This document shows positions 1 through 60,318 of a DNA stretch of 60,318 nucleotides, piece after piece. Both the position numbers and the translations under genes were made by a program. How positions within the stretch are numbered: the stretch's first letter is position 1; every line of letters starts with the position of its first letter. The stretch spans positions 1 through 60,318 of IMG/VR virus record IMGVR_UViG_3300043783_000122; one strand, written 5' to 3'. Source of the DNA: a virus (taxonomy: Duplodnaviria > Caudoviricetes). Under the pieces are notes generated by a model that was not told where the DNA came from, did not search any database, and saw only the letters and a program-made list of their open reading frames with translations.

Positions 1-190
1 GCACCGCGGCCTCGGTCAGCACGTCGGAGAGCTTGCTGAACGAGTTATTGAGAATCTTGAAATTTTCTGAAATTCCATCCATCTGAACGCGCAGTACGCG
101 AGCGTCAGCCTTTATCATGATGACGAAAAGCGCGGCCAGGACGATCATGCCAGTGATCTGCGCCAGTTGCCAGAGGCTTGCGACTTCCAT
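1..190 (-). CDS. partial membrane-anchored coiled-coil protein (holin/lysis-accessory-like); runs off the window start
   Basis: Manual translation from ATG at 190: MEVASLWQLAQITGMIVLAALFVIMIKADARVLRVQMDGISENFKILNNSFSKLSDVLTEAAV..., one hydrophobic helix then an amphipathic helix, no stop before position 1. Confidence 0.6.
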   Translation of the reverse strand, partial: MEVASLWQLAQITGMIVLAALFVIMIKADARVLRVQMDGISENFKILNNSFSKLSDVLTEAAV

Positions 191-241
191 AGGGCTCTTT
201 CTCGTTGAGAGTTTCTAGCATTTCTCTTCCGCCCGATGGCG

Positions 242-538
242 TCAGTCGTTCTTCTTCTCGTCTTGCAGTTCCATTTTCACCGAGGCCCTGGAGGCCTGCT
301 CTTCGTGAAGCTCTTTTCTTCCGGCCAGATTGCCCTCGGCCAGCTTCGCGGCCTCCAGCGCGGCCCGCATTCCGTTCGTCTCATGCTTCACCTGGGCCAT
401 GTCGGCGGCGACCTTGGTCAGCTTGTGCTCAGCGCGCCAGGACTTCCAGAGGCTCGCCCCAGCGATGAGCGCGATGAGCCAGGCTGGAAGGTCCCCCACA
501 TCGATCAGAATGGGCGTGGTTGGCAGGGGCAGAATCAC
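242..538 (-). CDS. small membrane protein with coiled coil (holin-like candidate)
   Basis: 98 aa, N-terminal hydrophobic segment (LPAWLIALIAGASLW), charged helical C-terminus, start overlaps the upstream stop. Confidence 0.55.
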   Translation of the reverse strand: MILPLPTTPILIDVGDLPAWLIALIAGASLWKSWRAEHKLTKVAADMAQVKHETNGMRAALEAAKLAEGNLAGRKELHEEQASRASVKMELQDEKKND

Positions 539-828
539 TTTTCAGGTTCCTGTGGCCCAGGCGGTAGGGCATTAGTGTCCTTGGACTTGTCGGCGAGCTG
601 CTTTTGTAAGCCAGCAATCGTCTTTTGCGCCTGGGCAAACTGTGCCTCGGCGCTGGCCGCCTCGTCGAGCGCTCGGTTGCGCTGGGCTTGCAAGGCATTG
701 AGCACATGTTCCAGGAACGCCGGATTGGACCCCTGCGGGCCGGCCTGCTGCGCCAAGGATGGTAATATACAGCATAAAAGCCAAAATGATATTGTAAGTA
801 ATGTGCCAGCTATATTTAAGAATTGCAT
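535..828 (-). CDS. signal-peptide/TM coiled-coil protein (possible inner spanin or fibre accessory)
   Basis: Likely ATG at 828; MQFLNIAGTLLTISFWLLCCILPSLA|QQ followed by a coiled coil. Confidence 0.5.
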   Translation of the reverse strand: MQFLNIAGTLLTISFWLLCCILPSLAQQAGPQGSNPAFLEHVLNALQAQRNRALDEAASAEAQFAQAQKTIAGLQKQLADKSKDTNALPPGPQEPEK

Positions 829-2483
829 GTGCCACCTGTGAGAATCCCCAGAGTGAAGATCAGTGTTTTGGCCTGATTGACCGTGCAAGTCTGCGTGAGG
901 CCGGGATTGCCATTTATTCTGAACCCTGTGGTGGCCTCGATTGTTGTTGTGGCCTTGATCGAGGTATTAGTTAAAAGTGCGCCTGTGCCCGCATCAGTTG
1001 TCGTTCCTATCGACAGCCCACCGCTCGTATTGAACCGAGCGTTCTCTGAGTTATTGATAAAAAACTGTAGCGGGGTATTTCCAGATGTGCCAATAATAAG
1101 TGGCGCCGTACCGTTTGCGGTCAGAAAGCCTTTTCCCTGGTACACGCCAGTGAGATTTACGCCACCGAGACCTACAGTGACGTTGTTTGTGCCATTGCTG
1201 TACAACGCCTCGATGATCGTGGCGTTGCCGCCATTATTGTTTGCCAGCCCAGATTGCGTCGTGGCGTTCTGGTTATTAAGATTGGAAATAAAGAATGGAT
1301 TACCAAAATTGATCGGCGTGTCTCCCGTTAGCGTGAAGTTTGCGCAGTTGCAGAAATTGGCAATCGTGAGCGCCTGTTGAACGGTGATGGCATTGCCAGT
1401 CAAGGCAATAGCTGGCGCCAAATTGACCGGAGACCCAAACGAAAGACCGTTGAAGTATGCACCTGCGGCTGTCCCCACATTGTCAATTGCGATGGCGGCA
1501 TCAAAGCCGCTTGCCTCGGCGCCAGTGTCATTTGTCACCTCAATACCGTAACGATTAGTTGCGGTGCCGCTACCATAAAATCCAGTCTCACTTTGCAAGC
1601 CAACTAAGTCTGGGGTCGAGCCTCCAGTGTCTACGGCCGCGACAGCATCAATACCCAACAAAAATCCGTTAATACTCTTATTGGTATAGGCATTCCCGAT
1701 GACAGCAACCTTATCTCCCGCTGGGGTTCCACTGTTGACAACCATATGGAAAGCGCCAGCTACTGCAACCGTTGTTCCGCTGCTGTCATCTGATTCCACG
1801 TAAAGAGCGCGGCTTTCCGCGTTCAACATCCCATTGGTGAGAGTACTTGGCGCCGTCACTGAACTTGGGTTGGCAACGACGATATTGTTGTAGATCAATG
1901 GCCCGGTCGTCGGCGCAGACGGGCCGGTTTGGGTGACCGTAAATCCTTGATTGGTCGTGCCGGTAGTCGGATTGATCGTCAGCGGGCCTCCAGAGAGCGT
2001 GGCGAGCGATCCTGTTCCACCTGCTGTTGAACAGACCCAGAGATTAGCAGTTGCATTATAAAGAGGGAAGGCACCAGAGGTGGTGCAGAGCGCAGTTAGA
2101 ATACTCGTACCAGGGGCCGAAAGGTAGCCGGACCAGATAAGGTTGTTGAATTGGTCATACACGCTCTCGGCATAATTGCCCGAGCCGAAGATGAAGGCGG
2201 AACCAGCACTGTCTAGGACGACCGGATTGGCATTGGGAGTGTTCTGGAATGCATCCTGCCAAGTCGTCTTGGGGGTGAAGCTGCCAGGAACGCAGATGTT
2301 GTTCGTATTGGGCACGCAGAAATAGACGAAGCCCCCGACGAGCGGGGTGCCAGTGGCATCGAGGAACTGGGTCTTGGCGTTGGGCAAGATGCTGGCGGTC
2401 TGTGCGCTCAGGGGCGTAGCGAGTAGCAATGTGGCGAGGAGCGCCCAGAGCCCACGCGTTGTTCGTGCAACCTTGCCCATCAT
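816..2483 (-). CDS. tail fibre/tailspike with podoviral particle-binding N-terminal domain, preceded by a signal-peptide-like leader
   Basis: LPNAKTQFLDATGTPLVGGFVYF...PKTTWQD...NANPVVLDSAG...GSGNY resembles podovirus fibre attachment domains; G/N/T-rich beta-structured C-terminus; last large gene of the virion module; start 2480 or 2483 coupled to the upstream stop. Confidence 0.8.
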   Translation of the reverse strand: MMGKVARTTRGLWALLATLLLATPLSAQTASILPNAKTQFLDATGTPLVGGFVYFCVPNTNNICVPGSFTPKTTWQDAFQNTPNANPVVLDSAGSAFIFGSGNYAESVYDQFNNLIWSGYLSAPGTSILTALCTTSGAFPLYNATANLWVCSTAGGTGSLATLSGGPLTINPTTGTTNQGFTVTQTGPSAPTTGPLIYNNIVVANPSSVTAPSTLTNGMLNAESRALYVESDDSSGTTVAVAGAFHMVVNSGTPAGDKVAVIGNAYTNKSINGFLLGIDAVAAVDTGGSTPDLVGLQSETGFYGSGTATNRYGIEVTNDTGAEASGFDAAIAIDNVGTAAGAYFNGLSFGSPVNLAPAIALTGNAITVQQALTIANFCNCANFTLTGDTPINFGNPFFISNLNNQNATTQSGLANNNGGNATIIEALYSNGTNNVTVGLGGVNLTGVYQGKGFLTANGTAPLIIGTSGNTPLQFFINNSENARFNTSGGLSIGTTTDAGTGALLTNTSIKATTTIEATTGFRINGNPGLTQTCTVNQAKTLIFTLGILTGGTCNS

Positions 2484-4522
2484 TGGCTCCCTGTCAGCGC
2501 GTTCGCCCCACTCGGATCGATATTGGCGGGATTCAGCGGGACGACGATGCGCGTCCCAGCGTCTGACCCTGGCAGCCCCGCGTTGGCATCGCCCGACCAG
2601 CCGTGCCATGCGCCCCAGCCGTTGCGCAGCGCATGGTCGAGGGCGAAGTCGATTTGCGCTCGCGTCGTCGCGGGATCGCTCGCGTGCAGGCCGGTCGCTT
2701 TGGTGAACGCATCGCCCAGGCCGGGCACGGCGTTGCCCTTGCTCGTCCCCGGCATTCCGCCATAGTGAAGCTGGAAGGGGCCGAAGGAGCTTCCCTCGTC
2801 TCCGGCATATGCGCCGCCGAGGCCCTCGGAGCGCGCCACCTTGACCGCCACGTCGGGGTCGATCCCACGAGCGCCCGCAGCTTGGCGAATGTACGCCTCG
2901 GTCTCGGCCGTCTTCGGCGAGAATTCTGGATTATAATTCCTCGCCGCGCTGGCGAAGGGGATGATCGGATTGGCCACGAAGCCAGGGCCGCCGCGCAGGA
3001 GCATGTTCGTTCCGGTCTCGGTGTTCAAGAGCGCGCCGCCGAGAGAGTATGGAAGCGTCAACGCGCCAAGGCCGCTGGCGAGAATTGGATGATTCTCGGC
3101 CAGACCGGAGAGGAAGTTCCCCCCGTGCTCGCCCGCGAGGATGCCAATGCCCATGCCAGTCCCCGGCGTAATATGTGGCCCGGCGCTGAGGTTGCGAGAG
3201 AACTGGCTAGCTCCCCCGGCGAGCGTTCCGATGTCCACGGGATTTCCCGCATTCGCAGCAGTCTCACTAGCCTCGCCCGTCCCGCCGTAGTTCTGTTTGA
3301 CCAGACTGAAGAGCTTGGCCGGATTGGCGATGCCGGTCTCGTTGTCCTTGAGCTTGTCCGCAATGATGGCGTTGCGGTATTGATTCCTTGCGAGACGAAT
3401 ATTCGCCGCCTCATCTCCAGCGTTGCGCTCAAGCGCGTCGTCGAGCGAGGTGCGGAACTGATTAGCGTATTGGCCGAGTAGCGGATCGCGCTGGGCATTC
3501 GATAGGGCGCTTCCGCGCTGGGTCAAGTTCTGATAGACCGTGCCGTCGAGATTGCCCTGCTGGATCGCTCGATATATCGGCCCAGCCACGGCGGCCATCT
3601 GGCGATATTTCTCCGGCTGGCCAGCTAGGCCCTCGTGCGCTTGCTGGGCCGTGGCGCGGAACTCGTCGGAGAGCGTGCTGTCGCCAATGTGATACGGGAT
3701 TCGCTGGGCGCTTTGATTGAGCCTATCCCCCGCCGCGTCGAGCGCCGCACTGGTCGTCTCGTTATTCATAAGCTCCGCGTTCGAGCCTGTGGCGGCCATA
3801 ATTCGCCGCGTCAGCGCCTGCAAATCCGGATGAGCCATTCCGAGCACCTTGGCCATGATCCTCGCCGCAGGCGGGCTTCCGGGAATGTTCGCAGTGCGCA
3901 GCGGGACGCCCTGGGCCATATAGCGTCGGGCGAGCTCGGCTATCTCTGGCGAGATGGACGAACGCAGCGGAGCAGCCAGAACACTTATGGCACCACCAAT
4001 GGCGCCTCCGGTGAGCATGTTTCGTTCGAGGTTCTCCCGCATTTCGGGATCATAGAGTGCCGGTGTGGCGCTCTGCCATGTGCCACTGACGATGCCGCTG
4101 AGCGCACGAAGAGGCCACGCCCCGCCGCCAGCGCCGGTCAGCGCGGCACCAAGTTCGGGCGAGAGAGCACGAGCGCCTCGGCCGAGTGCCGTCGCAGCTA
4201 GGACGGCAGGTAGCACCTTGCCAGCGACAGCGGCGTTCCAAGCTTCGCCGGGGTGAGCTTGGGTCCACTCCGCTTTCGCCCGCGCCACGGCCGTCGAGTC
4301 ATGTGAGCCCGTCGCTCGTCCACTCGTCGCAGCATCGACGAAGTGGCGGCCAACGTCCCAGTCAGGTAGGGCCTCACCGCTCGACGTGACGGGCAAATCC
4401 TCGCTAGGGAGCTGCGTCAGTGCGTGATCGATCAGTCGCTGTGAGAATTCGTCCACCGGCTGACGGCCGCCGGAGATGTACTTCTTCACGAGGCCCTGGG
4501 AGAAGGCATCAACGTCGGGCAT
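2480..4522 (-). CDS. internal virion (DNA ejection) protein with C-terminal lytic transglycosylase/lysozyme-like domain
   Basis: 680 aa, A/G-rich helical; C-terminal YIRQAAGARGIDPDVAVKVARSEG...SSFGPFQLH...GWGAW fits a lysozyme-fold muralytic domain; position equivalent to P22 gp16. Confidence 0.75.
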   Translation of the reverse strand: MPDVDAFSQGLVKKYISGGRQPVDEFSQRLIDHALTQLPSEDLPVTSSGEALPDWDVGRHFVDAATSGRATGSHDSTAVARAKAEWTQAHPGEAWNAAVAGKVLPAVLAATALGRGARALSPELGAALTGAGGGAWPLRALSGIVSGTWQSATPALYDPEMRENLERNMLTGGAIGGAISVLAAPLRSSISPEIAELARRYMAQGVPLRTANIPGSPPAARIMAKVLGMAHPDLQALTRRIMAATGSNAELMNNETTSAALDAAGDRLNQSAQRIPYHIGDSTLSDEFRATAQQAHEGLAGQPEKYRQMAAVAGPIYRAIQQGNLDGTVYQNLTQRGSALSNAQRDPLLGQYANQFRTSLDDALERNAGDEAANIRLARNQYRNAIIADKLKDNETGIANPAKLFSLVKQNYGGTGEASETAANAGNPVDIGTLAGGASQFSRNLSAGPHITPGTGMGIGILAGEHGGNFLSGLAENHPILASGLGALTLPYSLGGALLNTETGTNMLLRGGPGFVANPIIPFASAARNYNPEFSPKTAETEAYIRQAAGARGIDPDVAVKVARSEGLGGAYAGDEGSSFGPFQLHYGGMPGTSKGNAVPGLGDAFTKATGLHASDPATTRAQIDFALDHALRNGWGAWHGWSGDANAGLPGSDAGTRIVVPLNPANIDPSGANALTGSQ

Positions 4523-5868
4523 TACTCTTTCCCCTCACGTTGTTCGAGATACTGGTTGAACGTCTTGGCCCAATCGTTCTGGACGTTCGACATGTCGTAG
4601 AAGCCGTGGTTCGCTTGGTCCTGGCGGCCCCGGAAGTGGTCGCTCTCCATGTTCGTCACGTGGGCCAGTTCCTTCATCGAGGTCAGAATCTTCGAGGTCG
4701 CACCGGGGTCGAGATCGATATTGGGTGCCCCCTCGGTCAGGGTCTTTCCCCATTCGGTCTGGGTCATTCTCCCGCCGCCAGCATGGATGAGCTGGGCCGC
4801 TATCTGCGACCCTATGCCGAACATCTGTTTCCGCGCTGCTTGGGCGGACGAGAAGTCGCCAGATGCAATGGCGTCCAGCGTAGCCTTAGGCATTCCGGCA
4901 GCTTGGGCGAGGCCAGCGAGCTCGACACGCATACTCTCTCCCCCGCCCTGGGTGAAATTCTTGAGATACCGCTGGGACTGTTGCATGGTCAAGAGGAGCT
5001 GGTTCGCACTATTCGTCCGCTCATTCACATCCTTGCCATAGTCGGCCGCAGCGTCGAGGGCCTTCTGGCGGAATGATCCTATGCCGGTCTGAGTAAGCTG
5101 TGGCTGTTGCGGTGCAGGCGCAACGCTGGGCGCTCCCCCGCCTGCGCTCTGGAACGGCCCAGCGCCCGGAGCGGTCGAGGTGGCGTTCGGCAGAGCGCCG
5201 GTGGGCGAGCCGACTCCCCCGCTGGGCACCGCGCTGCCCTGCATCTTGTTCACGAAGCCAGGGACGGGGTTACCATTGCCATCATGGAAGGCATCTGGCC
5301 GGTAGTCGATGTTTCCAGCGAGCTCGCCCCCTCGCAGCGAAGATTGCGCCAGTTGCTTCAGGTGGGAGTTTAGCTCCGGCCCCTTGAGACCAGAGATGCC
5401 AGCCATGTACGCCACGGCATCTGGGGCCTCGATGCCATGCGCGGCCATCAGTTCGGTCAGCTTCGACATCACGTCCTTTGGCGTGACGGTATCGCCCTTC
5501 TCTTGGGAGAGGCCATAGGCGGCCGAGCCGATTGCGCTCTGCTTCTTCGCGAAGTTGTCCAGGTTCGTCTTCATCGTCTCGGCCTGGATCAATTGCTTTT
5601 GGGCGAACTGGTTCAGAATATCCGGTGCCATGAAGGCCGTGTCGGGGTTCGTCGAGACGAGCAAGCCAGCCTTGTTATAGTCCATCTGCCCATCCGGGCC
5701 GACGGCCTGCTGCATGAGTGGGCCGAGCGCCTGCCTCGCGCGAAAGGTCTGCTGGAAGAGGGCGTTCTGGTTGAGCTGATTCTGCGCCCCGGCGAACTGG
5801 CCAACCATGCCGAGCAGATTCGGCGTATTCGTTCCCAGCGAGGCATATGGACTGACATCAACGGGCAT
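4522..5868 (-). CDS. internal virion/DNA ejection protein (P22 gp20-like position)
   Basis: 448 aa Q/A/G-rich helical protein in the ejection gene cluster. Confidence 0.65.
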   Translation of the reverse strand: MPVDVSPYASLGTNTPNLLGMVGQFAGAQNQLNQNALFQQTFRARQALGPLMQQAVGPDGQMDYNKAGLLVSTNPDTAFMAPDILNQFAQKQLIQAETMKTNLDNFAKKQSAIGSAAYGLSQEKGDTVTPKDVMSKLTELMAAHGIEAPDAVAYMAGISGLKGPELNSHLKQLAQSSLRGGELAGNIDYRPDAFHDGNGNPVPGFVNKMQGSAVPSGGVGSPTGALPNATSTAPGAGPFQSAGGGAPSVAPAPQQPQLTQTGIGSFRQKALDAAADYGKDVNERTNSANQLLLTMQQSQRYLKNFTQGGGESMRVELAGLAQAAGMPKATLDAIASGDFSSAQAARKQMFGIGSQIAAQLIHAGGGRMTQTEWGKTLTEGAPNIDLDPGATSKILTSMKELAHVTNMESDHFRGRQDQANHGFYDMSNVQNDWAKTFNQYLEQREGKE

Positions 5869-6209
5869 TAGACGAGTCCAATGTTGTTGGAGAGCGGGCT
5901 CGGCGCGGAGGATATGGTGCTCTGGGGCATGGAGGAGAAGAGCTGCGTTAGCATATTCGTGGCCCCGCCAGTAACGCCGCTCGGGGCCTGTGTGTTACCT
6001 GCGACTGGCTGCATCCCACCGACGACGCTGGGGGAGCCGGTGAGCGCATTCCCCTGGGTGTTCTGCCCGCCCAGGAGCGCGTTGCCGCCAACACCTGCGC
6101 TCGCCGTGCCCGTTCCGAAGAGCGAGGCTAGCCCGCCCGCGCCACCCTGGCCGCTGCCGAAGAGCTGGAGCAGATAGGGCATCAGCATTTGCAAGAGCTG
6201 GGGGTTCAC
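5868..6209 (-). CDS. small Gly-rich putative virion protein
   Basis: 113 aa, GTG start, G/A/N-rich, coupled to neighbours. Confidence 0.5.
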   Translation of the reverse strand: MNPQLLQMLMPYLLQLFGSGQGGAGGLASLFGTGTASAGVGGNALLGGQNTQGNALTGSPSVVGGMQPVAGNTQAPSGVTGGATNMLTQLFSSMPQSTISSAPSPLSNNIGLV

Positions 6210-6215
6210 AGCGGG

Positions 6216-6974
6216 CTAGCCTGTGGTGAACGGATTGTTCGTGTACGGCACTGCTGTTCCGCCCCACATTGGCCCGCTGGCCACAGCGCTCGGATTAGTG
6301 GCTCCGCCCCTACTCGCCAAGAGCTGCTGGATGAGCTGATACTGCATGGCCGTGCTGATACCACCCGTGAGCGCGTTCGCGCCGCCCGTCGCCGCACCAG
6401 CGATAGCGTTGCCGCCGCCAGTCAGAGCGTTCGAGATACCCTGGCCGGTCGAGATGGCACCTCCAGCGAGGGCACCAGCGGCGTTCGCCCCGGTCTGCAC
6501 GGGCTGGAAGAGCAGATTGGCGATCTGCTGGTTCTGGGTGAGGTAATTCGTAAGTTGCTGATTATACGTGCTCTGCGCCAGCCCGGTGGCGTAGCTCGCC
6601 GCGCCCTTCTCGGCGGCGCCGGAGCTTCCTAGGCCATTGGCGGCATACGAATTCTGGGTACTCTTCAGCCCCTGGTCCAGCGTGAACTGATACCCCGGCG
6701 TGCTTGCGAGCATACTCGCATCGAACGGCTTGGTGAGCGTCGGCAGCGCGGCATTATATGATGTAAGCGCGTTATCCCCCGCCGTGATATACGGATTGAG
6801 CTCATTCTGCGCGGTGTTGAACATCGCGAGCTGGGTCGCCTCGGCGCCCCCAGCGGCCTTGGTCTGCGCGCTAGCCCCGATGCCAGCAGAGAGCAGTCCC
6901 GCGCCTGCTGAGAGGCCGCCAAGGGCGAGGCTTCCGCCTGCGCCCAATGTTCCAGCTGCTGTTACGAATGGCAT
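6216..6974 (-). CDS. DNA ejection/pilot protein (P22 gp7-like)
   Basis: Gly/Ala-rich N-terminus and the conserved LNPYITAG...PGYQFTLDQG...NSYAANGLGSSG segment. Confidence 0.75.
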   Translation of the reverse strand: MPFVTAAGTLGAGGSLALGGLSAGAGLLSAGIGASAQTKAAGGAEATQLAMFNTAQNELNPYITAGDNALTSYNAALPTLTKPFDASMLASTPGYQFTLDQGLKSTQNSYAANGLGSSGAAEKGAASYATGLAQSTYNQQLTNYLTQNQQIANLLFQPVQTGANAAGALAGGAISTGQGISNALTGGGNAIAGAATGGANALTGGISTAMQYQLIQQLLASRGGATNPSAVASGPMWGGTAVPYTNNPFTTG

Positions 6975-6976
6975 GA

Positions 6977-7792
6977 CTAGGCCGCCCTTTCTGTGTGCAG
7001 ATCGCGTGGGCTCGCTTCGAGCAGATAGAAGTCCCTCTTGGCGAAATCGACCTGAATGAGCGCGTCGCCGATGTTCAGCACGAGCGGGGATTGCACGATA
7101 ACGCTCGCGGGGGCGAACCCCGCCACCTTGGCCCAGCGATTGTAGAGTACGAGGCCCTTGGCCACCACGCCGTTCAGCACGAGCTCGCTCGTCGCGCCGA
7201 CCATACGATCATGCGCTGGCTCGTCGGCATGTGCGAGGTGCCCTCGCCCCTGCTCGGCGAATTGGAGCTCTAGCCGCTCGTGGAACCACTTCCCGCGCTC
7301 TTCGAGGCTAGCCCCGCCCGGTCCCCAGAGCCAGTCAGACCAGCGCAGCGCCCAGTACTGGCACGGCTTTCCGTCGAAGCCCTCGGAGAGGTCATATTCG
7401 TGCCGGCCGTGGATGAGGCGGACGAGACCAAGCGCGGCCTCGTTCTCCGCTGGCACCCTCGTGTAGAGCTCCATCGCCCCGCTGCATAAGAAGATCGTGC
7501 GAAGAGCGTCCTGCACAGCGCGCAGATACGGTCTCCCGCGAGCGGTGAGTCTGGCCATTGTGTGAACCTCATATACCCCGTCCTCTTGGAAGTGGAAGAG
7601 AATGGCGCCCTGAGTGACGTGCTCCTCGTCCTCCGCGACGAGGCCGATGTTTGCCAGATTCTTCAAGAATTCGTCGGCACTAGCCTCCTCACTCGACCCG
7701 AGCAATGCGAACGGGCGAATGGCCTCGTCGGAGAGCAGGTCGTTGATCTTGCTTGCTTCGGCCGAGAGCACCCTGCGAATAACTAGCTTCAT
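6977..7792 (-). CDS. GNAT-fold virion-associated protein (P22 gp14/DUF2824-like)
   Basis: GVYEVHT...LYTRVPAENEAALGL motif; directly upstream of the gp7-like gene. Confidence 0.65.
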   Translation of the reverse strand: MKLVIRRVLSAEASKINDLLSDEAIRPFALLGSSEEASADEFLKNLANIGLVAEDEEHVTQGAILFHFQEDGVYEVHTMARLTARGRPYLRAVQDALRTIFLCSGAMELYTRVPAENEAALGLVRLIHGRHEYDLSEGFDGKPCQYWALRWSDWLWGPGGASLEERGKWFHERLELQFAEQGRGHLAHADEPAHDRMVGATSELVLNGVVAKGLVLYNRWAKVAGFAPASVIVQSPLVLNIGDALIQVDFAKRDFYLLEASPRDLHTERAA

Positions 7793-8097
7793 GACTGGCC
7801 TACGGCCTTGGAGAGCGCGCTCACTTGATCGATCAAATCCTGTATCTGGGCCTGATTGTACGTCGCCTCCGCGTTGCTTGTGTACGTCGCAGGGACACTC
7901 GACGAGCGCTTGACGAACGTGCCGAAGAGATAACGCCAGCTGGGCGTCACATATGCAAAGAGCGCCTGGAGCGAACCCGTAATGGGCTTCCCAAGCGAGT
8001 CGTAGAGTCCCTCGACCTCGCCCTCGACCGTGGCGATAGCCGCGCTATTGTTGGGCGTCTGGGCGGGGAGGCTTTGCGCGCTGAGAGGTGCTGCCAT
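7789..8097 (-). CDS. hypothetical tail-associated protein
   Basis: 102 aa ORF between the tail hub and GNAT genes with coupled start/stop. Confidence 0.55.
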   Translation of the reverse strand: MAAPLSAQSLPAQTPNNSAAIATVEGEVEGLYDSLGKPITGSLQALFAYVTPSWRYLFGTFVKRSSSVPATYTSNAEATYNQAQIQDLIDQVSALSKAVGQS

Positions 8098-8098
8098 G

Positions 8099-10561
8099 TC
8101 AGTTATCGCTCGGCGTGGTATCTAGCCACGCCCCTGAAAACGCGGTGAACGCCGATCCCGACCATGATAACCTGAAAACGACATCCCGTGCCATACCCAT
8201 GCGATGCCAGACCATTTGGACCAAGTAGTCCCCTTGCGCGCCCATTGATTGCGGCGGGAGGACGTTGAATGTTCTCCCCCGGTCGTAGGAGATTTCGAGG
8301 GTGACGAGCTGTTGCACGGTGGGATTGACAGCGTCGCCGTTGCCGCAGTCCATATCCAGCGCGAGTCGGTCATATGTCGCCTTCTTTCCATCGTTCAAGA
8401 GATGCGGGAAGCCCCGGCGGCGTACAATCGGTCCGCCGAAGTCGTTATACGTATTCAGATCAAGCACGTATATCTTCCCATTCTGCCAGTCTCCGCAGAC
8501 GTTCAGGCCATACGCCAGCGCCATGCAGTTCGCCCGGATGCGGTTCTGGGCGCCGCTGGCTGGATCGGTCCAGGTACGCTCGTGCCAGAGATTCTCCCCG
8601 ACATCGTACACGATGGTTGCATTCGCGCTGGCGCTCGTCAGCACGTAGAAGATGTGATCCTGCTGCTTATAGACCATGCCGATAGCGTCGGAGAGGTTCG
8701 CGCCGGCGGCGATCCAGCCGGAGATGATCTTCTCTATGGCATACGTGCTGATCCTCCGTGCAGCATAGCCCACTCCCGAGAAGATCGTCCCCAGCCCCGC
8801 TTGGTCGATGCCCAGCCAGAAGGTCTGGAGATCGTGCGTAGCCACGCTATACGGAGCCATACAGCCGTGCTGGAGGAACACTCCGGGCATGATCTGGAAG
8901 GGGAACGACGTGCCCCCAGCGTCGTACCAGACCTCAGCGCTGTTCACCGCGCCCATGAGCCAGATCTCACGATGCAGCACCACGAGCGTCGAGAGCAAAT
9001 CTGGGTATCCCGTCTTCGCCGCGACATAGGTCGGATCGAACGCGGGAGGGTTGATCGCGATGAGGCTATACTGGAAGCCGAAGAGGGTGTTCCCCAGCGT
9101 CGCACTCAGCACGTCCCCTGCGTTATATCCAAGCCCGGTCGGAAGCAGCACGACATTCGTCACCACCCCGCTGACCGTGGTGATGTTCGCCGCAGCGCCA
9201 GCGCCCGAGCCCCCGGTGAGCGCCACATTATTGTACGTCGCACTTCCCGCAGTGCCCGCGCCCGCTCCGATGATCTGGCCCTGGAGGGGCTGGCCGGGGA
9301 CGCCAGTCAGCTCGCTATAGGTGATATTGCTGAGCGAGCTATACCAGTTCCTCGTTCCCGGCTGGGAGAACACCAGGAACGTGTCGAGATACCCTATGCC
9401 CACGCCCCCGAGGAAATTCGGATCGGTAATCACGCCGAACGTATTGACCGCTGTGCCCACATTCGTCACAACGAACGCGAACGCCCCGAGGCCTGGAATG
9501 GCACTCGTCCCGAGCACATCGCCCACGCTATAGCCGTTCCCAGTGTTGTCGAGCGAGAACGAGGTGACAGCCCCGTTTACTATCTGGAACTCTCCCGTCG
9601 CCCCCGCGCCCGTTCCGCCGGAGAGCGGAACATTCGAGTACACTCCAGAGACCGCTCCGACAGCGGTCACTGTGAGCTGCTCGCCGCTAAGCCCCGGCAC
9701 GGCCGCCGAGGCCAACACGTCCCCGACGAGGTAATTCGTCCCAGTCGGATTGAGTGCAACGCTCGTAATCGTCCCGTTCCCACCTGTGACGATGGAGCCG
9801 AATATCGTGGGGACCTGGAGCGTCGCCGGGGCGAGGAAGTTGAGCGTCGTCCCGCCCGTGCCCGCCGTAGCGGTGAAGGTTCCGTTCCACTGGGGAACGT
9901 TCAGCCCGGCCAGGGTGAACGGACTACCTGGAGAGAGCCCATGTGCAACGCTCGTGGTGAGCGTGACGATGCCGCCCAGCCCCGGCCCGATGAGGTTGGT
10001 GATGGGATTGGTGACGGTCAATGTCGCCGTCGCCCCGGTGCCACTACCGCCCGTGAGCGCCGCGCTGGGATAACTCCCGTTCGCCCCGCCAGTCCCGCCG
10101 TTCGTAATGGCCACGCTGCCCGGCTGGCCACTCGACGTGTCCCCCGCATTCGTCACTTGGCCAGCGAGGGGCCGCCCAGCGATTCCCGCCTGCAAATTGA
10201 TCGCATATCCGCTCGTCGTGCCGTCAACGATCACCAGCACATTCCCGTTGTCCTGCATCCCCACGGGAGTCGTCAGCGCGGCGGACAGGGTGCCAAGCAG
10301 GTGCAAGACGAACGCTGAGTCGATGAAGTAAACGTTCTGGCCGCAGACATAGTAGAGCGAGCCGTTCGTCGCAGTGTAGAGCTGCCGCCCGACCCCTGCC
10401 GCCGGGCTGGCCTTCAGTACGAGCCCTGGCGTGAGCTGGTTCGTGTACGGCGCGCTAGCATCCTGGGGGTTCTTCTCGGGATAAAGATTCTGGCACCTCT
10501 GAGCATCCGCGATAACGCTCCGGGCGAGGTACGTACCCCCGAGGAGATTAATTCTGGCCAC
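8099..10561 (-). CDS. tail hub/packaged-DNA stabilization protein (P22 gp10-like) with inserted Gly-rich repeat domains
   Basis: N-terminal AQRCQNLYPE...TPGL; EVWYDAG...FPFQ...GCMAPYSVA; RISTYAIE; YDVGENLWHER; SYDRGRTF...WHRMGMARDVVFRL, all gp10-like. Confidence 0.85.
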   Translation of the reverse strand: MARINLLGGTYLARSVIADAQRCQNLYPEKNPQDASAPYTNQLTPGLVLKASPAAGVGRQLYTATNGSLYYVCGQNVYFIDSAFVLHLLGTLSAALTTPVGMQDNGNVLVIVDGTTSGYAINLQAGIAGRPLAGQVTNAGDTSSGQPGSVAITNGGTGGANGSYPSAALTGGSGTGATATLTVTNPITNLIGPGLGGIVTLTTSVAHGLSPGSPFTLAGLNVPQWNGTFTATAGTGGTTLNFLAPATLQVPTIFGSIVTGGNGTITSVALNPTGTNYLVGDVLASAAVPGLSGEQLTVTAVGAVSGVYSNVPLSGGTGAGATGEFQIVNGAVTSFSLDNTGNGYSVGDVLGTSAIPGLGAFAFVVTNVGTAVNTFGVITDPNFLGGVGIGYLDTFLVFSQPGTRNWYSSLSNITYSELTGVPGQPLQGQIIGAGAGTAGSATYNNVALTGGSGAGAAANITTVSGVVTNVVLLPTGLGYNAGDVLSATLGNTLFGFQYSLIAINPPAFDPTYVAAKTGYPDLLSTLVVLHREIWLMGAVNSAEVWYDAGGTSFPFQIMPGVFLQHGCMAPYSVATHDLQTFWLGIDQAGLGTIFSGVGYAARRISTYAIEKIISGWIAAGANLSDAIGMVYKQQDHIFYVLTSASANATIVYDVGENLWHERTWTDPASGAQNRIRANCMALAYGLNVCGDWQNGKIYVLDLNTYNDFGGPIVRRRGFPHLLNDGKKATYDRLALDMDCGNGDAVNPTVQQLVTLEISYDRGRTFNVLPPQSMGAQGDYLVQMVWHRMGMARDVVFRLSWSGSAFTAFSGAWLDTTPSDN

Positions 10562-10809
10562 TACTCATGTCTCCAGCCATTACAGTGGGCCTTTTCATGC
10601 TCCTCGATCTGCTTTCTCTCCGGCAAGTCCGCGATGATGATGAGACAACCGCCGAAGGGCCAGAGCTGGCAGCCATAAATCGTCCCCGCGTCCTTCACGC
10701 CCAAGTCTCGGCAGAGTGCCTGGACCTGCCAGAGCGGACGGAGAACCTCGACGAGCGGGCCGTCGTAGGGCAGATATTCCGCTGGAGGCTGCTGGATGTC
10801 GAGCATCAC
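10561..10809 (-). CDS. small protein with HExxH motif (zincin-like)
   Basis: 82 aa ending IEEHEKAHCNGWRHE, with several Cys. Confidence 0.5.
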   Translation of the reverse strand: MMLDIQQPPAEYLPYDGPLVEVLRPLWQVQALCRDLGVKDAGTIYGCQLWPFGGCLIIIADLPERKQIEEHEKAHCNGWRHE

Positions 10810-10892
10810 TCGTGCTCCTCAATCTGCGGCGCACGATAGAGTAGCTCGACCCAGATCGTTAGCATGAACAGCCAGAGTACTGCCGCTATCAT
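10806..10892 (-). CDS. very small membrane peptide
   Basis: MIAAVLWLFMLTIWVELLYRAPQIEEHE*, AGGAGG RBS, overlaps both neighbours. Confidence 0.4.
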   Translation of the reverse strand: MIAAVLWLFMLTIWVELLYRAPQIEEHE

Positions 10893-11275
10893 TTAGCCTC
10901 CTTAAACGCCGCCTCGACATCGCTCTGCTGCTTGACGGTCTTGCCGATGTTGGTGAGGACGGATTGCTCGGTGGCGAAGGGAGTGGCTACAGCAGCCTTT
11001 GCCGTATCGAATGCCGCCTGCACCTGGGCGAGGGTCATGTCGGAGGTGATCTTGGGCACGATGCCGAGCACCTGACCGTGGCGAAGATCGCGGGCGACCT
11101 GCTGGCAGGTTTCCGGCATGGCCTTGAAGGCGTCGATCTGCGCTGGCGTGAGATTCGTGTAGCTGCGCCATTGCGGGTCGTAGGTGGTCGGGATGATGTG
11201 GCCCGTATAAAGTTTCGGCCGCGGCTTATTTGGCCGGGGTCGTGTCAGTGCCGTTGTGTTTCTCAGGTCGGTCAT
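10889..11275 (-). CDS. hypothetical protein
   Basis: 128 aa ORF with GAGG RBS. Confidence 0.6.
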   Translation of the reverse strand: MTDLRNTTALTRPRPNKPRPKLYTGHIIPTTYDPQWRSYTNLTPAQIDAFKAMPETCQQVARDLRHGQVLGIVPKITSDMTLAQVQAAFDTAKAAVATPFATEQSVLTNIGKTVKQQSDVEAAFKEAK

Positions 11276-11285
11276 TTGTTCCTCA

Positions 11286-12512
11286 TTAGACCAAGGTTAC
11301 TTTCTTGATCGTGCCAGCGTCATTGTAGGCGAGATAGACATCACCACCGACAGTATCCTTAAATACATTGTAAAATCCCGCACTCAAATCGGTCGTCGTG
11401 GGAGGGGCGGACAACTGAACGGCCAATACTTCCTCGTTGGCATGTTGGAAGCGATCATTGCCAATAGCGTCTTGATAGAGATAAGCCCCACCACCTCCTA
11501 AAAATCCGCCAGGACCGAGCAACGCTACGGGACTACTCCCTAGGCCGAATACATCGAGATAGCTGTTCTGCCCGTTTACTGACCAATTGACGGCAGAACT
11601 ATAGTCGCCGGTGACATCCGTAAAAGTCGCTGACTCAAATTGAATGACAGCATTGAAATCAACATCAGGGAAAGACCCCGCACTTGCAAAAGGCCCGGTC
11701 GGGCTTTCGAAAAGGAAATTTGCCGCAGAAAAGTCGTAGCCGATCGAGACAAATCCGTTTTGTGTCGCGCGTATCCAAACATTCGGCGAGCCGGTCATAG
11801 TGATGTTATCACTCAACGACAAAGTTGCGCCGTTGCCAGCAGTTAAGAAATCTCCGGTAGTACCAATGCACTTGACGCCGTTCGATGGGCCGTAGGAGCC
11901 GCCATCTCCGATAGCGAAAAATGTTCCGCCGCCAGAGGCGAAAACAACAATGGTGTCTTCGCTAAGGCTTGTTCCGTCGATGGTGCAATTCTTTAATATA
12001 TATGGGACAAGCGACGGTGGAGTAATGAAAATTATCCCGATTGCACCATCGACCTCCCCGGAGGGAATTTCAGTGAACGAAACTAAAGTTATGTCGCTGG
12101 GATCACCTTGAATGACCCAGGCCACGGGAACACCATTTTGCCCCTGCGACGAACTGAAAGGAGCGCATAGAGCAACACCGCCGTAAGCGCCAGCGACAAA
12201 ATTGGTGATGACAACATAGCCGTTGAAATCTAGCGCACCAACATAGGCGTTTGCTTTGGCGAACGTCGCCCACGGCCCATTCACGCCCCCCGTATAAGTC
12301 GCCGACAATCCATTGTAGCTGTCGCTGCCGGTAGAGGCGTTGACGTAGAGGGAGAGGTTGCCGGTGAGGATGGTGCGGATCGGCGTCTCGCCCAGAACGC
12401 CGGCATTATCAATCAGCGCACTGCCGCTTGTTCCACCGGAAATGGCCGTGGCGCCAACAGTCAGCCCGCTGCTTCCTCCGCCATCGCCGCCGCCCAGAAG
12501 AGATGACATCAT
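11286..12512 (-). CDS. tailspike/receptor-binding-like protein (probable beta-helix)
   Basis: LYVNASTGSDSYNGLS...GPWATFAKA motif typical of beta-helix N-termini; G/S/T/aromatic-rich; visibly AT-richer DNA. Confidence 0.65.
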   Translation of the reverse strand: MMSSLLGGGDGGGSSGLTVGATAISGGTSGSALIDNAGVLGETPIRTILTGNLSLYVNASTGSDSYNGLSATYTGGVNGPWATFAKANAYVGALDFNGYVVITNFVAGAYGGVALCAPFSSSQGQNGVPVAWVIQGDPSDITLVSFTEIPSGEVDGAIGIIFITPPSLVPYILKNCTIDGTSLSEDTIVVFASGGGTFFAIGDGGSYGPSNGVKCIGTTGDFLTAGNGATLSLSDNITMTGSPNVWIRATQNGFVSIGYDFSAANFLFESPTGPFASAGSFPDVDFNAVIQFESATFTDVTGDYSSAVNWSVNGQNSYLDVFGLGSSPVALLGPGGFLGGGGAYLYQDAIGNDRFQHANEEVLAVQLSAPPTTTDLSAGFYNVFKDTVGGDVYLAYNDAGTIKKVTLV

Positions 12513-12853
12513 CGCTCCTGTGTGTACCAAACAGTACCGGCCAGCAGCACGCCAATGGAGAGATTCATTATCCAATCGTCTCCGGCGAGCGTGGTGAACC
12601 AGGGCTTAGTGTCGAAATCGAAGATCGCTCCCTGAAAGGCGGTGAATGGTACTGGCCCAGATTGAGCTGTCTGACCACTCTTGAAAGTGATACTCGTCGC
12701 GCTTTGAGGGATGAAGAAGAGCTTATATATTCGGATGTATAAGTGCTTGATTCCAGGTACTACAACATTATCTCCCAGGCTGTTGAAACCAACTACAGCC
12801 TGGATAAGATTATCTTGGTACTGATTGAGTGCAACATTGAATTTCGCGCCCAT
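12509..12853 (-). CDS. hypothetical virion-module protein
   Basis: 114 aa beta-rich ORF coupled to neighbours. Confidence 0.55.
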   Translation of the reverse strand: MGAKFNVALNQYQDNLIQAVVGFNSLGDNVVVPGIKHLYIRIYKLFFIPQSATSITFKSGQTAQSGPVPFTAFQGAIFDFDTKPWFTTLAGDDWIMNLSIGVLLAGTVWYTQER

Positions 12854-13338
12854 TAGCCACTCGCGAATTCATGCGCCCTTTTCCTCAGCGCAGCGAGGCT
12901 ATCCGAGGCCTCAGCGTGTTGGGCATGAATGGAGTCCAGCTGGGCCTGGGCAGCACTAATCTTGCTCACGAGCTCCGCGTGCTGCTTACCAGCCTCCACA
13001 AGGCTCACCTGGGCATCGCTCTTCGCCTTCGCTCGCGTGCCGTCTGCTTCCGCGCGAGCGTCTTCTTTCATCCGCGCCGAGGCTACTTGCGCCTCGGCGC
13101 GGATGCGTCGCGAATCGGCCTTGGCCTTGTCAATCTCCCCTTGCACTCCCGCCCGCTCGCCCTGTACGCGGGCCAGTCTTGTCCGTTGATCTTGCTCCTC
13201 TTCCTGCAGCACAGCCAGTCTTGCCTCATTCCCCTTAGCCGCCTGCGCGAGGCCATCAAGACGAGCGAGCTCGTTCTCCAGCCCCCCAAAAATCACCTGG
13301 AGAGAGGCTAAAGCCTGCGTGAATGCCGGATTATTCAT
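12853..13338 (-). CDS. coiled-coil protein
   Basis: 161 aa A/E/Q/R heptad-rich. Confidence 0.65.
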   Translation of the reverse strand: MNNPAFTQALASLQVIFGGLENELARLDGLAQAAKGNEARLAVLQEEEQDQRTRLARVQGERAGVQGEIDKAKADSRRIRAEAQVASARMKEDARAEADGTRAKAKSDAQVSLVEAGKQHAELVSKISAAQAQLDSIHAQHAEASDSLAALRKRAHEFASG

Positions 13339-13347
13339 GTTACCTCG

Positions 13348-14370
13348 CTATGTGCTCTCAAAAGTTCCAGCGATATAGTAGTTATTCGCTGCAGGCGCGG
13401 TTACGAATGGGAGAATAATGCCGCTTGAAGAATTCGCCACAGCTCCCAGCGGCGTCGTCGCGACCGAGGCATTGTACGCGGCCAGAGGATAATTAGTCCC
13501 AGTAGCGTTCACCGAGATGCCGCCAGGGAGTGTTATGGTGAGATTGCCCAAACAGGTTCCAAGCGTTGCGATGTTCACATTGATCTGTATGAAGACCGTT
13601 TTGCCCAGAGTCTTATATCTTCCCGTCACAGTGTCTGTCGTAATAGTTCCGCTTGTCGTACAAGCTACTACGGGCGTATAGGTGCTCCAGGCTGCACCAG
13701 TGTCGCCTGTCCCGCCTGTCGTGACACTCTGTACCACACCGGCGCAGCCAACTGCGCTAGTTGAAAGTACTCCAGAACTTGCGTTGCAGACTACGCCCTG
13801 AGAAGAAAGGCCAGAGAACGTGACCGTGCTACTCGCCGTAAGCGTCGTGTGCGTCGCGGCCGCGGGCGTCGAGGCGCCGAGGATGACAGCATTGAGCCCC
13901 CCGCTCGTCCAAGTCCCACTATCCGGCCCAGTCACGGTGCCAGAGAACATCGGCGAGGCCAGCGGGGCGACGCCAGTCAGGGTGTTCGAGGAGAACGCCA
14001 CAGTTTTATTCGTCAACGTCTGCGTTGCCGCCAACACGGCGAATGTATCTGTCGCTGCGGGGAGCGTCAGCGTCGGCGTTCCAAGCGCGCCTGCCACGGG
14101 CTGGAGCTTAATCGTGCCAGAGCTGGCATTGCCTAACGTGACCGTGCCGAGCGAGCCGCTCGCGCCGAGTGCTAATGCCCCTGCATTAACCGTGGCTAGA
14201 GTATCACTCTGGCAGCCGTTGGAGCCAGAGTTGGTGATAATTTGGTTGACTGAACCGCCGGAGATTGTGCAGCCATTCCCCGTGTCCGGCGGGCCAGAGC
14301 CAACAATGGGTGTCTGGGCGCCTGCGGGTGAAACGGCAAGGACGAACGCGACGCTAAGAGCTTTCCACAT
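13348..14370 (-). CDS. fibre-like protein with Sec-type signal peptide
   Basis: ATG 14370: MWKALSVAFVLAVSPAGA|Q; fibre motifs ATQTLTNKT, APLASPMFSGTVT; C-terminal WSTYTP...GRYKTLGKTVFI...TLP fibre-tip-like domain. Confidence 0.7.
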   Translation of the reverse strand: MWKALSVAFVLAVSPAGAQTPIVGSGPPDTGNGCTISGGSVNQIITNSGSNGCQSDTLATVNAGALALGASGSLGTVTLGNASSGTIKLQPVAGALGTPTLTLPAATDTFAVLAATQTLTNKTVAFSSNTLTGVAPLASPMFSGTVTGPDSGTWTSGGLNAVILGASTPAAATHTTLTASSTVTFSGLSSQGVVCNASSGVLSTSAVGCAGVVQSVTTGGTGDTGAAWSTYTPVVACTTSGTITTDTVTGRYKTLGKTVFIQINVNIATLGTCLGNLTITLPGGISVNATGTNYPLAAYNASVATTPLGAVANSSSGIILPFVTAPAANNYYIAGTFEST

Positions 14371-14371
14371 A

Positions 14372-14836
14372 TTATTGGCTCGACACAATGAAGATGTCAC
14401 CAGACGTTCCGGTGACGAAGATGCTGTCTGTCGCCACTCCTGTTCCACCGATGGCGCACGTCATGCCCGAGAATTCCGGTGCGGTATCACCCAGCCGAAA
14501 GCTAGTAGTGGTATCTGCTGGACTCGCGCCGAAGAAGACATAGCCTACATCGGTGTTAGCTGCAGGAATGTACTGTATCGCGCACCCTGCGCGAGCGGTG
14601 TTTGCAGCAAGTGCCAGCACATACGTATTCGTGACGGCAACAGTGATCTTCACTTGTGTAGTAGACTTACCGTTGCCCCCACCGAGCAGGGTGACAGGCA
14701 GCGGCCAGGAGGGCGTGATGGGCGAGAATGGAGGATTTCCAGTCGTGGAGTAGCTTGGAACGACGGGGGCTTGGGCATGGGCGAGTGGAGAGTAGAGCGC
14801 CCCAAGCAGCACGAAAGCGGCGAGACCTTTGCGCAT
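14372..14836 (-). CDS. virion-module protein with Sec-type signal peptide
   Basis: ATG 14836: MRKGLAAFVLLGALYSPLAHA|Q; beta-sandwich-like ALAANTARAGCAIQ...VGYVFFG. Confidence 0.65.
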   Translation of the reverse strand: MRKGLAAFVLLGALYSPLAHAQAPVVPSYSTTGNPPFSPITPSWPLPVTLLGGGNGKSTTQVKITVAVTNTYVLALAANTARAGCAIQYIPAANTDVGYVFFGASPADTTTSFRLGDTAPEFSGMTCAIGGTGVATDSIFVTGTSGDIFIVSSQ

Positions 14837-14861
14837 CTTGCGCCCTCCTACGACCCGCGCC

Positions 14862-15359
14862 CTACGATATCGCCCCACAATACCACGCGCCATTCGCCGG
14901 GGCGAAGCACAGCACGTTCTTCCCGGTCGTCACGCCGGTGTAGGCGGTCGAGCCAGTCGTCCCGTTGATGGTGTCCTGGGTGCCCAGCACGGCGCTCGCG
15001 GTGATCGGGGCGCCATACAGATCGATCGTCTGGCCAGCGGCGTTGCCAATCAGTATCTCCTTCCCCGAGATCGCGGCGGGGAGGCAGACGTAGCCGGTGC
15101 TCGCGCTGGTCTTGACCTCTTGCAAGGCGTTCGAGTCGAGTTGGGTGCAATTCGCCTGACCCAAGGTCTGGGAGACGGAGAGACCTCCGTGTGCCCCGTA
15201 GCCACTCCCAGTGATATACGCCTGGGTGATGGCATAGAGGTTGTTGAGCTGGTCGCCCAGGTACGGCCCGTTCACAGCGGGGAGCGGAAGTTGGGCGGCC
15301 CAAGCCAGGGCGACACTCGTCACAAGTGCGGCGAAGCCGATGGTCAATTTGCGAAGCAT
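14862..15359 (-). CDS. virion-module protein with Sec-type signal peptide (decoration-like)
   Basis: MLRKLTIGFAALVTSVALAWA|AQ; VCLPAAISGKEILIGN...DTING...GAWY. Confidence 0.65.
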   Translation of the reverse strand: MLRKLTIGFAALVTSVALAWAAQLPLPAVNGPYLGDQLNNLYAITQAYITGSGYGAHGGLSVSQTLGQANCTQLDSNALQEVKTSASTGYVCLPAAISGKEILIGNAAGQTIDLYGAPITASAVLGTQDTINGTTGSTAYTGVTTGKNVLCFAPANGAWYCGAIS

Positions 15360-15368
15360 AGCTCTCTC

Positions 15369-16169
15369 CTAGTTGATCTGATCGCTGAAGACGTTGTAGA
15401 CGCCTGGACGGACGAGCGAGGCTGGCATCCGCAGGCGCGACAGCGCGGTATTCGCCCCCCGGATGACCTGCATGGACTCTTTCGCCCGCTGGACCAGCAC
15501 CTCGTCCATGGGCAGGCGATAGGCCGTCCTCGCGATGACGGCGAGGTTCAGATAGAGCGCCTGGAAGTACTCGTTCGGGATGATGAGCTTCTCGGTGAGC
15601 GCAGCGAACTCGCTCAGCTGGCGCTTCACGAGGATATGGATTTCGTAAATGTTCGCCTGGGGAACGGGCCAGGGGTAGAGCTGCCCGAGCGGATACGGCG
15701 CGGGATCGTAGAAGACGAACTCGGGGAAGGTGGTCAGTTGTTTCAAGGTAATGCGATTGTAGTCCTCCCAGGACTCCAGCAGCTCCAGTTGATAGTCCAC
15801 CTGATTCGGCGAGCTCTGCACGAGCTGGCGGAAGAAGTTTCCATCCTCCAGGCGATCCGGGCGAACCGGCGTCGCGATGTCGCCCCCAGGGCCGACGGAG
15901 TAGCTCTTCGCCCCGGTGCTGACGATGGAGAGATTCTCCAGCCCCCAGACGAGGTAACGCTTGCGTTGCCACTGGGCGAGGAGGAAATTCAACCTTGTGA
16001 ACATATCGTTCACATCCTCGGCCATCGCAGTCTGGCCGACGCCGATCACCCCAGCGTCCCGCAGGGCGAGATTGATGAGCGTCTGAGGCGTCGTTCCGTC
16101 GAGCGGAGGCGCGGCTGGCTTCGGCCCAAAGTCTGGCCCGAAATCGTTGTTGAAATCCTGGTTGCTCAC
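15369..16169 (-). CDS. head-tail adaptor (P22 gp4-like)
   Basis: TPQTLINLALRDAGVIGVGQT...LNFLLAQWQ...LYPWPVP...IPNEYFQALYLNLA; GTG 16169 overlaps the upstream TGA. Confidence 0.75.
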   Translation of the reverse strand: MSNQDFNNDFGPDFGPKPAAPPLDGTTPQTLINLALRDAGVIGVGQTAMAEDVNDMFTRLNFLLAQWQRKRYLVWGLENLSIVSTGAKSYSVGPGGDIATPVRPDRLEDGNFFRQLVQSSPNQVDYQLELLESWEDYNRITLKQLTTFPEFVFYDPAPYPLGQLYPWPVPQANIYEIHILVKRQLSEFAALTEKLIIPNEYFQALYLNLAVIARTAYRLPMDEVLVQRAKESMQVIRGANTALSRLRMPASLVRPGVYNVFSDQIN

Positions 16170-16741
16170 AACGTCGGCCGAATCTCCAAGGCCGCGCTGC
16201 ATGTCACAGGCGAGCCTTGAGCAGTCGTCACTCGGAAGAACAGGGAGGTCGAATTGCTATATACCGTATTGTTCGACACTGCCTGTGCGGTGTTAGCAGC
16301 GTTCACTCCAGCGGTGGTAATAGTCACAGCGGTCACGGGGATGAGCGCAAAGCCGGTCGCACCTGCTCCGGTGTAAATGGCCACGCTTGCACTTGACGCG
16401 CTGGCGGAGCAATTATAGAGCCGTAAGATTGGCCCCACAAAATTTGGAAGCCCGTTAGGAAGGAAGAAGGAGAACGGCGTATCGGCGACGGAGTTGAGGT
16501 TGATTCCGACGCCAATCGGGACTGTGTAAGCTGGGTTGCTCTGAAAGATGGCCGAGTTCATCGCATTCAGCGTCGTGCGCAGCGCGCTCGCCGCGATCTG
16601 CTGCTGGCCGTTGGTCGGGAGGTTCTGGAGGATGATAGCGGCGACGCTGGCCTGGGTAGCGGGCGACTGCGCACGACAAGGCGAAGCGAGGGTCGCTAGG
16701 ACCCCCGCCAGAACGGCCGCTCGTAGCGCGAAACGAGTCAC
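16166..16741 (-). CDS. virion-module protein with Sec-type signal peptide
   Basis: MTRFALRAAVLAGVLATLASPCRA|Q; S/T/A-rich beta domain. Confidence 0.65.
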   Translation of the reverse strand: MTRFALRAAVLAGVLATLASPCRAQSPATQASVAAIILQNLPTNGQQQIAASALRTTLNAMNSAIFQSNPAYTVPIGVGINLNSVADTPFSFFLPNGLPNFVGPILRLYNCSASASSASVAIYTGAGATGFALIPVTAVTITTAGVNAANTAQAVSNNTVYSNSTSLFFRVTTAQGSPVTCSAALEIRPTL

Positions 16742-17244
16742 GATTTGATCGCTCCGAAGCCCTTGGTCGCACGTTCCTCGGCGTCAGGACGATGCTGCTG
16801 CGCCTCTGGCACCTTGTCTATGTTCTTCTCCTGCTCCAACGCTGGAGCGCCCTGCGTGATTTTCTCCATCTGCGCCATGAGCGTCGTCATTTGCCCGGCC
16901 ATCTTCTCCATCATGGCCTGTTGGGCACCCAGGGCCTTATCTTGCTCGGCCACCGTGCGGGCGAGCGCGTCACGCTCTTTCTCCAGCGGGCTCTGGAAGG
17001 TGAGCTCATCGGGCGCTTCGGCGATTAGCTTGAGCTCCTCGCTCTTGCTCCCGACGGTCTTCTCCAGGATCGTGCCATCGACCCTGACGCGCCGAACGAC
17101 CTTGGGATACTCCTGGAACGGCCGGGCGACGAGCTGGCCCGGCATCTGTCCGGTCGGATCGACAATCGGCTTCCCATCTGTTCCGACCTTCATCATCGGG
17201 CCGATGACGCCATTCTGGACGAGCGTCTTATATGTGTCGAGCAT
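16738..17244 (-). CDS. hypothetical head-associated protein
   Basis: 168 aa, FQEYPK motif then coiled coil; located after the capsid gene. Confidence 0.6.
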   Translation of the reverse strand: MLDTYKTLVQNGVIGPMMKVGTDGKPIVDPTGQMPGQLVARPFQEYPKVVRRVRVDGTILEKTVGSKSEELKLIAEAPDELTFQSPLEKERDALARTVAEQDKALGAQQAMMEKMAGQMTTLMAQMEKITQGAPALEQEKNIDKVPEAQQHRPDAEERATKGFGAIKS

Positions 17245-17247
17245 GGC

Positions 17248-17397
17248 TTATCTCTTCCTCTTCTTGCGGGCCGGGAGCTTGCCCCCACGATCCGCCTTGA
17301 TGAACTCTTTCCCGACGCTCTTGGGAATCCCCAGCGAGCTCTTCCCACTGGCCGCAGCGCCCATCGCTGCTCGTTGCTTCTGGCTTACTGGAGGCAT
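17248..17397 (-). CDS. small basic phage protein
   Basis: [36 protein letters not shown]...; GGAG/GAGG RBS; resembles small basic proteins of podoviral head modules. Confidence 0.6.
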
Positions 17398-17435
17398 GTC
17401 CTCATTCTCCATTTGTCCTCGGGAAAGGGCACCCA

Positions 17436-17459
17436 GGAGGGAGCGAGGACTCTCCCTCC
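17436..17459 (-). terminator. stem-loop downstream of capsid/HNH genes
   Basis: GGAGGGAG-N8-CTCCCTCC inverted repeat; U-tract weak. Confidence 0.35.
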
Positions 17460-17488
17460 CAGGGCCTGCAGGATTGGGCCGTTTCGCG

Positions 17489-18010
17489 TTAGCGAGCGCC
17501 CAGCCCGAGTTCGGACGGCGCAGTGCGAGCGAACTCGCCCCAAGCCGCTTTGGCTGCAGTCGCGTAAGCTTCCATCGCCTCTTCGCGAGTTGCATATCGT
17601 CCGAGATTTTTGGAGCGCCCATTCACGACAATTTGCGCTCGCCACTTGCCGCGAGAAGTCTCGAAACGGACTCCTTTGGTGCCCGAGGTGTTGTTGCTCG
17701 GCACGCCCCGGTTCGCTTGATTCTGACTGTTCGACGCGAGTCGCAGATTGCGCCAAGCGTCGTTCGCCTTGTCTGTGTCCTCGTGATCGACCATCGCAGC
17801 AGGCCACTCGCCGGTCATGTAGAGCCACGCGAGACGCCCGGTGCGGTACGAGATATTGTCGATCTGAATATAGCGATAGCCGTTCGCGTAAACGCTCCCG
17901 GCACGCTGCCAAGTCAGCCCGACCATATTGTACGGCAACTTTTTCCAAGTGAAGATTCCAGTCTCGGGCTGATAACAAAGTATCTCTTGAAGTTGGTGCT
18001 GAGACAACAC
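17489..18010 (-). CDS. HNH homing endonuclease with C-terminal AP2 DNA-binding domain
   Basis: [10 protein letters not shown]...[29 protein letters not shown]...NNTSGTKGV...KWRAQI...LGRYAT.EEA..AY. Confidence 0.9.
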
Positions 18011-18027
18011 GCTGTTTCTCCTTCTAG

Positions 18028-19263
18028 TTAGATGACATCGGCTACAGCGCAAGCCCATTCGGGCCTTATCCAGAGATAGCCGTAGAGGACATCGAGCCGG
18101 GTGAGCAACTGATCCGTGCCCGGAATGTACGCCGTGAGCATCCGCATCGCCACCCCGTCGAATTCCTCCCTCGCCGCCTCCTCCACGCCCTTCGTCGGCA
18201 TGATGAGGTCGGCGGTGGCCATCGTCACGCCCTCGGGGGCGAAGAGGAAGTTCTTTCGATAGGCGACGCTGGCGGGGTTGACAAGCGTCACCGCTCCCGC
18301 ATTTGCGGGCGACACGTCCACGGTCTGGTACTGGACCGTGTTGGCGCCGACAGCGGGGATCAGCGCGGGATAGATCGAGACATTCGTGCCACCACCAGGG
18401 ACCGCCGCAGTCACGACGAACTGGCGAAGCTGCGAGCTGGCCTGCTTGGTGATCCGGTTGACCATATGCACGCCAGCGAAGGTGATGATGTCACCCACGT
18501 TGAGCGTGCCAGTGCCAGTGTTGATGAGAATGTTCAGCCCGGTCTGGCCAGCGCCGTTCACGAGATAGCCCGCGGCCGAACCTCCGGTATGCGTGAGGAC
18601 CGTCTGGTCCATGTACCAGTCGCCGCCGAGGGTGTCGCTGGCCATCTTGCCAGTCTTGTACTGCTCGCCGATCTTCTGCTGCGGGTTGAACAGTCCCGAC
18701 AGCGAAGAGACCGTGCGAGACTCCGTGATCGGATCGAGGATGAACTTCCAGTCGCCCATGGGGGCGGAGTTCTGCTTGAGGTACGCGCCGGCTTGCAGCC
18801 ACGTCTGCGCCACGGGCGAGATGAGGTTGCCGGCTCCGTCGCTGTTCTGCACATAGTTGCAGATTCCCGCTCCGTTCGTGCCGCCAGTATCGACGCCAGA
18901 CATCACGTCCGCCGCGACGTTGCCCGCGAGATTGTTCACCATAGGGGCCAGGACGCGGCGGGAGAAGTCGTCGAGGCTCATCGTGCGATCGACAGTGTTG
19001 AACGAGACATCGACGCCCTTTTGCGTAGCGAGCACCAGCGTAGTGTTCTGCTCCGCCGTGTCCTGGACGGACGCTGCAGGCCCCGTTCGCACCGTGAAGT
19101 CGTTCGGCAGACGAATTCGCAGCGAGGTGCCGATCTTGGCACCCGTCTTCGCGAAGTTGTCGTCGTACTGCATATCCAGGTGCTGGATGAATGCGTTGCT
19201 GTTCTTCCAGAGGCGAACGGCCTCTCGGGTAATCATGTTGATAGTGAGAAGACTGTTGGCCAC
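18028..19263 (-). CDS. major capsid protein (P22 coat protein family, HK97 fold)
   Basis: MANSLLTINMITREA...GAKIG..LRIRLPND...GDIITFAGV..VN...LRQFVV...RLDVLYGY..IRPEWAC. Confidence 0.95.
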   Translation of the reverse strand: MANSLLTINMITREAVRLWKNSNAFIQHLDMQYDDNFAKTGAKIGTSLRIRLPNDFTVRTGPAASVQDTAEQNTTLVLATQKGVDVSFNTVDRTMSLDDFSRRVLAPMVNNLAGNVAADVMSGVDTGGTNGAGICNYVQNSDGAGNLISPVAQTWLQAGAYLKQNSAPMGDWKFILDPITESRTVSSLSGLFNPQQKIGEQYKTGKMASDTLGGDWYMDQTVLTHTGGSAAGYLVNGAGQTGLNILINTGTGTLNVGDIITFAGVHMVNRITKQASSQLRQFVVTAAVPGGGTNVSIYPALIPAVGANTVQYQTVDVSPANAGAVTLVNPASVAYRKNFLFAPEGVTMATADLIMPTKGVEEAAREEFDGVAMRMLTAYIPGTDQLLTRLDVLYGYLWIRPEWACAVADVI

Positions 19264-19433
19264 TTTCGTCGCTCCAGGGTCAGCACGGAGCGTTTCTCGC
19301 TCAACGTGCGCTATGCCCCGGACGAGTGGCTATGAACGTCCAATGCGCAGGAGATCGTGGCTACTGCGAAAGCCTTTGGGAGTGGCGAGCTCCCATTACG
19401 CCAGTGCGAGGCTTGAGCGTGCCTCGAACGCTT

Positions 19434-19658
19434 TTAGTTCGTCGCTTTATTCGCCGTTGAAGGCGGAATCGGATCGGGCTGGGGCTCGGGCGCTTGGGGC
19501 GGCGGGAGAGCTGCGAGGCGCTCTTTCAGCGCATCGGTCAGGAGCAAGACAAGCGCACTGCCCAGCTTCTCCCAGTCCGATGAGACGTTCGAGGTCAGCG
19601 CGCCAAGGGCGAGATTGATCTGCTTCTCATCGTTCAATAGTTCGTCAAAGAGACTCAT
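19434..19658 (-). CDS. hypothetical protein
   Basis: 74 aa from ATG 19658, AGGAG RBS, Pro-rich tail. Confidence 0.5.
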   Translation of the reverse strand: MSLFDELLNDEKQINLALGALTSNVSSDWEKLGSALVLLLTDALKERLAALPPPQAPEPQPDPIPPSTANKATN

Positions 19659-19691
19659 GTTCGCTCTCCTTCGGCCCCTCACGGGCGGCAA

Positions 19692-20558
19692 TCATTGCAA
19701 CTTCATCCCATTCTTGCGCTTGGCATTGACCTCGGCCTGACGCTTGGCGATCCAGTCAGCACTGGACGTGTTCTTGGTGTCGTACACGGAGAAGGCCGGT
19801 CGCGCACCGCGCGCTGCGCGTTCCCGTATTGGGGCCGGGGCTCTAGAGACGCCCTCGACCGCTGCTGGCCCCTCGTCCTCGTCAATTACTTCGTCGCCTG
19901 CAGGCACTTCGATCTCCTTGCTCGCCACGAGCTTGGCATGGAATCTGGTGATCTCGGCGGCGACACGCACGGGGTTCGAGCTGAGCTGCATCAACCTATC
20001 CGCCTCTGCGGGGTTCTGGCCGAGCGCGTAGAGAACCTCGTCCGGGGCGCCGGTCTCCAGGGCGGCTTCGACGAGGCTACGCGGCAGAACTGGCGTCCCC
20101 GCCCTCGGGTCGAAGAAGGGCGAGCTCTTCTTGAGCACATCCAGCACGGCGTCGAAGTCCTTGTGCGCCTCGCGGCCCTTCAGCACGGCGCCATTGCAGG
20201 CTTTGTCGAATTCGTTCTGGGCCGTCTGGGCGCTCACGAGCTCGCGCAGTTGCTCGGCCGTCAAGGGCTTGGCCGCAGGCGGCTGGCGCGCAGCATTCGG
20301 ATCGGGCTGCTCGCCTCCTGCTGCGCTCGTCGAGAGCTTCTTGAATTCTTCGAGAGTCTGGTTCGTCAGGGCGAGCTGCCGGCGAGCCTCTTCGAGCGCC
20401 CGCTCGGATTCGCGCCTCTCGGCCACGACGCTCTGGAAGCGCTCAAGCGGAACAGTCTGCGCGACGACCGGCTCCGGCTTTACAGTCGGAACGCTGGGCT
20501 TCGGCGTCTCTTTGACCGGCTCTACGACCGGCTCGACAACTGGTTCCTCTCCAGCCAT
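19692..20558 (-). CDS. capsid scaffolding protein
   Basis: Acidic/Pro N-terminus, coiled coil, APAPI and WIAKR C-terminus; upstream of the coat gene. Confidence 0.8.
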   Translation of the reverse strand: MAGEEPVVEPVVEPVKETPKPSVPTVKPEPVVAQTVPLERFQSVVAERRESERALEEARRQLALTNQTLEEFKKLSTSAAGGEQPDPNAARQPPAAKPLTAEQLRELVSAQTAQNEFDKACNGAVLKGREAHKDFDAVLDVLKKSSPFFDPRAGTPVLPRSLVEAALETGAPDEVLYALGQNPAEADRLMQLSSNPVRVAAEITRFHAKLVASKEIEVPAGDEVIDEDEGPAAVEGVSRAPAPIRERAARGARPAFSVYDTKNTSSADWIAKRQAEVNAKRKNGMKLQ

Positions 20559-20559
20559 A

Positions 20560-20958
20560 TCAGTGCCTCGTCTCTTTCACGCTACCGTCCTCGTTGACCG
20601 TGAGCCGCGCTCTGCGCTGGTCCTTCGTGCGCCCCACGTGAAGGGGCCAATCTTTGATGAGCGCGTCGGAGATGCTCTCGTGCAAGGCCGCATGCGCGGG
20701 ATCGCGCAACATGGCCGCCATGGTGGCCCGTGCGGGCTCCAGGAGTCGCGGGATCATCATCTCGACGAACTTCGCGCGGATCGCAGCAGGTGGGAGGCCG
20801 CTCGACGCGCACTCGTCCTTGAACTCCCTGTAGAGCTCATTCTGCGACATGACGAGCTCGAAGAGTTCCTCGGCCATCCCGCGTGCTGTCGCGGCCACTT
20901 GCTTGTGGGCATAGAGGGTCTTTGGCTTCGCCCGCTGCATCTTGCGTTCGAGGCTCAT
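20560..20958 (-). CDS. hypothetical head-module protein
   Basis: 132 aa helical ORF coupled to the scaffold gene. Confidence 0.6.
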   Translation of the reverse strand: MSLERKMQRAKPKTLYAHKQVAATARGMAEELFELVMSQNELYREFKDECASSGLPPAAIRAKFVEMMIPRLLEPARATMAAMLRDPAHAALHESISDALIKDWPLHVGRTKDQRRARLTVNEDGSVKETRH

Positions 20959-21125
20959 TTCGCGTGCTCCCTCATGCTTTGAACGAGCAGTGCGAAACTT
21001 TTCTCGGCCATCGTAATATCTTCCTCGCTCACCGGCCAGCAGAAACGAACCTGTAACAATCTGCCGTTGCTGAGCGGCAACGACATCGTTTCTACCATGC
21101 CTAAGCCTTCTACCATTCGAGTCAT
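20955..21125 (-). CDS. small hypothetical protein
   Basis: MTRMVEGLGMVETMSLPLSNGRLLQVRFCWPVSEED...; fills the gap with ATGA coupling. Confidence 0.4.
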   Translation of the reverse strand: MTRMVEGLGMVETMSLPLSNGRLLQVRFCWPVSEEDITMAEKSFALLVQSMREHAK

Positions 21126-21149
21126 GTCAACCATCTTGTCCTCATCCTC

Positions 21150-22454
21150 TCACTTCGTCTGCACAATGGGATTATTATTCTCATCAAACAAGAGCCCCGT
21201 CCCGCCCGCAGTGCCCGCGAGGCCTGCGGCTAGCTCGGGCCACGCGAGCTTATTCGGGTCGAACTTCGCCCAGGGCGAGCGGACGCCAGTGACGAAGCCG
21301 GGGGCGACGGGGCTCTCGCTGAATTTGATGAAGCTATCGTGTCCTGGGTCCTCGGAGGTATTCTTATACACCACGCTGTCGTAGCCCTTTGAGGCGATAT
21401 AGTCGCGATAATCCTTCATCCCATCGAGTTTGTCAAGCTCCTCTGGCGGAAATTGTCCGATGGTGCTGGGAGAATCTTGACGCTTGTAGCCTCCATGCAG
21501 CGCGGCGTCAGCGTAACCGTTGTTGAGGTCCTTAAGCGCGGTGTTGATCCGATCCTCACTCCATGTCCCCATATCCCGCATTCGGAGTGGATTATTCGCC
21601 GCGACGACCACGGGATACTGCCTCGGCGCCTGCGAGCTCGTGAGCCAGTTAGACGAGAACACATTCGCCTGCTTCGGGTTTCCGAAATGCACGCCGAGTT
21701 CGTCGTCGGGCAACTTGAGCGCATCGTTCTCGGTTCCGATGTCCGCCGCTCCACCCTGGCTGGGCGTCTCCCAGTTCTTCAAAACGCGCGTGCCGTGGAC
21801 GAGGTTCTCACTCCGCCCCATCACGCTCGCGCGAAGGGGAGTGGCCAGCACCCCGCCCTCGCGGGGGATGTCGTCGAAGATACTCTGTGGAAAGTTCGTC
21901 TGATTTCCAGCCTTATTCATGTAACTGCTACTCGCCCCTCCCACATGCGTCCCAGCGACATCGAAGATGGAGGCGCCGGGATCGGAGGCGAGCTTCTTCG
22001 CAATGGCTGCGTCGGAGATGTCTGGCTGCGCATTCATCTTCTCGTAAGCAGCCATTTCTGGAGTATAATAGCTCTTACCAGGATTAAAGGGCGCTACTCC
22101 AGTCCCCTTGATTGCATCGGCTGCAAGCCGCTCGCCTCCGGTAAGCGCGTTGCCACCCTCGCGAGAGGCCAGTGAGCTCGCCCCTCGTATCAGGGCATTC
22201 TCAATCTTCGCCCCCGGCAGCAGGCCCATCGCAGCCGTCAGGGCGAAATGACTGGCCTCGTCCTCGGTCATCTCACCACGTAGGGCCTTCATCGCGTCAG
22301 GGAGGCCGAGAATCTCAGCGGCCGAGCGAAGAACGAGTTTCCTGCCTCCTTCGAGTTTATTCAAGATATCGGGTGTAGCAATAGTCTGGCCACTCTTGGG
22401 GGTGGGGGCCTCCGCGAGCCCGAGCGCACTAACGATGTCATCCTCGTCGCTCAT
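21150..22454 (-). CDS. putative virion-packaged protein with ADP-ribosyltransferase-like (ART-PolyVal-like) domain
   Basis: LVHGT...GVHFG...YPV....NPL...GYDSVVYKN..E....S..KF...S..AKFDP pattern; coupled to the portal stop. Confidence 0.6.
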   Translation of the reverse strand: MSDEDDIVSALGLAEAPTPKSGQTIATPDILNKLEGGRKLVLRSAAEILGLPDAMKALRGEMTEDEASHFALTAAMGLLPGAKIENALIRGASSLASREGGNALTGGERLAADAIKGTGVAPFNPGKSYYTPEMAAYEKMNAQPDISDAAIAKKLASDPGASIFDVAGTHVGGASSSYMNKAGNQTNFPQSIFDDIPREGGVLATPLRASVMGRSENLVHGTRVLKNWETPSQGGAADIGTENDALKLPDDELGVHFGNPKQANVFSSNWLTSSQAPRQYPVVVAANNPLRMRDMGTWSEDRINTALKDLNNGYADAALHGGYKRQDSPSTIGQFPPEELDKLDGMKDYRDYIASKGYDSVVYKNTSEDPGHDSFIKFSESPVAPGFVTGVRSPWAKFDPNKLAWPELAAGLAGTAGGTGLLFDENNNPIVQTK

Positions 22455-24745
22455 AGCCGGCGATATTCCTTGCTGCCGGTGAAATCTCTGGCGAACCAGT
22501 TGCCATTCACGTCCTGCTTGGCCCCGGCGACGGGCGGGCGCATCTGGGTAGCCGATAGCGGCAGCCCCGCGCTCGCGGGCGTGCCCATCTTCAGGGCCTC
22601 ATCGACATTCACCGTCGCAGGCTCCAGGCTGGCTTGGCCGCTCTGGTCGAGCAGGTCCCCCAGGACTGGCGCGAGGGTCTCCGGAGTGATCTCCGCCTCG
22701 CCCTTGGCCGCCGCATCGACGAGGACCTTCAAGCGCGCCGTCAGGGCATTGTAGATGTCTGTTTCGCTCTTGGCCTCCTTGCCGCGCAATTTCAACTTCT
22801 CCGCGGCCAGCTCGGTCATGGCGTTCGATAAGAGGTTCTGCAGATTCTGTATCATCTGCTGCTGGGCCTGCTCCTTCTGACTCGGGCCTTCGCCGAGCGC
22901 TTGAGCAGGCACAAGGCGCCGCAGCCGCTGCGCGGCCTCCTCGGCGTGCGGGAAGTCTCCAGCGCGGAAGAGGATGTCGCCCAGCACCGCGCTCAGTTGC
23001 GGATTCTGGGTGAGGATAAGCTTGAAGGCATCGAAGGCCTCCTCGCGCCGAGTGGCATAGTTCGGCCCAATGTCAGCCTGGACCTCGTATTTCCCCACGC
23101 TCGGATTGAGAATATGCTGCGCGACCTTATTATCCTCCGTCATCACCTGCTGGTAATGCTTGGCCGCTTGGGGGTCCAGCACGACCTCCATGCTCTGTCC
23201 GTCCTCGGCGAGCATCTGGATGACGCGCTTGGTGTCGTAAATCTTGGGAATCAAGTCAAGTATAACCCGACCAAGATGGCGAATAGCAACGCCGAGGTTA
23301 TCGATAAAATGATAAGTAGCATTATCACTTTGCCGTTGCCTTTCCCCGATGGCCTTCGCGGAGCGCTCATTTCCCTGGCCTCCCATTTGGGCCGCATATT
23401 GTCCGCTCGTCATGAGCAAGTCTTGGAGCGACGCTTGCATCTGCGTGGCGTAAATCGGCGCGGCAGTCGGAGGCTGTATGCGCGTGGGCGACGGAAGCTG
23501 GGAGCCATCCTCTCGCAGCGCCTTATACGGCAGGGCGCTAGTGTTCACCCTGTTCGCCTCATTCCAGTACGTTTCGAGCTCCTCGATACTCTCCACCGCC
23601 ACGAGCCAGGGCGTCTTCGTCTGCAGGCCCATGAATTCGACCGCAGAGCTGGCGGCGTAATTGTACATCCTCTGGGCATCGAGCATCGAGCGAGTGTGGC
23701 TCTTCCGATCCATCGTCCCCTCGATGATCGTCTCCTCGCCCAGCACGGGGATGATCGGGATGTACTTCCCCGGCCACTCGCGGGCCTCGCTCTCAATCTC
23801 ATGCTCGCCGATGATGAGCTTGTACTCGACGGTCTGGGTTATCACATCGCGCTTTCTGACGCGCTTATTACCCTCGATGGCCTTGACGATCAGGCGGAAC
23901 TGGAGGTTCTTCTTGCCGCCCGCTTCGAGGAGGCTCTTGCGGATGAAGCCGCCGGGGAAGCCCTTGATGAAGTCCTTCGGGAGGGCGTAGAGAACATCCT
24001 CTTTCTCGACGACCCGATAGTATTCCGCCACGCGGAAATAGTCCTCGCTGTGCCACCCGCTGTCGCCGCCTAGCGGCGCGGAGGTCGCAATGTCCTGGTA
24101 GTCCTTCCAGCGCGGAGACTTCTCGAACTCCTCCCGCTCGATGTCCTCGAACACAAAGGCGAACTTGGCGTCGCTCTTATCGGCCTCCTTCGCATCGGGG
24201 TCGAGGTAGATAGTGAGCGGGTCGATCACCCGCTTGATCTTAATACTCTGATCGAACGTATCGTCGTCGTCGTACTCCGTCACGACGCGCAAGTAGCCCC
24301 AGCCGGCGTTGACCTGGAAGTGCGTGGCAGTATCATACGCTGTGATGGCGTTGGAATCGTACTCTATGTGCCTCATCATGGCCGAGAGCACCTGTGCCGA
24401 CTCGAACGTCGCCTCATTCCCCGTGGGCATAACCTTGATGCCGGGTTTGTTCTGCTTGGCATCGTTGGTGATCTGCAGATTATGTTGCCGCACCCCGTTC
24501 AGCGTCAGGCTCGGCCGGTCATCGACCTCCCTCGTCCGCCGCAAGTCATTGGGCCACTGGTAGCCGTTATACGCATCGGCGTTGGCGAACTTGTAGTCGT
24601 CGAGAAAGTGCTGCCGCGCCGTCTGCTCCCACTTCAGGCAGCGCTCGAAGCGTTCCTGGGCCTCGGTCACGAGGTCGCTCAGGCCGGGGCCTCGTTCGTC
24701 GGCCTTATAGTCGCTCCGGGCGTCATCGGGAGGATGATTGGCCAT
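22451..24745 (-). CDS. portal protein (P22-like)
   Basis: 764 aa; QWP..LR..RE...RPSLTLN, WPGKYIPIIPVLGEE, DAQRMYNY, IPKIYDTKR, GKYEV...GPNYATRREEA. Confidence 0.95.
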   Translation of the reverse strand: MANHPPDDARSDYKADERGPGLSDLVTEAQERFERCLKWEQTARQHFLDDYKFANADAYNGYQWPNDLRRTREVDDRPSLTLNGVRQHNLQITNDAKQNKPGIKVMPTGNEATFESAQVLSAMMRHIEYDSNAITAYDTATHFQVNAGWGYLRVVTEYDDDDTFDQSIKIKRVIDPLTIYLDPDAKEADKSDAKFAFVFEDIEREEFEKSPRWKDYQDIATSAPLGGDSGWHSEDYFRVAEYYRVVEKEDVLYALPKDFIKGFPGGFIRKSLLEAGGKKNLQFRLIVKAIEGNKRVRKRDVITQTVEYKLIIGEHEIESEAREWPGKYIPIIPVLGEETIIEGTMDRKSHTRSMLDAQRMYNYAASSAVEFMGLQTKTPWLVAVESIEELETYWNEANRVNTSALPYKALREDGSQLPSPTRIQPPTAAPIYATQMQASLQDLLMTSGQYAAQMGGQGNERSAKAIGERQRQSDNATYHFIDNLGVAIRHLGRVILDLIPKIYDTKRVIQMLAEDGQSMEVVLDPQAAKHYQQVMTEDNKVAQHILNPSVGKYEVQADIGPNYATRREEAFDAFKLILTQNPQLSAVLGDILFRAGDFPHAEEAAQRLRRLVPAQALGEGPSQKEQAQQQMIQNLQNLLSNAMTELAAEKLKLRGKEAKSETDIYNALTARLKVLVDAAAKGEAEITPETLAPVLGDLLDQSGQASLEPATVNVDEALKMGTPASAGLPLSATQMRPPVAGAKQDVNGNWFARDFTGSKEYRRL

Positions 24746-26140
24746 CTAGCGTCCTAGCCATCCATGGCCACTCTGGTTCCCAGTGATGCGCAACGTCGTG
24801 CCTCCAGGATTCTCTGCTCCGATCCCCGCGCCCGACAGCACATTCATCATCGGCCCAAGGCCGAGCGACTTCGGGCGTTCGAGCTTGCACTCAATGGCCT
24901 TCACCCTCATCCCGGTCGATATGGCGAAATACTGGAACGCGTCTGCTGCATCGCTCGCCCAATTATGATCGGGCAACGTCGAGAACCTCCTCGTCACCGG
25001 ATCGACGATGTACTGGTAGTGGTGCAGCGCATGGAGCCCTTCGGCGCATTTCTCTTTATCGAAATAGCAGGAGGAGAAGACCGTGCGGGCCGCGTTCATC
25101 TTATCGGCGACGGAGAGCTTGGGGACGATCTTCTTTCTGTCCCAGCCATAGACCGCGGCCACTTGTTCCTCGATGGAGAGCTTCGTGCCCAGCGTCTTGC
25201 TCTTGGCGTCGTGCGGCAAAAAGATCATGCCGTAGATGTACCCACGATGCTGCATCACCTCAAGGTAGTGGTCAATGTGTTTGAGCCTGTTCTGATAGAA
25301 GTCGATCAGATGCCACTCAAAGCCGATACGCTGGACGAACCAGATGCTCGTGTGGTCGCTGCGGCCCAGATCGAAGATCGCCAGAACCGGCTGCGTTCGA
25401 TCGAGCGGGACGTGGCATATTCGGCCCTGGAGCTGCGCCTCGCGAAGCTCGTCGGCAAAGATCGCGCCATCGAGAACGACCTTCGTGTGGCCCTCGTAGA
25501 CGTGCAGATACTCGTCCGGGTCCGTCACCCGCATGTGCTCGATCTCGGCGAGAACCTCGGGCGCGAGCCAGTTATTGTCGGCAAAGGTGGTCTTCACGAC
25601 GACCGAATTTGGCGGGGGAGCGTGCAAGACGAAGTGCTGGTAGATGAAGTCCTCGTCCAGCTCGGGGTTCAAGCTGAGCCACATCTCAGCATCTTTGTTG
25701 CGAAAGATGGTCGGCCCGAGGATGTTGAAGCTCTCCTTGCTCATCTTGGCCGCTTCCTCGACCCAGGCCCGCGTGATGCCCTCGTAGCTCTTGACCTTCT
25801 GGACGTTATGCCTGAGGCCCTCGAAGGAGAACTGGGTGCCGTTCGCCGCCCCACGGCCGAGGATGTGGGCCTGCTGAACCTCATAAAGGTAGTTCATGCC
25901 CATATGAGATATTTGATCGGCCAGAAGTTTGTGAACCGACTCGTCCAGGGACTTCTGGAGCTCACGGGCACAGAGGATTCGCTCGGTCCCAGTCAGGCCG
26001 AGGATGAGAAGCGCTCGGGCGAAGCTCCAGCTCTTCAGGCCCATACGGCCACCATAGGCGACCTTATAGCGTGCGGGCTGGAACAAGAATTGGAGCTTGT
26101 CGGGAAAGTCTATGCTCGTCGTGGCTATCGGGTTGGACAT
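24746..26140 (-). CDS. terL: terminase large subunit (PBSX/Terminase_3-like)
   Basis: RYKVAYGGRMGLKS, LCARELQKSL..SV, WVEEA, nuclease DLGRSD.T.IWF, HNWASDAADAFQY. Confidence 0.95.
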   Translation of the reverse strand: MSNPIATTSIDFPDKLQFLFQPARYKVAYGGRMGLKSWSFARALLILGLTGTERILCARELQKSLDESVHKLLADQISHMGMNYLYEVQQAHILGRGAANGTQFSFEGLRHNVQKVKSYEGITRAWVEEAAKMSKESFNILGPTIFRNKDAEMWLSLNPELDEDFIYQHFVLHAPPPNSVVVKTTFADNNWLAPEVLAEIEHMRVTDPDEYLHVYEGHTKVVLDGAIFADELREAQLQGRICHVPLDRTQPVLAIFDLGRSDHTSIWFVQRIGFEWHLIDFYQNRLKHIDHYLEVMQHRGYIYGMIFLPHDAKSKTLGTKLSIEEQVAAVYGWDRKKIVPKLSVADKMNAARTVFSSCYFDKEKCAEGLHALHHYQYIVDPVTRRFSTLPDHNWASDAADAFQYFAISTGMRVKAIECKLERPKSLGLGPMMNVLSGAGIGAENPGGTTLRITGNQSGHGWLGR

Positions 26141-26166
26141 CTGGCGAGCCTGACTGGGCGAACGAA

Positions 26167-26227
26167 GGGCGGGGCTTTAGGTGGGCCATGTTGTCGTGAC
26201 AACACCGACCCACCCTAAACCCCGCCC
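26167..26227 (-). terminator. long imperfect stem-loop immediately upstream of terL
   Basis: GGGCGGGG.TTTAGG.TGGG...TGTTGTC-GT-GACAACA...CCCA.CCTAAA.CCCCGCCC nested inverted repeat. Confidence 0.5.
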
Positions 26228-26255
26228 CACTAGCAGGGCAGAAACTTCGCCGCGC

Positions 26256-27575
26256 TTAGAAGCCACTCCAGGCAGTTATGATGCCCGAGGCGCCCGAGGC
26301 GTCGGCCACGGTCATAGAGATACCGACTGCAGCAGTCGTTCCCGAGGCTATCGTGCACGTCGCCATGACCTGTGTAGTCGAGGGAATGAACGTGATAGTC
26401 GTATCAGTCCCAAGTCCTGTGCAGGCATTCGCCGTCGTCTCCGCAGTCGTCGTGAACCCCGCGAAGCCGGTCGTGTACGCCATCGTCGGCGCCTTGTACA
26501 TCGGCACCGGGAAGACTACAGGGAAGCTGAGCGCGGTGCCCGAGGTGGTGAAGTGCCCCTGCCAGCGGGAGAGAAGGGTCGCTCCCTCATGGACGGAGTA
26601 GACGAACTGGAGATTATCCAGCAACTCCGCCTGCCTCGGGCGAATTTCATACGTCGAGGGGAGGGCCGAGCGCTCCAGCTGCGCCCCGACGAAGGCGAAG
26701 CCGTCGGTGGCGCCGGAGCCCGAGGTCGTGGGGGTGAAGCAGATGCCAACGCCAAGCTCGGTCGCTGTGCTTGGCACCGCCGCCGTGGTGAAATATCTCG
26801 CGAACGCCGTGGTGAGCGAAATCGGCGTGTTCACCAGCGTCGAGATGCCGGTCCAAGCGGGGGTGATGAGCGGGGTGGTCGAGGGTGCGACCGCCAAGCC
26901 CTCGTCCGTGCCGGTGCCCGCGATGATGACAAGGTTCGCCGTGTTGCCGTTATCGGCGGCCAGACCGGCCAGCGCGGCCACTTGCACGGAGAAGCTAACG
27001 GTCGAGCCAGCGGCCAAGAGCGACTGGGGACTCGGCACGGCTTGCCAAGCGCAGATGGGCTGGGTGAGCGCACCCGAGGTGCGGAATACCTTGGCGACCT
27101 GGGTGAAGCCGGACGGCGCCGTCGGGGAGCTCGTCACGATGGCCGAGCGGCCCGCGCCCGAGCCGACGTTAGTCACGAGCACCCAGCGGTCGGCGATCAG
27201 GGCGGCGGAGGTGGGAGCGGAGGTCGTGGCCCCAGTGACGGTGCCGGTTCCATTGACTTGGGTTCCGAGCAGATCACCATTGCCCAGCAAGTTCCTGGGC
27301 GAGCTCGCCCCACCAAATTGCGTGATGCGCATTCTCTCGGTCTGGGGATTCTGGCCCTGGGAGAGTCCAGTATCGACCGGGGCGAGCTCATTCCCCGTAA
27401 TAGGCGCACCGGGCGGGAGGAAATACTGACACGCCCCGTTGACCTTCGAGGCACAGTCGGTGTTGGGCGTCGTGCTGCCCGCGAGCGGCAAGCCCGGCCA
27501 GAGGCCCTGTTGCGCGTTGGCGGTCGCGCATAGCGCGATAACGCCCACCGCGGCGAGAAGAATCTTCTTGAACAT
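26256..27575 (-). CDS. signal-peptide-bearing protein with fibre-type carbohydrate-binding-like domain
   Basis: ATG 27575: MFKKILLAAVGVIALCATANA|QQ; RNLLGNGD...ADRW...AQLE....STYEIRP..AEL matches the common phage-fibre CBM-like module; ends FPVPMYKAPT... Confidence 0.7.
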   Translation of the reverse strand: MFKKILLAAVGVIALCATANAQQGLWPGLPLAGSTTPNTDCASKVNGACQYFLPPGAPITGNELAPVDTGLSQGQNPQTERMRITQFGGASSPRNLLGNGDLLGTQVNGTGTVTGATTSAPTSAALIADRWVLVTNVGSGAGRSAIVTSSPTAPSGFTQVAKVFRTSGALTQPICAWQAVPSPQSLLAAGSTVSFSVQVAALAGLAADNGNTANLVIIAGTGTDEGLAVAPSTTPLITPAWTGISTLVNTPISLTTAFARYFTTAAVPSTATELGVGICFTPTTSGSGATDGFAFVGAQLERSALPSTYEIRPRQAELLDNLQFVYSVHEGATLLSRWQGHFTTSGTALSFPVVFPVPMYKAPTMAYTTGFAGFTTTAETTANACTGLGTDTTITFIPSTTQVMATCTIASGTTAAVGISMTVADASGASGIITAWSGF

Positions 27576-27649
27576 TCGAGGTCTCCAGGGCCTAGAGTGC
27601 CACACGGAACGTCTGGCTTGGCCCTAGCCAGCCAGATCGATCCGAATTG

Positions 27650-27931
27650 TTATCGCTTGCGAAGCGCGGACCAGTCCACCTTAGGCGCCTTGGCGCCGGA
27701 GGCAATGCTGCACGCGGCATCTTTCACGCTGTCGCTCCCCGTGCCGAGATGGCCCCCGTGGCGGCCGACTTCGCCGCTCGCTGGGCCATCCAGGTGGCAA
27801 TGCGGGCCGAGCGCGTTCGAGTCGATCTGCGGCGCGGCCGAGCGAGCGTGACGATCCTGCGCCGGGCCGTCGAAGCGATCTTTCTTATGGAATCGTGGAA
27901 GCATGTCAGGCGTGGGAGAGGTCTCGCTCAT
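27650..27931 (-). CDS. hypothetical protein
   Basis: 93 aa from ATG 27931 with GAGG RBS. Confidence 0.5.
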   Translation of the reverse strand: MSETSPTPDMLPRFHKKDRFDGPAQDRHARSAAPQIDSNALGPHCHLDGPASGEVGRHGGHLGTGSDSVKDAACSIASGAKAPKVDWSALRKR

Positions 27932-27932
27932 T

Positions 27933-28235
27933 CTAGCCTCGCTTCTGGTTGAGGAGCGAGATCGCCCCTCGCAAGTGATTCGGCCCTGGGGGCGTCTCCT
28001 TGCCCCGTGGTTCGCCACTGACGATCTCCTCGATCATCGGCCGCTTGGCGTGGAATTCCTCCTTGTACACCGGCTCCTCACCAGCAATCTTGCGAGAATG
28101 CGTGGAGACATAGCCGTTTGCAATCCTGCGCACGTCCACCGAGCAGTACTCCGGCCCATCCTCGTCCGGCGCAGGGGCTCCCCCGCCCGCTAGCACGCTG
28201 GCGCTGGTCGCCATCTTTCCGCTTCGCTTGGCCAT
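27933..28235 (-). CDS. hypothetical protein
   Basis: 100 aa, GGAGG RBS, SVDVRRIANGY motif. Confidence 0.6.
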   Translation of the reverse strand: MAKRSGKMATSASVLAGGGAPAPDEDGPEYCSVDVRRIANGYVSTHSRKIAGEEPVYKEEFHAKRPMIEEIVSGEPRGKETPPGPNHLRGAISLLNQKRG

Positions 28236-28334
28236 GAAGATGCCTCCAATGATTGGGAATAGTGAGCTCGTAGGGGCGCGTCTAGAGTCAATGTATCGCG
28301 TGGGGCGTGGAACGTGCGACGTGGCCCCCGTGGG

Positions 28335-28808
28335 CTAGATTGGCCCTTGGCCGATCCAGTGCAGCACTGGCACCCTCGACGTGGAGAGCTTGAGCGCGGT
28401 GTCCAGCGTCGAGCATATCGTCGCGAGTTGCGGGCAGCGATGCACGGACTTCGTGATGATGATGCCCCTGACTGGCACCCGATAGACGGCGCGCAGGATG
28501 GGGAAATACAGATCGAGCAACTGCTCCGTCGCCTGCTCCACGTTGGTGAGCTTGCACTCTAGCACGATAATCTCTAGAGCGTGCCACATGACGAAATCGG
28601 GCTGACAGTAGCCGAACTTCCCGTCGGCCATATATTCATACCACGGCCCGATCTCGATGTTCGGCGCGCGACGAGCGAGGGCCTTCGCGACCTTGCGCTC
28701 ATACGCGAGCCCCAGGCCCTTCGTGCCCCTGGGCCGCGAGCGCGGAATGCACGCCGGCCGAGCGACGGGCTTGGCCCATTCGACGTGCTCAACGCGGCGA
28801 TGTGGCAT
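28335..28808 (-). CDS. PD-(D/E)XK endonuclease (resolvase-like)
   Basis: GLAYERKV...CQPDF...IVLECKLT...QL..LY catalytic pattern; ATG 28808. Confidence 0.7.
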   Translation of the reverse strand: MPHRRVEHVEWAKPVARPACIPRSRPRGTKGLGLAYERKVAKALARRAPNIEIGPWYEYMADGKFGYCQPDFVMWHALEIIVLECKLTNVEQATEQLLDLYFPILRAVYRVPVRGIIITKSVHRCPQLATICSTLDTALKLSTSRVPVLHWIGQGPI

Positions 28809-29029
28809 CAGTGGAGCGTACCATTGTGTGAGTGCAGAGTCTCCAAGCCAAACGACAGCTTCGGCCGAAGGAGCGAGAATTCTGGTGAGACCCGCTCGGC
28901 CAGGGTGATCTTCGCCCGAATCGTCTCGGCGCGAAGGCCGCTCTTGTACGCGTGCAGCTCCTTGACCCACTTCGGCGCCCGAACGAACCAGGGCACATTG
29001 CCACTAGCACGTTTCACAGTATCGGTCAT
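28808..29029 (-). CDS. hypothetical protein
   Basis: 73 aa, GAGGAGG RBS, coupled to neighbours. Confidence 0.45.
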   Translation of the reverse strand: MTDTVKRASGNVPWFVRAPKWVKELHAYKSGLRAETIRAKITLAERVSPEFSLLRPKLSFGLETLHSHNGTLH

Positions 29030-29669
29030 ACTTCCTCCTCACAAACCTATCACACACGTCCGAGGCGTTAACGTCCCCCGCGACGAGCGAGCAATCATGG
29101 GGGGCTCGGAACATCGTGCAGAGCGCGCACTTGCGGCTCGCGACCCCCAGTCCGTAGCTGACCTTGGCCTTGGGGAGCTTCCCGTGCTGGAGGTCATAAA
29201 GGTATCCCTTGAGCTTCCCGGAGTACGGCGAGAGATCGAGGTCCGGGGGACAGGATAGGATTTTCTCGTGCTCAATAGGTTTATAAAGCGGTCGAAGAAG
29301 CGCACGGTACTCGGCAGGAGTGTGACCGAGGGTACGACAATAGTCATCCTCGGCCGCCGTTGCGAGGTGGTGGCGGAATTCGTACTCGCGATGCCAGGGC
29401 TTGAGCGACCACTCGACGATCTCGTGAAGCGCCACGAGCGTCCGGCACCACGGCTCATCCCTCGTCCCCGCGATGAGCGTGGGGTCGAAATAGACGTGCT
29501 CGCCAGAGAGAGATGATCCTGCGAGGTATGGGACCTCGTACTTGAAGATATACTTGCGCGAGCGCGAGATTCTCGTCCTGAGCTCCCCGTGCTCATGGAT
29601 GAGTTCCCTGAGCCTTTCGAGCGAGCCTTCGGGCGGCTCGTCGTCGTAGATGCTGTCGCCAGAGCTCAT
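29004..29669 (-). CDS. zincin-like (HExxE) domain fused to a HiPIP-like four-Cys domain
   Basis: VPYLAG.S..G..VYFD...LHEIVE...HHLATAAE; C-terminal KAKVSY....C..C.MF....C.LV.G.V.....C..F. Confidence 0.55.
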   Translation of the reverse strand: MSSGDSIYDDEPPEGSLERLRELIHEHGELRTRISRSRKYIFKYEVPYLAGSSLSGEHVYFDPTLIAGTRDEPWCRTLVALHEIVEWSLKPWHREYEFRHHLATAAEDDYCRTLGHTPAEYRALLRPLYKPIEHEKILSCPPDLDLSPYSGKLKGYLYDLQHGKLPKAKVSYGLGVASRKCALCTMFRAPHDCSLVAGDVNASDVCDRFVRRKYDRYCETC

Positions 29670-29748
29670 CTCGTTCCCACTGCGGGCGGGCGAAGGAAAG
29701 CAGGAGCGCTCTCCAAGGCCACGCCAGTATCATGCGGAACGTGCGCAA

Positions 29749-30093
29749 TTAGAAGATCGAAGACTGCGCGTTCACCGTGGTCTCGACCGCGGCGATCAGC
29801 TGGGCGATCTTGAGCGGATCGGTCGTCGCACGGAGGCTTTCGAGGAGCGGAAGCACGGTGCTCGGGAGCCCATTGATCGTCTCAATCTTCGTGATGATCG
29901 CCGGGCCGCTCGCCGCCAGGGCGGCCGGATTGTTCACCAGCGCCATCAGTTGCGTCAAGTCCTGGTTGACCTGATTGGCCACGCTGCCGGTCATGGTGCC
30001 GGCGACGGACGCCAGTACGCTCGTGGCCTGCGTTCCCGTGATGCCAGAGCTGTTGAGTGCTCCGACCAACGCCGAGAAGATATTCTGTCCCAT
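29749..30093 (-). CDS. hypothetical helical protein
   Basis: ATG 30093 with AAGGAG RBS; 114 aa. Confidence 0.6.
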   Translation of the reverse strand: MGQNIFSALVGALNSSGITGTQATSVLASVAGTMTGSVANQVNQDLTQLMALVNNPAALAASGPAIITKIETINGLPSTVLPLLESLRATTDPLKIAQLIAAVETTVNAQSSIF

Positions 30094-30143
30094 CTTTATC
30101 GCTCCTTGGTTGTGTCGGAGAATTATGGAAAGGTCTGACACTG

Positions 30144-30371
30144 TTACCTCACCATGAAGTCGTTGGGGAGTCTGATACGCATTGTCTGTCCTATCTTGGC
30201 TCCAGCACTTGCGAACTCGCTATCGTAAGTGGTGAAAGCCACATCTACACTTCGTTGAGTTGCAATGGTCTTGATTGCCTTCGGGGCTGCTACTGGCGCA
30301 GCCTTCCAGCCGCCGGCGAGGAGTCCAGCAAGACCACCAAGGAAACCTCGCCGGGCTAATTGCATCGTCAT
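30144..30371 (-). CDS. Tat-signal protein made of permuted major-capsid segments
   Basis: ARRGFLGGLAGLLA twin-arginine leader; C-terminal 27 aa match MCP residues 33-59 at 19/27; ATGA coupling to the upstream gene. Confidence 0.65.
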   Translation of the reverse strand: MTMQLARRGFLGGLAGLLAGGWKAAPVAAPKAIKTIATQRSVDVAFTTYDSEFASAGAKIGQTMRIRLPNDFMVR

Positions 30372-30685
30372 CCTGCCAGAAAGTCTGGATTGGGCACCTG
30401 TCCGACGCTACCATCGGCGAGATACCCGTCAATGAACTGCGGCTGGTGCATCTTCCACGAGGCCGTGCCCGCGTGCGCCGGCCCCACACGGGAGATGTCC
30501 TCAATGAGCTTATCGAACGCCGGGTGTAGCGCCTGCACGGCCACGACGACGGCCGGTTCAGCGTCGGCGAGGGAGCCCGCGAGCCCGATCCAGTCGGCGA
30601 GCGAGAGCCCGCCGAGCACGGCGCCGATCGAGCCCCCAGAAATGAGCCCCGAGATGACCGGAATGAGTGCGAGAAGAGCGCCCAT
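30368..30685 (-). CDS. membrane protein in the lysis region
   Basis: Hydrophobic Gly-rich N-terminal half. Confidence 0.55.
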   Translation of the reverse strand: MGALLALIPVISGLISGGSIGAVLGGLSLADWIGLAGSLADAEPAVVVAVQALHPAFDKLIEDISRVGPAHAGTASWKMHQPQFIDGYLADGSVGQVPNPDFLAG

Positions 30686-30867
30686 CAGTTCGCTCCCTTT
30701 ATACGTGCGGCCAGGATGGCATTCTCAATCATAAGCGCAAGCGCCCAACGAGAAGAGAATGTAATGCTAGCATCGCCTACATTAAATGGCAGCAAGATTT
30801 GCCCGGCTCCTGGCCCGTAGATTATGCTCATAGTTTCTTTCGAGACCTTCGGCGCTTCCTCGCCCAT
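30685..30867 (-). CDS. small hypothetical protein
   Basis: 60 aa from ATG 30867; TGATG coupling at both ends. Confidence 0.45.
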   Translation of the reverse strand: MGEEAPKVSKETMSIIYGPGAGQILLPFNVGDASITFSSRWALALMIENAILAARIKGAN

Positions 30868-31316
30868 CAGCCTTGCCCCGGACGATAGGTGTCGGCCTGC
30901 GGGGGCGCTGGAGCCGCCGAACTGACCTGTGCCGCCACCAGCGAGCCAGCGACGACCACGGTCGGACTGGGAATGGCTTTGGCGAGTGCCTTGCCGGCCT
31001 CGGACTGATCCGTAATGACCCCCTTGACCTCGGGAATGGCATCGACCACCTCGGTCGCATACTTCTTCGTATGAACGTAGAGGCCCCAGATGAGCGTGGG
31101 GAGGGTCAGAATAGCCCAAACCGCAGCGTTCATGAACTCGGGAGAGTTCAAGAGCGCCATGATGGTCTTGGCATCAGCCCAACCCTTGCCCGCGACGAAG
31201 CCGGCGATGCCAGCCCCGAACGTTGTGACGAACCAAGAGACTGCGCTCTTCGCCTGCTCGGCGTTCGGAACGATGGTGATGCCGCTTGGCTTCGATGCGC
31301 TATTATCCGGGCTCAC
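30867..31316 (-). CDS. putative holin
   Basis: Two hydrophobic helices; directly downstream of the endolysin. Confidence 0.6.
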   Translation of the reverse strand: MSPDNSASKPSGITIVPNAEQAKSAVSWFVTTFGAGIAGFVAGKGWADAKTIMALLNSPEFMNAAVWAILTLPTLIWGLYVHTKKYATEVVDAIPEVKGVITDQSEAGKALAKAIPSPTVVVAGSLVAAQVSSAAPAPPQADTYRPGQG

Positions 31317-32218
31317 TTTTCGTCCTCCTTGACGGCCAAGATGGCCTCTATTGCCGCGCGGCCGAGCACGTTGGCCATCTTCGCGCTCGCGCCCGAGGGA
31401 ATAACTAGACCCATCTCGGCCAGACCGGCGGCGAGGCTATGGACCCCGTTCGCCAGAATGGCCTGGATCGCCGTCGTGGCCGCGTCGAGCTGGCGGTCGT
31501 GGAGGCTGGGTGCGTTCGCGACCCTCGCAGCGATCTGCATTTGGGCTTCCTCGATGCTCTTTGCGCTTGGCGCGCTTGATGCGGCTATCTGAGCGTCAGA
31601 GAAGGGAATGAACTGGCCCCAATCCTCGCCATTGGGCGTGTCGATGTCACAATCGACGCCAGCGACCTTCGTGGGAAGCCCCTGGTGGAGGACCCATTTC
31701 TTGCTGGCGAGGAATTCGGCCGAGCCTAGCCACTTCCCCGGCGCGGCGAGCCAGGCGAGGTTCGCATATCCCGCCGCGAGGGCCGCGTTGCAGACCGCGC
31801 CGCTTGCATACACCCCCACGCGGGCTTTGAACGCGCTGGCATCGAAGGCTACTCGAATGGCCTTGAAGTACGGCATCACAAGCGACATGATTTGCGTCGT
31901 GCTGGCATCGGTATCGACGGCGAAATAGACGCAGGGGTTCCCCACGCCAATCGTCCCGAGCTCGCGCAGGGCGGCCAAGGCGTGCTGAGCGTCGCGCGTC
32001 CCGGCCGCCGCTGAGATGTCCCCATGGGCGAAGTCGCCCCAGCCCTCGCTCACGAGGGTGAGCGACATACGTGCGTCCGCGATGGCCTTCGTCCGTGCTG
32101 GCGTGATGACTTTCGACGTAGTGCCGTGCGGATTGAGATACCCTATGATGTCCGTCACCCCGGCCTTGGCGAGGGCGGGGAGATGCGCGGTCACATCGAC
32201 GTTCACATCAATTATCAT
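31313..32218 (-). CDS. endolysin, DUF1906/GH25-like glycoside hydrolase
   Basis: IID...GY...VSE...GTRDA...VYFAVDTD...VGVYASG.VC...WL...W...Q...DCDID. Confidence 0.8.
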   Translation of the reverse strand: MIIDVNVDVTAHLPALAKAGVTDIIGYLNPHGTTSKVITPARTKAIADARMSLTLVSEGWGDFAHGDISAAAGTRDAQHALAALRELGTIGVGNPCVYFAVDTDASTTQIMSLVMPYFKAIRVAFDASAFKARVGVYASGAVCNAALAAGYANLAWLAAPGKWLGSAEFLASKKWVLHQGLPTKVAGVDCDIDTPNGEDWGQFIPFSDAQIAASSAPSAKSIEEAQMQIAARVANAPSLHDRQLDAATTAIQAILANGVHSLAAGLAEMGLVIPSGASAKMANVLGRAAIEAILAVKEDEK

Positions 32219-32372
32219 TTTCCTCGTCCTCTTCCTCGTCCTCAGGCGCCCGCACCGCATACGCTCCGAGCGCCACAAGCTCCCGCACGACCCGCTCATT
32301 TTCCTGCCTCCGCGAGGCAGCCTCGACCCGGCGGATATTGGCCTGTCGTTCGAAATAGGCGAAGAGGCCCAT
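32208..32372 (-). CDS. small acidic-tailed hypothetical protein
   Basis: MGLFAYFERQANIRRVEAASRRQENERVVRELVALGAYAVRAPEDEEEDEENDN*, coupled on both sides. Confidence 0.45.
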   Translation of the reverse strand: MGLFAYFERQANIRRVEAASRRQENERVVRELVALGAYAVRAPEDEEEDEENDN

Positions 32373-32989
32373 CAGCGCTTGTCCTCAATGATGCTCGCCT
32401 CGACCACCGTGGCCTCGACCGTGCGCTCCTTGGCCGGGACGAAGTTAATGGAGACGTTCAGGCCGGACGAGGGGGCGCCGTTGCGCTGGCCGCCCCTTGC
32501 TGGCGCCGCCGAGCGGTCCATCGTGGCCTCCAGGATGCCCTTCAGGTCGTTGTTGGTGAACTTCTCGGGAGATTCCTCTAGTCGCTGCTGGAGAATCTCC
32601 AGCGCCGTGAGCCCGCTCGTGACGAGGCGATCGTAGACGTTGTGATCACGTTTCTCCTGCTGGGTGGCGTAGTACGCGAGGAGCTCGCGAAACGCGGGAT
32701 CGCCCCGGAGCGCCGTGATGCCTGTGACGCTGCGGCCAGTGATGAAGCTGGCCTCGGCGTCCTCGACCCCAGCAGCGAGTAACTGCGCTAGTTGATGATG
32801 CCCCGTGCGCAGCACGGTGATAACACTGGCCGCCCCGGTGCCCTTCGACCAGTTGTGCTCGCGGAGCTCTTGGAGCAATATGGGCACGTCGAGCGCCACG
32901 ATCTCGCGCAGAACCTCGCAGGGTTCCTCGCGACGTGGCGAGGCTGCGAGGGCGAGGCTTTCGAGGAGCTCTAGAGACTGTTCGCTCAT
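32372..32989 (-). CDS. putative terminase small subunit (HTH)
   Basis: LR..HH.LA.LLAAG....EAS.ITG.S...I..L..DPAF.ELL HTH-like region, helical core, C-terminal NVSINFV strand. Confidence 0.5.
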   Translation of the reverse strand: MSEQSLELLESLALAASPRREEPCEVLREIVALDVPILLQELREHNWSKGTGAASVITVLRTGHHQLAQLLAAGVEDAEASFITGRSVTGITALRGDPAFRELLAYYATQQEKRDHNVYDRLVTSGLTALEILQQRLEESPEKFTNNDLKGILEATMDRSAAPARGGQRNGAPSSGLNVSINFVPAKERTVEATVVEASIIEDKR

Positions 32990-33116
32990 CTGGGAGTATC
33001 ATACCTGCAGAGTGTCACGGCGAGAGACTGCTGTCTCGCCTCGCTATACGTTCTTGCAGGCTTCCACTTCCGCGAGCGGTTCAATCGACCAATAGCGCGC
33101 CTGCGTGACTGTTTCA

Positions 33117-33500
33117 TTAGAAGTTCCCCCAGCCCGAGCGCGTGGTCGGGATAAAGGGCTTCGGGACCACCTCTAGCGTGACCCGGCAGACGCCCGGACA
33201 GGCTATTCTCTTCGCAGCGGCCGGGGTGAGATCAATCTCTCTCCCGCGCACGAACGGGCCTCGGTCAGTTATGCGAACCGTGACGCTACGCCCGCCCAGC
33301 GTGACCCGCACCCACGTGCCGAACGGGAGCGTTCGATGCGCCGCGGTCATCGCGGAGCAATCCAGCCTGCCTCCGCCGGCCATGCGCGAGCCGCAGTAGC
33401 CATCGGCCCCGCCGTACACGCTCGCCACGGCCGCGTGGCCGCCCACCGGGGCGGCTAGAAGCGAGACCGTGAACAAGACCGTGAACAAGATTGTCCTCAT
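33117..33500 (-). CDS. rlpA: RlpA-like (DPBB) lytic transglycosylase with signal peptide
   Basis: ASVYG...MTAAHRTLPFGT.VRVT..GRSVTVRITDRGPFVRGREIDLT.AAA. Confidence 0.9.
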   Translation of the reverse strand: MRTILFTVLFTVSLLAAPVGGHAAVASVYGGADGYCGSRMAGGGRLDCSAMTAAHRTLPFGTWVRVTLGGRSVTVRITDRGPFVRGREIDLTPAAAKRIACPGVCRVTLEVVPKPFIPTTRSGWGNF

Positions 33501-33694
33501 CTCACGCACTCGTCCAGACCGCTGCACGGATCGACGTAATACGGCACGTGCTGGTGACGCGAGTGCGCGTCGTGCTGGCGGCAGGGCTGCTCTCGATTGG
33601 CATCTTTTGACAGCGCAACATCGGTAGATTCGTGGCCGACGTGACCATCGACGAGCGCGCTGACGGCGGCGCATAAGATGAGGGCACGGATCAT
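33497..33694 (-). CDS. small His/Cys-rich protein with hydrophobic N-terminus
   Basis: 65 aa, GGAG RBS, ATGA coupling. Confidence 0.45.
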   Translation of the reverse strand: MIRALILCAAVSALVDGHVGHESTDVALSKDANREQPCRQHDAHSRHQHVPYYVDPCSGLDECVR

Positions 33695-33736
33695 TCGGTT
33701 GACTCCGAAATCCGTTGCTGATGTACCTGCATTGCT

Positions 33737-34273
33737 TTAGACCTCCCGAAAGATTGCGCCACGCACTGGCACGCACCTCGTGCGCACGGCGTGGCCATCA
33801 TTTCCCGAGTGCAGCATGATTCGCCCGGCTGGACACGAGCCGCTGGCCACCTCGCCCACATGATGATGCCAGACCGCGACAGCGCCAGGATGAGCGTCAG
33901 TCGCGTGGCCCCACCTCGACCAGTTCCAGGCGAGATTGAACGCCGGATCAAGCACCCCGCGCACCTGGCGCATAAACCAGCCGCACCAAGCGTGCGGGCG
34001 GGGGCCAAGGCCGGAGATGGCGAGTCGCACATGACGCTCGGCGAACGTTTCGGGGGAGCTATGGGCATCCGACTTCCACCAGGGCTGCTGGTCCCCCGTC
34101 CATCTCGGGCCGAAGAAGGTGCTCTTGGGCCACTCGGGATAGTGCGTCGTGAGGGGCCAAGTCGAGCGATGTACATGGTGCTGGTGGCGATAATAATGCA
34201 CCTTCGCCGAGGCGGGCGAGCCCATAACGAGAAACGTGGTTATCGCTGCGATTGCCGCGCAGGCGAGCTTCAT
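33737..34273 (-). CDS. secreted CHAP/NlpC-like cell-wall amidase
   Basis: Signal peptide (..SPASA|K); AWCGWFM...NLA.NW...PGAVAVWHHHVG...SGNDG catalytic Cys/His pattern. Confidence 0.65.
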   Translation of the reverse strand: MKLACAAIAAITTFLVMGSPASAKVHYYRHQHHVHRSTWPLTTHYPEWPKSTFFGPRWTGDQQPWWKSDAHSSPETFAERHVRLAISGLGPRPHAWCGWFMRQVRGVLDPAFNLAWNWSRWGHATDAHPGAVAVWHHHVGEVASGSCPAGRIMLHSGNDGHAVRTRCVPVRGAIFREV

Positions 34274-34464
34274 GCTGAATCCTCCTTCGAGCGTCCCGAA
34301 ACGCTTGTTGGCGAGGGCTCACCTGACCTGGGGGATGTCGGGGGAGGAATGGGCCGAGATAAGCCCTCGCCGGGGTGGCGCAGGTTATGTGGGGACACGG
34401 GCCTGCGCAATGGATGACGTAGCACAGTGCTCGCCGTGCTGTCAAGTCCAGGCGGGGAGGCGAA

Positions 34465-34557
34465 TGGCCAATCGTGGGCCGCATGGAACTTCCTGTTGCG
34501 CGAAAATCGAACTGGCACCATCCAACGTCCTACGAGCAAAGTGGCCAATCGTGGGCC
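34465..34557. repeat. 16-bp direct repeat TGGCCAATCGTGGGCC (34465-34480 and 34542-34557)
   Basis: Exact repeat; partial third copy CAATCGTGGGC at 35119-35129. Confidence 0.8.
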
Positions 34558-35222
34558 TTGTGAGAATTCGATCACGTCTGAACTGCTCCAGACCCACCAC
34601 GAGCGAGCGCCCGCCCCTCGGCCCTCTATCCCCCCTTGCGCGGGCGGGCGCTGGGCGTTGGATGGTTCCTCGGCTCGGAGGACGCTGGCCGCTCGCCCGG
34701 CGCGCTGGACGTGGGCGGTGCCGCGACCATGCAGCACCGTACCACGCTGCGCGCAACGAGTCAAGCCCCACGTGCGCTGATCGCCCGAGCATAGTTCATC
34801 GCCCGCATAATCGCCGGGCGGGCGGACTTGCAGTCGCGGTTCGCATCGGCCAGGGCAAAGCGCAACGCGATCATCGCCTCGCCCGGATCGCGGCGCATGA
34901 CGTGGTATTCAGCCAGGATTAACCAATAGCGCATGTGAGCCTCCGTTGTGATCGTTCGAGTATCATACGCGCAACGATGTTCCGAGTCAAGAGGAAAGAT
35001 CGCGCGGGGCGCAACAATGCGCAGGACGTGCGCAGATTGGCGTTGTACCCGACTACGTTGCCCGCGTATATCGGTCGTGTATGAATTGGTGGCTTGGTGT
35101 TCATGTCTTGCGTTCGTTCAATCGTGGGCTCCTGGGTCATCAAAATCTGGCCTTTCTCTCTTTTTCTTAATATATATATTTTTTTATAGAAAGAAGGAAG
35201 CGAGCCCACGCGGGGACAGGAC

Positions 35223-35252
35223 GGCCCATGCGTTGACAAGGCAACACGGCCC
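35223..35252 (+). promoter_or_regulatory. 30-bp element (copy 1) with GTTG-N6-CAAC dyad
   Basis: 26/30 identical to 43798-43827; both lie just upstream of a TTGCA hexamer. Confidence 0.6.
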
Positions 35253-35331
35253 CATGAACATACCCCTTGCAATTCATACTAGTCTTATATTACGGTCGCA
35301 TAGTCTAGGCAACATACCAGGAGGACATCCC

Positions 35332-35919
35332 ATGCCCATCACCCAAGAGCGTATGATCGACTTGCTCGCCGAGTCGGAGAGCGCATTCGACGCCATGGAG
35401 TCGCTAGTGAAGGACATTCGCACCACGCTCGATTCGCGCAATCTTAGCGACGCGCAGAAAATCGCGGTCATCGGCGCGACATGCGCGATGCCATTACCAC
35501 AGCCCCTTTACACTATCGTCGAGCGCAGACACTTCAAGCGCTTCGCCAAATATAACGATAGAATGAAGGACAAGGCGTACAATCGTCGCCATGCGCGCGA
35601 ACTAGACCGCGAAGCGGACCGCGCGGCCAGCATGAATCCGCCAAAACATCCCGCATGGCAGTCCCCCACGCCAAACGCGCCCGAAATGGTCAAATCGGAG
35701 GACATGGCGCAGCCGGCGTTCAGTGCAAGCGAAATGGCGGCCAAGCGGGAGGCGACTAGGCTCGCGGCACTACGTACGACCGAGGCTGATGTGATCCAGC
35801 ACCAACGGGATATGTATCTGATGACAATAAGTGAATTCCCAATAGGCGAGCAGGAAAGAATGCTCGCCCGTTGGGATGCTCAGCGGCCGCAAGCGCCGCT
35901 AGACGACAATGCGGAATAG
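35332..35919 (+). CDS. hypothetical early protein (paralog of 41315-41605)
   Basis: ATG 35332 with AGGAGG RBS; MPITQERM...ERRHF. Confidence 0.7.
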   Translation: MPITQERMIDLLAESESAFDAMESLVKDIRTTLDSRNLSDAQKIAVIGATCAMPLPQPLYTIVERRHFKRFAKYNDRMKDKAYNRRHARELDREADRAASMNPPKHPAWQSPTPNAPEMVKSEDMAQPAFSASEMAAKREATRLAALRTTEADVIQHQRDMYLMTISEFPIGEQERMLARWDAQRPQAPLDDNAE

Positions 35920-36177
35920 CGACGTATCGGCCATGTTCAGGTCGGTTATCTCGCCGCAGGAGCGCAGACCAGCCTTGACGGGAATGCGGAATTCGCCGGG
36001 GCGAGTCTTCCACGTCTGCGTCTTGCCGTTCCGGCGAAGCGCCCACCATTTCCCGCCGCTCATGGCGGCATAAACGCGGCCATCGGCCAACGCTTGCTCG
36101 ATGATCTCGCGCGTCACGGGCTTGGAGAAGAATTGGCCGCTTGCGATAGCAGCGTTAATGGCTAGTTTCGCGTTCAT
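35899..36177 (-). CDS. hypothetical phage protein
   Basis: ATG 36177 with GAGGAG RBS; LRRNGKTQTWKTRPGEFRIPVK; own promoter. Confidence 0.7.
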   Translation of the reverse strand: MNAKLAINAAIASGQFFSKPVTREIIEQALADGRVYAAMSGGKWWALRRNGKTQTWKTRPGEFRIPVKAGLRSCGEITDLNMADTSLFRIVV

Positions 36178-36204
36178 TGTTCGCTCCTCGTTGTGCATGC
36201 CGCT

Positions 36205-36233
36205 GGTATAGCGCAATTATTGCGCCGAGTCAA
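36205..36233 (-). promoter_or_regulatory. sigma70-like promoter TTGACT-17-TATACC with palindromic spacer
   Basis: Hexamers at 36228-36233 and 36205-36210; spacer holds GCGCAAT-T-ATTGCGC. Confidence 0.7.
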
Positions 36234-36375
36234 TGGCTGCGATGATCTTATACTCAAGATATTTTCGCACTTGCTTAGCGGCGAACACCGCGTGGCCAAG
36301 GCGATAGGTGCCAACGAGCACGGAAAGCGCGTTGTACAACGCAGCAGCAATGAGCTCGTAGTCTCGGTGAGTCAT
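36217..36375 (-). CDS. small hypothetical protein
   Basis: MTHRDYELIAAAL..., GGAG RBS, promoter upstream. Confidence 0.55.
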   Translation of the reverse strand: MTHRDYELIAAALYNALSVLVGTYRLGHAVFAAKQVRKYLEYKIIAAIDSAQ

Positions 36376-36398
36376 GTTCGTTCTCCGATTGAAGCTAA

Positions 36399-36427
36399 AG
36401 TATAGCACACAACGGCGCGCACAACAA
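36399..36427 (-). promoter_or_regulatory. sigma70-like promoter TTGTTG-17-TATACT (TGC before -10)
   Basis: Hexamers at 36422-36427 and 36399-36404. Confidence 0.6.
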
Positions 36428-36634
36428 GGGGCGCATTGGCCAATTCAATCACAATGTCGTGATCGCCAGCGCATTCGCTAAGTGCATTTTCCTCTTGCAT
36501 CCAGCGTAGCCGCATGCTACTGTTCGGGCATGGGAAGGACGGAACGGGGCAGGTTGCCACGAAACGACATTCCCTTATAGCGCGCCGGGCGCAACCCGGC
36601 AATAGGTGGCGATGCCACATAAGGAAGATGTAAC

Positions 36635-37174
36635 ATGACCGAAGATACCGAGGACAAGTCTTTCAAATGGGGCGACATCATCGTTTCCCCGCAAGACGTT
36701 CCCACAGTCTCCCTCTTCGCCCTCGCGCAGCGTGGCTTCACGCATGTCCTGGGCAACGAGGTGGCCAGCGCCCTCACAGCGTGGCGGAAGACCGAGGAGG
36801 GCGTGAAGGCCGACGACGCGCAGATTGCCACTTGGACCGCCGACAAGCGCAAGGCGAAGCTGGAGCAAATCCTCGCGGGTACGCTCGGCGTGCGGCAGCC
36901 CGGTGCGCCCAGAGCGACGGGCATCGAGGCCATCATGCACTCGATCGCCGTGGAGAACTTGCGGGCCAAGCTCGCCAAGTTCAAACTGAAACTGCCGACC
37001 GGCGATAAGACGATCAACGTGGCGGGGAAGGACATGGACCGGGATGCGCTCATTGCCGCCGAACTGCGCGCGGGCAAGATGCCGGACAAAGTCACGTCCA
37101 TCGCGGACGAGGCCAAGCGGCGCCAAGAGGCGCACGAGGCCAGCGTCGCCTCGGCGGACGAATTGTTCGCCTAG
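36635..37174 (+). CDS. hypothetical early protein
   Basis: 179 aa, strongly biased codon usage, followed by a terminator. Confidence 0.75.
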   Translation: MTEDTEDKSFKWGDIIVSPQDVPTVSLFALAQRGFTHVLGNEVASALTAWRKTEEGVKADDAQIATWTADKRKAKLEQILAGTLGVRQPGAPRATGIEAIMHSIAVENLRAKLAKFKLKLPTGDKTINVAGKDMDRDALIAAELRAGKMPDKVTSIADEAKRRQEAHEASVASADELFA

Positions 37175-37200
37175 CACGTCGCACGGCAAGCGGTACGATT

Positions 37201-37224
37201 GGGGCGGAGCGTTTCCGCCCCTTT
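37201..37224 (+). terminator. rho-independent terminator
   Basis: GGGGCGGA-GCGTT-TCCGCCCC-TTT. Confidence 0.6.
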
Positions 37225-37286
37225 CGCTTGCCCGGTCGCGCGCAGGACGTATCACGACAATGTTACCACCCATATGACGAATTTAG

Positions 37287-37315
37287 TTGACACGCCCCAC
37301 GCGCCGTGCTACAAA
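37287..37315 (+). promoter_or_regulatory. sigma70-like promoter TTGACA-17-TACAAA
   Basis: Exact -35, 17-nt spacer ending TGC, 30 nt upstream of the AAA gene. Confidence 0.7.
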
Positions 37316-37344
37316 CACGGACGGCACAACGAGGAACGAGGACC

Positions 37345-38610
37345 ATGCCAAGCGATTTCGTCGATAGCACTCACGACGCGAAATTGAAACGCGATCTCGC
37401 GCGCCTCGCGCCGTTCTTGCCGGGGAAGAATGATCGCAATAAGGCGGAGAGCCTCGCGCGATGGTCACGGGAGTTCTCGAGCCCGCAGCGTTTCTTCGCG
37501 CAGCAGCTCATAGATCGCGCACGCAAGTTCGAGCGCGCGGGCTCGTTGCCCGCCTCGGCAGATGATCTATGGTCGGGCGATAGCGAGGAGCCCAAGGCGC
37601 CGCTAGGGAAGCCAGCGGGCGCAGCCGCTCCCGCGCCAACGAGCGCTGGCCCGAGTGTGGTCGAGGTAAACGGGGCGGATTTGCAGGCGTGCGTCGAGCG
37701 AGTGCTCGCGCCGGGGCTGGAGGCGATCAAGGGGCAGCTCGACGTTAGCGCCCAGGCGCGCCAGGACGCATTCAACCGTCTCGCGGCCAAGAGCATTGCA
37801 GAGCAAGTTCTCGCGGCAGCACTTGACGCGCTAGAGAAGCGCAAGCCGCGCGAGGTGAATATCAGCGTCGTGCAAGGCGATGCAATCCGCACGGTCGAGG
37901 GTTTGAAGCATAAACGCCTCGCAGATGCCATGTCAGTCGTGGCTGCAGGCATCCCGCTCTTGCTCGTTGGCCCAGCGGGCAGCGGAAAGTCCACCGCTGG
38001 CGAGCAAATCGCCCAGGCATTCGGAACATCGTTCTATCTCCAGGGCGCGGCCAGCGGGACGCACGAGTATCTCGGCTACAAGGACGGCAGCGGGACGTAC
38101 CACAGCACGCCATTTCGCCAAGCGTTCGAGCATGGCGGGCTCTTCATGGCCGAGGAACTCGATAGCGGCTCGGCGGATGTGCCGCTCATTCTGAACGCGG
38201 GGCTGGCGAACGGGCATATGGCCTTTCCCGATAGCGTCAATCCGGTGCCCAAGCACAAGGAGTTCAGGATCATCGCCAACGCGAACACCTATGGCAACGG
38301 GGCGGATCGCATCTATGTCGGCCGGACGCAATTGGACGGCGCGACAATCGACCGCTTTGCCTTCCTCGACTGGAACTATGACGAAGACCTGGAGCGGGCG
38401 TGCTCGACGAACGCAGATTGGACAACATACGTTCAGCGCGTGCGAGCGGCAGTGCAGGCCGAGAAGGCCAGGATCATAGTGTCGCCACGGGCGAGCATCA
38501 ATGGTGGAAAGCTCCTCGCCCAGGGCCTCCCGCGCGCGACGGTCTGCGAGATGGTGCTCTGGAAAGGCGTGGATGGCGAATTGCGCAAGCGGGTGGAGGC
38601 GAGGATATGA
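37345..38610 (+). CDS. MoxR/CbbQ/CobS-like AAA+ ATPase
   Basis: GPAGSGKST, TPFRQAFEHGG, Walker B LFMAEELD, IANANTYGNG..R.YVGR.QLDGATIDRF, IVSPRAS. Confidence 0.9.
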   Translation: MPSDFVDSTHDAKLKRDLARLAPFLPGKNDRNKAESLARWSREFSSPQRFFAQQLIDRARKFERAGSLPASADDLWSGDSEEPKAPLGKPAGAAAPAPTSAGPSVVEVNGADLQACVERVLAPGLEAIKGQLDVSAQARQDAFNRLAAKSIAEQVLAAALDALEKRKPREVNISVVQGDAIRTVEGLKHKRLADAMSVVAAGIPLLLVGPAGSGKSTAGEQIAQAFGTSFYLQGAASGTHEYLGYKDGSGTYHSTPFRQAFEHGGLFMAEELDSGSADVPLILNAGLANGHMAFPDSVNPVPKHKEFRIIANANTYGNGADRIYVGRTQLDGATIDRFAFLDWNYDEDLERACSTNADWTTYVQRVRAAVQAEKARIIVSPRASINGGKLLAQGLPRATVCEMVLWKGVDGELRKRVEARI

Positions 38611-39512
38611 GCGAGATAGTGCGCAAGAATGACTCGTCGGGCTTGCTCGACTTGCTCCCGGCGATGCCCCAGGCACGGCAGACATGGCATTGTTTCGCCT
38701 CGCCAGAAAAGGTGGCAGATTATCTGCGCGGAGTCCCAGAACACGAGCACTGGTGCACAGATTATCTCGCGCGGCGGGCGACAGAACTATGTGGCCAGCA
38801 GTCGTTCGGCGAGGCCCTTGATATGGTCGCTAGCGGCTGGCAGGAGGGCGCGGCGCGAGTCGCGAGGCTGCGGGACAAGATCGTCATCTCGTTGCCGGTC
38901 AAGCGCAAACTGGCCGAGTTCCACGTCGCCGGGGCGCTGGTGGATGTGCCGCGTTATCTCGCCGGCGAGCCTAAGTGTATGCGCAGACCCTCACTACGTG
39001 TTAATCATGCCAGACCAGTGCTGACGCTCGTTAACCATATGGGCGGGAAATCGAGGGTGCCGAAAGAGTGCTTCATTAATCGCTGCGCAGTGGTCGCGGC
39101 CATTGTGGATGCTATTGAGGCTAATGGCTATAGTTGCCACGTTATAGGGTTGAGTATGGCCGAGCAGGACAGCTATCTGTGCGGCTTCGTCACGACGATT
39201 AAGGAGCCGGGAGACGTGCCGGACTTGGCGAAGCTCGCCTTCGCGCTGGGTCACGTCAGCATGTTCAGGCGGCTGGTATTCGGCGTGCGAACGAGCGAGG
39301 TGGCCAACCGGCCGCTCGGAGACTCACTTGGCTCGACTTGTGACTTTTCCATGCTCGATGTTCTAGGCACGTTCGTTCTGCCGAGTATGAATACGACTTA
39401 TAGCAGCTTTACGAGCGAGCAGGAAGCCGAGACGAGGGGACTGGAGACAATGTTAGCCGCGCTCCGCGCCCAGGACTGCCCGGCCTTCCCTCATGACGAG
39501 ATAGCCGCATAA
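38607..39512 (+). CDS. partner of the MoxR-like ATPase (degenerate vWA/CobT-like)
   Basis: ATGA-coupled to the AAA gene; G..VDVPRYLAGEP.CM...VDAIEANGY...IK...D...LAFAL.H.SMFRR; canonical MIDAS not evident. Confidence 0.6.
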   Translation: MSEIVRKNDSSGLLDLLPAMPQARQTWHCFASPEKVADYLRGVPEHEHWCTDYLARRATELCGQQSFGEALDMVASGWQEGAARVARLRDKIVISLPVKRKLAEFHVAGALVDVPRYLAGEPKCMRRPSLRVNHARPVLTLVNHMGGKSRVPKECFINRCAVVAAIVDAIEANGYSCHVIGLSMAEQDSYLCGFVTTIKEPGDVPDLAKLAFALGHVSMFRRLVFGVRTSEVANRPLGDSLGSTCDFSMLDVLGTFVLPSMNTTYSSFTSEQEAETRGLETMLAALRAQDCPAFPHDEIAA

Positions 39513-39529
39513 GACTGGCACGATTTCGG

Positions 39530-39558
39530 TTGACAATGGGCGGGATGTGTGCTATGAT
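39530..39558 (+). promoter_or_regulatory. sigma70 promoter TTGACA-17-TATGAT
   Basis: Near-consensus with TGTGC extended -10; GGAGG RBS downstream. Confidence 0.85.
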
Positions 39559-39582
39559 GTGGCCACAATGGGAGGTCGTTCG

Positions 39583-39741
39583 ATGACGACATCTGACCGC
39601 TGGTTCATCAATATGTGGGGCACGATAATCATCTCGGCGCTTGCCAACGACAGCGAGGTAAAATGGACTGCGCTAGGCGCAGCGGCGATCGCAGGGATAG
39701 TCTTTCTCGTGCTCAAAGGGGAGGAAAAGAGATGCCACTAA
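39583..39741 (+). CDS. small two-TM membrane protein
   Basis: MTTSDRWFINMWGTIIISALA...LGAAAIAGIVFLVL. Confidence 0.55.
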   Translation: MTTSDRWFINMWGTIIISALANDSEVKWTALGAAAIAGIVFLVLKGEEKRCH

Positions 39742-40202
39742 CCCTGGCCGACTTCAGCGACCCGTTCGAGCCAATATACACGTTCGTCGAGCGCGCGACC
39801 GGGGCGAACGTGAACATCGCCAGCGCGAGGCTCTGCAAGTGGTGCGAGGGCGCGGGGCTGGAGATCGTGGGCGTGCTGGTTGATCGCGTGCTGGCCGGCT
39901 CGTTCGTTCGGGACAATATCGTCGCGCCCAAGTGGTGTGAGCATCTCTTGTCGCTCGTCGAGCAGGGAATGAAGTTCCCCCCGGTCATCTTCGCCAAGGA
40001 CGGCGGGGAGACGGACGGGGCGCCAGATGTGATGCTCGTGGACGGTCATCATCGTTATTTCATCGCGGCCATGAGCGGCGTGCGGTTCATTCCGTCATAT
40101 GTGCTCGAAGTCGAGCAATGGCGCCCGTTCGAGATCCTCGGGCTGCGCGACACGACGGCCGAGGCGCTCAAGCGGGCGCCGATAATGAAGGAGCTAAGGT
40201 GA
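39732..40202 (+). CDS. ParB/Srx-like domain protein
   Basis: PPVIF...LVDGHHRY motif. Confidence 0.7.
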   Translation: MPLTLADFSDPFEPIYTFVERATGANVNIASARLCKWCEGAGLEIVGVLVDRVLAGSFVRDNIVAPKWCEHLLSLVEQGMKFPPVIFAKDGGETDGAPDVMLVDGHHRYFIAAMSGVRFIPSYVLEVEQWRPFEILGLRDTTAEALKRAPIMKELR

Positions 40203-40411
40203 TGGACGTGAGGCTATTGAGCGAACCGCGTGGGACCATCGTCGTGGCCGAGTGCGAGGGATTTCGGGAGCGGGCGAGCGATGAGCGAGTTCACTTGCTC
40301 GACGATGGCGAGACGTGCTGTCAGCGCTGCTTTGCGAGCGGCTCGCTCGTCTGGACGGACAACGTCGAGCGCTGGGCGCAACACGCCGCCCGCTGCGAGG
40401 TGATGCCATGA
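40202..40411 (+). CDS. small hypothetical protein
   Basis: MDVRLLSEPRG...CCQRC; coupled starts/stops. Confidence 0.45.
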   Translation: MDVRLLSEPRGTIVVAECEGFRERASDERVHLLDDGETCCQRCFASGSLVWTDNVERWAQHAARCEVMP

Positions 40412-40605
40412 CGTTCAGATGGATCGGCCTAGGGGCGCTCATGGCGATGACGCCAGAGCAGCGCCAAGCGTTCGAGGTCCAGGGGGAGTACGCGATTGAT
40501 CTTGATGATCTCTCTGGAGCACCGAGGGCACGCTTCGTGCGGGACCTAGAATGCGATGACGCGAGCGCGAAGCGGGATGGCGAGGACTGGTGGGGTGGGG
40601 AATAA
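40408..40605 (+). CDS. small hypothetical protein ending GEDWWGGE
   Basis: GAGG RBS, ATGA coupling. Confidence 0.55.
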   Translation: MTFRWIGLGALMAMTPEQRQAFEVQGEYAIDLDDLSGAPRARFVRDLECDDASAKRDGEDWWGGE

Positions 40606-40609
40606 CGAG

Positions 40610-40789
40610 ATGAGTAAACGCAACGAATGCCGCCGCTGCAAACACTGGACACGCCTCAACCCAGAGGATGAAACGGCACCGGAAGGGACGTGCGGGCTGC
40701 CCGCTGATCCCGGCGTATGGCCATTCTATTGGCCACATACCCTGCAGCAAGATGGCTGTGGAGACGGTTTCGAGGAGAGAAGGACATGA
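40610..40789 (+). CDS. small Cys-rich protein
   Basis: C..C.HW...G.C...WP.T....CG. Confidence 0.6.
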   Translation: MSKRNECRRCKHWTRLNPEDETAPEGTCGLPADPGVWPFYWPHTLQQDGCGDGFEERRT

Positions 40790-41022
40790 CTCGGCGGGAG
40801 AGGCATCTCAACATCATTGCCAACTGGGGCAGCTTTGCGCTGCGTTCGCAGACGCTGAGATATGAATTTGACTGTTTGATCGCTCGTCGCGGGCTCAGCG
40901 CACTGAACGATGCGGCGGTGCGCGAGCTAGCCACGGCACTCGTTCGCGCGAGGGCTCGGCAGAACAGATACAATGCGGAGAATAAGAAAATTCGAGAGGA
41001 GCGAACGAAATGCACGCCATGA
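40786..41022 (+). CDS. hypothetical protein
   Basis: ATGA coupling, 78 aa basic helical. Confidence 0.5.
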   Translation: MTRRERHLNIIANWGSFALRSQTLRYEFDCLIARRGLSALNDAAVRELATALVRARARQNRYNAENKKIREERTKCTP

Positions 41023-41324
41023 GCGCAGCGGTCTTAAAGGGTAATCGACCTGTTGCGCAGAATGATGCGCCGTTGCACGGGACAAAACTGCGCAAGACTT
41101 ACGACAGGCTCAAAGGAAAGCCAGGGTTGCTTGTGAAAGCGGGAAGGACGGGGCAGCTCTTCCAACTACGTGACACTTATGGACTCGACATTCGCGCGTT
41201 CAAAACCTCGCGGGCGAAAGGTAGAGGCTGGAAATCGCGCTGGTGTCTCGCCGGCGAGTACGTTGCAGGTGGAAGATATATTGATTATGTGGCCGAACGC
41301 TGGAAGGATAAAGAATGCCCATAA
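41010..41324 (+). CDS. basic hypothetical protein (possible DNA binding)
   Basis: GTKLRK.YD...QLRDTYGLDIR...W.LAGEY. Confidence 0.55.
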   Translation: MHAMSAAVLKGNRPVAQNDAPLHGTKLRKTYDRLKGKPGLLVKAGRTGQLFQLRDTYGLDIRAFKTSRAKGRGWKSRWCLAGEYVAGGRYIDYVAERWKDKECP

Positions 41325-41605
41325 CCCAGGCCAGAATGCTGGCGATCATATCGGAGGCCCAGGCGCTCAGGGACGGCTGGCGGGATTTCGCCCTCGCACT
41401 CTCCGAGGTCGTGGCCAAGCGAGGGCAGCCCTATGGGCTCTCGCTCGCGGAGATCGCCACGCTCGTCGAGCGCAATGCGCTGCCGGCGACGCCAGCTCTA
41501 ACCGCAGAGCGCAACCACTTTGTCAAGCAGGGCAAGAGGAATGAGAAGAACGCGAAGAGCATGGCGCTCAAGCGGGGCGCAGCGAACGTGGAGCGAGCAA
41601 CATGA
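41315..41605 (+). CDS. hypothetical protein (paralog of 35332-35919)
   Basis: MPITQARM...ERNHF. Confidence 0.65.
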   Translation: MPITQARMLAIISEAQALRDGWRDFALALSEVVAKRGQPYGLSLAEIATLVERNALPATPALTAERNHFVKQGKRNEKNAKSMALKRGAANVERAT

Positions 41606-41991
41606 GCGCCCTCGACTATCCCCCGCCAAGCCACGCCGCATTCATCTGGCACCGGGGCGACGCGCTCTGCATCGGGCTCCCGGACTACTCGGGGGGCGGG
41701 AGCGTCGGGCACACGCTCGTTATTCCGCTAGCCAAGCTCGCGGTCGCACGAGATAAGGCCGACCAGCGCGGGTGGCAAATATTGCTCGACGTTCTCTTCG
41801 CCCGGAAGCACGCGGGAGACGGGCCGAAGCTGGCCACGCCGAGCGAGCCCACCTCGCGGCAGCTAGAGGCCCTCCTCGCTGGGCATAAGATCGAAAGCTG
41901 GGCGGCGGACGGGCGAAGGAAGCTGGCCGGAGAGGACCTTTGGGAGTCGGATGTTGAAACAACGGAGGAGAGAAATGGCGAAGATCAGTAA
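41602..41991 (+). CDS. hypothetical protein with GEDLWES motif
   Basis: 129 aa, ATGA coupling. Confidence 0.65.
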   Translation: MSALDYPPPSHAAFIWHRGDALCIGLPDYSGGGSVGHTLVIPLAKLAVARDKADQRGWQILLDVLFARKHAGDGPKLATPSEPTSRQLEALLAGHKIESWAADGRRKLAGEDLWESDVETTEERNGEDQ

Positions 41992-42388
41992 TTTTCTATC
42001 AGTCACCTTCCACGTCGAGAGTCGCAAGCTCCCGACGGTGCTGGAGGTTGTGCGAGGCTCGGCGACGCTGGTGAGCGTGCTGCCGATGACGGAGGAGGTC
42101 AGCGCGCCGCGAGAGGCGAGTGAGGGCTCAAACGGCCAACGCTATCATGGCGGGAAGCGAGATAAGGGCATCTCGGGCGAGTCGCTCGTGCTCAAAGTGC
42201 TGGAACAGTACACAGGCCTCGCTACGTTCTCCCAATTCGCCCAAGCGTTCGAGGAGCACGGGTTTGCGAAGAACAGCGCGAGCCCGGCGCTCAGCATAGC
42301 AGTCGCGGCGCAGAAGGTCCGAGCGCTAGGCGGCGGGAGATATTGCCTGCCAGGGACGGTTATCAAACAGGGAGCGGACGTGCGATGA
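41975..42388 (+). CDS. putative winged-helix DNA-binding protein
   Basis: GGAGG RBS; C-terminal FEEHGFAKNSASPALS...VRALGGGRY. Confidence 0.5.
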   Translation: MAKISNFLSVTFHVESRKLPTVLEVVRGSATLVSVLPMTEEVSAPREASEGSNGQRYHGGKRDKGISGESLVLKVLEQYTGLATFSQFAQAFEEHGFAKNSASPALSIAVAAQKVRALGGGRYCLPGTVIKQGADVR

Positions 42389-42774
42389 CGAAATACACAC
42401 TTGCCATCGTGGGGGCGAAGTTCAGCCCGCCAGCGCAGGGCATTCTCAGCGTGCTCCCCACGAACGCGGCGCTCGTTGTCCGCCGCGAGCCCTCGAACGC
42501 GTATGATGAGAACGCTATGCAAGTTCTCGCTCCCACGGACGACTGGGCCAACGCTCCGGGCGTGGCCAAGCTCGACGAGGCGTGCGCTGGCTATGGCCAT
42601 AGCGGAGACGACGTGCTGGCCAAGCCCGAGTGGCACCTGGGATACATCCCGCGCCAGGACGCGCTCTTGCTCGCCCCCAGGATGGACAAGGCGGAAGTGC
42701 GCGAGGTGCCGGGCGTTCTCACATGGAGCGCCGAGGGCGCCCCGAGGGTGCAATTCGAGGTCGCGGAGGGCTAG
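42385..42774 (+). CDS. HIRAN domain protein
   Basis: IVG..F...RREPSNAYDENAMQV...HLGYIPR. Confidence 0.85.
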   Translation: MTKYTLAIVGAKFSPPAQGILSVLPTNAALVVRREPSNAYDENAMQVLAPTDDWANAPGVAKLDEACAGYGHSGDDVLAKPEWHLGYIPRQDALLLAPRMDKAEVREVPGVLTWSAEGAPRVQFEVAEG

Positions 42775-42778
42775 CACG

Positions 42779-42973
42779 ATGATGCGACGGAAACATAGGC
42801 TGTATATCGATGTGACATACAGCACGAAGCAAACGAGGCGGGACGCAGCGAAGGGACTGCAGCTATTTCTGGACACTAATCTGGATATAGCCAAGCAGCC
42901 AGTGTGGGCTATTGATCCTGTCTCGTATATTGATAAACTCAAGATCGTGGAGAGCCCGTATGCTCAAAGGTGA
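42779..42973 (+). CDS. small hypothetical protein
   Basis: 64 aa with GGAGG RBS. Confidence 0.45.
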   Translation: MMRRKHRLYIDVTYSTKQTRRDAAKGLQLFLDTNLDIAKQPVWAIDPVSYIDKLKIVESPYAQR

Positions 42974-43235
42974 TGAACTATACGCGCAGATGACCACACT
43001 CAAGGCCCGATACCAGCGGGCGATGGAGAGGCACGATCTGGGCGCAGCCCTCGGCGCGCGGGACGATGCGGCCAAGCTGCTCTGTGCGAACTTCGCCAAT
43101 GTCGTGGCCGCGCTCGAACTCTGGGCCTTCCCGCTCTCGCACGGGGCGTTGCCGGACGAACAGTACGCTCGCTGCCCGACTCCGCTGGACCCGAGTGGAG
43201 ATGGTTCGTATCGCGGGCCGGACGGGGCGAGATGA
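42960..43235 (+). CDS. hypothetical protein
   Basis: ATG 42960, GGAG RBS. Confidence 0.5.
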   Translation: MLKGDELYAQMTTLKARYQRAMERHDLGAALGARDDAAKLLCANFANVVAALELWAFPLSHGALPDEQYARCPTPLDPSGDGSYRGPDGAR

Positions 43236-43666
43236 TGCGCTACGACGATCCCGTGCGGCCGCAGAGTATCGGCGCAGACGCCAGCCCGATGCAGACCAAT
43301 GGCTCCCCCCTCCCTGTGGTGACGCTCATCCGGCCGATGGAGAGCGAGGGCAGCGCGCGTTATCGTTGCACGCGGGGCTGCGAGAAGCTAGACCGCCTCG
43401 GCGAGCCCGAAGAGGGAATGGAGGAGTGCGCCGGGTGCGAGGTCACGCGAGACACGCGATGGGGCTGGCTGGCCTGCATTCACGCACATCGCGAGGGCTC
43501 CAGGTTTGGCTATCACACCGCCTGGATCAGTAGCCTGGAAGAATTCAGCGCTGCGTACCTCGCCGATCCGGAGGCCGCGCTGGCGAAGTGGTTCAAATAC
43601 TTCGGCCCCGAGGCGAGGAAGCCCATTCCGCGCGAGGTGGCGCCAGATCTCTGGGGGTCCGAATGA
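43232..43666 (+). CDS. Cys-containing hypothetical protein ending APDLWGSE
   Basis: C...C...C..C; YLADPEAAL..WF. Confidence 0.6.
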   Translation: MMRYDDPVRPQSIGADASPMQTNGSPLPVVTLIRPMESEGSARYRCTRGCEKLDRLGEPEEGMEECAGCEVTRDTRWGWLACIHAHREGSRFGYHTAWISSLEEFSAAYLADPEAALAKWFKYFGPEARKPIPREVAPDLWGSE

Positions 43667-43797
43667 TGTGGTCGCTCTTGGAGATACCGGAGATCGCGGG
43701 CTTCGCCGTTGGCATTCTCATTGGAATAGGACTCGGTTTTGCTGGTGGAGTGTGCGTGACGCTAGCACTGATGGCGGTGATATGACGGGGCGGGCTA

Positions 43798-43871
43798 GGC
43801 CCATGGGTTGCCTACGCAACACGGCCCACGCCACGCCCCCCATTGCACCCATGGGCACGCCATGCTATCAC
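43798..43871 (+). promoter_or_regulatory. 30-bp element (copy 2) plus promoter TTGCAC-17-TATCAC
   Basis: Element 43798-43827; hexamers 43843-43848 and 43866-43871; GGAGG RBS follows. Confidence 0.6.
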
Positions 43872-43895
43872 ATTGGGCATCGGAGGGACGGCCTA

Positions 43896-44414
43896 GTGGC
43901 GAAGATCAACATCTTGGGCTTCTCGATCGACGTGCCCACCACATATAGCGCCGGCCATCCTTGCACGGCCAGTGAGGCCGAGGTGCTCAATCGCATTCTC
44001 ACCCGGACCATCGCCAAGGGGCTCTACAAGACGCTGGTCACAGGGCTGGCTCTTCGCCACGCCGAATCGTTCGACGGCCTGAGTAGCGACGAAGAGCGCA
44101 GCGAGGTCCGGGCGCTCGCGCAGGGCTTCATAGAGCGATTCACACTCGGGTTCTCCCAGGGCCACGAGCGCCTCGCGGCGGTGGAGGTAGAGGCGAGGCG
44201 GATCGCCATGGCCGTGCTTGAGGCCGCGCTCTATCGCCGGGGGCAGAAGCTGGGCGAGCTGCACGAACAAGAGCGAGAGGACAAAATTCGTGAATTGATG
44301 CTCTCCGCAAACGTGCGACGAGAGGCCGAGACGCGAGTGGACGGCGCTCGCGCCCTCGCCGGCGCGGCACACGAGGAGCTCTTGGCGAGCATCGCAGGAG
44401 GCGACGATGTTTAG
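43896..44414 (+). CDS. hypothetical phage protein
   Basis: GTG 43896; F.IDVP..Y.AGH..T..EA.VLN. Confidence 0.65.
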   Translation: MAKINILGFSIDVPTTYSAGHPCTASEAEVLNRILTRTIAKGLYKTLVTGLALRHAESFDGLSSDEERSEVRALAQGFIERFTLGFSQGHERLAAVEVEARRIAMAVLEAALYRRGQKLGELHEQEREDKIRELMLSANVRREAETRVDGARALAGAAHEELLASIAGGDDV

Positions 44415-44721
44415 AGTCGGGCAGAAGGTGGTCTGTGTCGATGCAGAGACGCTCTTTCCGCATAGACTAGGAACTGGGTCATTCCAGATCGATGAGGCGC
44501 TAGTCAATGGCGCGATTTATACAGTAAGACGAGATTTCATTGACCATGAAGGTGATCGTATTCTCTGGCTGGAGGAGGTCAAACGTAACGAGCGCGCAAA
44601 GACATTCTGGGGTCCAGATGCTGGATATGGCGCTTGGCGCTTCCGCCCCCTCGTCGAGCGCAAAACGTCAATCGAAATCTTCGAGCGCATGTTGACGCCG
44701 GACTTGGAGCGGGTGAGATGA
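44407..44721 (+). CDS. small SH3-like phage protein
   Basis: MFRVGQKVVCVD...G.IYTVR...L.L.EV...RFRPL.ERKT.I. Confidence 0.65.
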   Translation: MFRVGQKVVCVDAETLFPHRLGTGSFQIDEALVNGAIYTVRRDFIDHEGDRILWLEEVKRNERAKTFWGPDAGYGAWRFRPLVERKTSIEIFERMLTPDLERVR

Positions 44722-45300
44722 GGGCACCAGGGTCTCGGACGAGGATGGATGCCCTTCGTGCGGAGCTAGCGCAAGTCTGGCTCGCCCCGCACTTCGACGC
44801 CCAGCGCGCGGCTAGCATCTATGCAGCGCTCGCCTGCGAGCTCCATGTCCTCGGCCGCCGGCCGCAGTACGACATCGGGCGACAGGGTTTCCAGTTCAAG
44901 CGAAGGAGCGAACGCCTTGGGCGCCGCTGAGCAGGACATGATCTATTCAGCCGCTCGCGCCACGTTCGGCCTAGTCGTCCGTGGGGACGCCAAACGCTTG
45001 CGCGCCGCTCGCACCGTGCTAGTGGCGAGCGATGCTAGCCTCGTCGATCTAGCGGTGTTGGGACCTGATAGGAGCGGCCAAGTCTGGCTCGTCCGGAAGG
45101 ATGCCCTCAGGCGACATCTGTTGAGTGATGCAATATGAAACGAGGAATGCGAAAGGTAATACCACTCTGCCCGCTTCAAATACCGCTAAGACAGTATCTC
45201 GTTAACCGCGAGTATATCTTGCTATCGCAGATAGTTGCAATCAAGGCGGCTATAATACGGGCAGAGCAGGAGTTGCAAACTATAGATAAGATGAGGCAAA

Positions 45301-45519
45301 ATGCCCAAAGTTCCTGAAAAGACGCGGCGAGTGCACATCCTCTTATACGAGAACGACTGGCAGACGCTGGGCTCGCTCTACGGAGATACCGTGAAGCGAG
45401 GCCAGGTCATCCGGGCGCTCGTTCGCGCGCACGTCAGGGGCATCAGGGCGAGGGTGGAGCAGCGCTCGGCGAGCGTGGCGAGCGAGCCCGAAGGGGCGCA
45501 AGCGGAGGAACTGGAATGA
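45301..45519 (+). CDS. ribbon-helix-helix-like DNA-binding protein
   Basis: RRVHILLYENDW..L........VIRALVR.HV. Confidence 0.5.
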   Translation: MPKVPEKTRRVHILLYENDWQTLGSLYGDTVKRGQVIRALVRAHVRGIRARVEQRSASVASEPEGAQAEELE

Positions 45520-45776
45520 GCGAAACACAAACGTCGCCCTTGGCCGAGGCCAGTGAGGTCTCGCTCGACGAATTCTTCTCCAGGCGTCCCCCGTTCGACG
45601 GAGTGGCGCTCAGCGCCATGGTGGCCGAATTCCGGCGAATGCGAGTGAAGTGGCAGTCGGGCGAGGGAGGGGCGAGCGCCAAGAAGGCGCCCAGAGCGGC
45701 CAAGGGCAAGCCCAGTGCGATACCGCTTGGCGCGGACGACCTCTGGGCTTCGGAGCCCGATGAGGCCCCCAAGTGA
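45516..45776 (+). CDS. hypothetical protein with GADDLWASE motif
   Basis: PLAEAS..SLDEFFSR.P...VAEFR.MR..W; directly precedes the exonuclease. Confidence 0.65.
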   Translation: MSETQTSPLAEASEVSLDEFFSRRPPFDGVALSAMVAEFRRMRVKWQSGEGGASAKKAPRAAKGKPSAIPLGADDLWASEPDEAPK

Positions 45777-46717
45777 GCTGGCCTGAGAACACAGCATTCT
45801 CTCCCTTGCTGCCCGATATGCAGCTTGCGGTCGATAGTACATCGCTCGGAGCAATGAAGACCTGCGCGAAGTTCTATGAACTCTCAATCATTCGCGGCTG
45901 GACCAGTAAGAAGAAGAATATTCATCTGGAGTTCGGCTTAGCCCTTCATGGTGGGAGAGAGCGGTATTACCATCTCCGTGCCGAGGGATCGGACCACAAC
46001 TATGCTGTGTGCTGCGCGCTCAAATACGTGCTGCACTATTCCTGGGACTTCGAGCTCGATCGGCCCAAGGCGGTCTTTTCAGAGGACACTTATAAAAATC
46101 GCTTCACGCTCGCTCGCACAATGGTCTGGTATCTCGATCATTGGGAGAATGATCCACTGGAGACGATAATCCTGGCCAACGGCAAGCCAGCGGTGGAGCT
46201 CTCCTTTCAAGTTCCTCTTGGCCTGAAAACCCAGACGACGGGGGAGGACTATACGCTCTGCGGCCACTTGGACCGTGCAGTGGGGTTTCAAGAGGCCAAC
46301 TGGGGCAGTGATCTTAAGAGCACGAAGAACTCGCTGGACAGTTATTATTTCGCCAATTTTACGCCGGATAATCAGATGAGCACGTATTCGTTCGCGGGCA
46401 AGATCATTTTCTCGGAGCCCTTGAAGGGCATCATCCTCGACGCCGCGCAGGTTGGCGTGGGGTTTTCTCGCTTTGCCCGTGGCCTTGTCCATCGCACCAG
46501 CGCCCAACTCGATGAATGGCACAGAGGGGTGAAGGTCTTGCTGGCGCAATTCGAGCAATACGCGCGGGCACAGTTCTGGCCGATGAATGAGAAGGCGTGC
46601 TATAACTGTCAGTATCGCTCGATATGCAGCCACTCGCCTCAGGTACGCGAGAAGTGGCTAGCGGCGGACTTCGTTAAGAGGCTGTGGAATCCGCTCGTGG
46701 CTCGTGGGGATATCTAG
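45773..46717 (+). CDS. PD-(D/E)XK (Cas4/RecB-like) recombination exonuclease
   Basis: DSTSL...K.C, FG...H, VE, GHLDR...DLKST, Q...Y, C..C.Y..IC. Confidence 0.85.
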   Translation: MSWPENTAFSPLLPDMQLAVDSTSLGAMKTCAKFYELSIIRGWTSKKKNIHLEFGLALHGGRERYYHLRAEGSDHNYAVCCALKYVLHYSWDFELDRPKAVFSEDTYKNRFTLARTMVWYLDHWENDPLETIILANGKPAVELSFQVPLGLKTQTTGEDYTLCGHLDRAVGFQEANWGSDLKSTKNSLDSYYFANFTPDNQMSTYSFAGKIIFSEPLKGIILDAAQVGVGFSRFARGLVHRTSAQLDEWHRGVKVLLAQFEQYARAQFWPMNEKACYNCQYRSICSHSPQVREKWLAADFVKRLWNPLVARGDI

Positions 46718-46874
46718 GGGAGATCGTGATGATTACAGGATGGATTATCTGTACTCTCGTCGGCGCCATCTGCGGATGGCAACTCGCGAAATATAAATAT
46801 AGTGTTTGGTGGTGCCTCGCGCTATTCCCCATTGGAATGGGGATAGTTGCAGTCACACTCGGCTTGGGGGCTCC

Positions 46875-47675
46875 ATGATTTCACCCGTCAAGCTCCTCGT
46901 CTGCGCAGAGTCCGGTAGCGGCAAGACCGGGGCGCTAGCCAGTCTGGCCGCAGCAGGCTACAATCTCCGCATCATCGATTTGGACAACAACTCCAGGGTG
47001 CTCGCGAGCCTGCTGACCGACCCTGAGTCGCCCTATGTCAAGGCGAACGCCAAGGTGGCCGAGAGGCTCCAGAGCGTCATCGGGCTGAGCGAAAAGCGCA
47101 TCGCCACCGGCGGCAAGCTCGGAATGCAAAAGGCCGAGGTCTGGAGCAAGGCTTGCGGGCTCTTGGAGAAGTGGAAGGACGGCGAGCGGGACTTCGGGAG
47201 CATCACCACCTGGACGACGCAGGAGGTGCTCGTGGTCGATAGCTTCACGCGCCTCGGGGAAAGCGCCATGAGGTTCATTCAGGCGATGAATGGGCGACTG
47301 AACGCCCATCCGTATCAGAGCGACTATGGCGAGGCCCAGGGGCTCGTCAAGTCGTTTCTGGAAATCGTCTCGGACCCAGAGGTGAAGTGCAATGTCATCT
47401 TGAATTGCCACATCCAGAGCGTTGAGGACACCGATGGCGTCAATCGGGACTTCCCAAAGGCTCCGGGCAAAGCGATTGCCAAGGACATCGCGACGTACTT
47501 TGGCTCGCTCTTGCATATCACCAAGACCGGCGTGGGGACGAATGTCAAGCGCGTGCTGAAGACCGTTCCGGCCGGGACGCTCGGAGTGAAGAATACCGCG
47601 CCCTTCCGTGTACTCCCCGAGTACCCTATTGAAACCGGCTTGGCCAGCTATTTCGCGGCCGTTAGAGGAGAATGA
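46875..47675 (+). CDS. AAA_24/Sak4-like P-loop ATPase (recombinase-like)
   Basis: ESGSGKT, IIDLD, LVVDSFT, NVILNCH; located between the exonuclease and SSB. Confidence 0.8.
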   Translation: MISPVKLLVCAESGSGKTGALASLAAAGYNLRIIDLDNNSRVLASLLTDPESPYVKANAKVAERLQSVIGLSEKRIATGGKLGMQKAEVWSKACGLLEKWKDGERDFGSITTWTTQEVLVVDSFTRLGESAMRFIQAMNGRLNAHPYQSDYGEAQGLVKSFLEIVSDPEVKCNVILNCHIQSVEDTDGVNRDFPKAPGKAIAKDIATYFGSLLHITKTGVGTNVKRVLKTVPAGTLGVKNTAPFRVLPEYPIETGLASYFAAVRGE

Positions 47676-47676
47676 A

Positions 47677-48123
47677 ATGAGGAAACTTCAGTTAGCATTA
47701 CTCGCGAGCGCGGCCCTCTTCCTGGCCTCGCCAGCACAGGCGCAATACTACCAATGTGGACTAAATCAGGTCTGTGCTCTTTCCAGCATTATAGTAACCA
47801 ACACTTGCTGCACAATAAGCTCCGACGACTCCTATGCCGCCATGGTCGCCTCGTGGGCGGTGTCGCTGCAGCTTCGCGGGTGGCTTTCCAAGGATGAGGA
47901 CAAGCTCACGCGAGAGGATGTGAAGGATCGACAGGAGAAGCTCAAAGTTCTCTGCGACTGGATCAAGACGGTCGAGAATCATGTGTACGCACAGGCGTAC
48001 ACACAGTGGGCACAGAGTATGGCAATCAAGCTCAACTCGGCCAGCAACAGGCTGGATCATAATGAGATCGCCAGCGCGCTCTTGCTCCACGGCCTTCCGG
48101 CGCTGCCAGACGGAGCGAAGTAA
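47677..48123 (+). CDS. secreted Cys-containing protein
   Basis: MRKLQLALLASAALFLASPAQA|Q; GAGGAG RBS. Confidence 0.65.
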   Translation: MRKLQLALLASAALFLASPAQAQYYQCGLNQVCALSSIIVTNTCCTISSDDSYAAMVASWAVSLQLRGWLSKDEDKLTREDVKDRQEKLKVLCDWIKTVENHVYAQAYTQWAQSMAIKLNSASNRLDHNEIASALLLHGLPALPDGAK

Positions 48124-48145
48124 TTCAGCGCGAACGAGCGCTGAA
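48124..48145 (+). terminator. stem-loop after the secreted-protein gene
   Basis: TTCAGCGC-N6-GCGCTGAA. Confidence 0.4.
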
Positions 48146-48197
48146 AGAGGGCAGCACGGTGCCCATTCCCCCGTGCGAACACATGGAGAGAAGAGAG

Positions 48198-48644
48198 ATG
48201 ATTGACTTCAGTAAGCTTGGAAAGACCCAGATGGGCGCAGTGCCGCCACCCCCAGTCATGCCGGCAGGGACGATGTACGGGACGATATTGAAGTGGGCCT
48301 GGGCAGAGTCTCGGTGGAAGAACAAGGAGACCGGGCAGCCCGAGGCACAAGTCCACTTCACGATCAAACCGACCGAATTCGGCGAGGACATCGACGAGGC
48401 GGAGAAGGTCGGCGTCGTGCTGAAGGACAAGATCGTGATCGCCGAGCAGGGTTGCGACAGCGGCGCGCAGGTCTATTACATGCAGGAGTTCCTGCGGTCG
48501 CTGGGCATCCCGGTCGAGGGCAAGACACTCGACCAGTGCCTCCCCGAGACCATTGGGACGAGCGTGATGTACGAGGTGGTGCACAAGACCGGAGAGCGCG
48601 GGACTATCGCGAACGTCCGAAAGCTCCGCGCCAGAGTGCAGTAG
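48198..48644 (+). CDS. single-stranded DNA-binding protein (DUF669-like OB fold)
   Basis: PP.MPAG...G.I...F...FL..LG...VHK......ANV; follows the Sak4-like ATPase. Confidence 0.6.
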   Translation: MIDFSKLGKTQMGAVPPPPVMPAGTMYGTILKWAWAESRWKNKETGQPEAQVHFTIKPTEFGEDIDEAEKVGVVLKDKIVIAEQGCDSGAQVYYMQEFLRSLGIPVEGKTLDQCLPETIGTSVMYEVVHKTGERGTIANVRKLRARVQ

Positions 48645-48664
48645 AGCGTACTGGCAACGAGCGG

Positions 48665-48692
48665 CCCCAGGAGAGCACTATGCCTCCTGGGG
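48665..48692 (+). terminator. stem-loop after SSB
   Basis: CCCCAGGAG-N10-CTCCTGGGG; no U-tract. Confidence 0.4.
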
Positions 48693-48758
48693 AAAGGCGA
48701 GCGCCACGGCGTTGATCAGTGAAACAGGCACATATCAGTAGGCTGTCGGGAGAAAATC

Positions 48759-48968
48759 ATGACAACGACGGTTGATGAAATCCACAGCGCCATTGATCGC
48801 ATTTGCGCGGAGCAATTCAAGGGCATTGGTCGCCCCGCCATGATCTTGCCCGGCGACAAGGTTTCGGTATCGTACATCGAGGGCAAGCCGTATCTGTTCA
48901 TGGAAATGCGCGAGGTTGTGCGTCTGGCGTGCTCCATCTTGGACTACCGGCCGACACCGCAAGAATAA
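48759..48968 (+). CDS. small hypothetical protein
   Basis: 69 aa, GGAG RBS. Confidence 0.5.
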   Translation: MTTTVDEIHSAIDRICAEQFKGIGRPAMILPGDKVSVSYIEGKPYLFMEMREVVRLACSILDYRPTPQE

Positions 48969-49280
48969 CATCACATTACTTTGGAGAATCCGATGAGCGA
49001 AGCCGCGCCGGAAAGCAATCTGTTCTTCCCACCTGACCGGGGGTGTGCTGATCGGATGCACTGTAAGATGTTCTACGACCACGAAACGCTAAAGTGGTCG
49101 TGCGAGCGGAAAGACTGTCCGGGGCGTACCGATGAAAATTAGCCTAGTGATCGCTTGGTATGATCTCTGGATCGGCGTCTTTTGGGATCGAGCCAAGCGA
49201 AAACTCTACATCTTGCCGCTGCCGTGCATCGGCATCGCGATTACGTTTGGGCAATAAACCCCCACAAGCGGACAACTCAA

Positions 49281-49472
49281 ATGGACAACCCTAAGCTACC
49301 AGACGGAGCCCACATCGACGGCGACAAAGTCTATAACGCTCGTGGCGATTTGATCGAAGTCTTTGAAGGCAGATGGTGCATCGTCAAAGACGGGGGGCGC
49401 TCTGGCTGGTGGAGATTCCACGAGCACTACGACCGCGACGGATACTGCGATAACCCGGCACGCGGCTACTAA
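49281..49472 (+). CDS. small hypothetical protein
   Basis: MDNPKLPDG...HYDRDGYCDNPARGY. Confidence 0.5.
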   Translation: MDNPKLPDGAHIDGDKVYNARGDLIEVFEGRWCIVKDGGRSGWWRFHEHYDRDGYCDNPARGY

Positions 49473-49853
49473 CAGGACGTTAACATGGACGAGGATGGCG
49501 AGCCGCCAATGATCTGCCCTATGACCGGGACGATCTGCCTCCATGAGCAAGACGAGTTTTGCGAGGATTACGGGTGCGCTCGCAAGGCCGGCATCGACGT
49601 GGACGCGGACCTTTACACTTAGGCACAGTTAGGACGGCAGGGAGGTTGAATATGATGGACCCGGCAATGGCAATGGGCTTGTTCGTTGGATGTGGCGCGC
49701 TTCTAGTGATTGCGCTGATGTTTATGTTTGTTAGATAGGCATTGGCTGGATGCCGCCATGACAATGCAAATCATCTGTTTCGTGGTTGGCGTGGGTGTGG
49801 GTGGGATGCTGGTCTACCTTTCACCACTCGCGCGATAACTCAGGGAATTTAAC

Positions 49854-50048
49854 ATGGCGCGGCGAGGATTTCAGGAGTTCCAATGCGAGGGCGAGCCTGC
49901 ATTCTTTTGGGCGCGCTGCGAGATTACGGGATGCCCTAATTGCGTCTGCATTGGCATGAGCCCGAGCCTTTGCTACCAGCACGGCATTGAATTTGGGGAA
50001 TTTACGAAAGAGGATTTTGACCGCAACCGGGCTGAAAAAACCGACTAA
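49854..50048 (+). CDS. small zinc-finger-like protein
   Basis: C....C....C......C..H. Confidence 0.55.
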   Translation: MARRGFQEFQCEGEPAFFWARCEITGCPNCVCIGMSPSLCYQHGIEFGEFTKEDFDRNRAEKTD

Positions 50049-50076
50049 CCGCCGATTAACAGGGAAGACGAACGAA

Positions 50077-51516
50077 ATGACAGCAACGGACAAGTACGCG
50101 CGGCTGGCCACACAGAGCGTGGTGGTCGGGCCAGATAGGCAGCGCACAGAGCTCGATCTCGACGAATCGTTCGTCAAGAGCATCGCGGAGCGGGGCATTC
50201 TAGCCCCCTTGCTCGTGACGAGCGCCAATGTGCTCGTCGCGGGCGGACGGCGGCTCGCGGCGGCGACGAAGCTGGGTGCGGTGGACGTACCCGTGCGGTA
50301 CGTGGCGGAGGGGCTATCGAACGATGAGCTTCGCCTGATCGAGCTAGAAGAAAACGTGCGACGATGCGAGCTCCCCTGGAGAGACCACGTGCGCGCGGTG
50401 GCGGAATTGCACGCTCTATGGGCCAAGTCCCGTCCGGGCTGGACGACAGACAAGACCTCGGCGGAGTTGGGCGTCCAGACGCGCATCTACACCCGTGTAG
50501 CGCGCGAGCTCGACAATCCCAAGCTCGCCCAGGCCACGAACGTCCGGGCGGCGTTCAACATTTGCGCGAGGCTAGATGAGCGGCTGGCCGACGCGGTTAT
50601 GGAGGACATCTCGCACAGCAGCAGCGAGCTCCTCGCAGGGCTCGATCTGGCCGAGAGCGCTCTAGCGGCGAACGAGCATGAGTTGGCGGCAACGGTTGGA
50701 GAGCCAGCCGTCAGCGGAGGGGAGGAAACGGGTCCCAGGTCTCCACCTGCCACTACGACCTCCCCTCTTGTAATTCGCCAATCGACGGGAGTGGAGCTCA
50801 AGCCAGCGCTGCCCGATGTGCTCTGTGCGGACTTCATTTCATGGAGCAGCACATATGCCGGGTCTCGTTTCAATTTCCTTCATTGCGACTTCCCATACGG
50901 CAAGCGGGTCTTCGCCGGCGAGTGGGGCGGAAAGCACGCGGAGGAGGAGTTCAAGTACGACGATGATCCAAGCGTCTATTGGAAACTGATCGAGGCCCTC
51001 TGCGCGAATCTTGACCGGCTACTGACTCCGACCGCTCATATGATGTTCTGGCTCAGTAGCGAGATCGAGAATATACACGCCACGATTGAGCGCTTCCGCG
51101 AGCTCGCTCCGAGCCTCATCTTCCAGCCCCGGCCGCTGGTCTGGCTAAAGAGCTGCAACACCGGCATTACGCCCGATCCGGTGCGAGCGCCCAGGTGGAT
51201 TTGTGAGTTTGCCCTGACAGCAACTAGAGGAGACCGCCCACTTGTCCGTCCGCTCGCTAGTGGCTATGCTGCGCCGACTGCGCGCTCGCTTCATCCCTCG
51301 ACGAAACCGGAGCCGGTATTGCGTCACTTCTTCGGGATGTACATCGACAGTACATCCCGTGTCTTGGACCCCACCTGTGGAGCTGGAAGCGCTCTCCGAG
51401 CGGCCGAATCGCTCGGGGCGGCCAGCGTGATGGGCATCGAGCGCAGCGAGGAGTACGTCGCTAGCGCGAACAAGGCCCTAAGAGATTTCCGCAACTTGAG
51501 AGAGCTCACACGATGA
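50077..51516 (+). CDS. ParB-like domain fused to an amino-methyltransferase (beta-class N4/N6 MTase-like)
   Basis: SI..RGIL.P.LV.....VAGGRRL.A...L.EN..R; MTase motif IV HCDFPY, HP..KP, motif I LDPTCGAGS, GIE. Confidence 0.85.
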   Translation: MTATDKYARLATQSVVVGPDRQRTELDLDESFVKSIAERGILAPLLVTSANVLVAGGRRLAAATKLGAVDVPVRYVAEGLSNDELRLIELEENVRRCELPWRDHVRAVAELHALWAKSRPGWTTDKTSAELGVQTRIYTRVARELDNPKLAQATNVRAAFNICARLDERLADAVMEDISHSSSELLAGLDLAESALAANEHELAATVGEPAVSGGEETGPRSPPATTTSPLVIRQSTGVELKPALPDVLCADFISWSSTYAGSRFNFLHCDFPYGKRVFAGEWGGKHAEEEFKYDDDPSVYWKLIEALCANLDRLLTPTAHMMFWLSSEIENIHATIERFRELAPSLIFQPRPLVWLKSCNTGITPDPVRAPRWICEFALTATRGDRPLVRPLASGYAAPTARSLHPSTKPEPVLRHFFGMYIDSTSRVLDPTCGAGSALRAAESLGAASVMGIERSEEYVASANKALRDFRNLRELTR

Positions 51517-51974
51517 CGAAACCCTGCTTTATCTTCGACATGGACGGAACGCTGGCGGACGACTCGCACCGCGCGGAGCATATGAAGGCGGGGGACTGGG
51601 ATCGATATTTCTCCCTCTGCGGAGAGGACCCGGTGATCGCCCATGTCGCGCACATTGCTCGCGCGCTCAGCGAGGCCGGCTACACCATCATCGTCGTGAC
51701 TGGGCGCAGCGATAGCGTCCGGGCCGAGACGACGCTATGGCTCGCCGAGCACAAAATCGACGCCTATCTGATCTTCATGCGGAAGAAGGGGGACGTGAGG
51801 AACAATAGCGTCATGAAGCTCGAAGCCCTCGCTGAGCTCTGCGCACGAGGCTTCGCGCCCCTCATGGCCTTCGATGACCAGCCACAGACGTGCAAGATGT
51901 GGCGGGACGCCGGGGTGCCTTGTGCGCAGGTCAAGGGGTCGGACGAATTTATCGAGTACAAACAGAGGGCATGA
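51513..51974 (+). CDS. HAD-family phosphatase (PNKP 3'-phosphatase-like)
   Basis: FDMDGTLAD..HR, VTGR, MR..GD.R....K, FDD. Confidence 0.85.
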   Translation: MTKPCFIFDMDGTLADDSHRAEHMKAGDWDRYFSLCGEDPVIAHVAHIARALSEAGYTIIVVTGRSDSVRAETTLWLAEHKIDAYLIFMRKKGDVRNNSVMKLEALAELCARGFAPLMAFDDQPQTCKMWRDAGVPCAQVKGSDEFIEYKQRA

Positions 51975-52300
51975 CAATGGAATTTCTATACGAACTGCGC
52001 GAGGCGAATATCGCCCGTGATGCTGTGTGGAATCCGAAGAAGCTACTCTCGCTCTCGTTTCGTGGCAACGAGCTTGGTGGCGAGATTGGCGAGGCGCAGA
52101 ACATTCTTAAGAAGATCGAGCGAGAGCGTTTGGGCCTTCGGGGCTCCCGCGCGACGCCAGAGATGCTGGCCGAGGAACTCGCCGACGGAGTGATCTGTCT
52201 CGATCTCATCGCTATGGAGTTCAGGATCAATATGATCTCCGCTATTCGAGCGAAGTTCAATAAGACCTCGCAGGAGCGAGAGCTGGATGTGATGCTATGA
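51971..52300 (+). CDS. mazG: MazG-like nucleotide pyrophosphohydrolase
   Basis: GE.GEA.N..KK..R...LAEELAD..I..DL.A......AI..KFN.TS. Confidence 0.85.
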   Translation: MTMEFLYELREANIARDAVWNPKKLLSLSFRGNELGGEIGEAQNILKKIERERLGLRGSRATPEMLAEELADGVICLDLIAMEFRINMISAIRAKFNKTSQERELDVML

Positions 52301-52409
52301 GGTTCTGGCCAGAGAGTTTCTCGAAAACGCCGCCGCTGCACTGCTGGTTCGATGTGCTGGTCGTGGTGGGGTTAATAACTTCTTTGCTGTTGCTCGGAGC
52401 AGCAAGCAG

Positions 52410-53558
52410 GTGAGCGAGCCCTTCGCCCACACGAGCGGGCCGCACGATGCTAGGGTGGTCATCTGCGGCGAAGCGTGGGGGGAAAGCGAGGAGCGCCACC
52501 TCGTGCCCTTCGCTGGTCAGAGCGGCCGGGAGCTCTTCAGAATGCTCGGCGAAGCGTGGAGCTCCCCCGAGGCCATCGAGGTGGCCAATGTGCGGGAGGA
52601 CGGGGTGTGGCTGGCGAGGCGGGACGAGTGGCTCAGAGAGCACTCCGTCCTGCTGACCAATGTCTTCGCCCTACGGCCGCCTGGGAATAATCTGGGCGCG
52701 CTGTGCGCCTCCAAGGGGGAATTGCCCGCCGACTACGCGCTCCCCCACGTCCGCACGGAGAACCCTCGTTATGTCCGAATGGAGTTCTTGCCACATCTGC
52801 AACGACTTGAAGCAGAAGTTATACGATGCGATCCGAACCTTATCATCACGTTCGGAGGCACAGCTACGTGGGCTGTTGCACGAACATCGGCAATCGGGAG
52901 TGTGCGAGGAGCAGTTACGCTTGGCAACTTTGTCTTGGGACCGTCCGATCTCAATTTCTTCAAAGTTCTGCCTTGCTATCACCCTGCAGCCGTCCTCCGC
53001 CAGTGGAGCTGGCGACCAATCGTTCTGGCAGATTTGCTTAAGGCTCGCAGAGAGCGAGAGTTCCCAGAGATCAGACGCCCGGCGCGAACAGTCCTCGCCG
53101 AACCGACCCTCGACGAGGTGGAGAGATGGACTGCCGAAACACTCGTGGCTGGACGATACAGGCTACTGAGCCCGGACATTGAAACGATGAACGGCCAAAT
53201 CAGGTGCATCGGCTTCGCCCGCTCGTCGAGCGAAAGCCTTGTCGTGCCCTTCATACGCGACCTCTCCGGGGCGAGCTATTGGCCCACCCAAGACGAGGAA
53301 CTTCGCGCGTGGTACGCGGTGCGCACGTTGCTCGATAGCCCCATTCCCAAGATTTTCCAGAACGGCATCTTCGATATGAGCTATCTCACGCGTATGGGAT
53401 TGTACGTTCGTAATGCTTTACACGATACCATGCTCATTCACCATGTTTTATATCCAGAATTGCAGAAGGGCTTGGGCTTCTTGGGCTCGATCTACACAGG
53501 CGAGTCATCATGGAAGCTCATGCGCAAGCACGGGGAGGAATTGAAGCGAGATGAATGA
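52410..53558 (+). CDS. UDG-superfamily domain fused to the N-terminal part of a 3'-5' exonuclease (DNA polymerase part 1)
   Basis: GEAWG..E...PF.G.SG, TNV...RPP.N, YHPAAVLR; ExoI DIET, ExoII QNGIFD, DTMLIHH. Confidence 0.85.
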   Translation: MSEPFAHTSGPHDARVVICGEAWGESEERHLVPFAGQSGRELFRMLGEAWSSPEAIEVANVREDGVWLARRDEWLREHSVLLTNVFALRPPGNNLGALCASKGELPADYALPHVRTENPRYVRMEFLPHLQRLEAEVIRCDPNLIITFGGTATWAVARTSAIGSVRGAVTLGNFVLGPSDLNFFKVLPCYHPAAVLRQWSWRPIVLADLLKARREREFPEIRRPARTVLAEPTLDEVERWTAETLVAGRYRLLSPDIETMNGQIRCIGFARSSSESLVVPFIRDLSGASYWPTQDEELRAWYAVRTLLDSPIPKIFQNGIFDMSYLTRMGLYVRNALHDTMLIHHVLYPELQKGLGFLGSIYTGESSWKLMRKHGEELKRDE

Positions 53559-53665
53559 CGAGATAATCTCAGCCTTCCCATTCGCGGCAAGGTGTATCGT
53601 CTGCGCTATGTGGACATCTACGAGCGCATTGAGGTATTACTCATTGCCAATCTGGACCTGAAACT

Positions 53666-54019
53666 ATGACCGATGCAGCCAGGTTCTGTTGGTGCGGAAA
53701 GCCGCTCTTGCTCCGTCGCGAGCTTCCCCAGCGCCGAGGAGGGGAGAACTTCGAGTTCATCGTGGGCAGCACGCGGTTCACGGCGAGCGTTCGACGTGAG
53801 TCACGCCGCTCGCAAGTGACCGAGGTCTTCGTGAATGGGCCAAAGGTGGACAGCGATGTGGACGTGACCATTCGCGACGCAGCGGTGGTCATTTCGATCG
53901 CGCTCCAGTACGGGATTCCGGCAAACGAGCTCGCGAACTCCACCGGGCGGAACCCCGATGGCAGCGCGGCCAGTCCGATCGGGGCGATTCTGGACATCCT
54001 AGCGCGGGAAGAGAAATGA
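53666..54019 (+). CDS. stand-alone TSCPD/NrdJ C-terminal-like domain protein
   Basis: RRELP.RR...EVF..G.K..S......D.A..ISIALQYG.P. Confidence 0.65.
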   Translation: MTDAARFCWCGKPLLLRRELPQRRGGENFEFIVGSTRFTASVRRESRRSQVTEVFVNGPKVDSDVDVTIRDAAVVISIALQYGIPANELANSTGRNPDGSAASPIGAILDILAREEK

Positions 54020-54288
54020 CGAAGCCTCGTGCGCAGCGGGCAGAGCGGGGCTACACGAACGCGGAGCGGCGAGCAAAGCTCCTGCGCCAATGCGCGACGT
54101 TCCTGGCCTCGCTGGTCATGCAGAGCGACCACGCGGTGCGCGAGTCGGGCAGGGTGCGCGGCGAGCTCGCGCAGGCCCAATATGACTTCGCGGGAGACTT
54201 GGCGGAGACGATTGATGCCGAACTCGCACGAGACAGGCGCTATGATGACAATCGCAACGAGGTGAGAGATGAAAAAAGAACAGTCTAA
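54016..54288 (+). CDS. hypothetical protein
   Basis: 90 aa, ATGA coupling. Confidence 0.5.
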   Translation: MTKPRAQRAERGYTNAERRAKLLRQCATFLASLVMQSDHAVRESGRVRGELAQAQYDFAGDLAETIDAELARDRRYDDNRNEVRDEKRTV

Positions 54289-54745
54289 GCCACGCAAATT
54301 TAACTCTCGTGGGATGCCGGTAATCACCGATGCTGATGTTTATAGGATGAGACGAGAGGGACGAAGGGGCACTTCCTATAAGGTCGGTCCAAGAATTCGT
54401 CGGTGTTGTCGTCCTAGCTGCCGTTGACTCAGCATGCGGGAGGATAGTGAGTTGGCCCAGGCCGTTGCGAGGCAAATCGCGACGTATAACGGGCAAATAT
54501 TCTCGAAGTGTTCGCTCGACACGCGGAGCGCGCTCATCACGCTCGCATACAGCATCATGGCCACGGTCGAGCGGCTGAAAGGCGGGCAACAATGAGACAT
54601 TACCTCTTCGCTGTGCCAGAGGGCGCAATCGAGATCAATTTGCCCGATGCAACGCTATCGGCCGAATCAGTAGCAGACCTGACTGCGTACATTGCCGTGA
54701 CTATGCGGATAGTCGAGCGTAGCATACGCGAGAAGGAGGCCAAAG

Positions 54746-55096
54746 ATGGAAAAGCCTCGTCCTAGCATCACCCCCCTCCCCGCCAGCGCGCTCTTCCACT
54801 TTGCCTTCACGCTGGACGAGTACGCGGCCATCAAGGCGGCCACGGCGTTCTTTGCGGAGAAGTTGCGTGATCCGAGGGAGAAGGATAAGGCCCAGCGGGC
54901 GCTGGCGAAGCTGGAGAGCCCCACAGGGCTTTCGCTGCCGAGCGTGGAGGGCGAGGGAGCGGGCACAGAGGCCGGTTACGTCAAGAGCGGCGATTCGAAA
55001 CTCGATACCATCGTTGGACCGCCAAAGAAGGGCGAGGTGGCGAACGAGAAACGCCCTGCGAAGGGCCTCGCGGGACTGGGAGGGAAGAAAGCGTGA
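54746..55096 (+). CDS. hypothetical protein
   Basis: 116 aa, AAGGAGG RBS. Confidence 0.55.
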   Translation: MEKPRPSITPLPASALFHFAFTLDEYAAIKAATAFFAEKLRDPREKDKAQRALAKLESPTGLSLPSVEGEGAGTEAGYVKSGDSKLDTIVGPPKKGEVANEKRPAKGLAGLGGKKA

Positions 55097-55258
55097 CACT
55101 CCGAACGCCTTATGATGGCGCGCCATACTACTGCGCTGTATGCGGCATTGGTCACTACGCCATGCTGCGCTGTACACGACCTGATTGCGAGCGTGAGGAC
55201 GTGCGGGAGGCACAGCGGAGGAAAGAAGAGATGACACGGCAATTTGAAAGAGACTTTA

Positions 55259-56803
55259 ATGCTCGTTAAGACCGAGGAACTGACCCGCGAGAAGCTCGCG
55301 ACCATGCCAGAGGGCCTCGTGCATCAGGTCTATTGCGGCCTCGACACGTGCGTCACGTTCGAGGTCTTCGAGGCGCTCAGCGCGCTTCTCGGCGGCACAG
55401 CGGACGTGGAGCTCTCCTGGCCACTCTTGTACTCCTTCGAGCGCGCGCTCCAAGCCCCCGCGCTGGACATGATGCTCAGGGGCTTCAAGATCGACGAATT
55501 CGAACGTGAGCGCGCTATCGCCCAACTCTCTGGCCAGCTAGCTACCCTGCGTGGCCAGTTAGACACGCTGGGCCGCGCGGTCTGGGATGACTCGCTCAAT
55601 CCTGGCTCGCCCAAGCAGCTCAAGGAGTTCTTCTACCAGCGCATGAGGCTCCCGGAGGTGTGGATACGCGACAAGGGACAGAGAAAGCTCTCCACGAACA
55701 TCGAGGCCCTGGAGAAGCTAGAGGTCTATTTCCACGCCCGGCCCTTCGTGGCGCTCATCCTGGCCTGCCGGGAGACAGCGGGGCTTCTCAAGAAGATTGA
55801 GTCCCCGCTTGAAAATGGCCGCTTCATGTTCAGCTACAACATCGCCGGGACGGAGACGGGGAGGCCCAGCTCGTCGAAGTCTAGCACTGGGAGCGGCAAT
55901 AATATCCAGAACCTCAAGCGCGACGAGGACCTTGAGGAAGGTGAGATCTCCATCCGCAAGATGTTCATAGCGGACCCAGGATATAAGCTCTGCAATATCG
56001 ACCTCGAACAGACCGAGAGCCGCGACGTGGGATTTCTCCAGGGCGCCATCTTGGGCGACTGGACGTACCTCGACGCCTGCGAGAAGGGGGACTTGCACAC
56101 CGCTACGGCGAAGATGGTCTGGCCGGAGCTGGGCTGGAGCGGAGACGCCTCACGCGACCGGGAGATCGCCAACCAGAACTTCTATCGGCACTTCAGTTAT
56201 CGGGATATGAGCAAGCGTGGTGGTCATCTGAGCAACTACATGGGCACCGCGTGGACCGCCGCGCGCTCGCTCAAAGTGCCGCTCCCAATTATGGAGAGCT
56301 TCCGGGAGAAGTACATCGAGCGCGCATTTCCAGCCTTCGCCCCCTGGTGGCAGTGGACGGCGCAGGAGCTTCAGACCAAGGGCGTGCTGACCACGCCCTA
56401 TGGCTTCTCCCGCCAGTTCTTCGGCCGGAGCGATGATGACGCGACGCTGCGGGAGGCCATAGCGTTCGTCCCCCAGAGCATGACGGCCAATAGGATGTCA
56501 CTGGGGATGTGGAGAATCTGGAAGTTCATGCCAGAGGTGGAGCTCTTGGCGGAGGTGTACGACAGCGTGTGCTTCCAGTACAAAGAGGGCACCGAGCTAG
56601 CAGTGATCCCCAAGGCCCTGAAGCTCTGCGAGGTCCCGCTCGTCGCCCCGAGCGGCCGAGTGATGACCGTTCCGGCCGAGGCGAAGACGGGATTCAACTG
56701 GGGAGCCCATAGTGCCGCCAACCCTGACGGGCTGATGAAATGGTCACCCAAACGTCCTGACACTCGAAAGCGGTCGCTCGGCGGCCGGGAGAGGATTCTT
56801 TAG
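55259..56803 (+). CDS. polA: family A DNA polymerase (part 2: ExoIII plus polymerase domain)
   Basis: YCGLD (ExoIII), N.GSPKQL, GTETGR.SS, N.QN, motif A DLEQTESR, DLH, motif B RDMSKRGGHLSNY, PQS, motif C VYDS. Confidence 0.9.
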   Translation: MLVKTEELTREKLATMPEGLVHQVYCGLDTCVTFEVFEALSALLGGTADVELSWPLLYSFERALQAPALDMMLRGFKIDEFERERAIAQLSGQLATLRGQLDTLGRAVWDDSLNPGSPKQLKEFFYQRMRLPEVWIRDKGQRKLSTNIEALEKLEVYFHARPFVALILACRETAGLLKKIESPLENGRFMFSYNIAGTETGRPSSSKSSTGSGNNIQNLKRDEDLEEGEISIRKMFIADPGYKLCNIDLEQTESRDVGFLQGAILGDWTYLDACEKGDLHTATAKMVWPELGWSGDASRDREIANQNFYRHFSYRDMSKRGGHLSNYMGTAWTAARSLKVPLPIMESFREKYIERAFPAFAPWWQWTAQELQTKGVLTTPYGFSRQFFGRSDDDATLREAIAFVPQSMTANRMSLGMWRIWKFMPEVELLAEVYDSVCFQYKEGTELAVIPKALKLCEVPLVAPSGRVMTVPAEAKTGFNWGAHSAANPDGLMKWSPKRPDTRKRSLGGRERIL

Positions 56804-56804
56804 C

Positions 56805-57002
56805 ATGTCCAGATGCGCTGAACATTTCACTTGTGACCGCTGTGGAAATGCGATAGATGAAAGGCGCCATGCCATGGCCGAGATAATTTTGGACGATATG
56901 CACCACATTTCTAAGCCGGATAATATGTTCGATCTGTGCCAATACTGCTATATTGATTTGCAGACTTGGCTTCTTGCAAAGTATCATAAAGGAGGAAGGT
57001 GA
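56805..57002 (+). CDS. small zinc-finger protein
   Basis: CDRCG...DLCQYC. Confidence 0.6.
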   Translation: MSRCAEHFTCDRCGNAIDERRHAMAEIILDDMHHISKPDNMFDLCQYCYIDLQTWLLAKYHKGGR

Positions 57003-57277
57003 TGCCAATCGAACTGACCGACGAGGCCAGAATGGCCATTGCGCACATGCTCGCCACCACGCAGGCGGCCTTCGAGGCAGGGGAGCTGGAGGGGCTAATC
57101 ATCATCCCGATCCGTGCGGACACCGGCGGGGTGGGGATACTGGCCGGCCCGACGCCCCTGATCTCCCACCAACTGCGCATGGCCGAATTGAACCTCATGC
57201 TGCATGAGATCTCCGAGGCCCAAAAGCGCGCGCAGGCGGCGCAGGGCATCTTCATCCATACTGCTGGTAATGCGTAA
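56999..57277 (+). CDS. hypothetical protein
   Basis: 92 aa, AGGAGG RBS. Confidence 0.55.
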   Translation: MMPIELTDEARMAIAHMLATTQAAFEAGELEGLIIIPIRADTGGVGILAGPTPLISHQLRMAELNLMLHEISEAQKRAQAAQGIFIHTAGNA

Positions 57278-57294
57278 CGAGTCGGACGTGCAGA

Positions 57295-58557
57295 GTGCAT
57301 CAGGTCATTCCCCTAGTTCCACAAGAAGCCCCTTTGGCCGAGAAGGAGGACTGGCTAAAGGGCTATCTCGCTATAACGGAGGGACTGCCCACGGCGCCGA
57401 TCTTTCGCCTCTGGTCGGGCATCGCCACGGTAGCCGCTGCAATGGAGCGCCGCGCGTGGGTGTGGTACAATAAGCAGTTGCTCTTTCCCAATATGTTCGT
57501 TCTTCTCTGTGCTCCGCCAGCGGCGGGGAAAAGTCAGAGTATAAAACCGGCCAAGAGGCTCTTGAAAGAGTCGAAAGCTGCTTTCATGGCGCCAGATGAT
57601 ATGACGAAGGCGTTCACGCTGGACGAGCTCAGCGGCAGCGTCAGGAGGATACTCTACAAGGGGACGACAATGGAGTACCATCCGCTCTGCATCATGGCCC
57701 CGGAGTTCGGAACGCTGGTCAACGCCCATGATCTGGAGTTCTTCAGCTTGCTCAACAAGCTCTTCGATAACGAGGACGAGCACAGGTCAGGTCGGCGCGG
57801 TCATCACGGGGGGAAAGAGATACACATACCGTACCCGACGATCAACATTCTGGCCGGGACCCAGCCTGGCTATCTTGCGAGCCTGCTCCCCGAGGAGGCT
57901 TGGCACATGGGGACGACCTCGCGTCTCATGATGATCTACGCCGCCGGGGCGGAGCCCAGGGCGACCTCTCCGTTCGACCGGGGGGAGGACCCCAAGGAGC
58001 TCCACGACTCGCTCGTAGCCTCCCTGGCCGAGATGGCCAAGCAGATCGGGGAGTTCGTCGTCACGCCGGAGGCGAGGCTGGCGGTGGAATTGTGGCTCAG
58101 CGCAGGGCTCAATCCAGTGCCTGAGCACCCCAGATTGATCTACTATAACGGCCGGAGGGAGATATACGTGATGAAACTCGCGATGATCGCGGCGATGTCG
58201 AGGGCGCAGGAGCTCGTCATCACGCTCGCGGACGTGCAGCGGGCGAAAAGCTGGATGCTCAGCGCGGAGAACGCTATGCCCGACATCTTCCGGGATATGC
58301 ACCTCAAGAGCGACGCCACGCTCATGAACGAGTGCCACCGCTTCGTCATGGCGATGTGGGTAGAGTCGTCCCGCGTTATCGCCGACCGCGTGCCTGTGCA
58401 TAAGAGCGACGTGATGCGCTTCCTCGCCCTGAGATGCCCCGCCGATAAGGCCGAGAAGGTCCTGGAGACGATGGTCATGAGCGATTGGCTCGCGGTGGAT
58501 CATAATAATCCCATGCTGTATCATCCCCGAGCGCGCGGGTTCCGGACGGATGAATGA
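57295..58557 (+). CDS. DUF3987/YfjI-like P-loop helicase
   Basis: P.IF..WS......AA..R..W...PN.FV.L.APPAAGKS, PEFG, R......I..P.IN.LAGTQP, G..SR. Confidence 0.75.
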   Translation: MHQVIPLVPQEAPLAEKEDWLKGYLAITEGLPTAPIFRLWSGIATVAAAMERRAWVWYNKQLLFPNMFVLLCAPPAAGKSQSIKPAKRLLKESKAAFMAPDDMTKAFTLDELSGSVRRILYKGTTMEYHPLCIMAPEFGTLVNAHDLEFFSLLNKLFDNEDEHRSGRRGHHGGKEIHIPYPTINILAGTQPGYLASLLPEEAWHMGTTSRLMMIYAAGAEPRATSPFDRGEDPKELHDSLVASLAEMAKQIGEFVVTPEARLAVELWLSAGLNPVPEHPRLIYYNGRREIYVMKLAMIAAMSRAQELVITLADVQRAKSWMLSAENAMPDIFRDMHLKSDATLMNECHRFVMAMWVESSRVIADRVPVHKSDVMRFLALRCPADKAEKVLETMVMSDWLAVDHNNPMLYHPRARGFRTDE

Positions 58558-58586
58558 TTGACATTTTACACGAATTGTGCTACACA
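58558..58586 (+). promoter_or_regulatory. sigma70-like promoter TTGACA-17-TACACA
   Basis: Exact -35, spacer ending TGTGC; GAGGAG RBS downstream. Confidence 0.75.
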
Positions 58587-58624
58587 TTGGCAATCCTGCC
58601 ATGTGCAAATGAGGAGAGACGACG

Positions 58625-58837
58625 ATGAAGTTCTTCGTGATGGATTATACAGGCCACAGCACGCTCGAATTCTCGCCCGAGCAGAAGGCCGAGGCACAGA
58701 GCAAGTTCGACGAACTACTCGCCGAGGGCAAGATCGCCGGAACGCGAAAGGCCGGGGCGAGCGACTACCAAAAGGTGAAGAGCTTCGACGAGCTCTCCGA
58801 CGAGACTACCTTCACGCCCCAGCGCGTCGGAGGCTAG
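58625..58837 (+). CDS. 70-aa protein with C-terminal di-glycine (..PQRVGG)
   Basis: Own promoter, strong RBS, highly biased codon usage. Confidence 0.75.
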   Translation: MKFFVMDYTGHSTLEFSPEQKAEAQSKFDELLAEGKIAGTRKAGASDYQKVKSFDELSDETTFTPQRVGG

Positions 58838-58852
58838 CACTGTGCGCATAGT

Positions 58853-59626
58853 GTGATTCAGCTCGAACATGATGGCCTGTGCTGTCGGTGGCTTTACGAT
58901 TATGATATAGCCACCGACAGCATGCTCACGCGTTTCGACGCGATTATGGGCCAGCAGCTTCGCGAGAATCGGTTCAATCATATTACACCGGAGATAATTA
59001 TCTTCGCCCTGGAGCACTACGCAGCGCAGATCGAGGAAGTCAAACGACGAGCGAGAGCCGAGCCGGGGCTCCAGTTCTCCTATAACTTTCATATAACGCA
59101 CCATGAGATCATTCGCGCACAAGAGAGGCCAAGGCATCTTGATGTTCTCTACGACCATATGCACTTTAGGCCAGAGTGGCTCGTCTATCACGAGGGCGCA
59201 AACAGCTCGTATGCCGATCGAGCCAGGGCGGAGGCTAAGAGTATCGAGCTGCTCAAGTCCTGGCTAGACCCAACTCAGCTGCGAGACTATAAAAGCCACC
59301 GGCACTTCACTGTGCGAGGTAGCGACACGGGGAAGTTTTATCGTCTGGTCGGAGAGAGGAGCTACAATATCCTCGAACTTGGAGGCTCCTCGATGGAGCC
59401 CAATGGGAACAAGTTCTGCGTCGTTCCGCGTGATAGCGTAGCCATGGGAGACCAGCTCCTGGCGCAGAAAATCTGGCTGGAGACGGACGAGGCTAGAACG
59501 CTCGCGATAGCGAATAAGGTCGCTAGGGGCGGCAATGGACAACTCTTGCAACATATCACGCGGGAGGTGATAGAGATGTTTCAGAACAGTAATGTGTTTC
59601 TTCGAAATCTCCGAGACCACGAATGA
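58853..59626 (+). CDS. partner of the GG-terminated protein; hypothetical
   Basis: LL.SWL...Q......F.V.GS.TG..YR.....N..E....FC..P....GD.LLAQK..LE.DE...LA.AN. Confidence 0.7.
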   Translation: MIQLEHDGLCCRWLYDYDIATDSMLTRFDAIMGQQLRENRFNHITPEIIIFALEHYAAQIEEVKRRARAEPGLQFSYNFHITHHEIIRAQERPRHLDVLYDHMHFRPEWLVYHEGANSSYADRARAEAKSIELLKSWLDPTQLRDYKSHRHFTVRGSDTGKFYRLVGERSYNILELGGSSMEPNGNKFCVVPRDSVAMGDQLLAQKIWLETDEARTLAIANKVARGGNGQLLQHITREVIEMFQNSNVFLRNLRDHE

Positions 59627-59880
59627 CAAGAAAAGGCCCCCGCAGGCTAGAGATAGAGCGCCGCCTCGCGCTCTTTCACGCGAATAGGCCGAGGGTGATC
59701 GCCCGTGAGCTCGGGGTCTCGACCGCGTGGGTCAATGACGTTTCGCTGATGATGCGGGCGGCGCGAGTAAGGGCGCAAAGGGGCGAAAAACGGCCTTCAC
59801 AAATCGACGTGGGTAAGGAATTTGGTGGAAAAGGTACGGAACATTCAAGAATTGGAAAACGCACCACGGACGCGTGCTAG
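59623..59880 (+). CDS. small HTH DNA-binding protein
   Basis: IARELGVSTAWV. Confidence 0.6.
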   Translation: MTRKGPRRLEIERRLALFHANRPRVIARELGVSTAWVNDVSLMMRAARVRAQRGEKRPSQIDVGKEFGGKGTEHSRIGKRTTDAC

Positions 59881-60079
59881 GGCGGCAAAACGGGTATCTA
59901 TCCCCTTGAAATCATTGACGAATTAGCGACTTCCTAATAAATCTCGCCGCCCTCGGCCGCAGTCGTCTCGCTCTTCTTCTGGCGAGTCGAACCTTCCACA
60001 GGGCGAAGTCCTCCAGTATCTCTTCGGGCGTCAGAGCTCTCTTACTCACTCGTGATAGCCCCTGGAACCCATAACGAGG

Positions 60080-60244
60080 CTAGATTCGCCCGGCTAGAAG
60101 CAGCACAAGCAGGATAATGACGAGCAAGCCCAGCCCGCCTCCGCCGTAGTATCCCGTGCCGTAGAAGTTCCCACCGCGAAGGCCGCTGAAGCCGCCCAGC
60201 AGGAGGATGACCAGGATGACTAGAATAATCGTACCTGCGCTCAT
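60080..60244 (-). CDS. DUF3309-like small membrane protein
   Basis: GTIILVILVILLLGG...YG.GYYGGGGLGL..II.L.L.L.GRI; AAGGAG RBS. Confidence 0.75.
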   Translation of the reverse strand: MSAGTIILVILVILLLGGFSGLRGGNFYGTGYYGGGGLGLLVIILLVLLLAGRI

Positions 60245-60318
60245 CTCATTTCTCCTTAATCTTCCCCCTGATGGTGTATTCCCCATTCACGTCCGGCTGG
60301 ACGACGCCGCGACCGTGA

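Follow-up and report, generated by a model that had tools for sequence, protein, structure and literature searches.

Tailed phages are, in the textbook view, assembled wholly within the cytoplasm. Extracytoplasmic assembly of virion proteins that carry a signal peptide when synthesised is familiar from the filamentous (Ff) phages, whose coat proteins pIII and pVIII follow this route. The nearest described counterparts of the principal protein discussed here are the tailspikes of P22-like podoviruses (of the P22 gp9, Sf6 and HK620 type), in which an N-terminal particle-binding domain is coupled to an exchangeable receptor-binding body, and whose gene occupies the distal end of the structural module. 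The tailspike that we describe appears to share both of these traits, but differs in having a Sec-type leader (20–36 residues long across its family) and an even number of cysteines in its mature form; our literature search found no description of tailed-phage tailspikes or fibres exported in this manner.

The DNA analysed (hereafter ‘the window’; 60,318 nucleotides) is the whole of record IMGVR_UViG_3300043783_000122 and represents a complete, ~60-kb, P22-like phage genome. The source phage is uncultured. Its structural genes include those for the large terminase subunit (24746–26140; PF04466, E 2e-36), a P22-type portal (22451–24745; PF16510, E 7e-147), a P22-type coat protein (18028–19263; PF11651, E 2.4e-33, and phrog_283), a head-to-tail adaptor (15369–16202; phrog_12985, E 8.5e-25, and phrog_637, adaptor Ad3) and a gp10/Hc3-like tail hub (8099–10561; phrog_578, E 3.5e-77), all on the minus strand and all encoding proteins without a leader. 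The initial annotation had already noted that leaders are absent from the portal, coat, adaptor, hub and ejection proteins; a rule-based scan of the translations agrees, and extends the observation to the scaffold. Two fibre-like proteins without a leader are also encoded (11286–12512 and 12509–12853).

Sec-type leaders in the late block

Leaders were sought with a rule-based heuristic of our own (as distinct from SignalP), applied to 29 curated late-block proteins and calling for a net positive charge in the n-region, a hydrophobic stretch of 8–18 residues free of charges, and small residues at positions -3 and -1. Six of the 29 score as positive, and none of the same 29 when reversed. These are the very six minus-strand genes, with starts at 2483, 14370, 14836, 15359, 16741 and 27575, to which leaders had been ascribed, and each translation reads as described. 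Cleavage is predicted at about residue 18–30, and the residue at +1 is either Gln or Ala in every case; by reading, there is thus no lipobox cysteine and no lipoprotein signal.

The initial annotation had raised the objection that the true starts might lie further downstream; this is not borne out, as each assigned start is backed by a ribosome-binding site or by overlap with, or adjacency to, the upstream stop. The tailspike start at 2483 has both a GGGAG Shine–Dalgarno sequence and an ATGA start/stop overlap; AGGAGG precedes 14836, TAGGAG 15359 and GGAG 27575; the start at 16741 overlaps the upstream stop (GTGA), and that at 14370 lies 1 nt beyond one.

A seventh candidate had been put forward as similar, in the 97-residue product of 535–828 (minus strand), which combines an N-terminal hydrophobic segment with a coiled coil and a proline-rich end. 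The hydrophobic segment and SLA/QQ sequence are indeed present (here and below, a slash marks the proposed cleavage site), but there is no basic n-region and the protein fails the rule. Family matches are weak (two PHROGs, E 0.0005–0.007 overall, with phrog_2658 at E 0.0065; DUF5930 at E 0.00045, which falls short of the family cut-off). We read the product as a coiled-coil protein anchored in the membrane, for which a cleaved signal peptide is doubtful; it may function in lysis or as a membrane protein. Separately from the six, a leader is also found on a DPBB protein (33117–33527).

The tailspike

The gene at 816–2483 (minus strand) encodes a 555-residue tailspike, in which the leader (residues 1–27, nt 2483–2403; TPLSA/QTASILPNAK) is followed by an N-domain and then a putative receptor-binding body. 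The N-domain is a conserved particle-binding domain, with which the leaderless tailspike-position proteins of relatives also begin; the window holds a single copy, making this its sole tailspike. Relatives of the domain were gathered by tblastn and ORF reading in L007, L008, L011, L012 and L128–L133, together with 30 database homologues.

Sixteen of the 30 homologues carry a leader, in each case ending directly ahead of the motif Q-x-x-x-(I/L)LPNAK. In all 18 leader-bearing tailspikes, small residues at -3 and -1 and then Gln are found at a fixed distance ahead of the N-domain, which follows directly behind the leader. On an N-domain tree of 44 rows, 17 leader-bearing rows fall into one clade and the leader label needs just three changes, as compared with a mean of 14.8 when labels are shuffled (0 of 500 shuffles being as low), a pattern of stable inheritance. 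Leader status is nonetheless not all-or-none within a genome, as L011 has leaderless tailspikes together with one leader-bearing ORF. The cysteines follow the leader: an even mature count is seen in 17/18 leader-bearing tailspikes as against 7/12 leaderless ones, and some of these cysteines lie within the N-domain itself, a region devoid of them in 10 of the 12 leaderless relatives.

The tailspike gene closes the structural module, following the ejection genes, as it does in L136, L007, L008 and L012. Bodies have been swapped among its homologues, which variously have pectate-lyase-like, collar or S74 modules (PF12708, PF13229, PF07484, PF13884); that of the window tailspike has no Pfam or PHROG match. 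The protein likewise has no match to a Pfam head-binding family, nor to the PDB in a single-sequence search, with the family profile giving marginal PDB matches to a ‘Tail spike protein’ (9vyg_o, E 0.015) and a ‘Tailspike head-binding domain’ (7eeq_A, E 0.019). From the shared N-domain, its single copy in the genome, the position after the ejection genes and the swapping of bodies, we infer that the exported tailspike would still be part of the virion.

The smaller leader-bearing proteins

Next to the adaptor gene lies that for a 165-residue protein (14862–15359, minus strand; leader residues 1–21, nt 15359–15297, AWA/AQ), an arrangement seen in 9/9 loci. We read this as a conserved core gene. 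The leader is present in 92 of 93 homologues and the cysteine count is even in 92/92, the four cysteines of the mature protein being invariant in the family. Three leaderless orthologues (L144, L145 and L146) have 0, 0 and 1 cysteines respectively, with all four invariant positions replaced; L145 and L146 are Acetobacteraceae assemblies whose tailspike N-domains are leaderless too. The three orthologues serve as a natural control that ties the leader to the cysteines. The predicted structure (pLDDT 87.6) is a tailspike-type beta-sandwich, with VIA Z-scores of 11.8 to a phage tailspike (rmsd 1.7 over 88 residues) and 9.6 to CBA120 TSP4; its matches in BFVD are fibre proteins.

Upstream of the terminase gene is that for a 439-residue, fibre-tip-like lectin (26256–27575, minus strand; leader residues 1–21, nt 27575–27513, ANA/QQ). 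Its full-length viral homologues have the leader in 33 of 34 cases and an even cysteine count in 33/33, and the gene stands upstream of those for TerL and the portal in 10 of 36 loci. The model (pLDDT 74) finds tail-fibre proteins in BFVD (E-values to 2e-24, TM-scores of 0.6–0.67) and carbohydrate-binding modules in the PDB. As for the 165-residue protein, the predicted fold is a jelly-roll or sandwich and not a membrane-type barrel.

The remaining three genes are also on the minus strand. That at 16166–16741 encodes a fibre-tip-like protein of 191 residues (leader residues 1–24, nt 16741–16670, CRA/Q), for which cleavage was placed after CRA with guidance from a relative, P0125, that is 65% identical; the leader has a cysteine at -3, a position without one in P0125. 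Residues about 70–189 match the C-terminal end of 60 long proteins, as well as many small ones. A fibre-like protein of 340 residues is encoded at 13348–14370 (leader residues 1–18, nt 14370–14317, PAGA/Q; positive by our rule) and has, at residues about 60–135, a motif common to 78 viral fibre-like ORFs. These ORFs serve as a control, since 74 of the 78 are leaderless (four are flagged, one of them weakly), and so uphold the premise of the initial annotation that fibres normally lack signal peptides. In metagenomes that premise is not absolute, as the tip domain of 16166–16741 is accompanied by a leader on 50 of its best 150 representatives. The last of the three (14372–14836; leader residues 1–21, nt 14836–14774, AHA/Q) is a small protein of 154 residues, all five of whose homologues have, by eye, a leader and two or four mature cysteines; a homologue adjoins a gene of the 26256–27575 family in L135.

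In the families of 26256–27575, 14862–15359, 14372–14836 and the tailspike, leaders are kept as a feature of divergent homologues although the leader sequences themselves diverge. Occurrence on hundreds of homologues indicates that we are not dealing with a single oddity. Five of the six proteins, all but 14372–14836, have support as fibre or tailspike parts; four of the six consist of a tip-like or lectin-like domain standing alone, with no recognised particle-binding domain.

Discussion

The six mature proteins each contain an even number of cysteines (8, 6, 2, 4, 2 and 6, in order of start from 2483 to 27575), so the paired cysteines pointed out at the outset hold throughout. With leaders conserved, mature counts almost always even, and the cysteines lost where orthologues are leaderless, both export and disulfide-linked folding are well supported at the level of sequence, as had been proposed. 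The presence of leaders and paired cysteines on tailspike and fibre-like proteins makes it probable that the host-recognition proteins fold in the periplasm, away from the cytoplasm in which tailed phages build their particles.

On balance, we think it somewhat probable that the receptor-recognition parts of this phage travel through the host Sec pathway and dock onto particles at lysis. Six late-operon products, namely the sole tailspike, a fibre-like protein and four small proteins resembling tips, would be synthesised with cleavable type-I signal peptides, cross the membrane unfolded and be cut by signal peptidase, mostly ahead of a glutamine. Once in the periplasm, the mature tailspike and fibre proteins would fold, oligomerise and become disulfide-bonded, whilst DNA-filled particles would be finished in the cytoplasm without the exported parts, from the leaderless portal, adaptor, hub and ejection proteins. 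Destruction of the envelope by holin, endolysin and any spanin would mix the two pools; the tailspike could then dock by its N-terminal particle-binding domain, and the small proteins might either dock too or remain free.

That the exported proteins would join particles only at or after lysis, as first suggested, is deduced from the tailspike having kept its particle-binding domain. Late docking appears feasible by analogy with P22, as tailless P22 heads are reported to become infectious in vitro on addition of tailspike (bioRxiv 10.1101/2021.09.20.461090). The E34 tailspike is reported to tolerate a 43-residue N-terminal extension when binding to P22 heads, and an uncleaved form of the window tailspike might therefore dock as well. 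A Sec signal takes a protein no further than the periplasm; docking would require lysis thorough enough to let the two pools mix. The five smaller proteins may be virion members; the two leaderless fibre-like proteins make a fully cytoplasmic tail conceivable.

An alternative, which we regard as unlikely though the best placed of those considered, is that the exported copies are accessory factors and not virion parts, binding or cutting receptor polysaccharide in the periplasm and, after lysis, in the medium. Masking or removal of receptor would give superinfection exclusion and reduce the loss of progeny on debris, or the proteins could act as decoys; particles would be equipped from the small part of the tailspike pool that is not exported. 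The four stand-alone domains fit such a role, as do the location of the 26256–27575 family outside the tail block and the enzyme-type bodies of the tailspike homologues; the small stand-alone tip-like proteins may be secreted decoys or receptor masks. Against it, the particle-binding domain stands right behind the leader in every leader-bearing tailspike and has no second copy in the genome, the 165-residue protein is encoded beside the adaptor at all loci inspected, and an internal start that could yield a leaderless isoform is not conserved (a TTG codon within the conserved motif of the tailspike, found in 3/5 leader-bearing genes and having no Shine–Dalgarno sequence).

It is improbable that the leaders are instead uncleaved signal anchors, tethering the proteins to the inner membrane until depolarisation by the holin, in a ‘SAR-like’ fashion, such that lysis times docking. 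Signal-anchor-release domains are used on phage endolysins (PMC6116005), and some leaders that are long or weakly charged, e.g. those of P0025 and P0006, could be taken in this sense; the small -3/-1 residues and glutamine held at a fixed distance from the N-domain speak for cleavage, however, and by reading the hydrophobic stretches are rich in Leu and Ala, like ordinary signal peptides, as opposed to the Gly/Ala-rich composition of weak anchors.

Slightly less probable again is a ‘moron’ origin for some of the small genes with leaders, which would then be lysogenic-conversion genes inserted into the tail region and expressed for the benefit of the host. Lambda Lom, a signal-peptide outer-membrane protein encoded among tail genes (PMC12309495), provides a precedent; the gene content of the block between adaptor and hub differs among relatives, and one promoter-like site lies directly upstream of 13348–14370. 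The genes are, however, tightly packed within the late operon, overlapping or set a short distance apart; terminator-like sites are about as frequent as in shuffled sequence (15 versus 13.3); the folds are fibre-like and not those of outer-membrane barrels; and the 165-residue gene belongs to the conserved core. That the leaders are annotation artefacts, with true starts downstream of the hydrophobic segments, is very improbable indeed, as the TTG codon is all that speaks for it, against the start signals described above, signal-like features kept over hundreds of homologues, and the absence, in L136 and L138 alike, of an in-frame start immediately after the cleavage sites.

Returning to export with docking at lysis, the proposal may be widened to a compartment-split maturation of virions throughout a clade of ~60-kb P22-like phages, probably of Acetobacteraceae, with Sec-exported, disulfide-linked tailspikes and tips, and with infectivity gained only upon mixing at lysis. 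We hold this more tentatively, as falling a little short of an even chance. Filled particles lacking a tailspike would wait in the cytoplasm, and the tailspike and tips would be trimmed to an N-terminal glutamine and would receive their cross-links from disulfide enzymes of the host. Ahead of lysis, receptors may be stripped or masked by the pool in the periplasm, and hardening of the fibres by disulfides could be an adaptation to harsh, e.g. acidic, habitats.

If this is true, a tailspike that is exported, cut and disulfide-bonded ahead of meeting the particle would bring into tailed-phage assembly a second compartment and a last step outside the cytoplasm, and would make phage infectivity dependent on the Sec, signal peptidase and Dsb systems of the host. 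It could also account for the very stable recognition proteins of some phages, and suggests a built-in removal or masking of receptors ahead of release. Annotation pipelines that take a signal peptide to speak against a structural role would misclassify proteins of this sort, and engineered tailspikes or depolymerases of the exported type would need periplasmic expression.

Several known systems resemble parts of this scheme. Secreted and SAR endolysins, such as Lys44 of Oenococcus phage fOg44, are also late phage proteins that use host Sec and build up beyond the cytoplasm ahead of lysis (PMC6116005); they are, however, wall-degrading enzymes and not virion or fibre proteins, and no muralytic Pfam domain is found in any of the six proteins. 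Lambda Lom is likewise a signal-peptide protein encoded within a tailed phage’s tail-fibre region (PMC12309495). It is, however, a membrane beta-barrel that is expressed in lysogens, and it lacks a fibre domain, whereas the window proteins have fibre or tailspike domains, in one case with a particle-binding domain. The MAT fibres of Bdellovibrio (Caulton et al. 2024, PMC10769870) show that such fibres are able to fold after export; these are cellular proteins on the predatory bacterium’s own surface that do not join a virus particle. Finally, Ff phages are extruded through the envelope without lysis and have neither head nor tail, whereas the capsid and DNA-packaging components of the window phage are ordinary cytoplasmic proteins.

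A P22-type module with six leader-bearing genes

The window, 60,318 bases long, is a complete virus record without tRNA genes, and a megablast search with its portal-to-coat block as the query found no close relative among deposited phages. Working down the minus strand from ~27.6 kb to 0.8 kb, we see a P22-type morphogenesis module comprising the large terminase (24746-26140; PF04466), portal (22451-24745; PF16510, E 7e-147), scaffold (19692-20558), coat (18028-19263; PF11651), adaptor (15369-16202; phrog_12985/637), a gp10-like hub (8099-10561; phrog_578) and an ejection protein (6216-6974; phrog_598), all encoded on that strand; terminator-like sites are no more frequent in this late block than in shuffles. 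Replication functions, including DNA polymerase A, a nuclease and a methylase, occupy the plus strand from 37 kb on, and the interval 30.9-32.3 kb contains an endolysin-like gene (PF08924) together with a holin-like one. Since distant prophage-like relatives of the module sit in assemblies labelled Rhodopila sp., Acetobacteraceae bacterium and Acidocella sp., the host is probably an acetobacterial alphaproteobacterium.

A curated list of 29 late-block proteins was scored with a rule-based check (not SignalP) that looks for three features: a net positive charge in the n-region, a hydrophobic core 8-18 residues long and free of charges, and small residues at both -3 and -1. Exactly six are positive, all from the minus strand (816-2483, 13348-14370, 14372-14836, 14862-15359, 16166-16741 and 26256-27575), with none among the same 29 proteins reversed; an external control came from 78 viral fibre ORFs that share a motif with 13348-14370, of which 74 are leaderless. 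The initial annotation had proposed signal peptides for seven genes: its N-termini for these six match the translation and all six pass the rule, while the seventh, 535-828, has a hydrophobic N-terminus without a basic n-region and fails; its product looks like a membrane-anchored coiled-coil protein.

Two fibre-like proteins from the variable block between adaptor and hub (11286-12512 and 12509-12853, minus strand) are leaderless, so that export would not extend to every fibre-like gene of the phage; they are weakly similar to each other (E 0.004-0.016), and the N-terminus of one is rich in Gly. Outside the late block, 33117-33527 (minus strand) encodes a further putative exported phage protein, a leader-bearing product of 136 aa with a domain of the DPBB_1 lytic-transglycosylase type (PF03330, E 2.9e-20). 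ORFs 33737-34273 (minus strand) and 47677-48123 (plus strand), both without a Pfam family, also pass the rule, the latter beginning directly past the stop codon of a replication-block AAA_24 gene. Separately, a 75-aa ORF at 30144-30371 (minus strand) opens with a twin-arginine-like motif (..RRGFLGG..), followed by a segment that shares 70% identity with residues 33-59 of the coat protein; a related locus (L141, 15050-15640) has a similar Tat-like ORF with a fragment resembling the coat C-terminus, and two others (L025, L032) have coat-like fragments upstream of their homologues of 26256-27575.

The tailspike

Neither Pfam nor PHROGs yields a family for any of the six leader-bearing proteins. 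Directly behind the leader of 816-2483 lies a domain (..ILPNAKTQF..; the ‘N-domain’) that forms the extreme N-terminus, after Met and 2-4 residues, of leaderless proteins encoded at the same gene position, after the ejection genes, in related phages. Database homologues join the N-domain to pectate-lyase-like, beta-helix, collar, SGNH or S74 bodies, a swapping of bodies that is characteristic of modular tailspikes. The family profile has a marginal match to a solved ‘Tailspike head-binding domain’; the mature tailspike, as a single-sequence PDB query, gives chance-level matches only.

Thirty tailspike homologues divide into 16 with a leader, 12 without and 2 N-terminally truncated gene calls. 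On a tree of 44 N-domain rows (two database homologues, P0014 and P0019, and locus L138 were missed by the anchor pattern and left out), 3 changes suffice to explain the leader label, where shuffled labels need 14.8 on average (0/500 as low), and 17 leader-bearing rows fall in one group; the tailspike leader may have a single origin on this tree. We also considered an internal start at the TTG encoding Leu of ..ILPNAK.. as a general source of a leaderless isoform. This codon is found in 3/5 leader-bearing genes (the window, at ~2390-2392 on the minus strand, and loci L014 and L128) and 0/9 leaderless ones; the idea was dropped because the leader-bearing L136 and L138 use CTC/ATC and CTT/TTA at the site and no Shine-Dalgarno (SD) sequence precedes it, although occasional use of the start may occur.

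Identity and conservation of the other leader-bearing proteins

On evidence other than Pfam/PHROG, five of the six are assigned to the fibre and tailspike parts, 14372-14836 lying outside this five. The model of 26256-27575 (pLDDT 74) resembles the distal regions of tail fibres as predicted for many phages (E down to 2e-24), its PDB matches being carbohydrate-binding modules. That of the 165-aa protein (14862-15359; pLDDT 87.6) aligns over 88 residues with a phage tailspike (Z 11.8, rmsd 1.7), and it also matches CBA120 TSP4 in the latter's N-terminal docking domains (Z 9.6) as well as fibre ends in BFVD, with viral neighbours in the Atlas; 13348-14370 carries a widespread fibre motif. Relatives of 16166-16741 were absent from the viral-contig scan; in an exhaustive representative search its residues ~70-189 proved to have homologues among many small proteins and at the very C-terminal end of many long ones, and 50 of the best 150 representatives of this tip domain pass the rule (28/90 short, 22/60 long). 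One database homologue of 1106 residues (P0212) unites a leader, the tailspike N-domain and a tip of the 16166-16741 type.

Conservation of the leaders among homologues was a check proposed by the initial annotation: leaders are present in 33/34 members of the 26256 family (36 viral loci, 2 of them cut at the 5' end and 34 scored by the rule), 92/93 of the 14862 family and, judged by eye, 5/5 of the 14372 family, compared with 16/30 tailspikes. The exception in the first (L035) has a leader that is hydrophobic but contains an acidic residue; that in the second has its leader behind an extended gene call.

In 10 of 36 loci the 26256-family gene sits upstream of the terminase and portal genes and shares their orientation; in L014 it is followed by a further ORF with a leader and by a tailspike that has one too. 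Past the adaptor, L136 and L137 have a small leader-bearing gene (148 aa) that, from its position, seems to be an analogue of 14372-14836; tblastn found no link between the two. Leaders covary within the window, L136, and L141 taken with L128 (both leader-bearing), and in L145 and L146 (both leaderless); a strict all-or-none rule is broken by L011, which combines leaderless tailspikes with a leader-bearing ORF.

Among more distant relatives, leader-bearing ORFs also adjoin the adaptor gene in L013 (8120-9679 and 10743-11219) and L011 (1694-2557), one of them, of 519 aa, having a mature N-terminus like that of 16166-16741. In an Acidocella sp. assembly contig (L135, 6114-10344), four leader-bearing ORFs stand in a row (537, 414, 139 and 305 aa), including adjacent homologues of 26256-27575 and 14372-14836; this arrangement suggests that the exported proteins travel as a module.

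Cysteines and leaderless orthologues

Mature cysteine counts in the six window proteins are 8, 6, 2, 4, 2 and 6, even in every case. The number is likewise even in 33/33 members of the 26256 family and 92/92 of the 14862 family (exactly four in 91), and in 17/18 leader-bearing tailspikes (~7 in 100,000 under random parity) versus 7/12 leaderless ones. Within the N-domain itself, 9/18 leader-bearing tailspikes have a Cys pair; 10/12 leaderless tailspikes have no Cys there.

The clearest control is provided by three leaderless orthologues of the 165-aa protein, from L144 and the prophage-like L145 and L146, which contain 0, 0 and 1 Cys, with all four invariant positions (C71, C92, C151, C161) replaced. 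The tailspike N-domains of L145 and L146 are leaderless as well. Leader and disulfide-type cysteines are thus gained and lost together, as would be expected of folding in an oxidising compartment.

Proposed route and alternatives

The best reading, which we rate a little above evenly balanced, is that the recognition proteins would be exported via Sec, cleaved by signal peptidase I and folded with the help of disulfides in the periplasm; DNA-filled particles would be built in the cytoplasm, the tailspike docking once lysis mixes the compartments. Docking is inferred because the particle-binding domain is retained. Late docking of the tailspike is plausible given the classical experiments in which P22 heads were tailed in vitro, a subject of a preprint (bioRxiv 10.1101/2021.09.20.461090) and, reportedly, of Israel et al. 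1967 (cited in PMC3741392).

Alternatively, the leader-bearing proteins might serve a separate periplasmic function, with virions carrying a non-exported fraction; we consider this unlikely, if worth weighing, and the window genome has one copy of the N-domain, that of 816-2483. Tethering of the fibre proteins by signal anchors is improbable: the tailspike leaders, highly divergent in sequence, all end in a small residue with Gln directly behind it, 3-5 residues ahead of the conserved motif. Slightly more doubtful still is that some of the small leader-bearing genes are morons; the 165-aa gene adjoins the adaptor gene in 9/9 loci (downstream in 8, upstream in L144), with the hub following wherever the contig extends, which makes it part of the core of the tail cluster and not a chance insertion. 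Wrongly annotated starts are very improbable, the starts of all six genes being credible: four have an SD, those at 2483 (ATGA) and 16741 (GTGA) overlap the stop of the upstream gene, and that at 14370 lies one base past it.

Returning to periplasmic folding and late docking, Acidocella and Rhodopila are acidophiles, and for this reason we speculate that disulfide-bonded fibres might offer extra stability in acidic habitats.

Relation to known systems

No paper found by full-text literature search describes Sec leaders on the tailspikes or fibres of tailed phages. That maturation after export is possible for phage-like fibres is shown by the trimeric, phage-like MAT fibres of Bdellovibrio, in which a signal peptide precedes a conserved N-domain (PMC10769870). 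Late docking, if confirmed, would imply a new assembly route. The nearest published cases are secreted and SAR endolysins and lambda Lom; here a putative export step is added to the tailspike and fibre set.

What the first reader, a model, noticed from the sequence alone, without database searches (positions are those of the whole stretch)
30144..30371. Tat-signal mini-protein built from two capsid segments in swapped order
Seen: after a twin-arginine leader (ARRGFLGGLAGLLAGG), residues 36-48 IATQRSVDVAFTT match MCP 78-90 LATQKGVDVSFNT (8/13), and residues 49-75 YDSEFASAGAKIGQTMRIRLPNDFMVR match MCP 33-59 YDDNFAKTGAKIGTSLRIRLPNDFTVR (19/27). The order is reversed relative to MCP (19167-19087 and 19032-18994), codons are diverged and the frame is intact, suggesting protein-level selection. 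Inference: these segments flank the HK97-fold E-loop, so the product may be an envelope-targeted capsid mimic: a decoy for capsid-sensing defences (CapRel-like), a tether linking capsids to the membrane or Tat system, or an inhibitor of competing capsid assembly.
Basis: partly seen in the sequence, partly recalled or inferred. Interest (0 to 1): 0.9.

Follow-up and report, generated by a model that had tools for sequence, protein, structure and literature searches.

The report
Export-leader mini-gene copying phage coat pieces
A 60-kb uncultured phage carries a tiny extra gene that joins a twin-arginine export-type leader to two rearranged pieces of a phage shell protein; it is an odd member of a large phage gene family that I found in no paper, and its job is untested.

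Summary
ORF 30144-30371 (-) encodes 75 aa. It starts with an RRGFL leader, and two in-frame pieces match the phage's own P22-type coat in swapped order: coat 75-92, then coat 31-59.

The ORF is an insertion. The syntenic sister phage has 11 nt at this slot, but carries a different leader-plus-coat gene at a slot that is empty here. GC3 of the ORF is 0.53, against 0.75-0.82 in neighbouring genes. Synonymous sites against the resident coat are saturated. So it came in as a unit and is not a fresh copy of the resident coat.

No protein with the same build was found. It does fit a large family. I found 76 leader-plus-coat-N-arm proteins. The conserved leader occurs on 119 small viral ORFs with varied cargo, including capsid, portal and fibre pieces.

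The ORF lacks the second half of the family leader and the N-arm.

Best reading: a real accessory gene sent to the Tat system or inner membrane, displaying a coat E-loop-base mimic. Its function is untested. A decayed family member remains a serious rival.

This scan noted the family before on other DNA.

The parts
30144..30371 (-). Mini-ORF, 75 aa plus TAA stop. The first ATG overlaps the stop of the upstream gene (ATGA). The stop lies 2 nt before the GTG start of the downstream gene.
30363..30365 (-). Second ATG (Met3), the more likely start. AGGA lies 5 nt upstream, and the product then begins M-x-L-x-RRGFL like the family consensus.
   Evidence: Sequence read. The leader HMM aligns from mini residue 3. 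In the family, Met-to-RR distance is most often 3-4 residues.
30267..30362 (-). Twin-arginine-type leader and linker (residues 4-35). It holds the RRGFLGGL motif, a Gly/Ala/Leu hydrophobic stretch and then AAP..AAPKAIKT. The second half of the family leader (SLMPV) is missing, and no clear AxA cleavage site is present.
   Evidence: TIGR01409 and PF10518 give no hit.
30222..30275 (-). Residues 33-50. A copy of coat 75-92 (descending E-loop strand and start of the P-domain).
30147..30233 (-). Residues 47-75. A copy of coat 31-59 (F-loop region and ascending E-loop strand). The last codons also carry the GGTGAGG ribosome-binding site of the next gene.
30368..30685 (-). Upstream 105-aa membrane-type gene. 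It is conserved in the sister phage (64% identity).
29749..30141 (-). Downstream 130-aa gene. It is conserved in the sister phage (80% identity) and in 24 database proteins.
18028..19263 (-). Resident P22-type major coat gene. Segments 19087-19167 (residues 33-59) and 18994-19032 (residues 78-90) are the counterparts of the mini-ORF pieces.

Best explanation
The ORF is a real, horizontally acquired accessory gene ('moron') of the late leftward operon. It sits between the lysis genes and the terminase genes.

It belongs, as a divergent minimal member, to a family of small proteins that is far commoner in viral than in bacterial records. In this family a conserved twin-arginine (Tat)-type leader is fused to fragments of virion proteins.

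Inferred mechanism:
- The RRGFL leader takes the 73-75-residue product to the host Tat translocon and inner membrane.
- No good signal-peptidase site is visible, so it probably stays anchored by the leader.
- It then exposes about 40 residues made of the two strands that form the base of the coat E-loop, joined base-to-base instead of through the loop tip.
- This acts as a mimic of a conserved coat surface in the envelope.
- My best guess at the benefit is interference with another phage: exclusion, or capture of a partner that normally binds that coat surface.

Shown: the ORF, its two coat matches, its status as an insertion, its foreign composition, and its partial family membership.
Inferred: expression, export, topology and any binding.
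For: (1) Both ends look like family gene ends, not random break points.
- The N-terminus from Met3 aligns to positions 1-17 of a leader HMM built without it. It is the best hit among 1,036 ORFs of the two phages (E 2.9e-4).
- RR+2..+7 = G-F-L-G-G-L fits the family frequencies (G 46, F 70, L 71, G 12, G 92, L 84 of 116).
- It ends 6 residues after RIRLP. 14 of the 70 family proteins with that motif end within 8 residues of it.

(2) The packing is operon-like. There is an ATGA overlap upstream, a 2-nt gap downstream, and a retained ribosome-binding site for the next gene.

(3) GC3 is low in both halves: leader 0.57 and coat part 0.50, against 0.75-0.82 in neighbours. Only 3% of 1,526 75-codon windows in 24 long ORFs of the window, taken as genes, are as low. 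The gene therefore arrived as one unit.

(4) Such genes are gained and lost whole in this phage group. The sister phage has 11 nt at this slot. It carries a 196-aa RR-leader plus coat-piece gene between orthologues that are 6 nt apart in the window.

(5) The family is real.
- 76 of the 131 proteins examined have leader plus coat N-arm and first strand.
- The leader DNA pattern hits 116 viral stretches, and all 119 ORFs have an N-terminal RR. The 596-Gb genome collection gives 21 stretches, about 8 of them genuine.
- Cargo includes P22-type coat (8 of 116), GP7 capsid (3 of 113), and Gp23 capsid, portal, tail collar, LamG and pectate-lyase-like domains (1 of 113 each).

(6) 28 of the 76 relatives carry a C-terminal hydrophobic stretch plus RRFW-type tail. 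With an N-terminal RR leader this predicts a periplasm-facing middle part.
Against: - No protein with the same build was found. Only the window's own protein appears among 5.8 billion clusters. In 1.84 billion representatives the only hits at E<=0.001 are coat fragments, leader-plus-coat proteins of a different build, and one 3,247-aa protein (P0027) that I did not inspect. Phages whose flanking gene is 90-95% identical contribute no called homologue. I could not fetch their contigs.
- The ORF lacks the two most conserved family features. The leader's second half (present in 70 of 76) and the coat N-arm (present in all 76, though the query profile enforced that) are both missing.
- Its coat piece resembles true coats more than family cargo: mean 17.7/27 identical to 55 coat fragments, against 13.3/27 to 76 leader proteins. 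That fits a recent capture or a scar.
- Tat models do not reach any threshold on this ORF.
- The ESM Atlas model is poor (pLDDT 0.41).
- Its codon usage is atypical for this phage.
- There are no expression data.
Confidence: 0.5

Rival explanations
1. Non-functional remnant. A family gene, or a foreign coat fragment fused to a leader, was rearranged during illegitimate recombination and is now drifting. The open frame and coat-like residues are inherited, not maintained.
For: - It is a singleton in all protein searches.
- It is missing the SLMPV half of the leader and the N-arm.
- The junction shares Y/V-D with both coat segments, as expected for a microhomology join.
- GC3 is foreign.
- It is more coat-like than family-like.
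- It is absent from the complete sister genome.
Against: - Both termini match family gene ends.
- The packing is tight, with a usable ribosome-binding site.
- There is no stop or frameshift in 75 codons. By my own estimate, chance gives an open frame of this length at this GC roughly 7% of the time.
- The whole unit has uniform composition.
Confidence: 0.3
2. Assembly interference or hitchhiker export. The coat-like hairpin binds full-length coat of this or a competing phage in the cytoplasm. Through the Tat leader it then tethers or removes that coat, poisoning capsid assembly of a rival.
For: - The cargo in the family is largely subunit-contact parts of virion proteins, such as the coat N-arm and E-loop strands and a tail collar domain.
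- The cargo here is diverged from the resident coat and nearest to a foreign one.
- Tat is known to carry folded complexes. This point is recalled knowledge and comes from no call.
Against: - The matched segment is highly conserved among coats, so the phage's own assembly would be hit too.
- No result here bears on binding.
Confidence: 0.1
3. Cytoplasmic decoy for a capsid-sensing defence (CapRel- or Lit-like).
For: The copied segment is one of the most conserved parts of this coat family. Coat fragments from many phages share 17-22 of its 27 residues. That makes it a plausible sensor epitope.
Against: - An export or membrane leader removes the product from the cytoplasm.
- A coat epitope would be expected to trigger such a sensor, not block it.
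- 28 of 76 relatives have a second membrane-type segment.
- No defence gene was linked to these loci. No neighbour cluster occurs in more than 7 of 103 loci.
Confidence: 0.05
4. Assembly chimera or an RNA element rather than a gene.
For: The composition differs from the flanks.
Against: - The insert is bounded exactly by a stop and a start and keeps operon punctuation.
- Rfam gives no hit at E<=1.
- The RNA fold is no better than shuffles (z -0.03).
Confidence: 0.03

Closest known systems
Bacterial twin-arginine (Tat) signal peptides (TIGR01409, PF10518)
   Same: - N-terminal position.
- An A-RR-G-F-L motif close to the recalled consensus S/T-R-R-x-F-L-K.
- A moderately hydrophobic Gly/Ala/Leu stretch after it.
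- 7 of 113 family proteins match PF10518 at E<=0.01.
   Different: - This ORF reaches no Tat model threshold and has no clear AxA site.
- The family leader is conserved far beyond a generic signal (AAPAIVRA-SSLMPV).
- The family leader is much commoner in viral than in bacterial records.
P22-type major coat protein (Pfam PF11651; P22 gp5, CUS-3 coat 8skg)
   Same: Two segments, about 45 residues in all, are homologous to the coat F-loop/E-loop base. The resident coat matches PF11651 and 8skg.
   Different: - Only about a tenth of the fold is present.
- The order is swapped.
- The N-arm, spine helix, A-domain and I-domain are absent.
- Pfam does not recognise it. It cannot form a shell subunit.
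The leader-plus-coat-N-arm mini-proteins found here (such as P0028, P0031, P0041) and noted earlier by this scan
   Same: - The first half of the leader.
- The coat 31-59 piece.
- An end a few residues after RIRLP.
- Small size, and phage origin of the loci I could inspect.
   Different: - It lacks the N-arm and the SLMPV half of the leader.
- It has coat 75-92 in front instead; none of the 76 has that arrangement.
- It has no C-terminal anchor.
T4 internal proteins with a shared capsid-targeting leader and variable cargo (recalled knowledge, not tested here)
   Same: The genetic logic is the same: one conserved short N-terminal leader on many fast-changing small cargoes, sometimes several genes side by side. 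L089 has three leader genes.
   Different: The leader type is different (hydrophobic, RR motif). There is no sign of a prohead protease site and no evidence of packaging into heads.
Small phage envelope proteins that exclude other phages (Sie-type; review PMC11436027, seen in the search listing only)
   Same: They are small, phage-encoded, envelope-directed accessory genes with high turnover.
   Different: None of those that I can recall is built from virion-protein fragments. No exclusion was tested here.

Membership tests
Tat signal peptide (TIGR01409 / PF10518) | Twin-arginine motif near the N-terminus followed by F-L | tested here: met
   Residues 7-11 are RRGFL. This fits the family column frequencies.
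Tat signal peptide (TIGR01409 / PF10518) | Score above the curated cut-off of the profile models | tested here: not met
   No TIGR01409 hit at E<=1. No PF10518 hit at E<=10.
Tat signal peptide (TIGR01409 / PF10518) | Small residues at -3 and -1 (AxA) for signal peptidase | tested here: inconclusive
   Read by eye only. The candidate sites have Pro at +1 or at -3. No SignalP or TatP was on hand.
Tat signal peptide (TIGR01409 / PF10518) | Tat-dependent export | not testable with these tools
   Needs reporter fusions in wild-type and tat-deficient hosts.
Phage leader family (RRxFLxGL...AAPAIVRAxSLMPV plus small cargo) | First half of the leader (M-x-L-x-RRGFLxGLxxLxA) at the N-terminus | tested here: met
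   The leader HMM built without this ORF gives E 2.9e-4, the best of 1,036 ORFs, over model positions 1-17.
Phage leader family (RRxFLxGL...AAPAIVRAxSLMPV plus small cargo) | Second half of the leader (AAPAIVRA-SSLMPV) | tested here: not met
   The HMM alignment stops at position 17. Only AAP..AI remains by eye. 70 of 76 relatives have this half.
Phage leader family (RRxFLxGL...AAPAIVRAxSLMPV plus small cargo) | Small size, with cargo taken from a virion protein | tested here: met
   75 aa, against a family median of 94. The cargo is coat pieces.
Coat-cargo subfamily (leader plus coat N-arm plus first E-loop strand) | Coat N-arm helix (ITREAVRLF.NSN.F) | tested here: not met
   No coat 3-30 match. 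All 76 relatives have it, but the search profile required it.
Coat-cargo subfamily (leader plus coat N-arm plus first E-loop strand) | GAKIG..LRIRLPNDF strand near the C-terminus | tested here: met
   Coat 31-59 at residues 47-75 (E 5e-12). The ORF ends 6 residues after RIRLP.
P22-type coat protein (PF11651) | Full HK97-type fold of about 400 residues recognised by the profile | tested here: not met
   No PF11651 hit. Only two short segments match.

The most novel reading that the evidence does not exclude
Many phages of Proteobacteria share one conserved Tat-type leader as a general delivery tag. It sends fragments of virion proteins (coat, portal, fibre, spike) into the host envelope. There the fragments act as structural mimics that block or capture parts of rival phages, or drag the rivals' subunits out of the cytoplasm by hitchhiking on Tat. 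On this reading the window's ORF is the smallest version yet: a circularly re-joined E-loop-base hairpin taken from a foreign coat. Module order in the family is free because only the three-dimensional surface is selected.
Probability: 0.2. Interest if true: 0.85.

Novelty: new variant of a known kind. Interest (0 to 1): 0.6.

Why it matters
If the family works as mimics, it would be a new way for phages to reuse their own structural parts outside the virion, probably in phage-phage competition. It would also give a use to hundreds of tiny 'hypothetical' phage genes. The conserved leader is a simple search handle for them: 119 ORFs came from one DNA pattern. It would also be a natural Tat tag with a wide range of small cargoes.

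For this ORF alone the value is smaller. It shows that such genes move as units between phages and that coat modules can be reordered. But it is a singleton that may already be decaying.

Tried and rejected
- **Orthologue hunt.**
  - The search for homologous proteins at near length found only the window's own protein.
  - The search for related loci in viral contigs with the mini-protein found no relative.
  - tblastn against phage records hit only coat genes.
  - blastn of 28000-33000 against phage records found no match.
- **Context of close relatives.**
  - The metagenome scan gave one 1,391-bp contig that starts at the flanking gene, so it shows nothing upstream.
  - The first genome-contig scan found nothing.
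- **Sequencing runs.** None was listed and no RNA holder was listed.
- **Complex prediction.** Complex prediction of coat with mini residues 30-75 gave no verdict (score 0.00, controls not run).
- **Structure.**
  - The AF2 model of the coat from a 9-row alignment was unusable (mean pLDDT 35), so I ran no fold search.
  - hhalign of the coat alignment to P22 gp5 aligned only the C-terminal half.
  - phmmer against the PDB likewise matched only the C-terminal half.
- **ESM Atlas.** No lead. The best feature score was 0.78 and the Atlas's own model has pLDDT 0.41.
- **Family libraries.** Pfam, PHROGs and NCBIfam give nothing for the ORF. The one exception is a chance-level Pfam match to the haemagglutinin fusion-peptide region (E 0.16).
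- **Signals around the ORF.**
  - No promoter-like or terminator-like site lies next to it.
  - No flanking repeats or bracketing hairpins were found. The only notable inverted repeat lies inside the leader coding region.
  - Rfam gave no hit, and the RNA fold has z -0.03.
- **Dedicated partner gene.** I clustered 2,164 neighbour ORFs of 103 loci. No cluster occurs in more than 7 loci.
- **'Lower-GC moron' as a family rule.** Only a small shift was seen (mean GC3 difference -0.03, n 92, Wilcoxon p 0.005). The window's -0.25 is special to this ORF.
- **Literature.** Five searches listed no paper on leader-plus-virion-fragment proteins. I saw only listings and abstracts, apart from passages of PMC9965877. 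Supplements were not consulted.

Full report
**Setting.**
The window is a whole IMG/VR virus record of 60,318 bp, rated complete by CheckV. Its leftward arm carries these genes:
- a DPBB lytic-transglycosylase-like gene;
- an Rv2525c-type endolysin (31313-32299);
- two membrane-type genes (149 aa and 105 aa);
- the mini-ORF;
- three unknown genes (130, 221 and 211 aa) and a fourth of 449 aa;
- the large terminase, a P22-type portal, a likely scaffold and a P22-type coat.

The rightward arm carries replication genes. I saw no integrase among the 34 proteins scanned against Pfam.

**Observation.**
The ORF at 30144-30371 (-) encodes 75 aa. BLASTP against the coat gives two matches:
- residues 49-75 = coat 33-59, 19/27 identical, E 4e-12;
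- residues 36-50 = coat 78-92, 9/15 identical, E 5e-4.

An HMM of three full-length coats confirms both, with the order swapped (E 5e-12 and 4e-5). At the DNA level identity is 53/81 and 25/39. Synonymous sites are saturated (pS 0.80) and pN is 0.21.

A rough alignment to P22 gp5, read against the published domain limits (PMC9965877, passages), puts the two pieces on either side of the E-loop. I treat this placement as approximate.

**It is an insertion that came from elsewhere.**
- A syntenic phage (IMGVR_UViG_3300048818_000149; 60,064 bp, terminal repeats, 50-80% protein identity along the genome) has the 105-aa gene's stop, then 11 nt, then the 130-aa gene's start. It has no match to the mini-protein anywhere except in its coat.
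- GC3 of the mini-ORF is 0.53 (leader 0.57, coat part 0.50). Its five neighbours have 0.75-0.80 and the coat has 0.82.
- Only 3% of 1,526 75-codon windows in 24 long ORFs of the window, taken as genes, are that low.
- The best match to its 27-residue coat piece is a coat fragment of another phage (P0081, 22/27), not the resident coat (19/27).

So the ORF is not a recent copy of the resident coat. Leader and coat part seem to have arrived together.

**The sister phage has its own version elsewhere.**
- At G001 44425-45015 (-) lies a 196-aa ORF. It starts with MKRR and a hydrophobic stretch, and it holds coat 348-398 (E 1e-13) and coat 32-46.
- Its flanking genes have orthologues in the window (5868-6209 and 6216-6974) that are only 6 nt apart.
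- The window has no match to this 196-aa protein outside its coat.
- Its leader is Tat-like by eye only. My family leader HMM does not match it (E 8).

Each phage thus holds one lineage-specific leader-plus-coat-piece gene, at different slots.

**Relatives of the same build.**
No same-length homologue exists in 5.8 billion clusters. The scan of 1.84 billion representatives gave 18 hits at E<=0.001. One is the ORF itself, most are coat N-terminal fragments, and one (P0027, 3,247 aa) I did not inspect. Three (P0028, P0031, P0041) begin with an RRGF leader and then carry coat pieces.

A profile of those three plus the ORF found 310 proteins at E<=0.001 among 8,000 scored candidates, and 120 were listed. 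I examined 131 proteins: those 120, less the ORF itself and five already in hand, plus the 17.
- 76 have RR within the first 30 residues and 55 do not; most of those 55 look like plain coat fragments.
- All 76 carry coat residues from about 3 to about 56. The profile enforced that.
- About 12 of the 76 carry further or reordered coat pieces: spine-helix start before the N-arm (P0041, P0045, P0085); C-terminal hairpin before the N-arm (P0064, P0067, P0106); first strand before the N-arm (P0119, P0125); C-terminal hairpin after the strand (P0123, P0128); and a piece near coat 244-271 (P0041, P0092).
- None has coat 75-92 in front of coat 31-59.
- 28 of the 76 end in a hydrophobic stretch plus RRFW-type tail.
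- 70 of the 76 have the second half of the leader.
- 14 of the 70 with the RIRLP strand end within 8 residues of it.

**The leader is a tag found almost only in viral records.**
I back-translated AAPA(I/V)V...(S/T)LMP and scanned two collections.
- In viral contigs, 116 stretches matched. All 119 matches lie near the start of a small ORF with RR upstream. RR was not part of the pattern.
- In genome contigs (596 Gb), only 21 stretches matched. Ten have an upstream RR and about 8 look genuine. Those are mostly Proteobacteria MAGs; the one isolate-genome match (Labrys miyagiensis) was not genuine.

The 116 unique proteins have a median length of 94 aa. Residues around RR fit the Tat motif: S/N/T before it, then G/S, F/L, L/I, T, G, L after it.

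The cargo is varied.
- 8 of 116 have a P22-type coat piece.
- Pfam on 113 of them gives TAT_signal 7 and GP7 capsid 3. Gp23 capsid, Head-tail_con (portal), Collar, Laminin_G_3 and pectate-lyase-like each match once. The rest are unassigned.
- No conserved neighbour gene exists; no cluster occurs in more than 7 of 103 loci.

**Where the ORF fits.**
- From Met3 it aligns to leader HMM positions 1-17 (E 2.9e-4, best of 1,036 ORFs). AGGA lies 5 nt before that ATG.
- The leader's second half is replaced by GGWKAAPVAAPKAIKT, and the N-arm by the coat 75-92 piece.
- It is therefore a partial member: family-like at both ends and different in the middle.
- Its coat piece is more like real coats than like family cargo.

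**Reading.**
I put about 0.5 on a real accessory gene whose product goes to the Tat system or inner membrane and shows a small coat-surface mimic. I put about 0.3 on a decaying remnant. The rest goes to the other rivals.

Export, topology, binding and benefit are all inferred. The envelope location is argued from two things: the match to the Tat motif, and the two membrane-type ends of 28 relatives. The positive-inside rule (general knowledge) would place their middle part in the periplasm of the mostly proteobacterial hosts.

**Known or new.**
Five literature searches listed nothing on this design. Earlier notes of this scan describe the same family on other DNA. I re-derived its main features independently. 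The parts (Tat-type signal, coat fold) are known; the combination and its spread are not in the papers I could search.

I rate the finding a new variant. The reason is that this particular ORF is a divergent, possibly decaying member, and no function is shown.

Noticed in passing
window 58853-59626 (+): A 257-aa ORF after the DUF3987 primase-helicase gene holds three in-frame coat-like pieces and has no RR leader. The pieces are coat 369-400, coat 391-406 and, near its end, the N-arm 9-29. The sister phage has a 294-aa orthologue (53% identity) with clearer matches: coat 3-35 (E 1e-11), coat 378-406 (E 5e-8) and a RVRLP strand.
   Followed up: partly
L007 1471-2061 (-) = sister phage G001 44425-45015: A 196-aa ORF with an MKRR hydrophobic leader and coat pieces 32-46 and 348-398. 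It is inserted between genes that are adjacent in the window. The family leader HMM does not match its leader.
   Followed up: partly
P0044, P0048-P0051, P0061 and others (28 of 76 proteins): Many leader-plus-coat proteins end in an Ala/Val-rich hydrophobic stretch followed by (S/T)RRFW. This looks like a C-terminal membrane anchor and gives them two membrane-type ends.
   Followed up: partly
L089 1243-3673 (IMGVR_UViG_3300021432_000009): Three leader genes lie within 2.5 kb, two of them abutting. One carries coat 3-61. Its neighbour carries the coat C-terminal hairpin and then the spine-helix start.
   Followed up: no
window 816-2609 (-): A 597-aa gene at the tail end of the late arm has GC3 0.58, against about 0.76 elsewhere, and only 44% identity to an 842-aa sister gene. 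It is probably an exchanged fibre or spike gene.
   Followed up: no
window 29749-30141 (-): Database relatives of the 130-aa gene are called either as about 130 aa or as 114 aa, starting at the internal Met17 behind a strong AAGGAG. The first 16 codons differ from the sister phage mostly by synonymous changes, so the long form is probably real.
   Followed up: partly
window 30313-30354: A 14-nt inverted repeat (86% complementary, 14-nt loop) lies inside the leader coding part of the mini-ORF. The region as a whole folds no better than shuffled sequence.
   Followed up: partly
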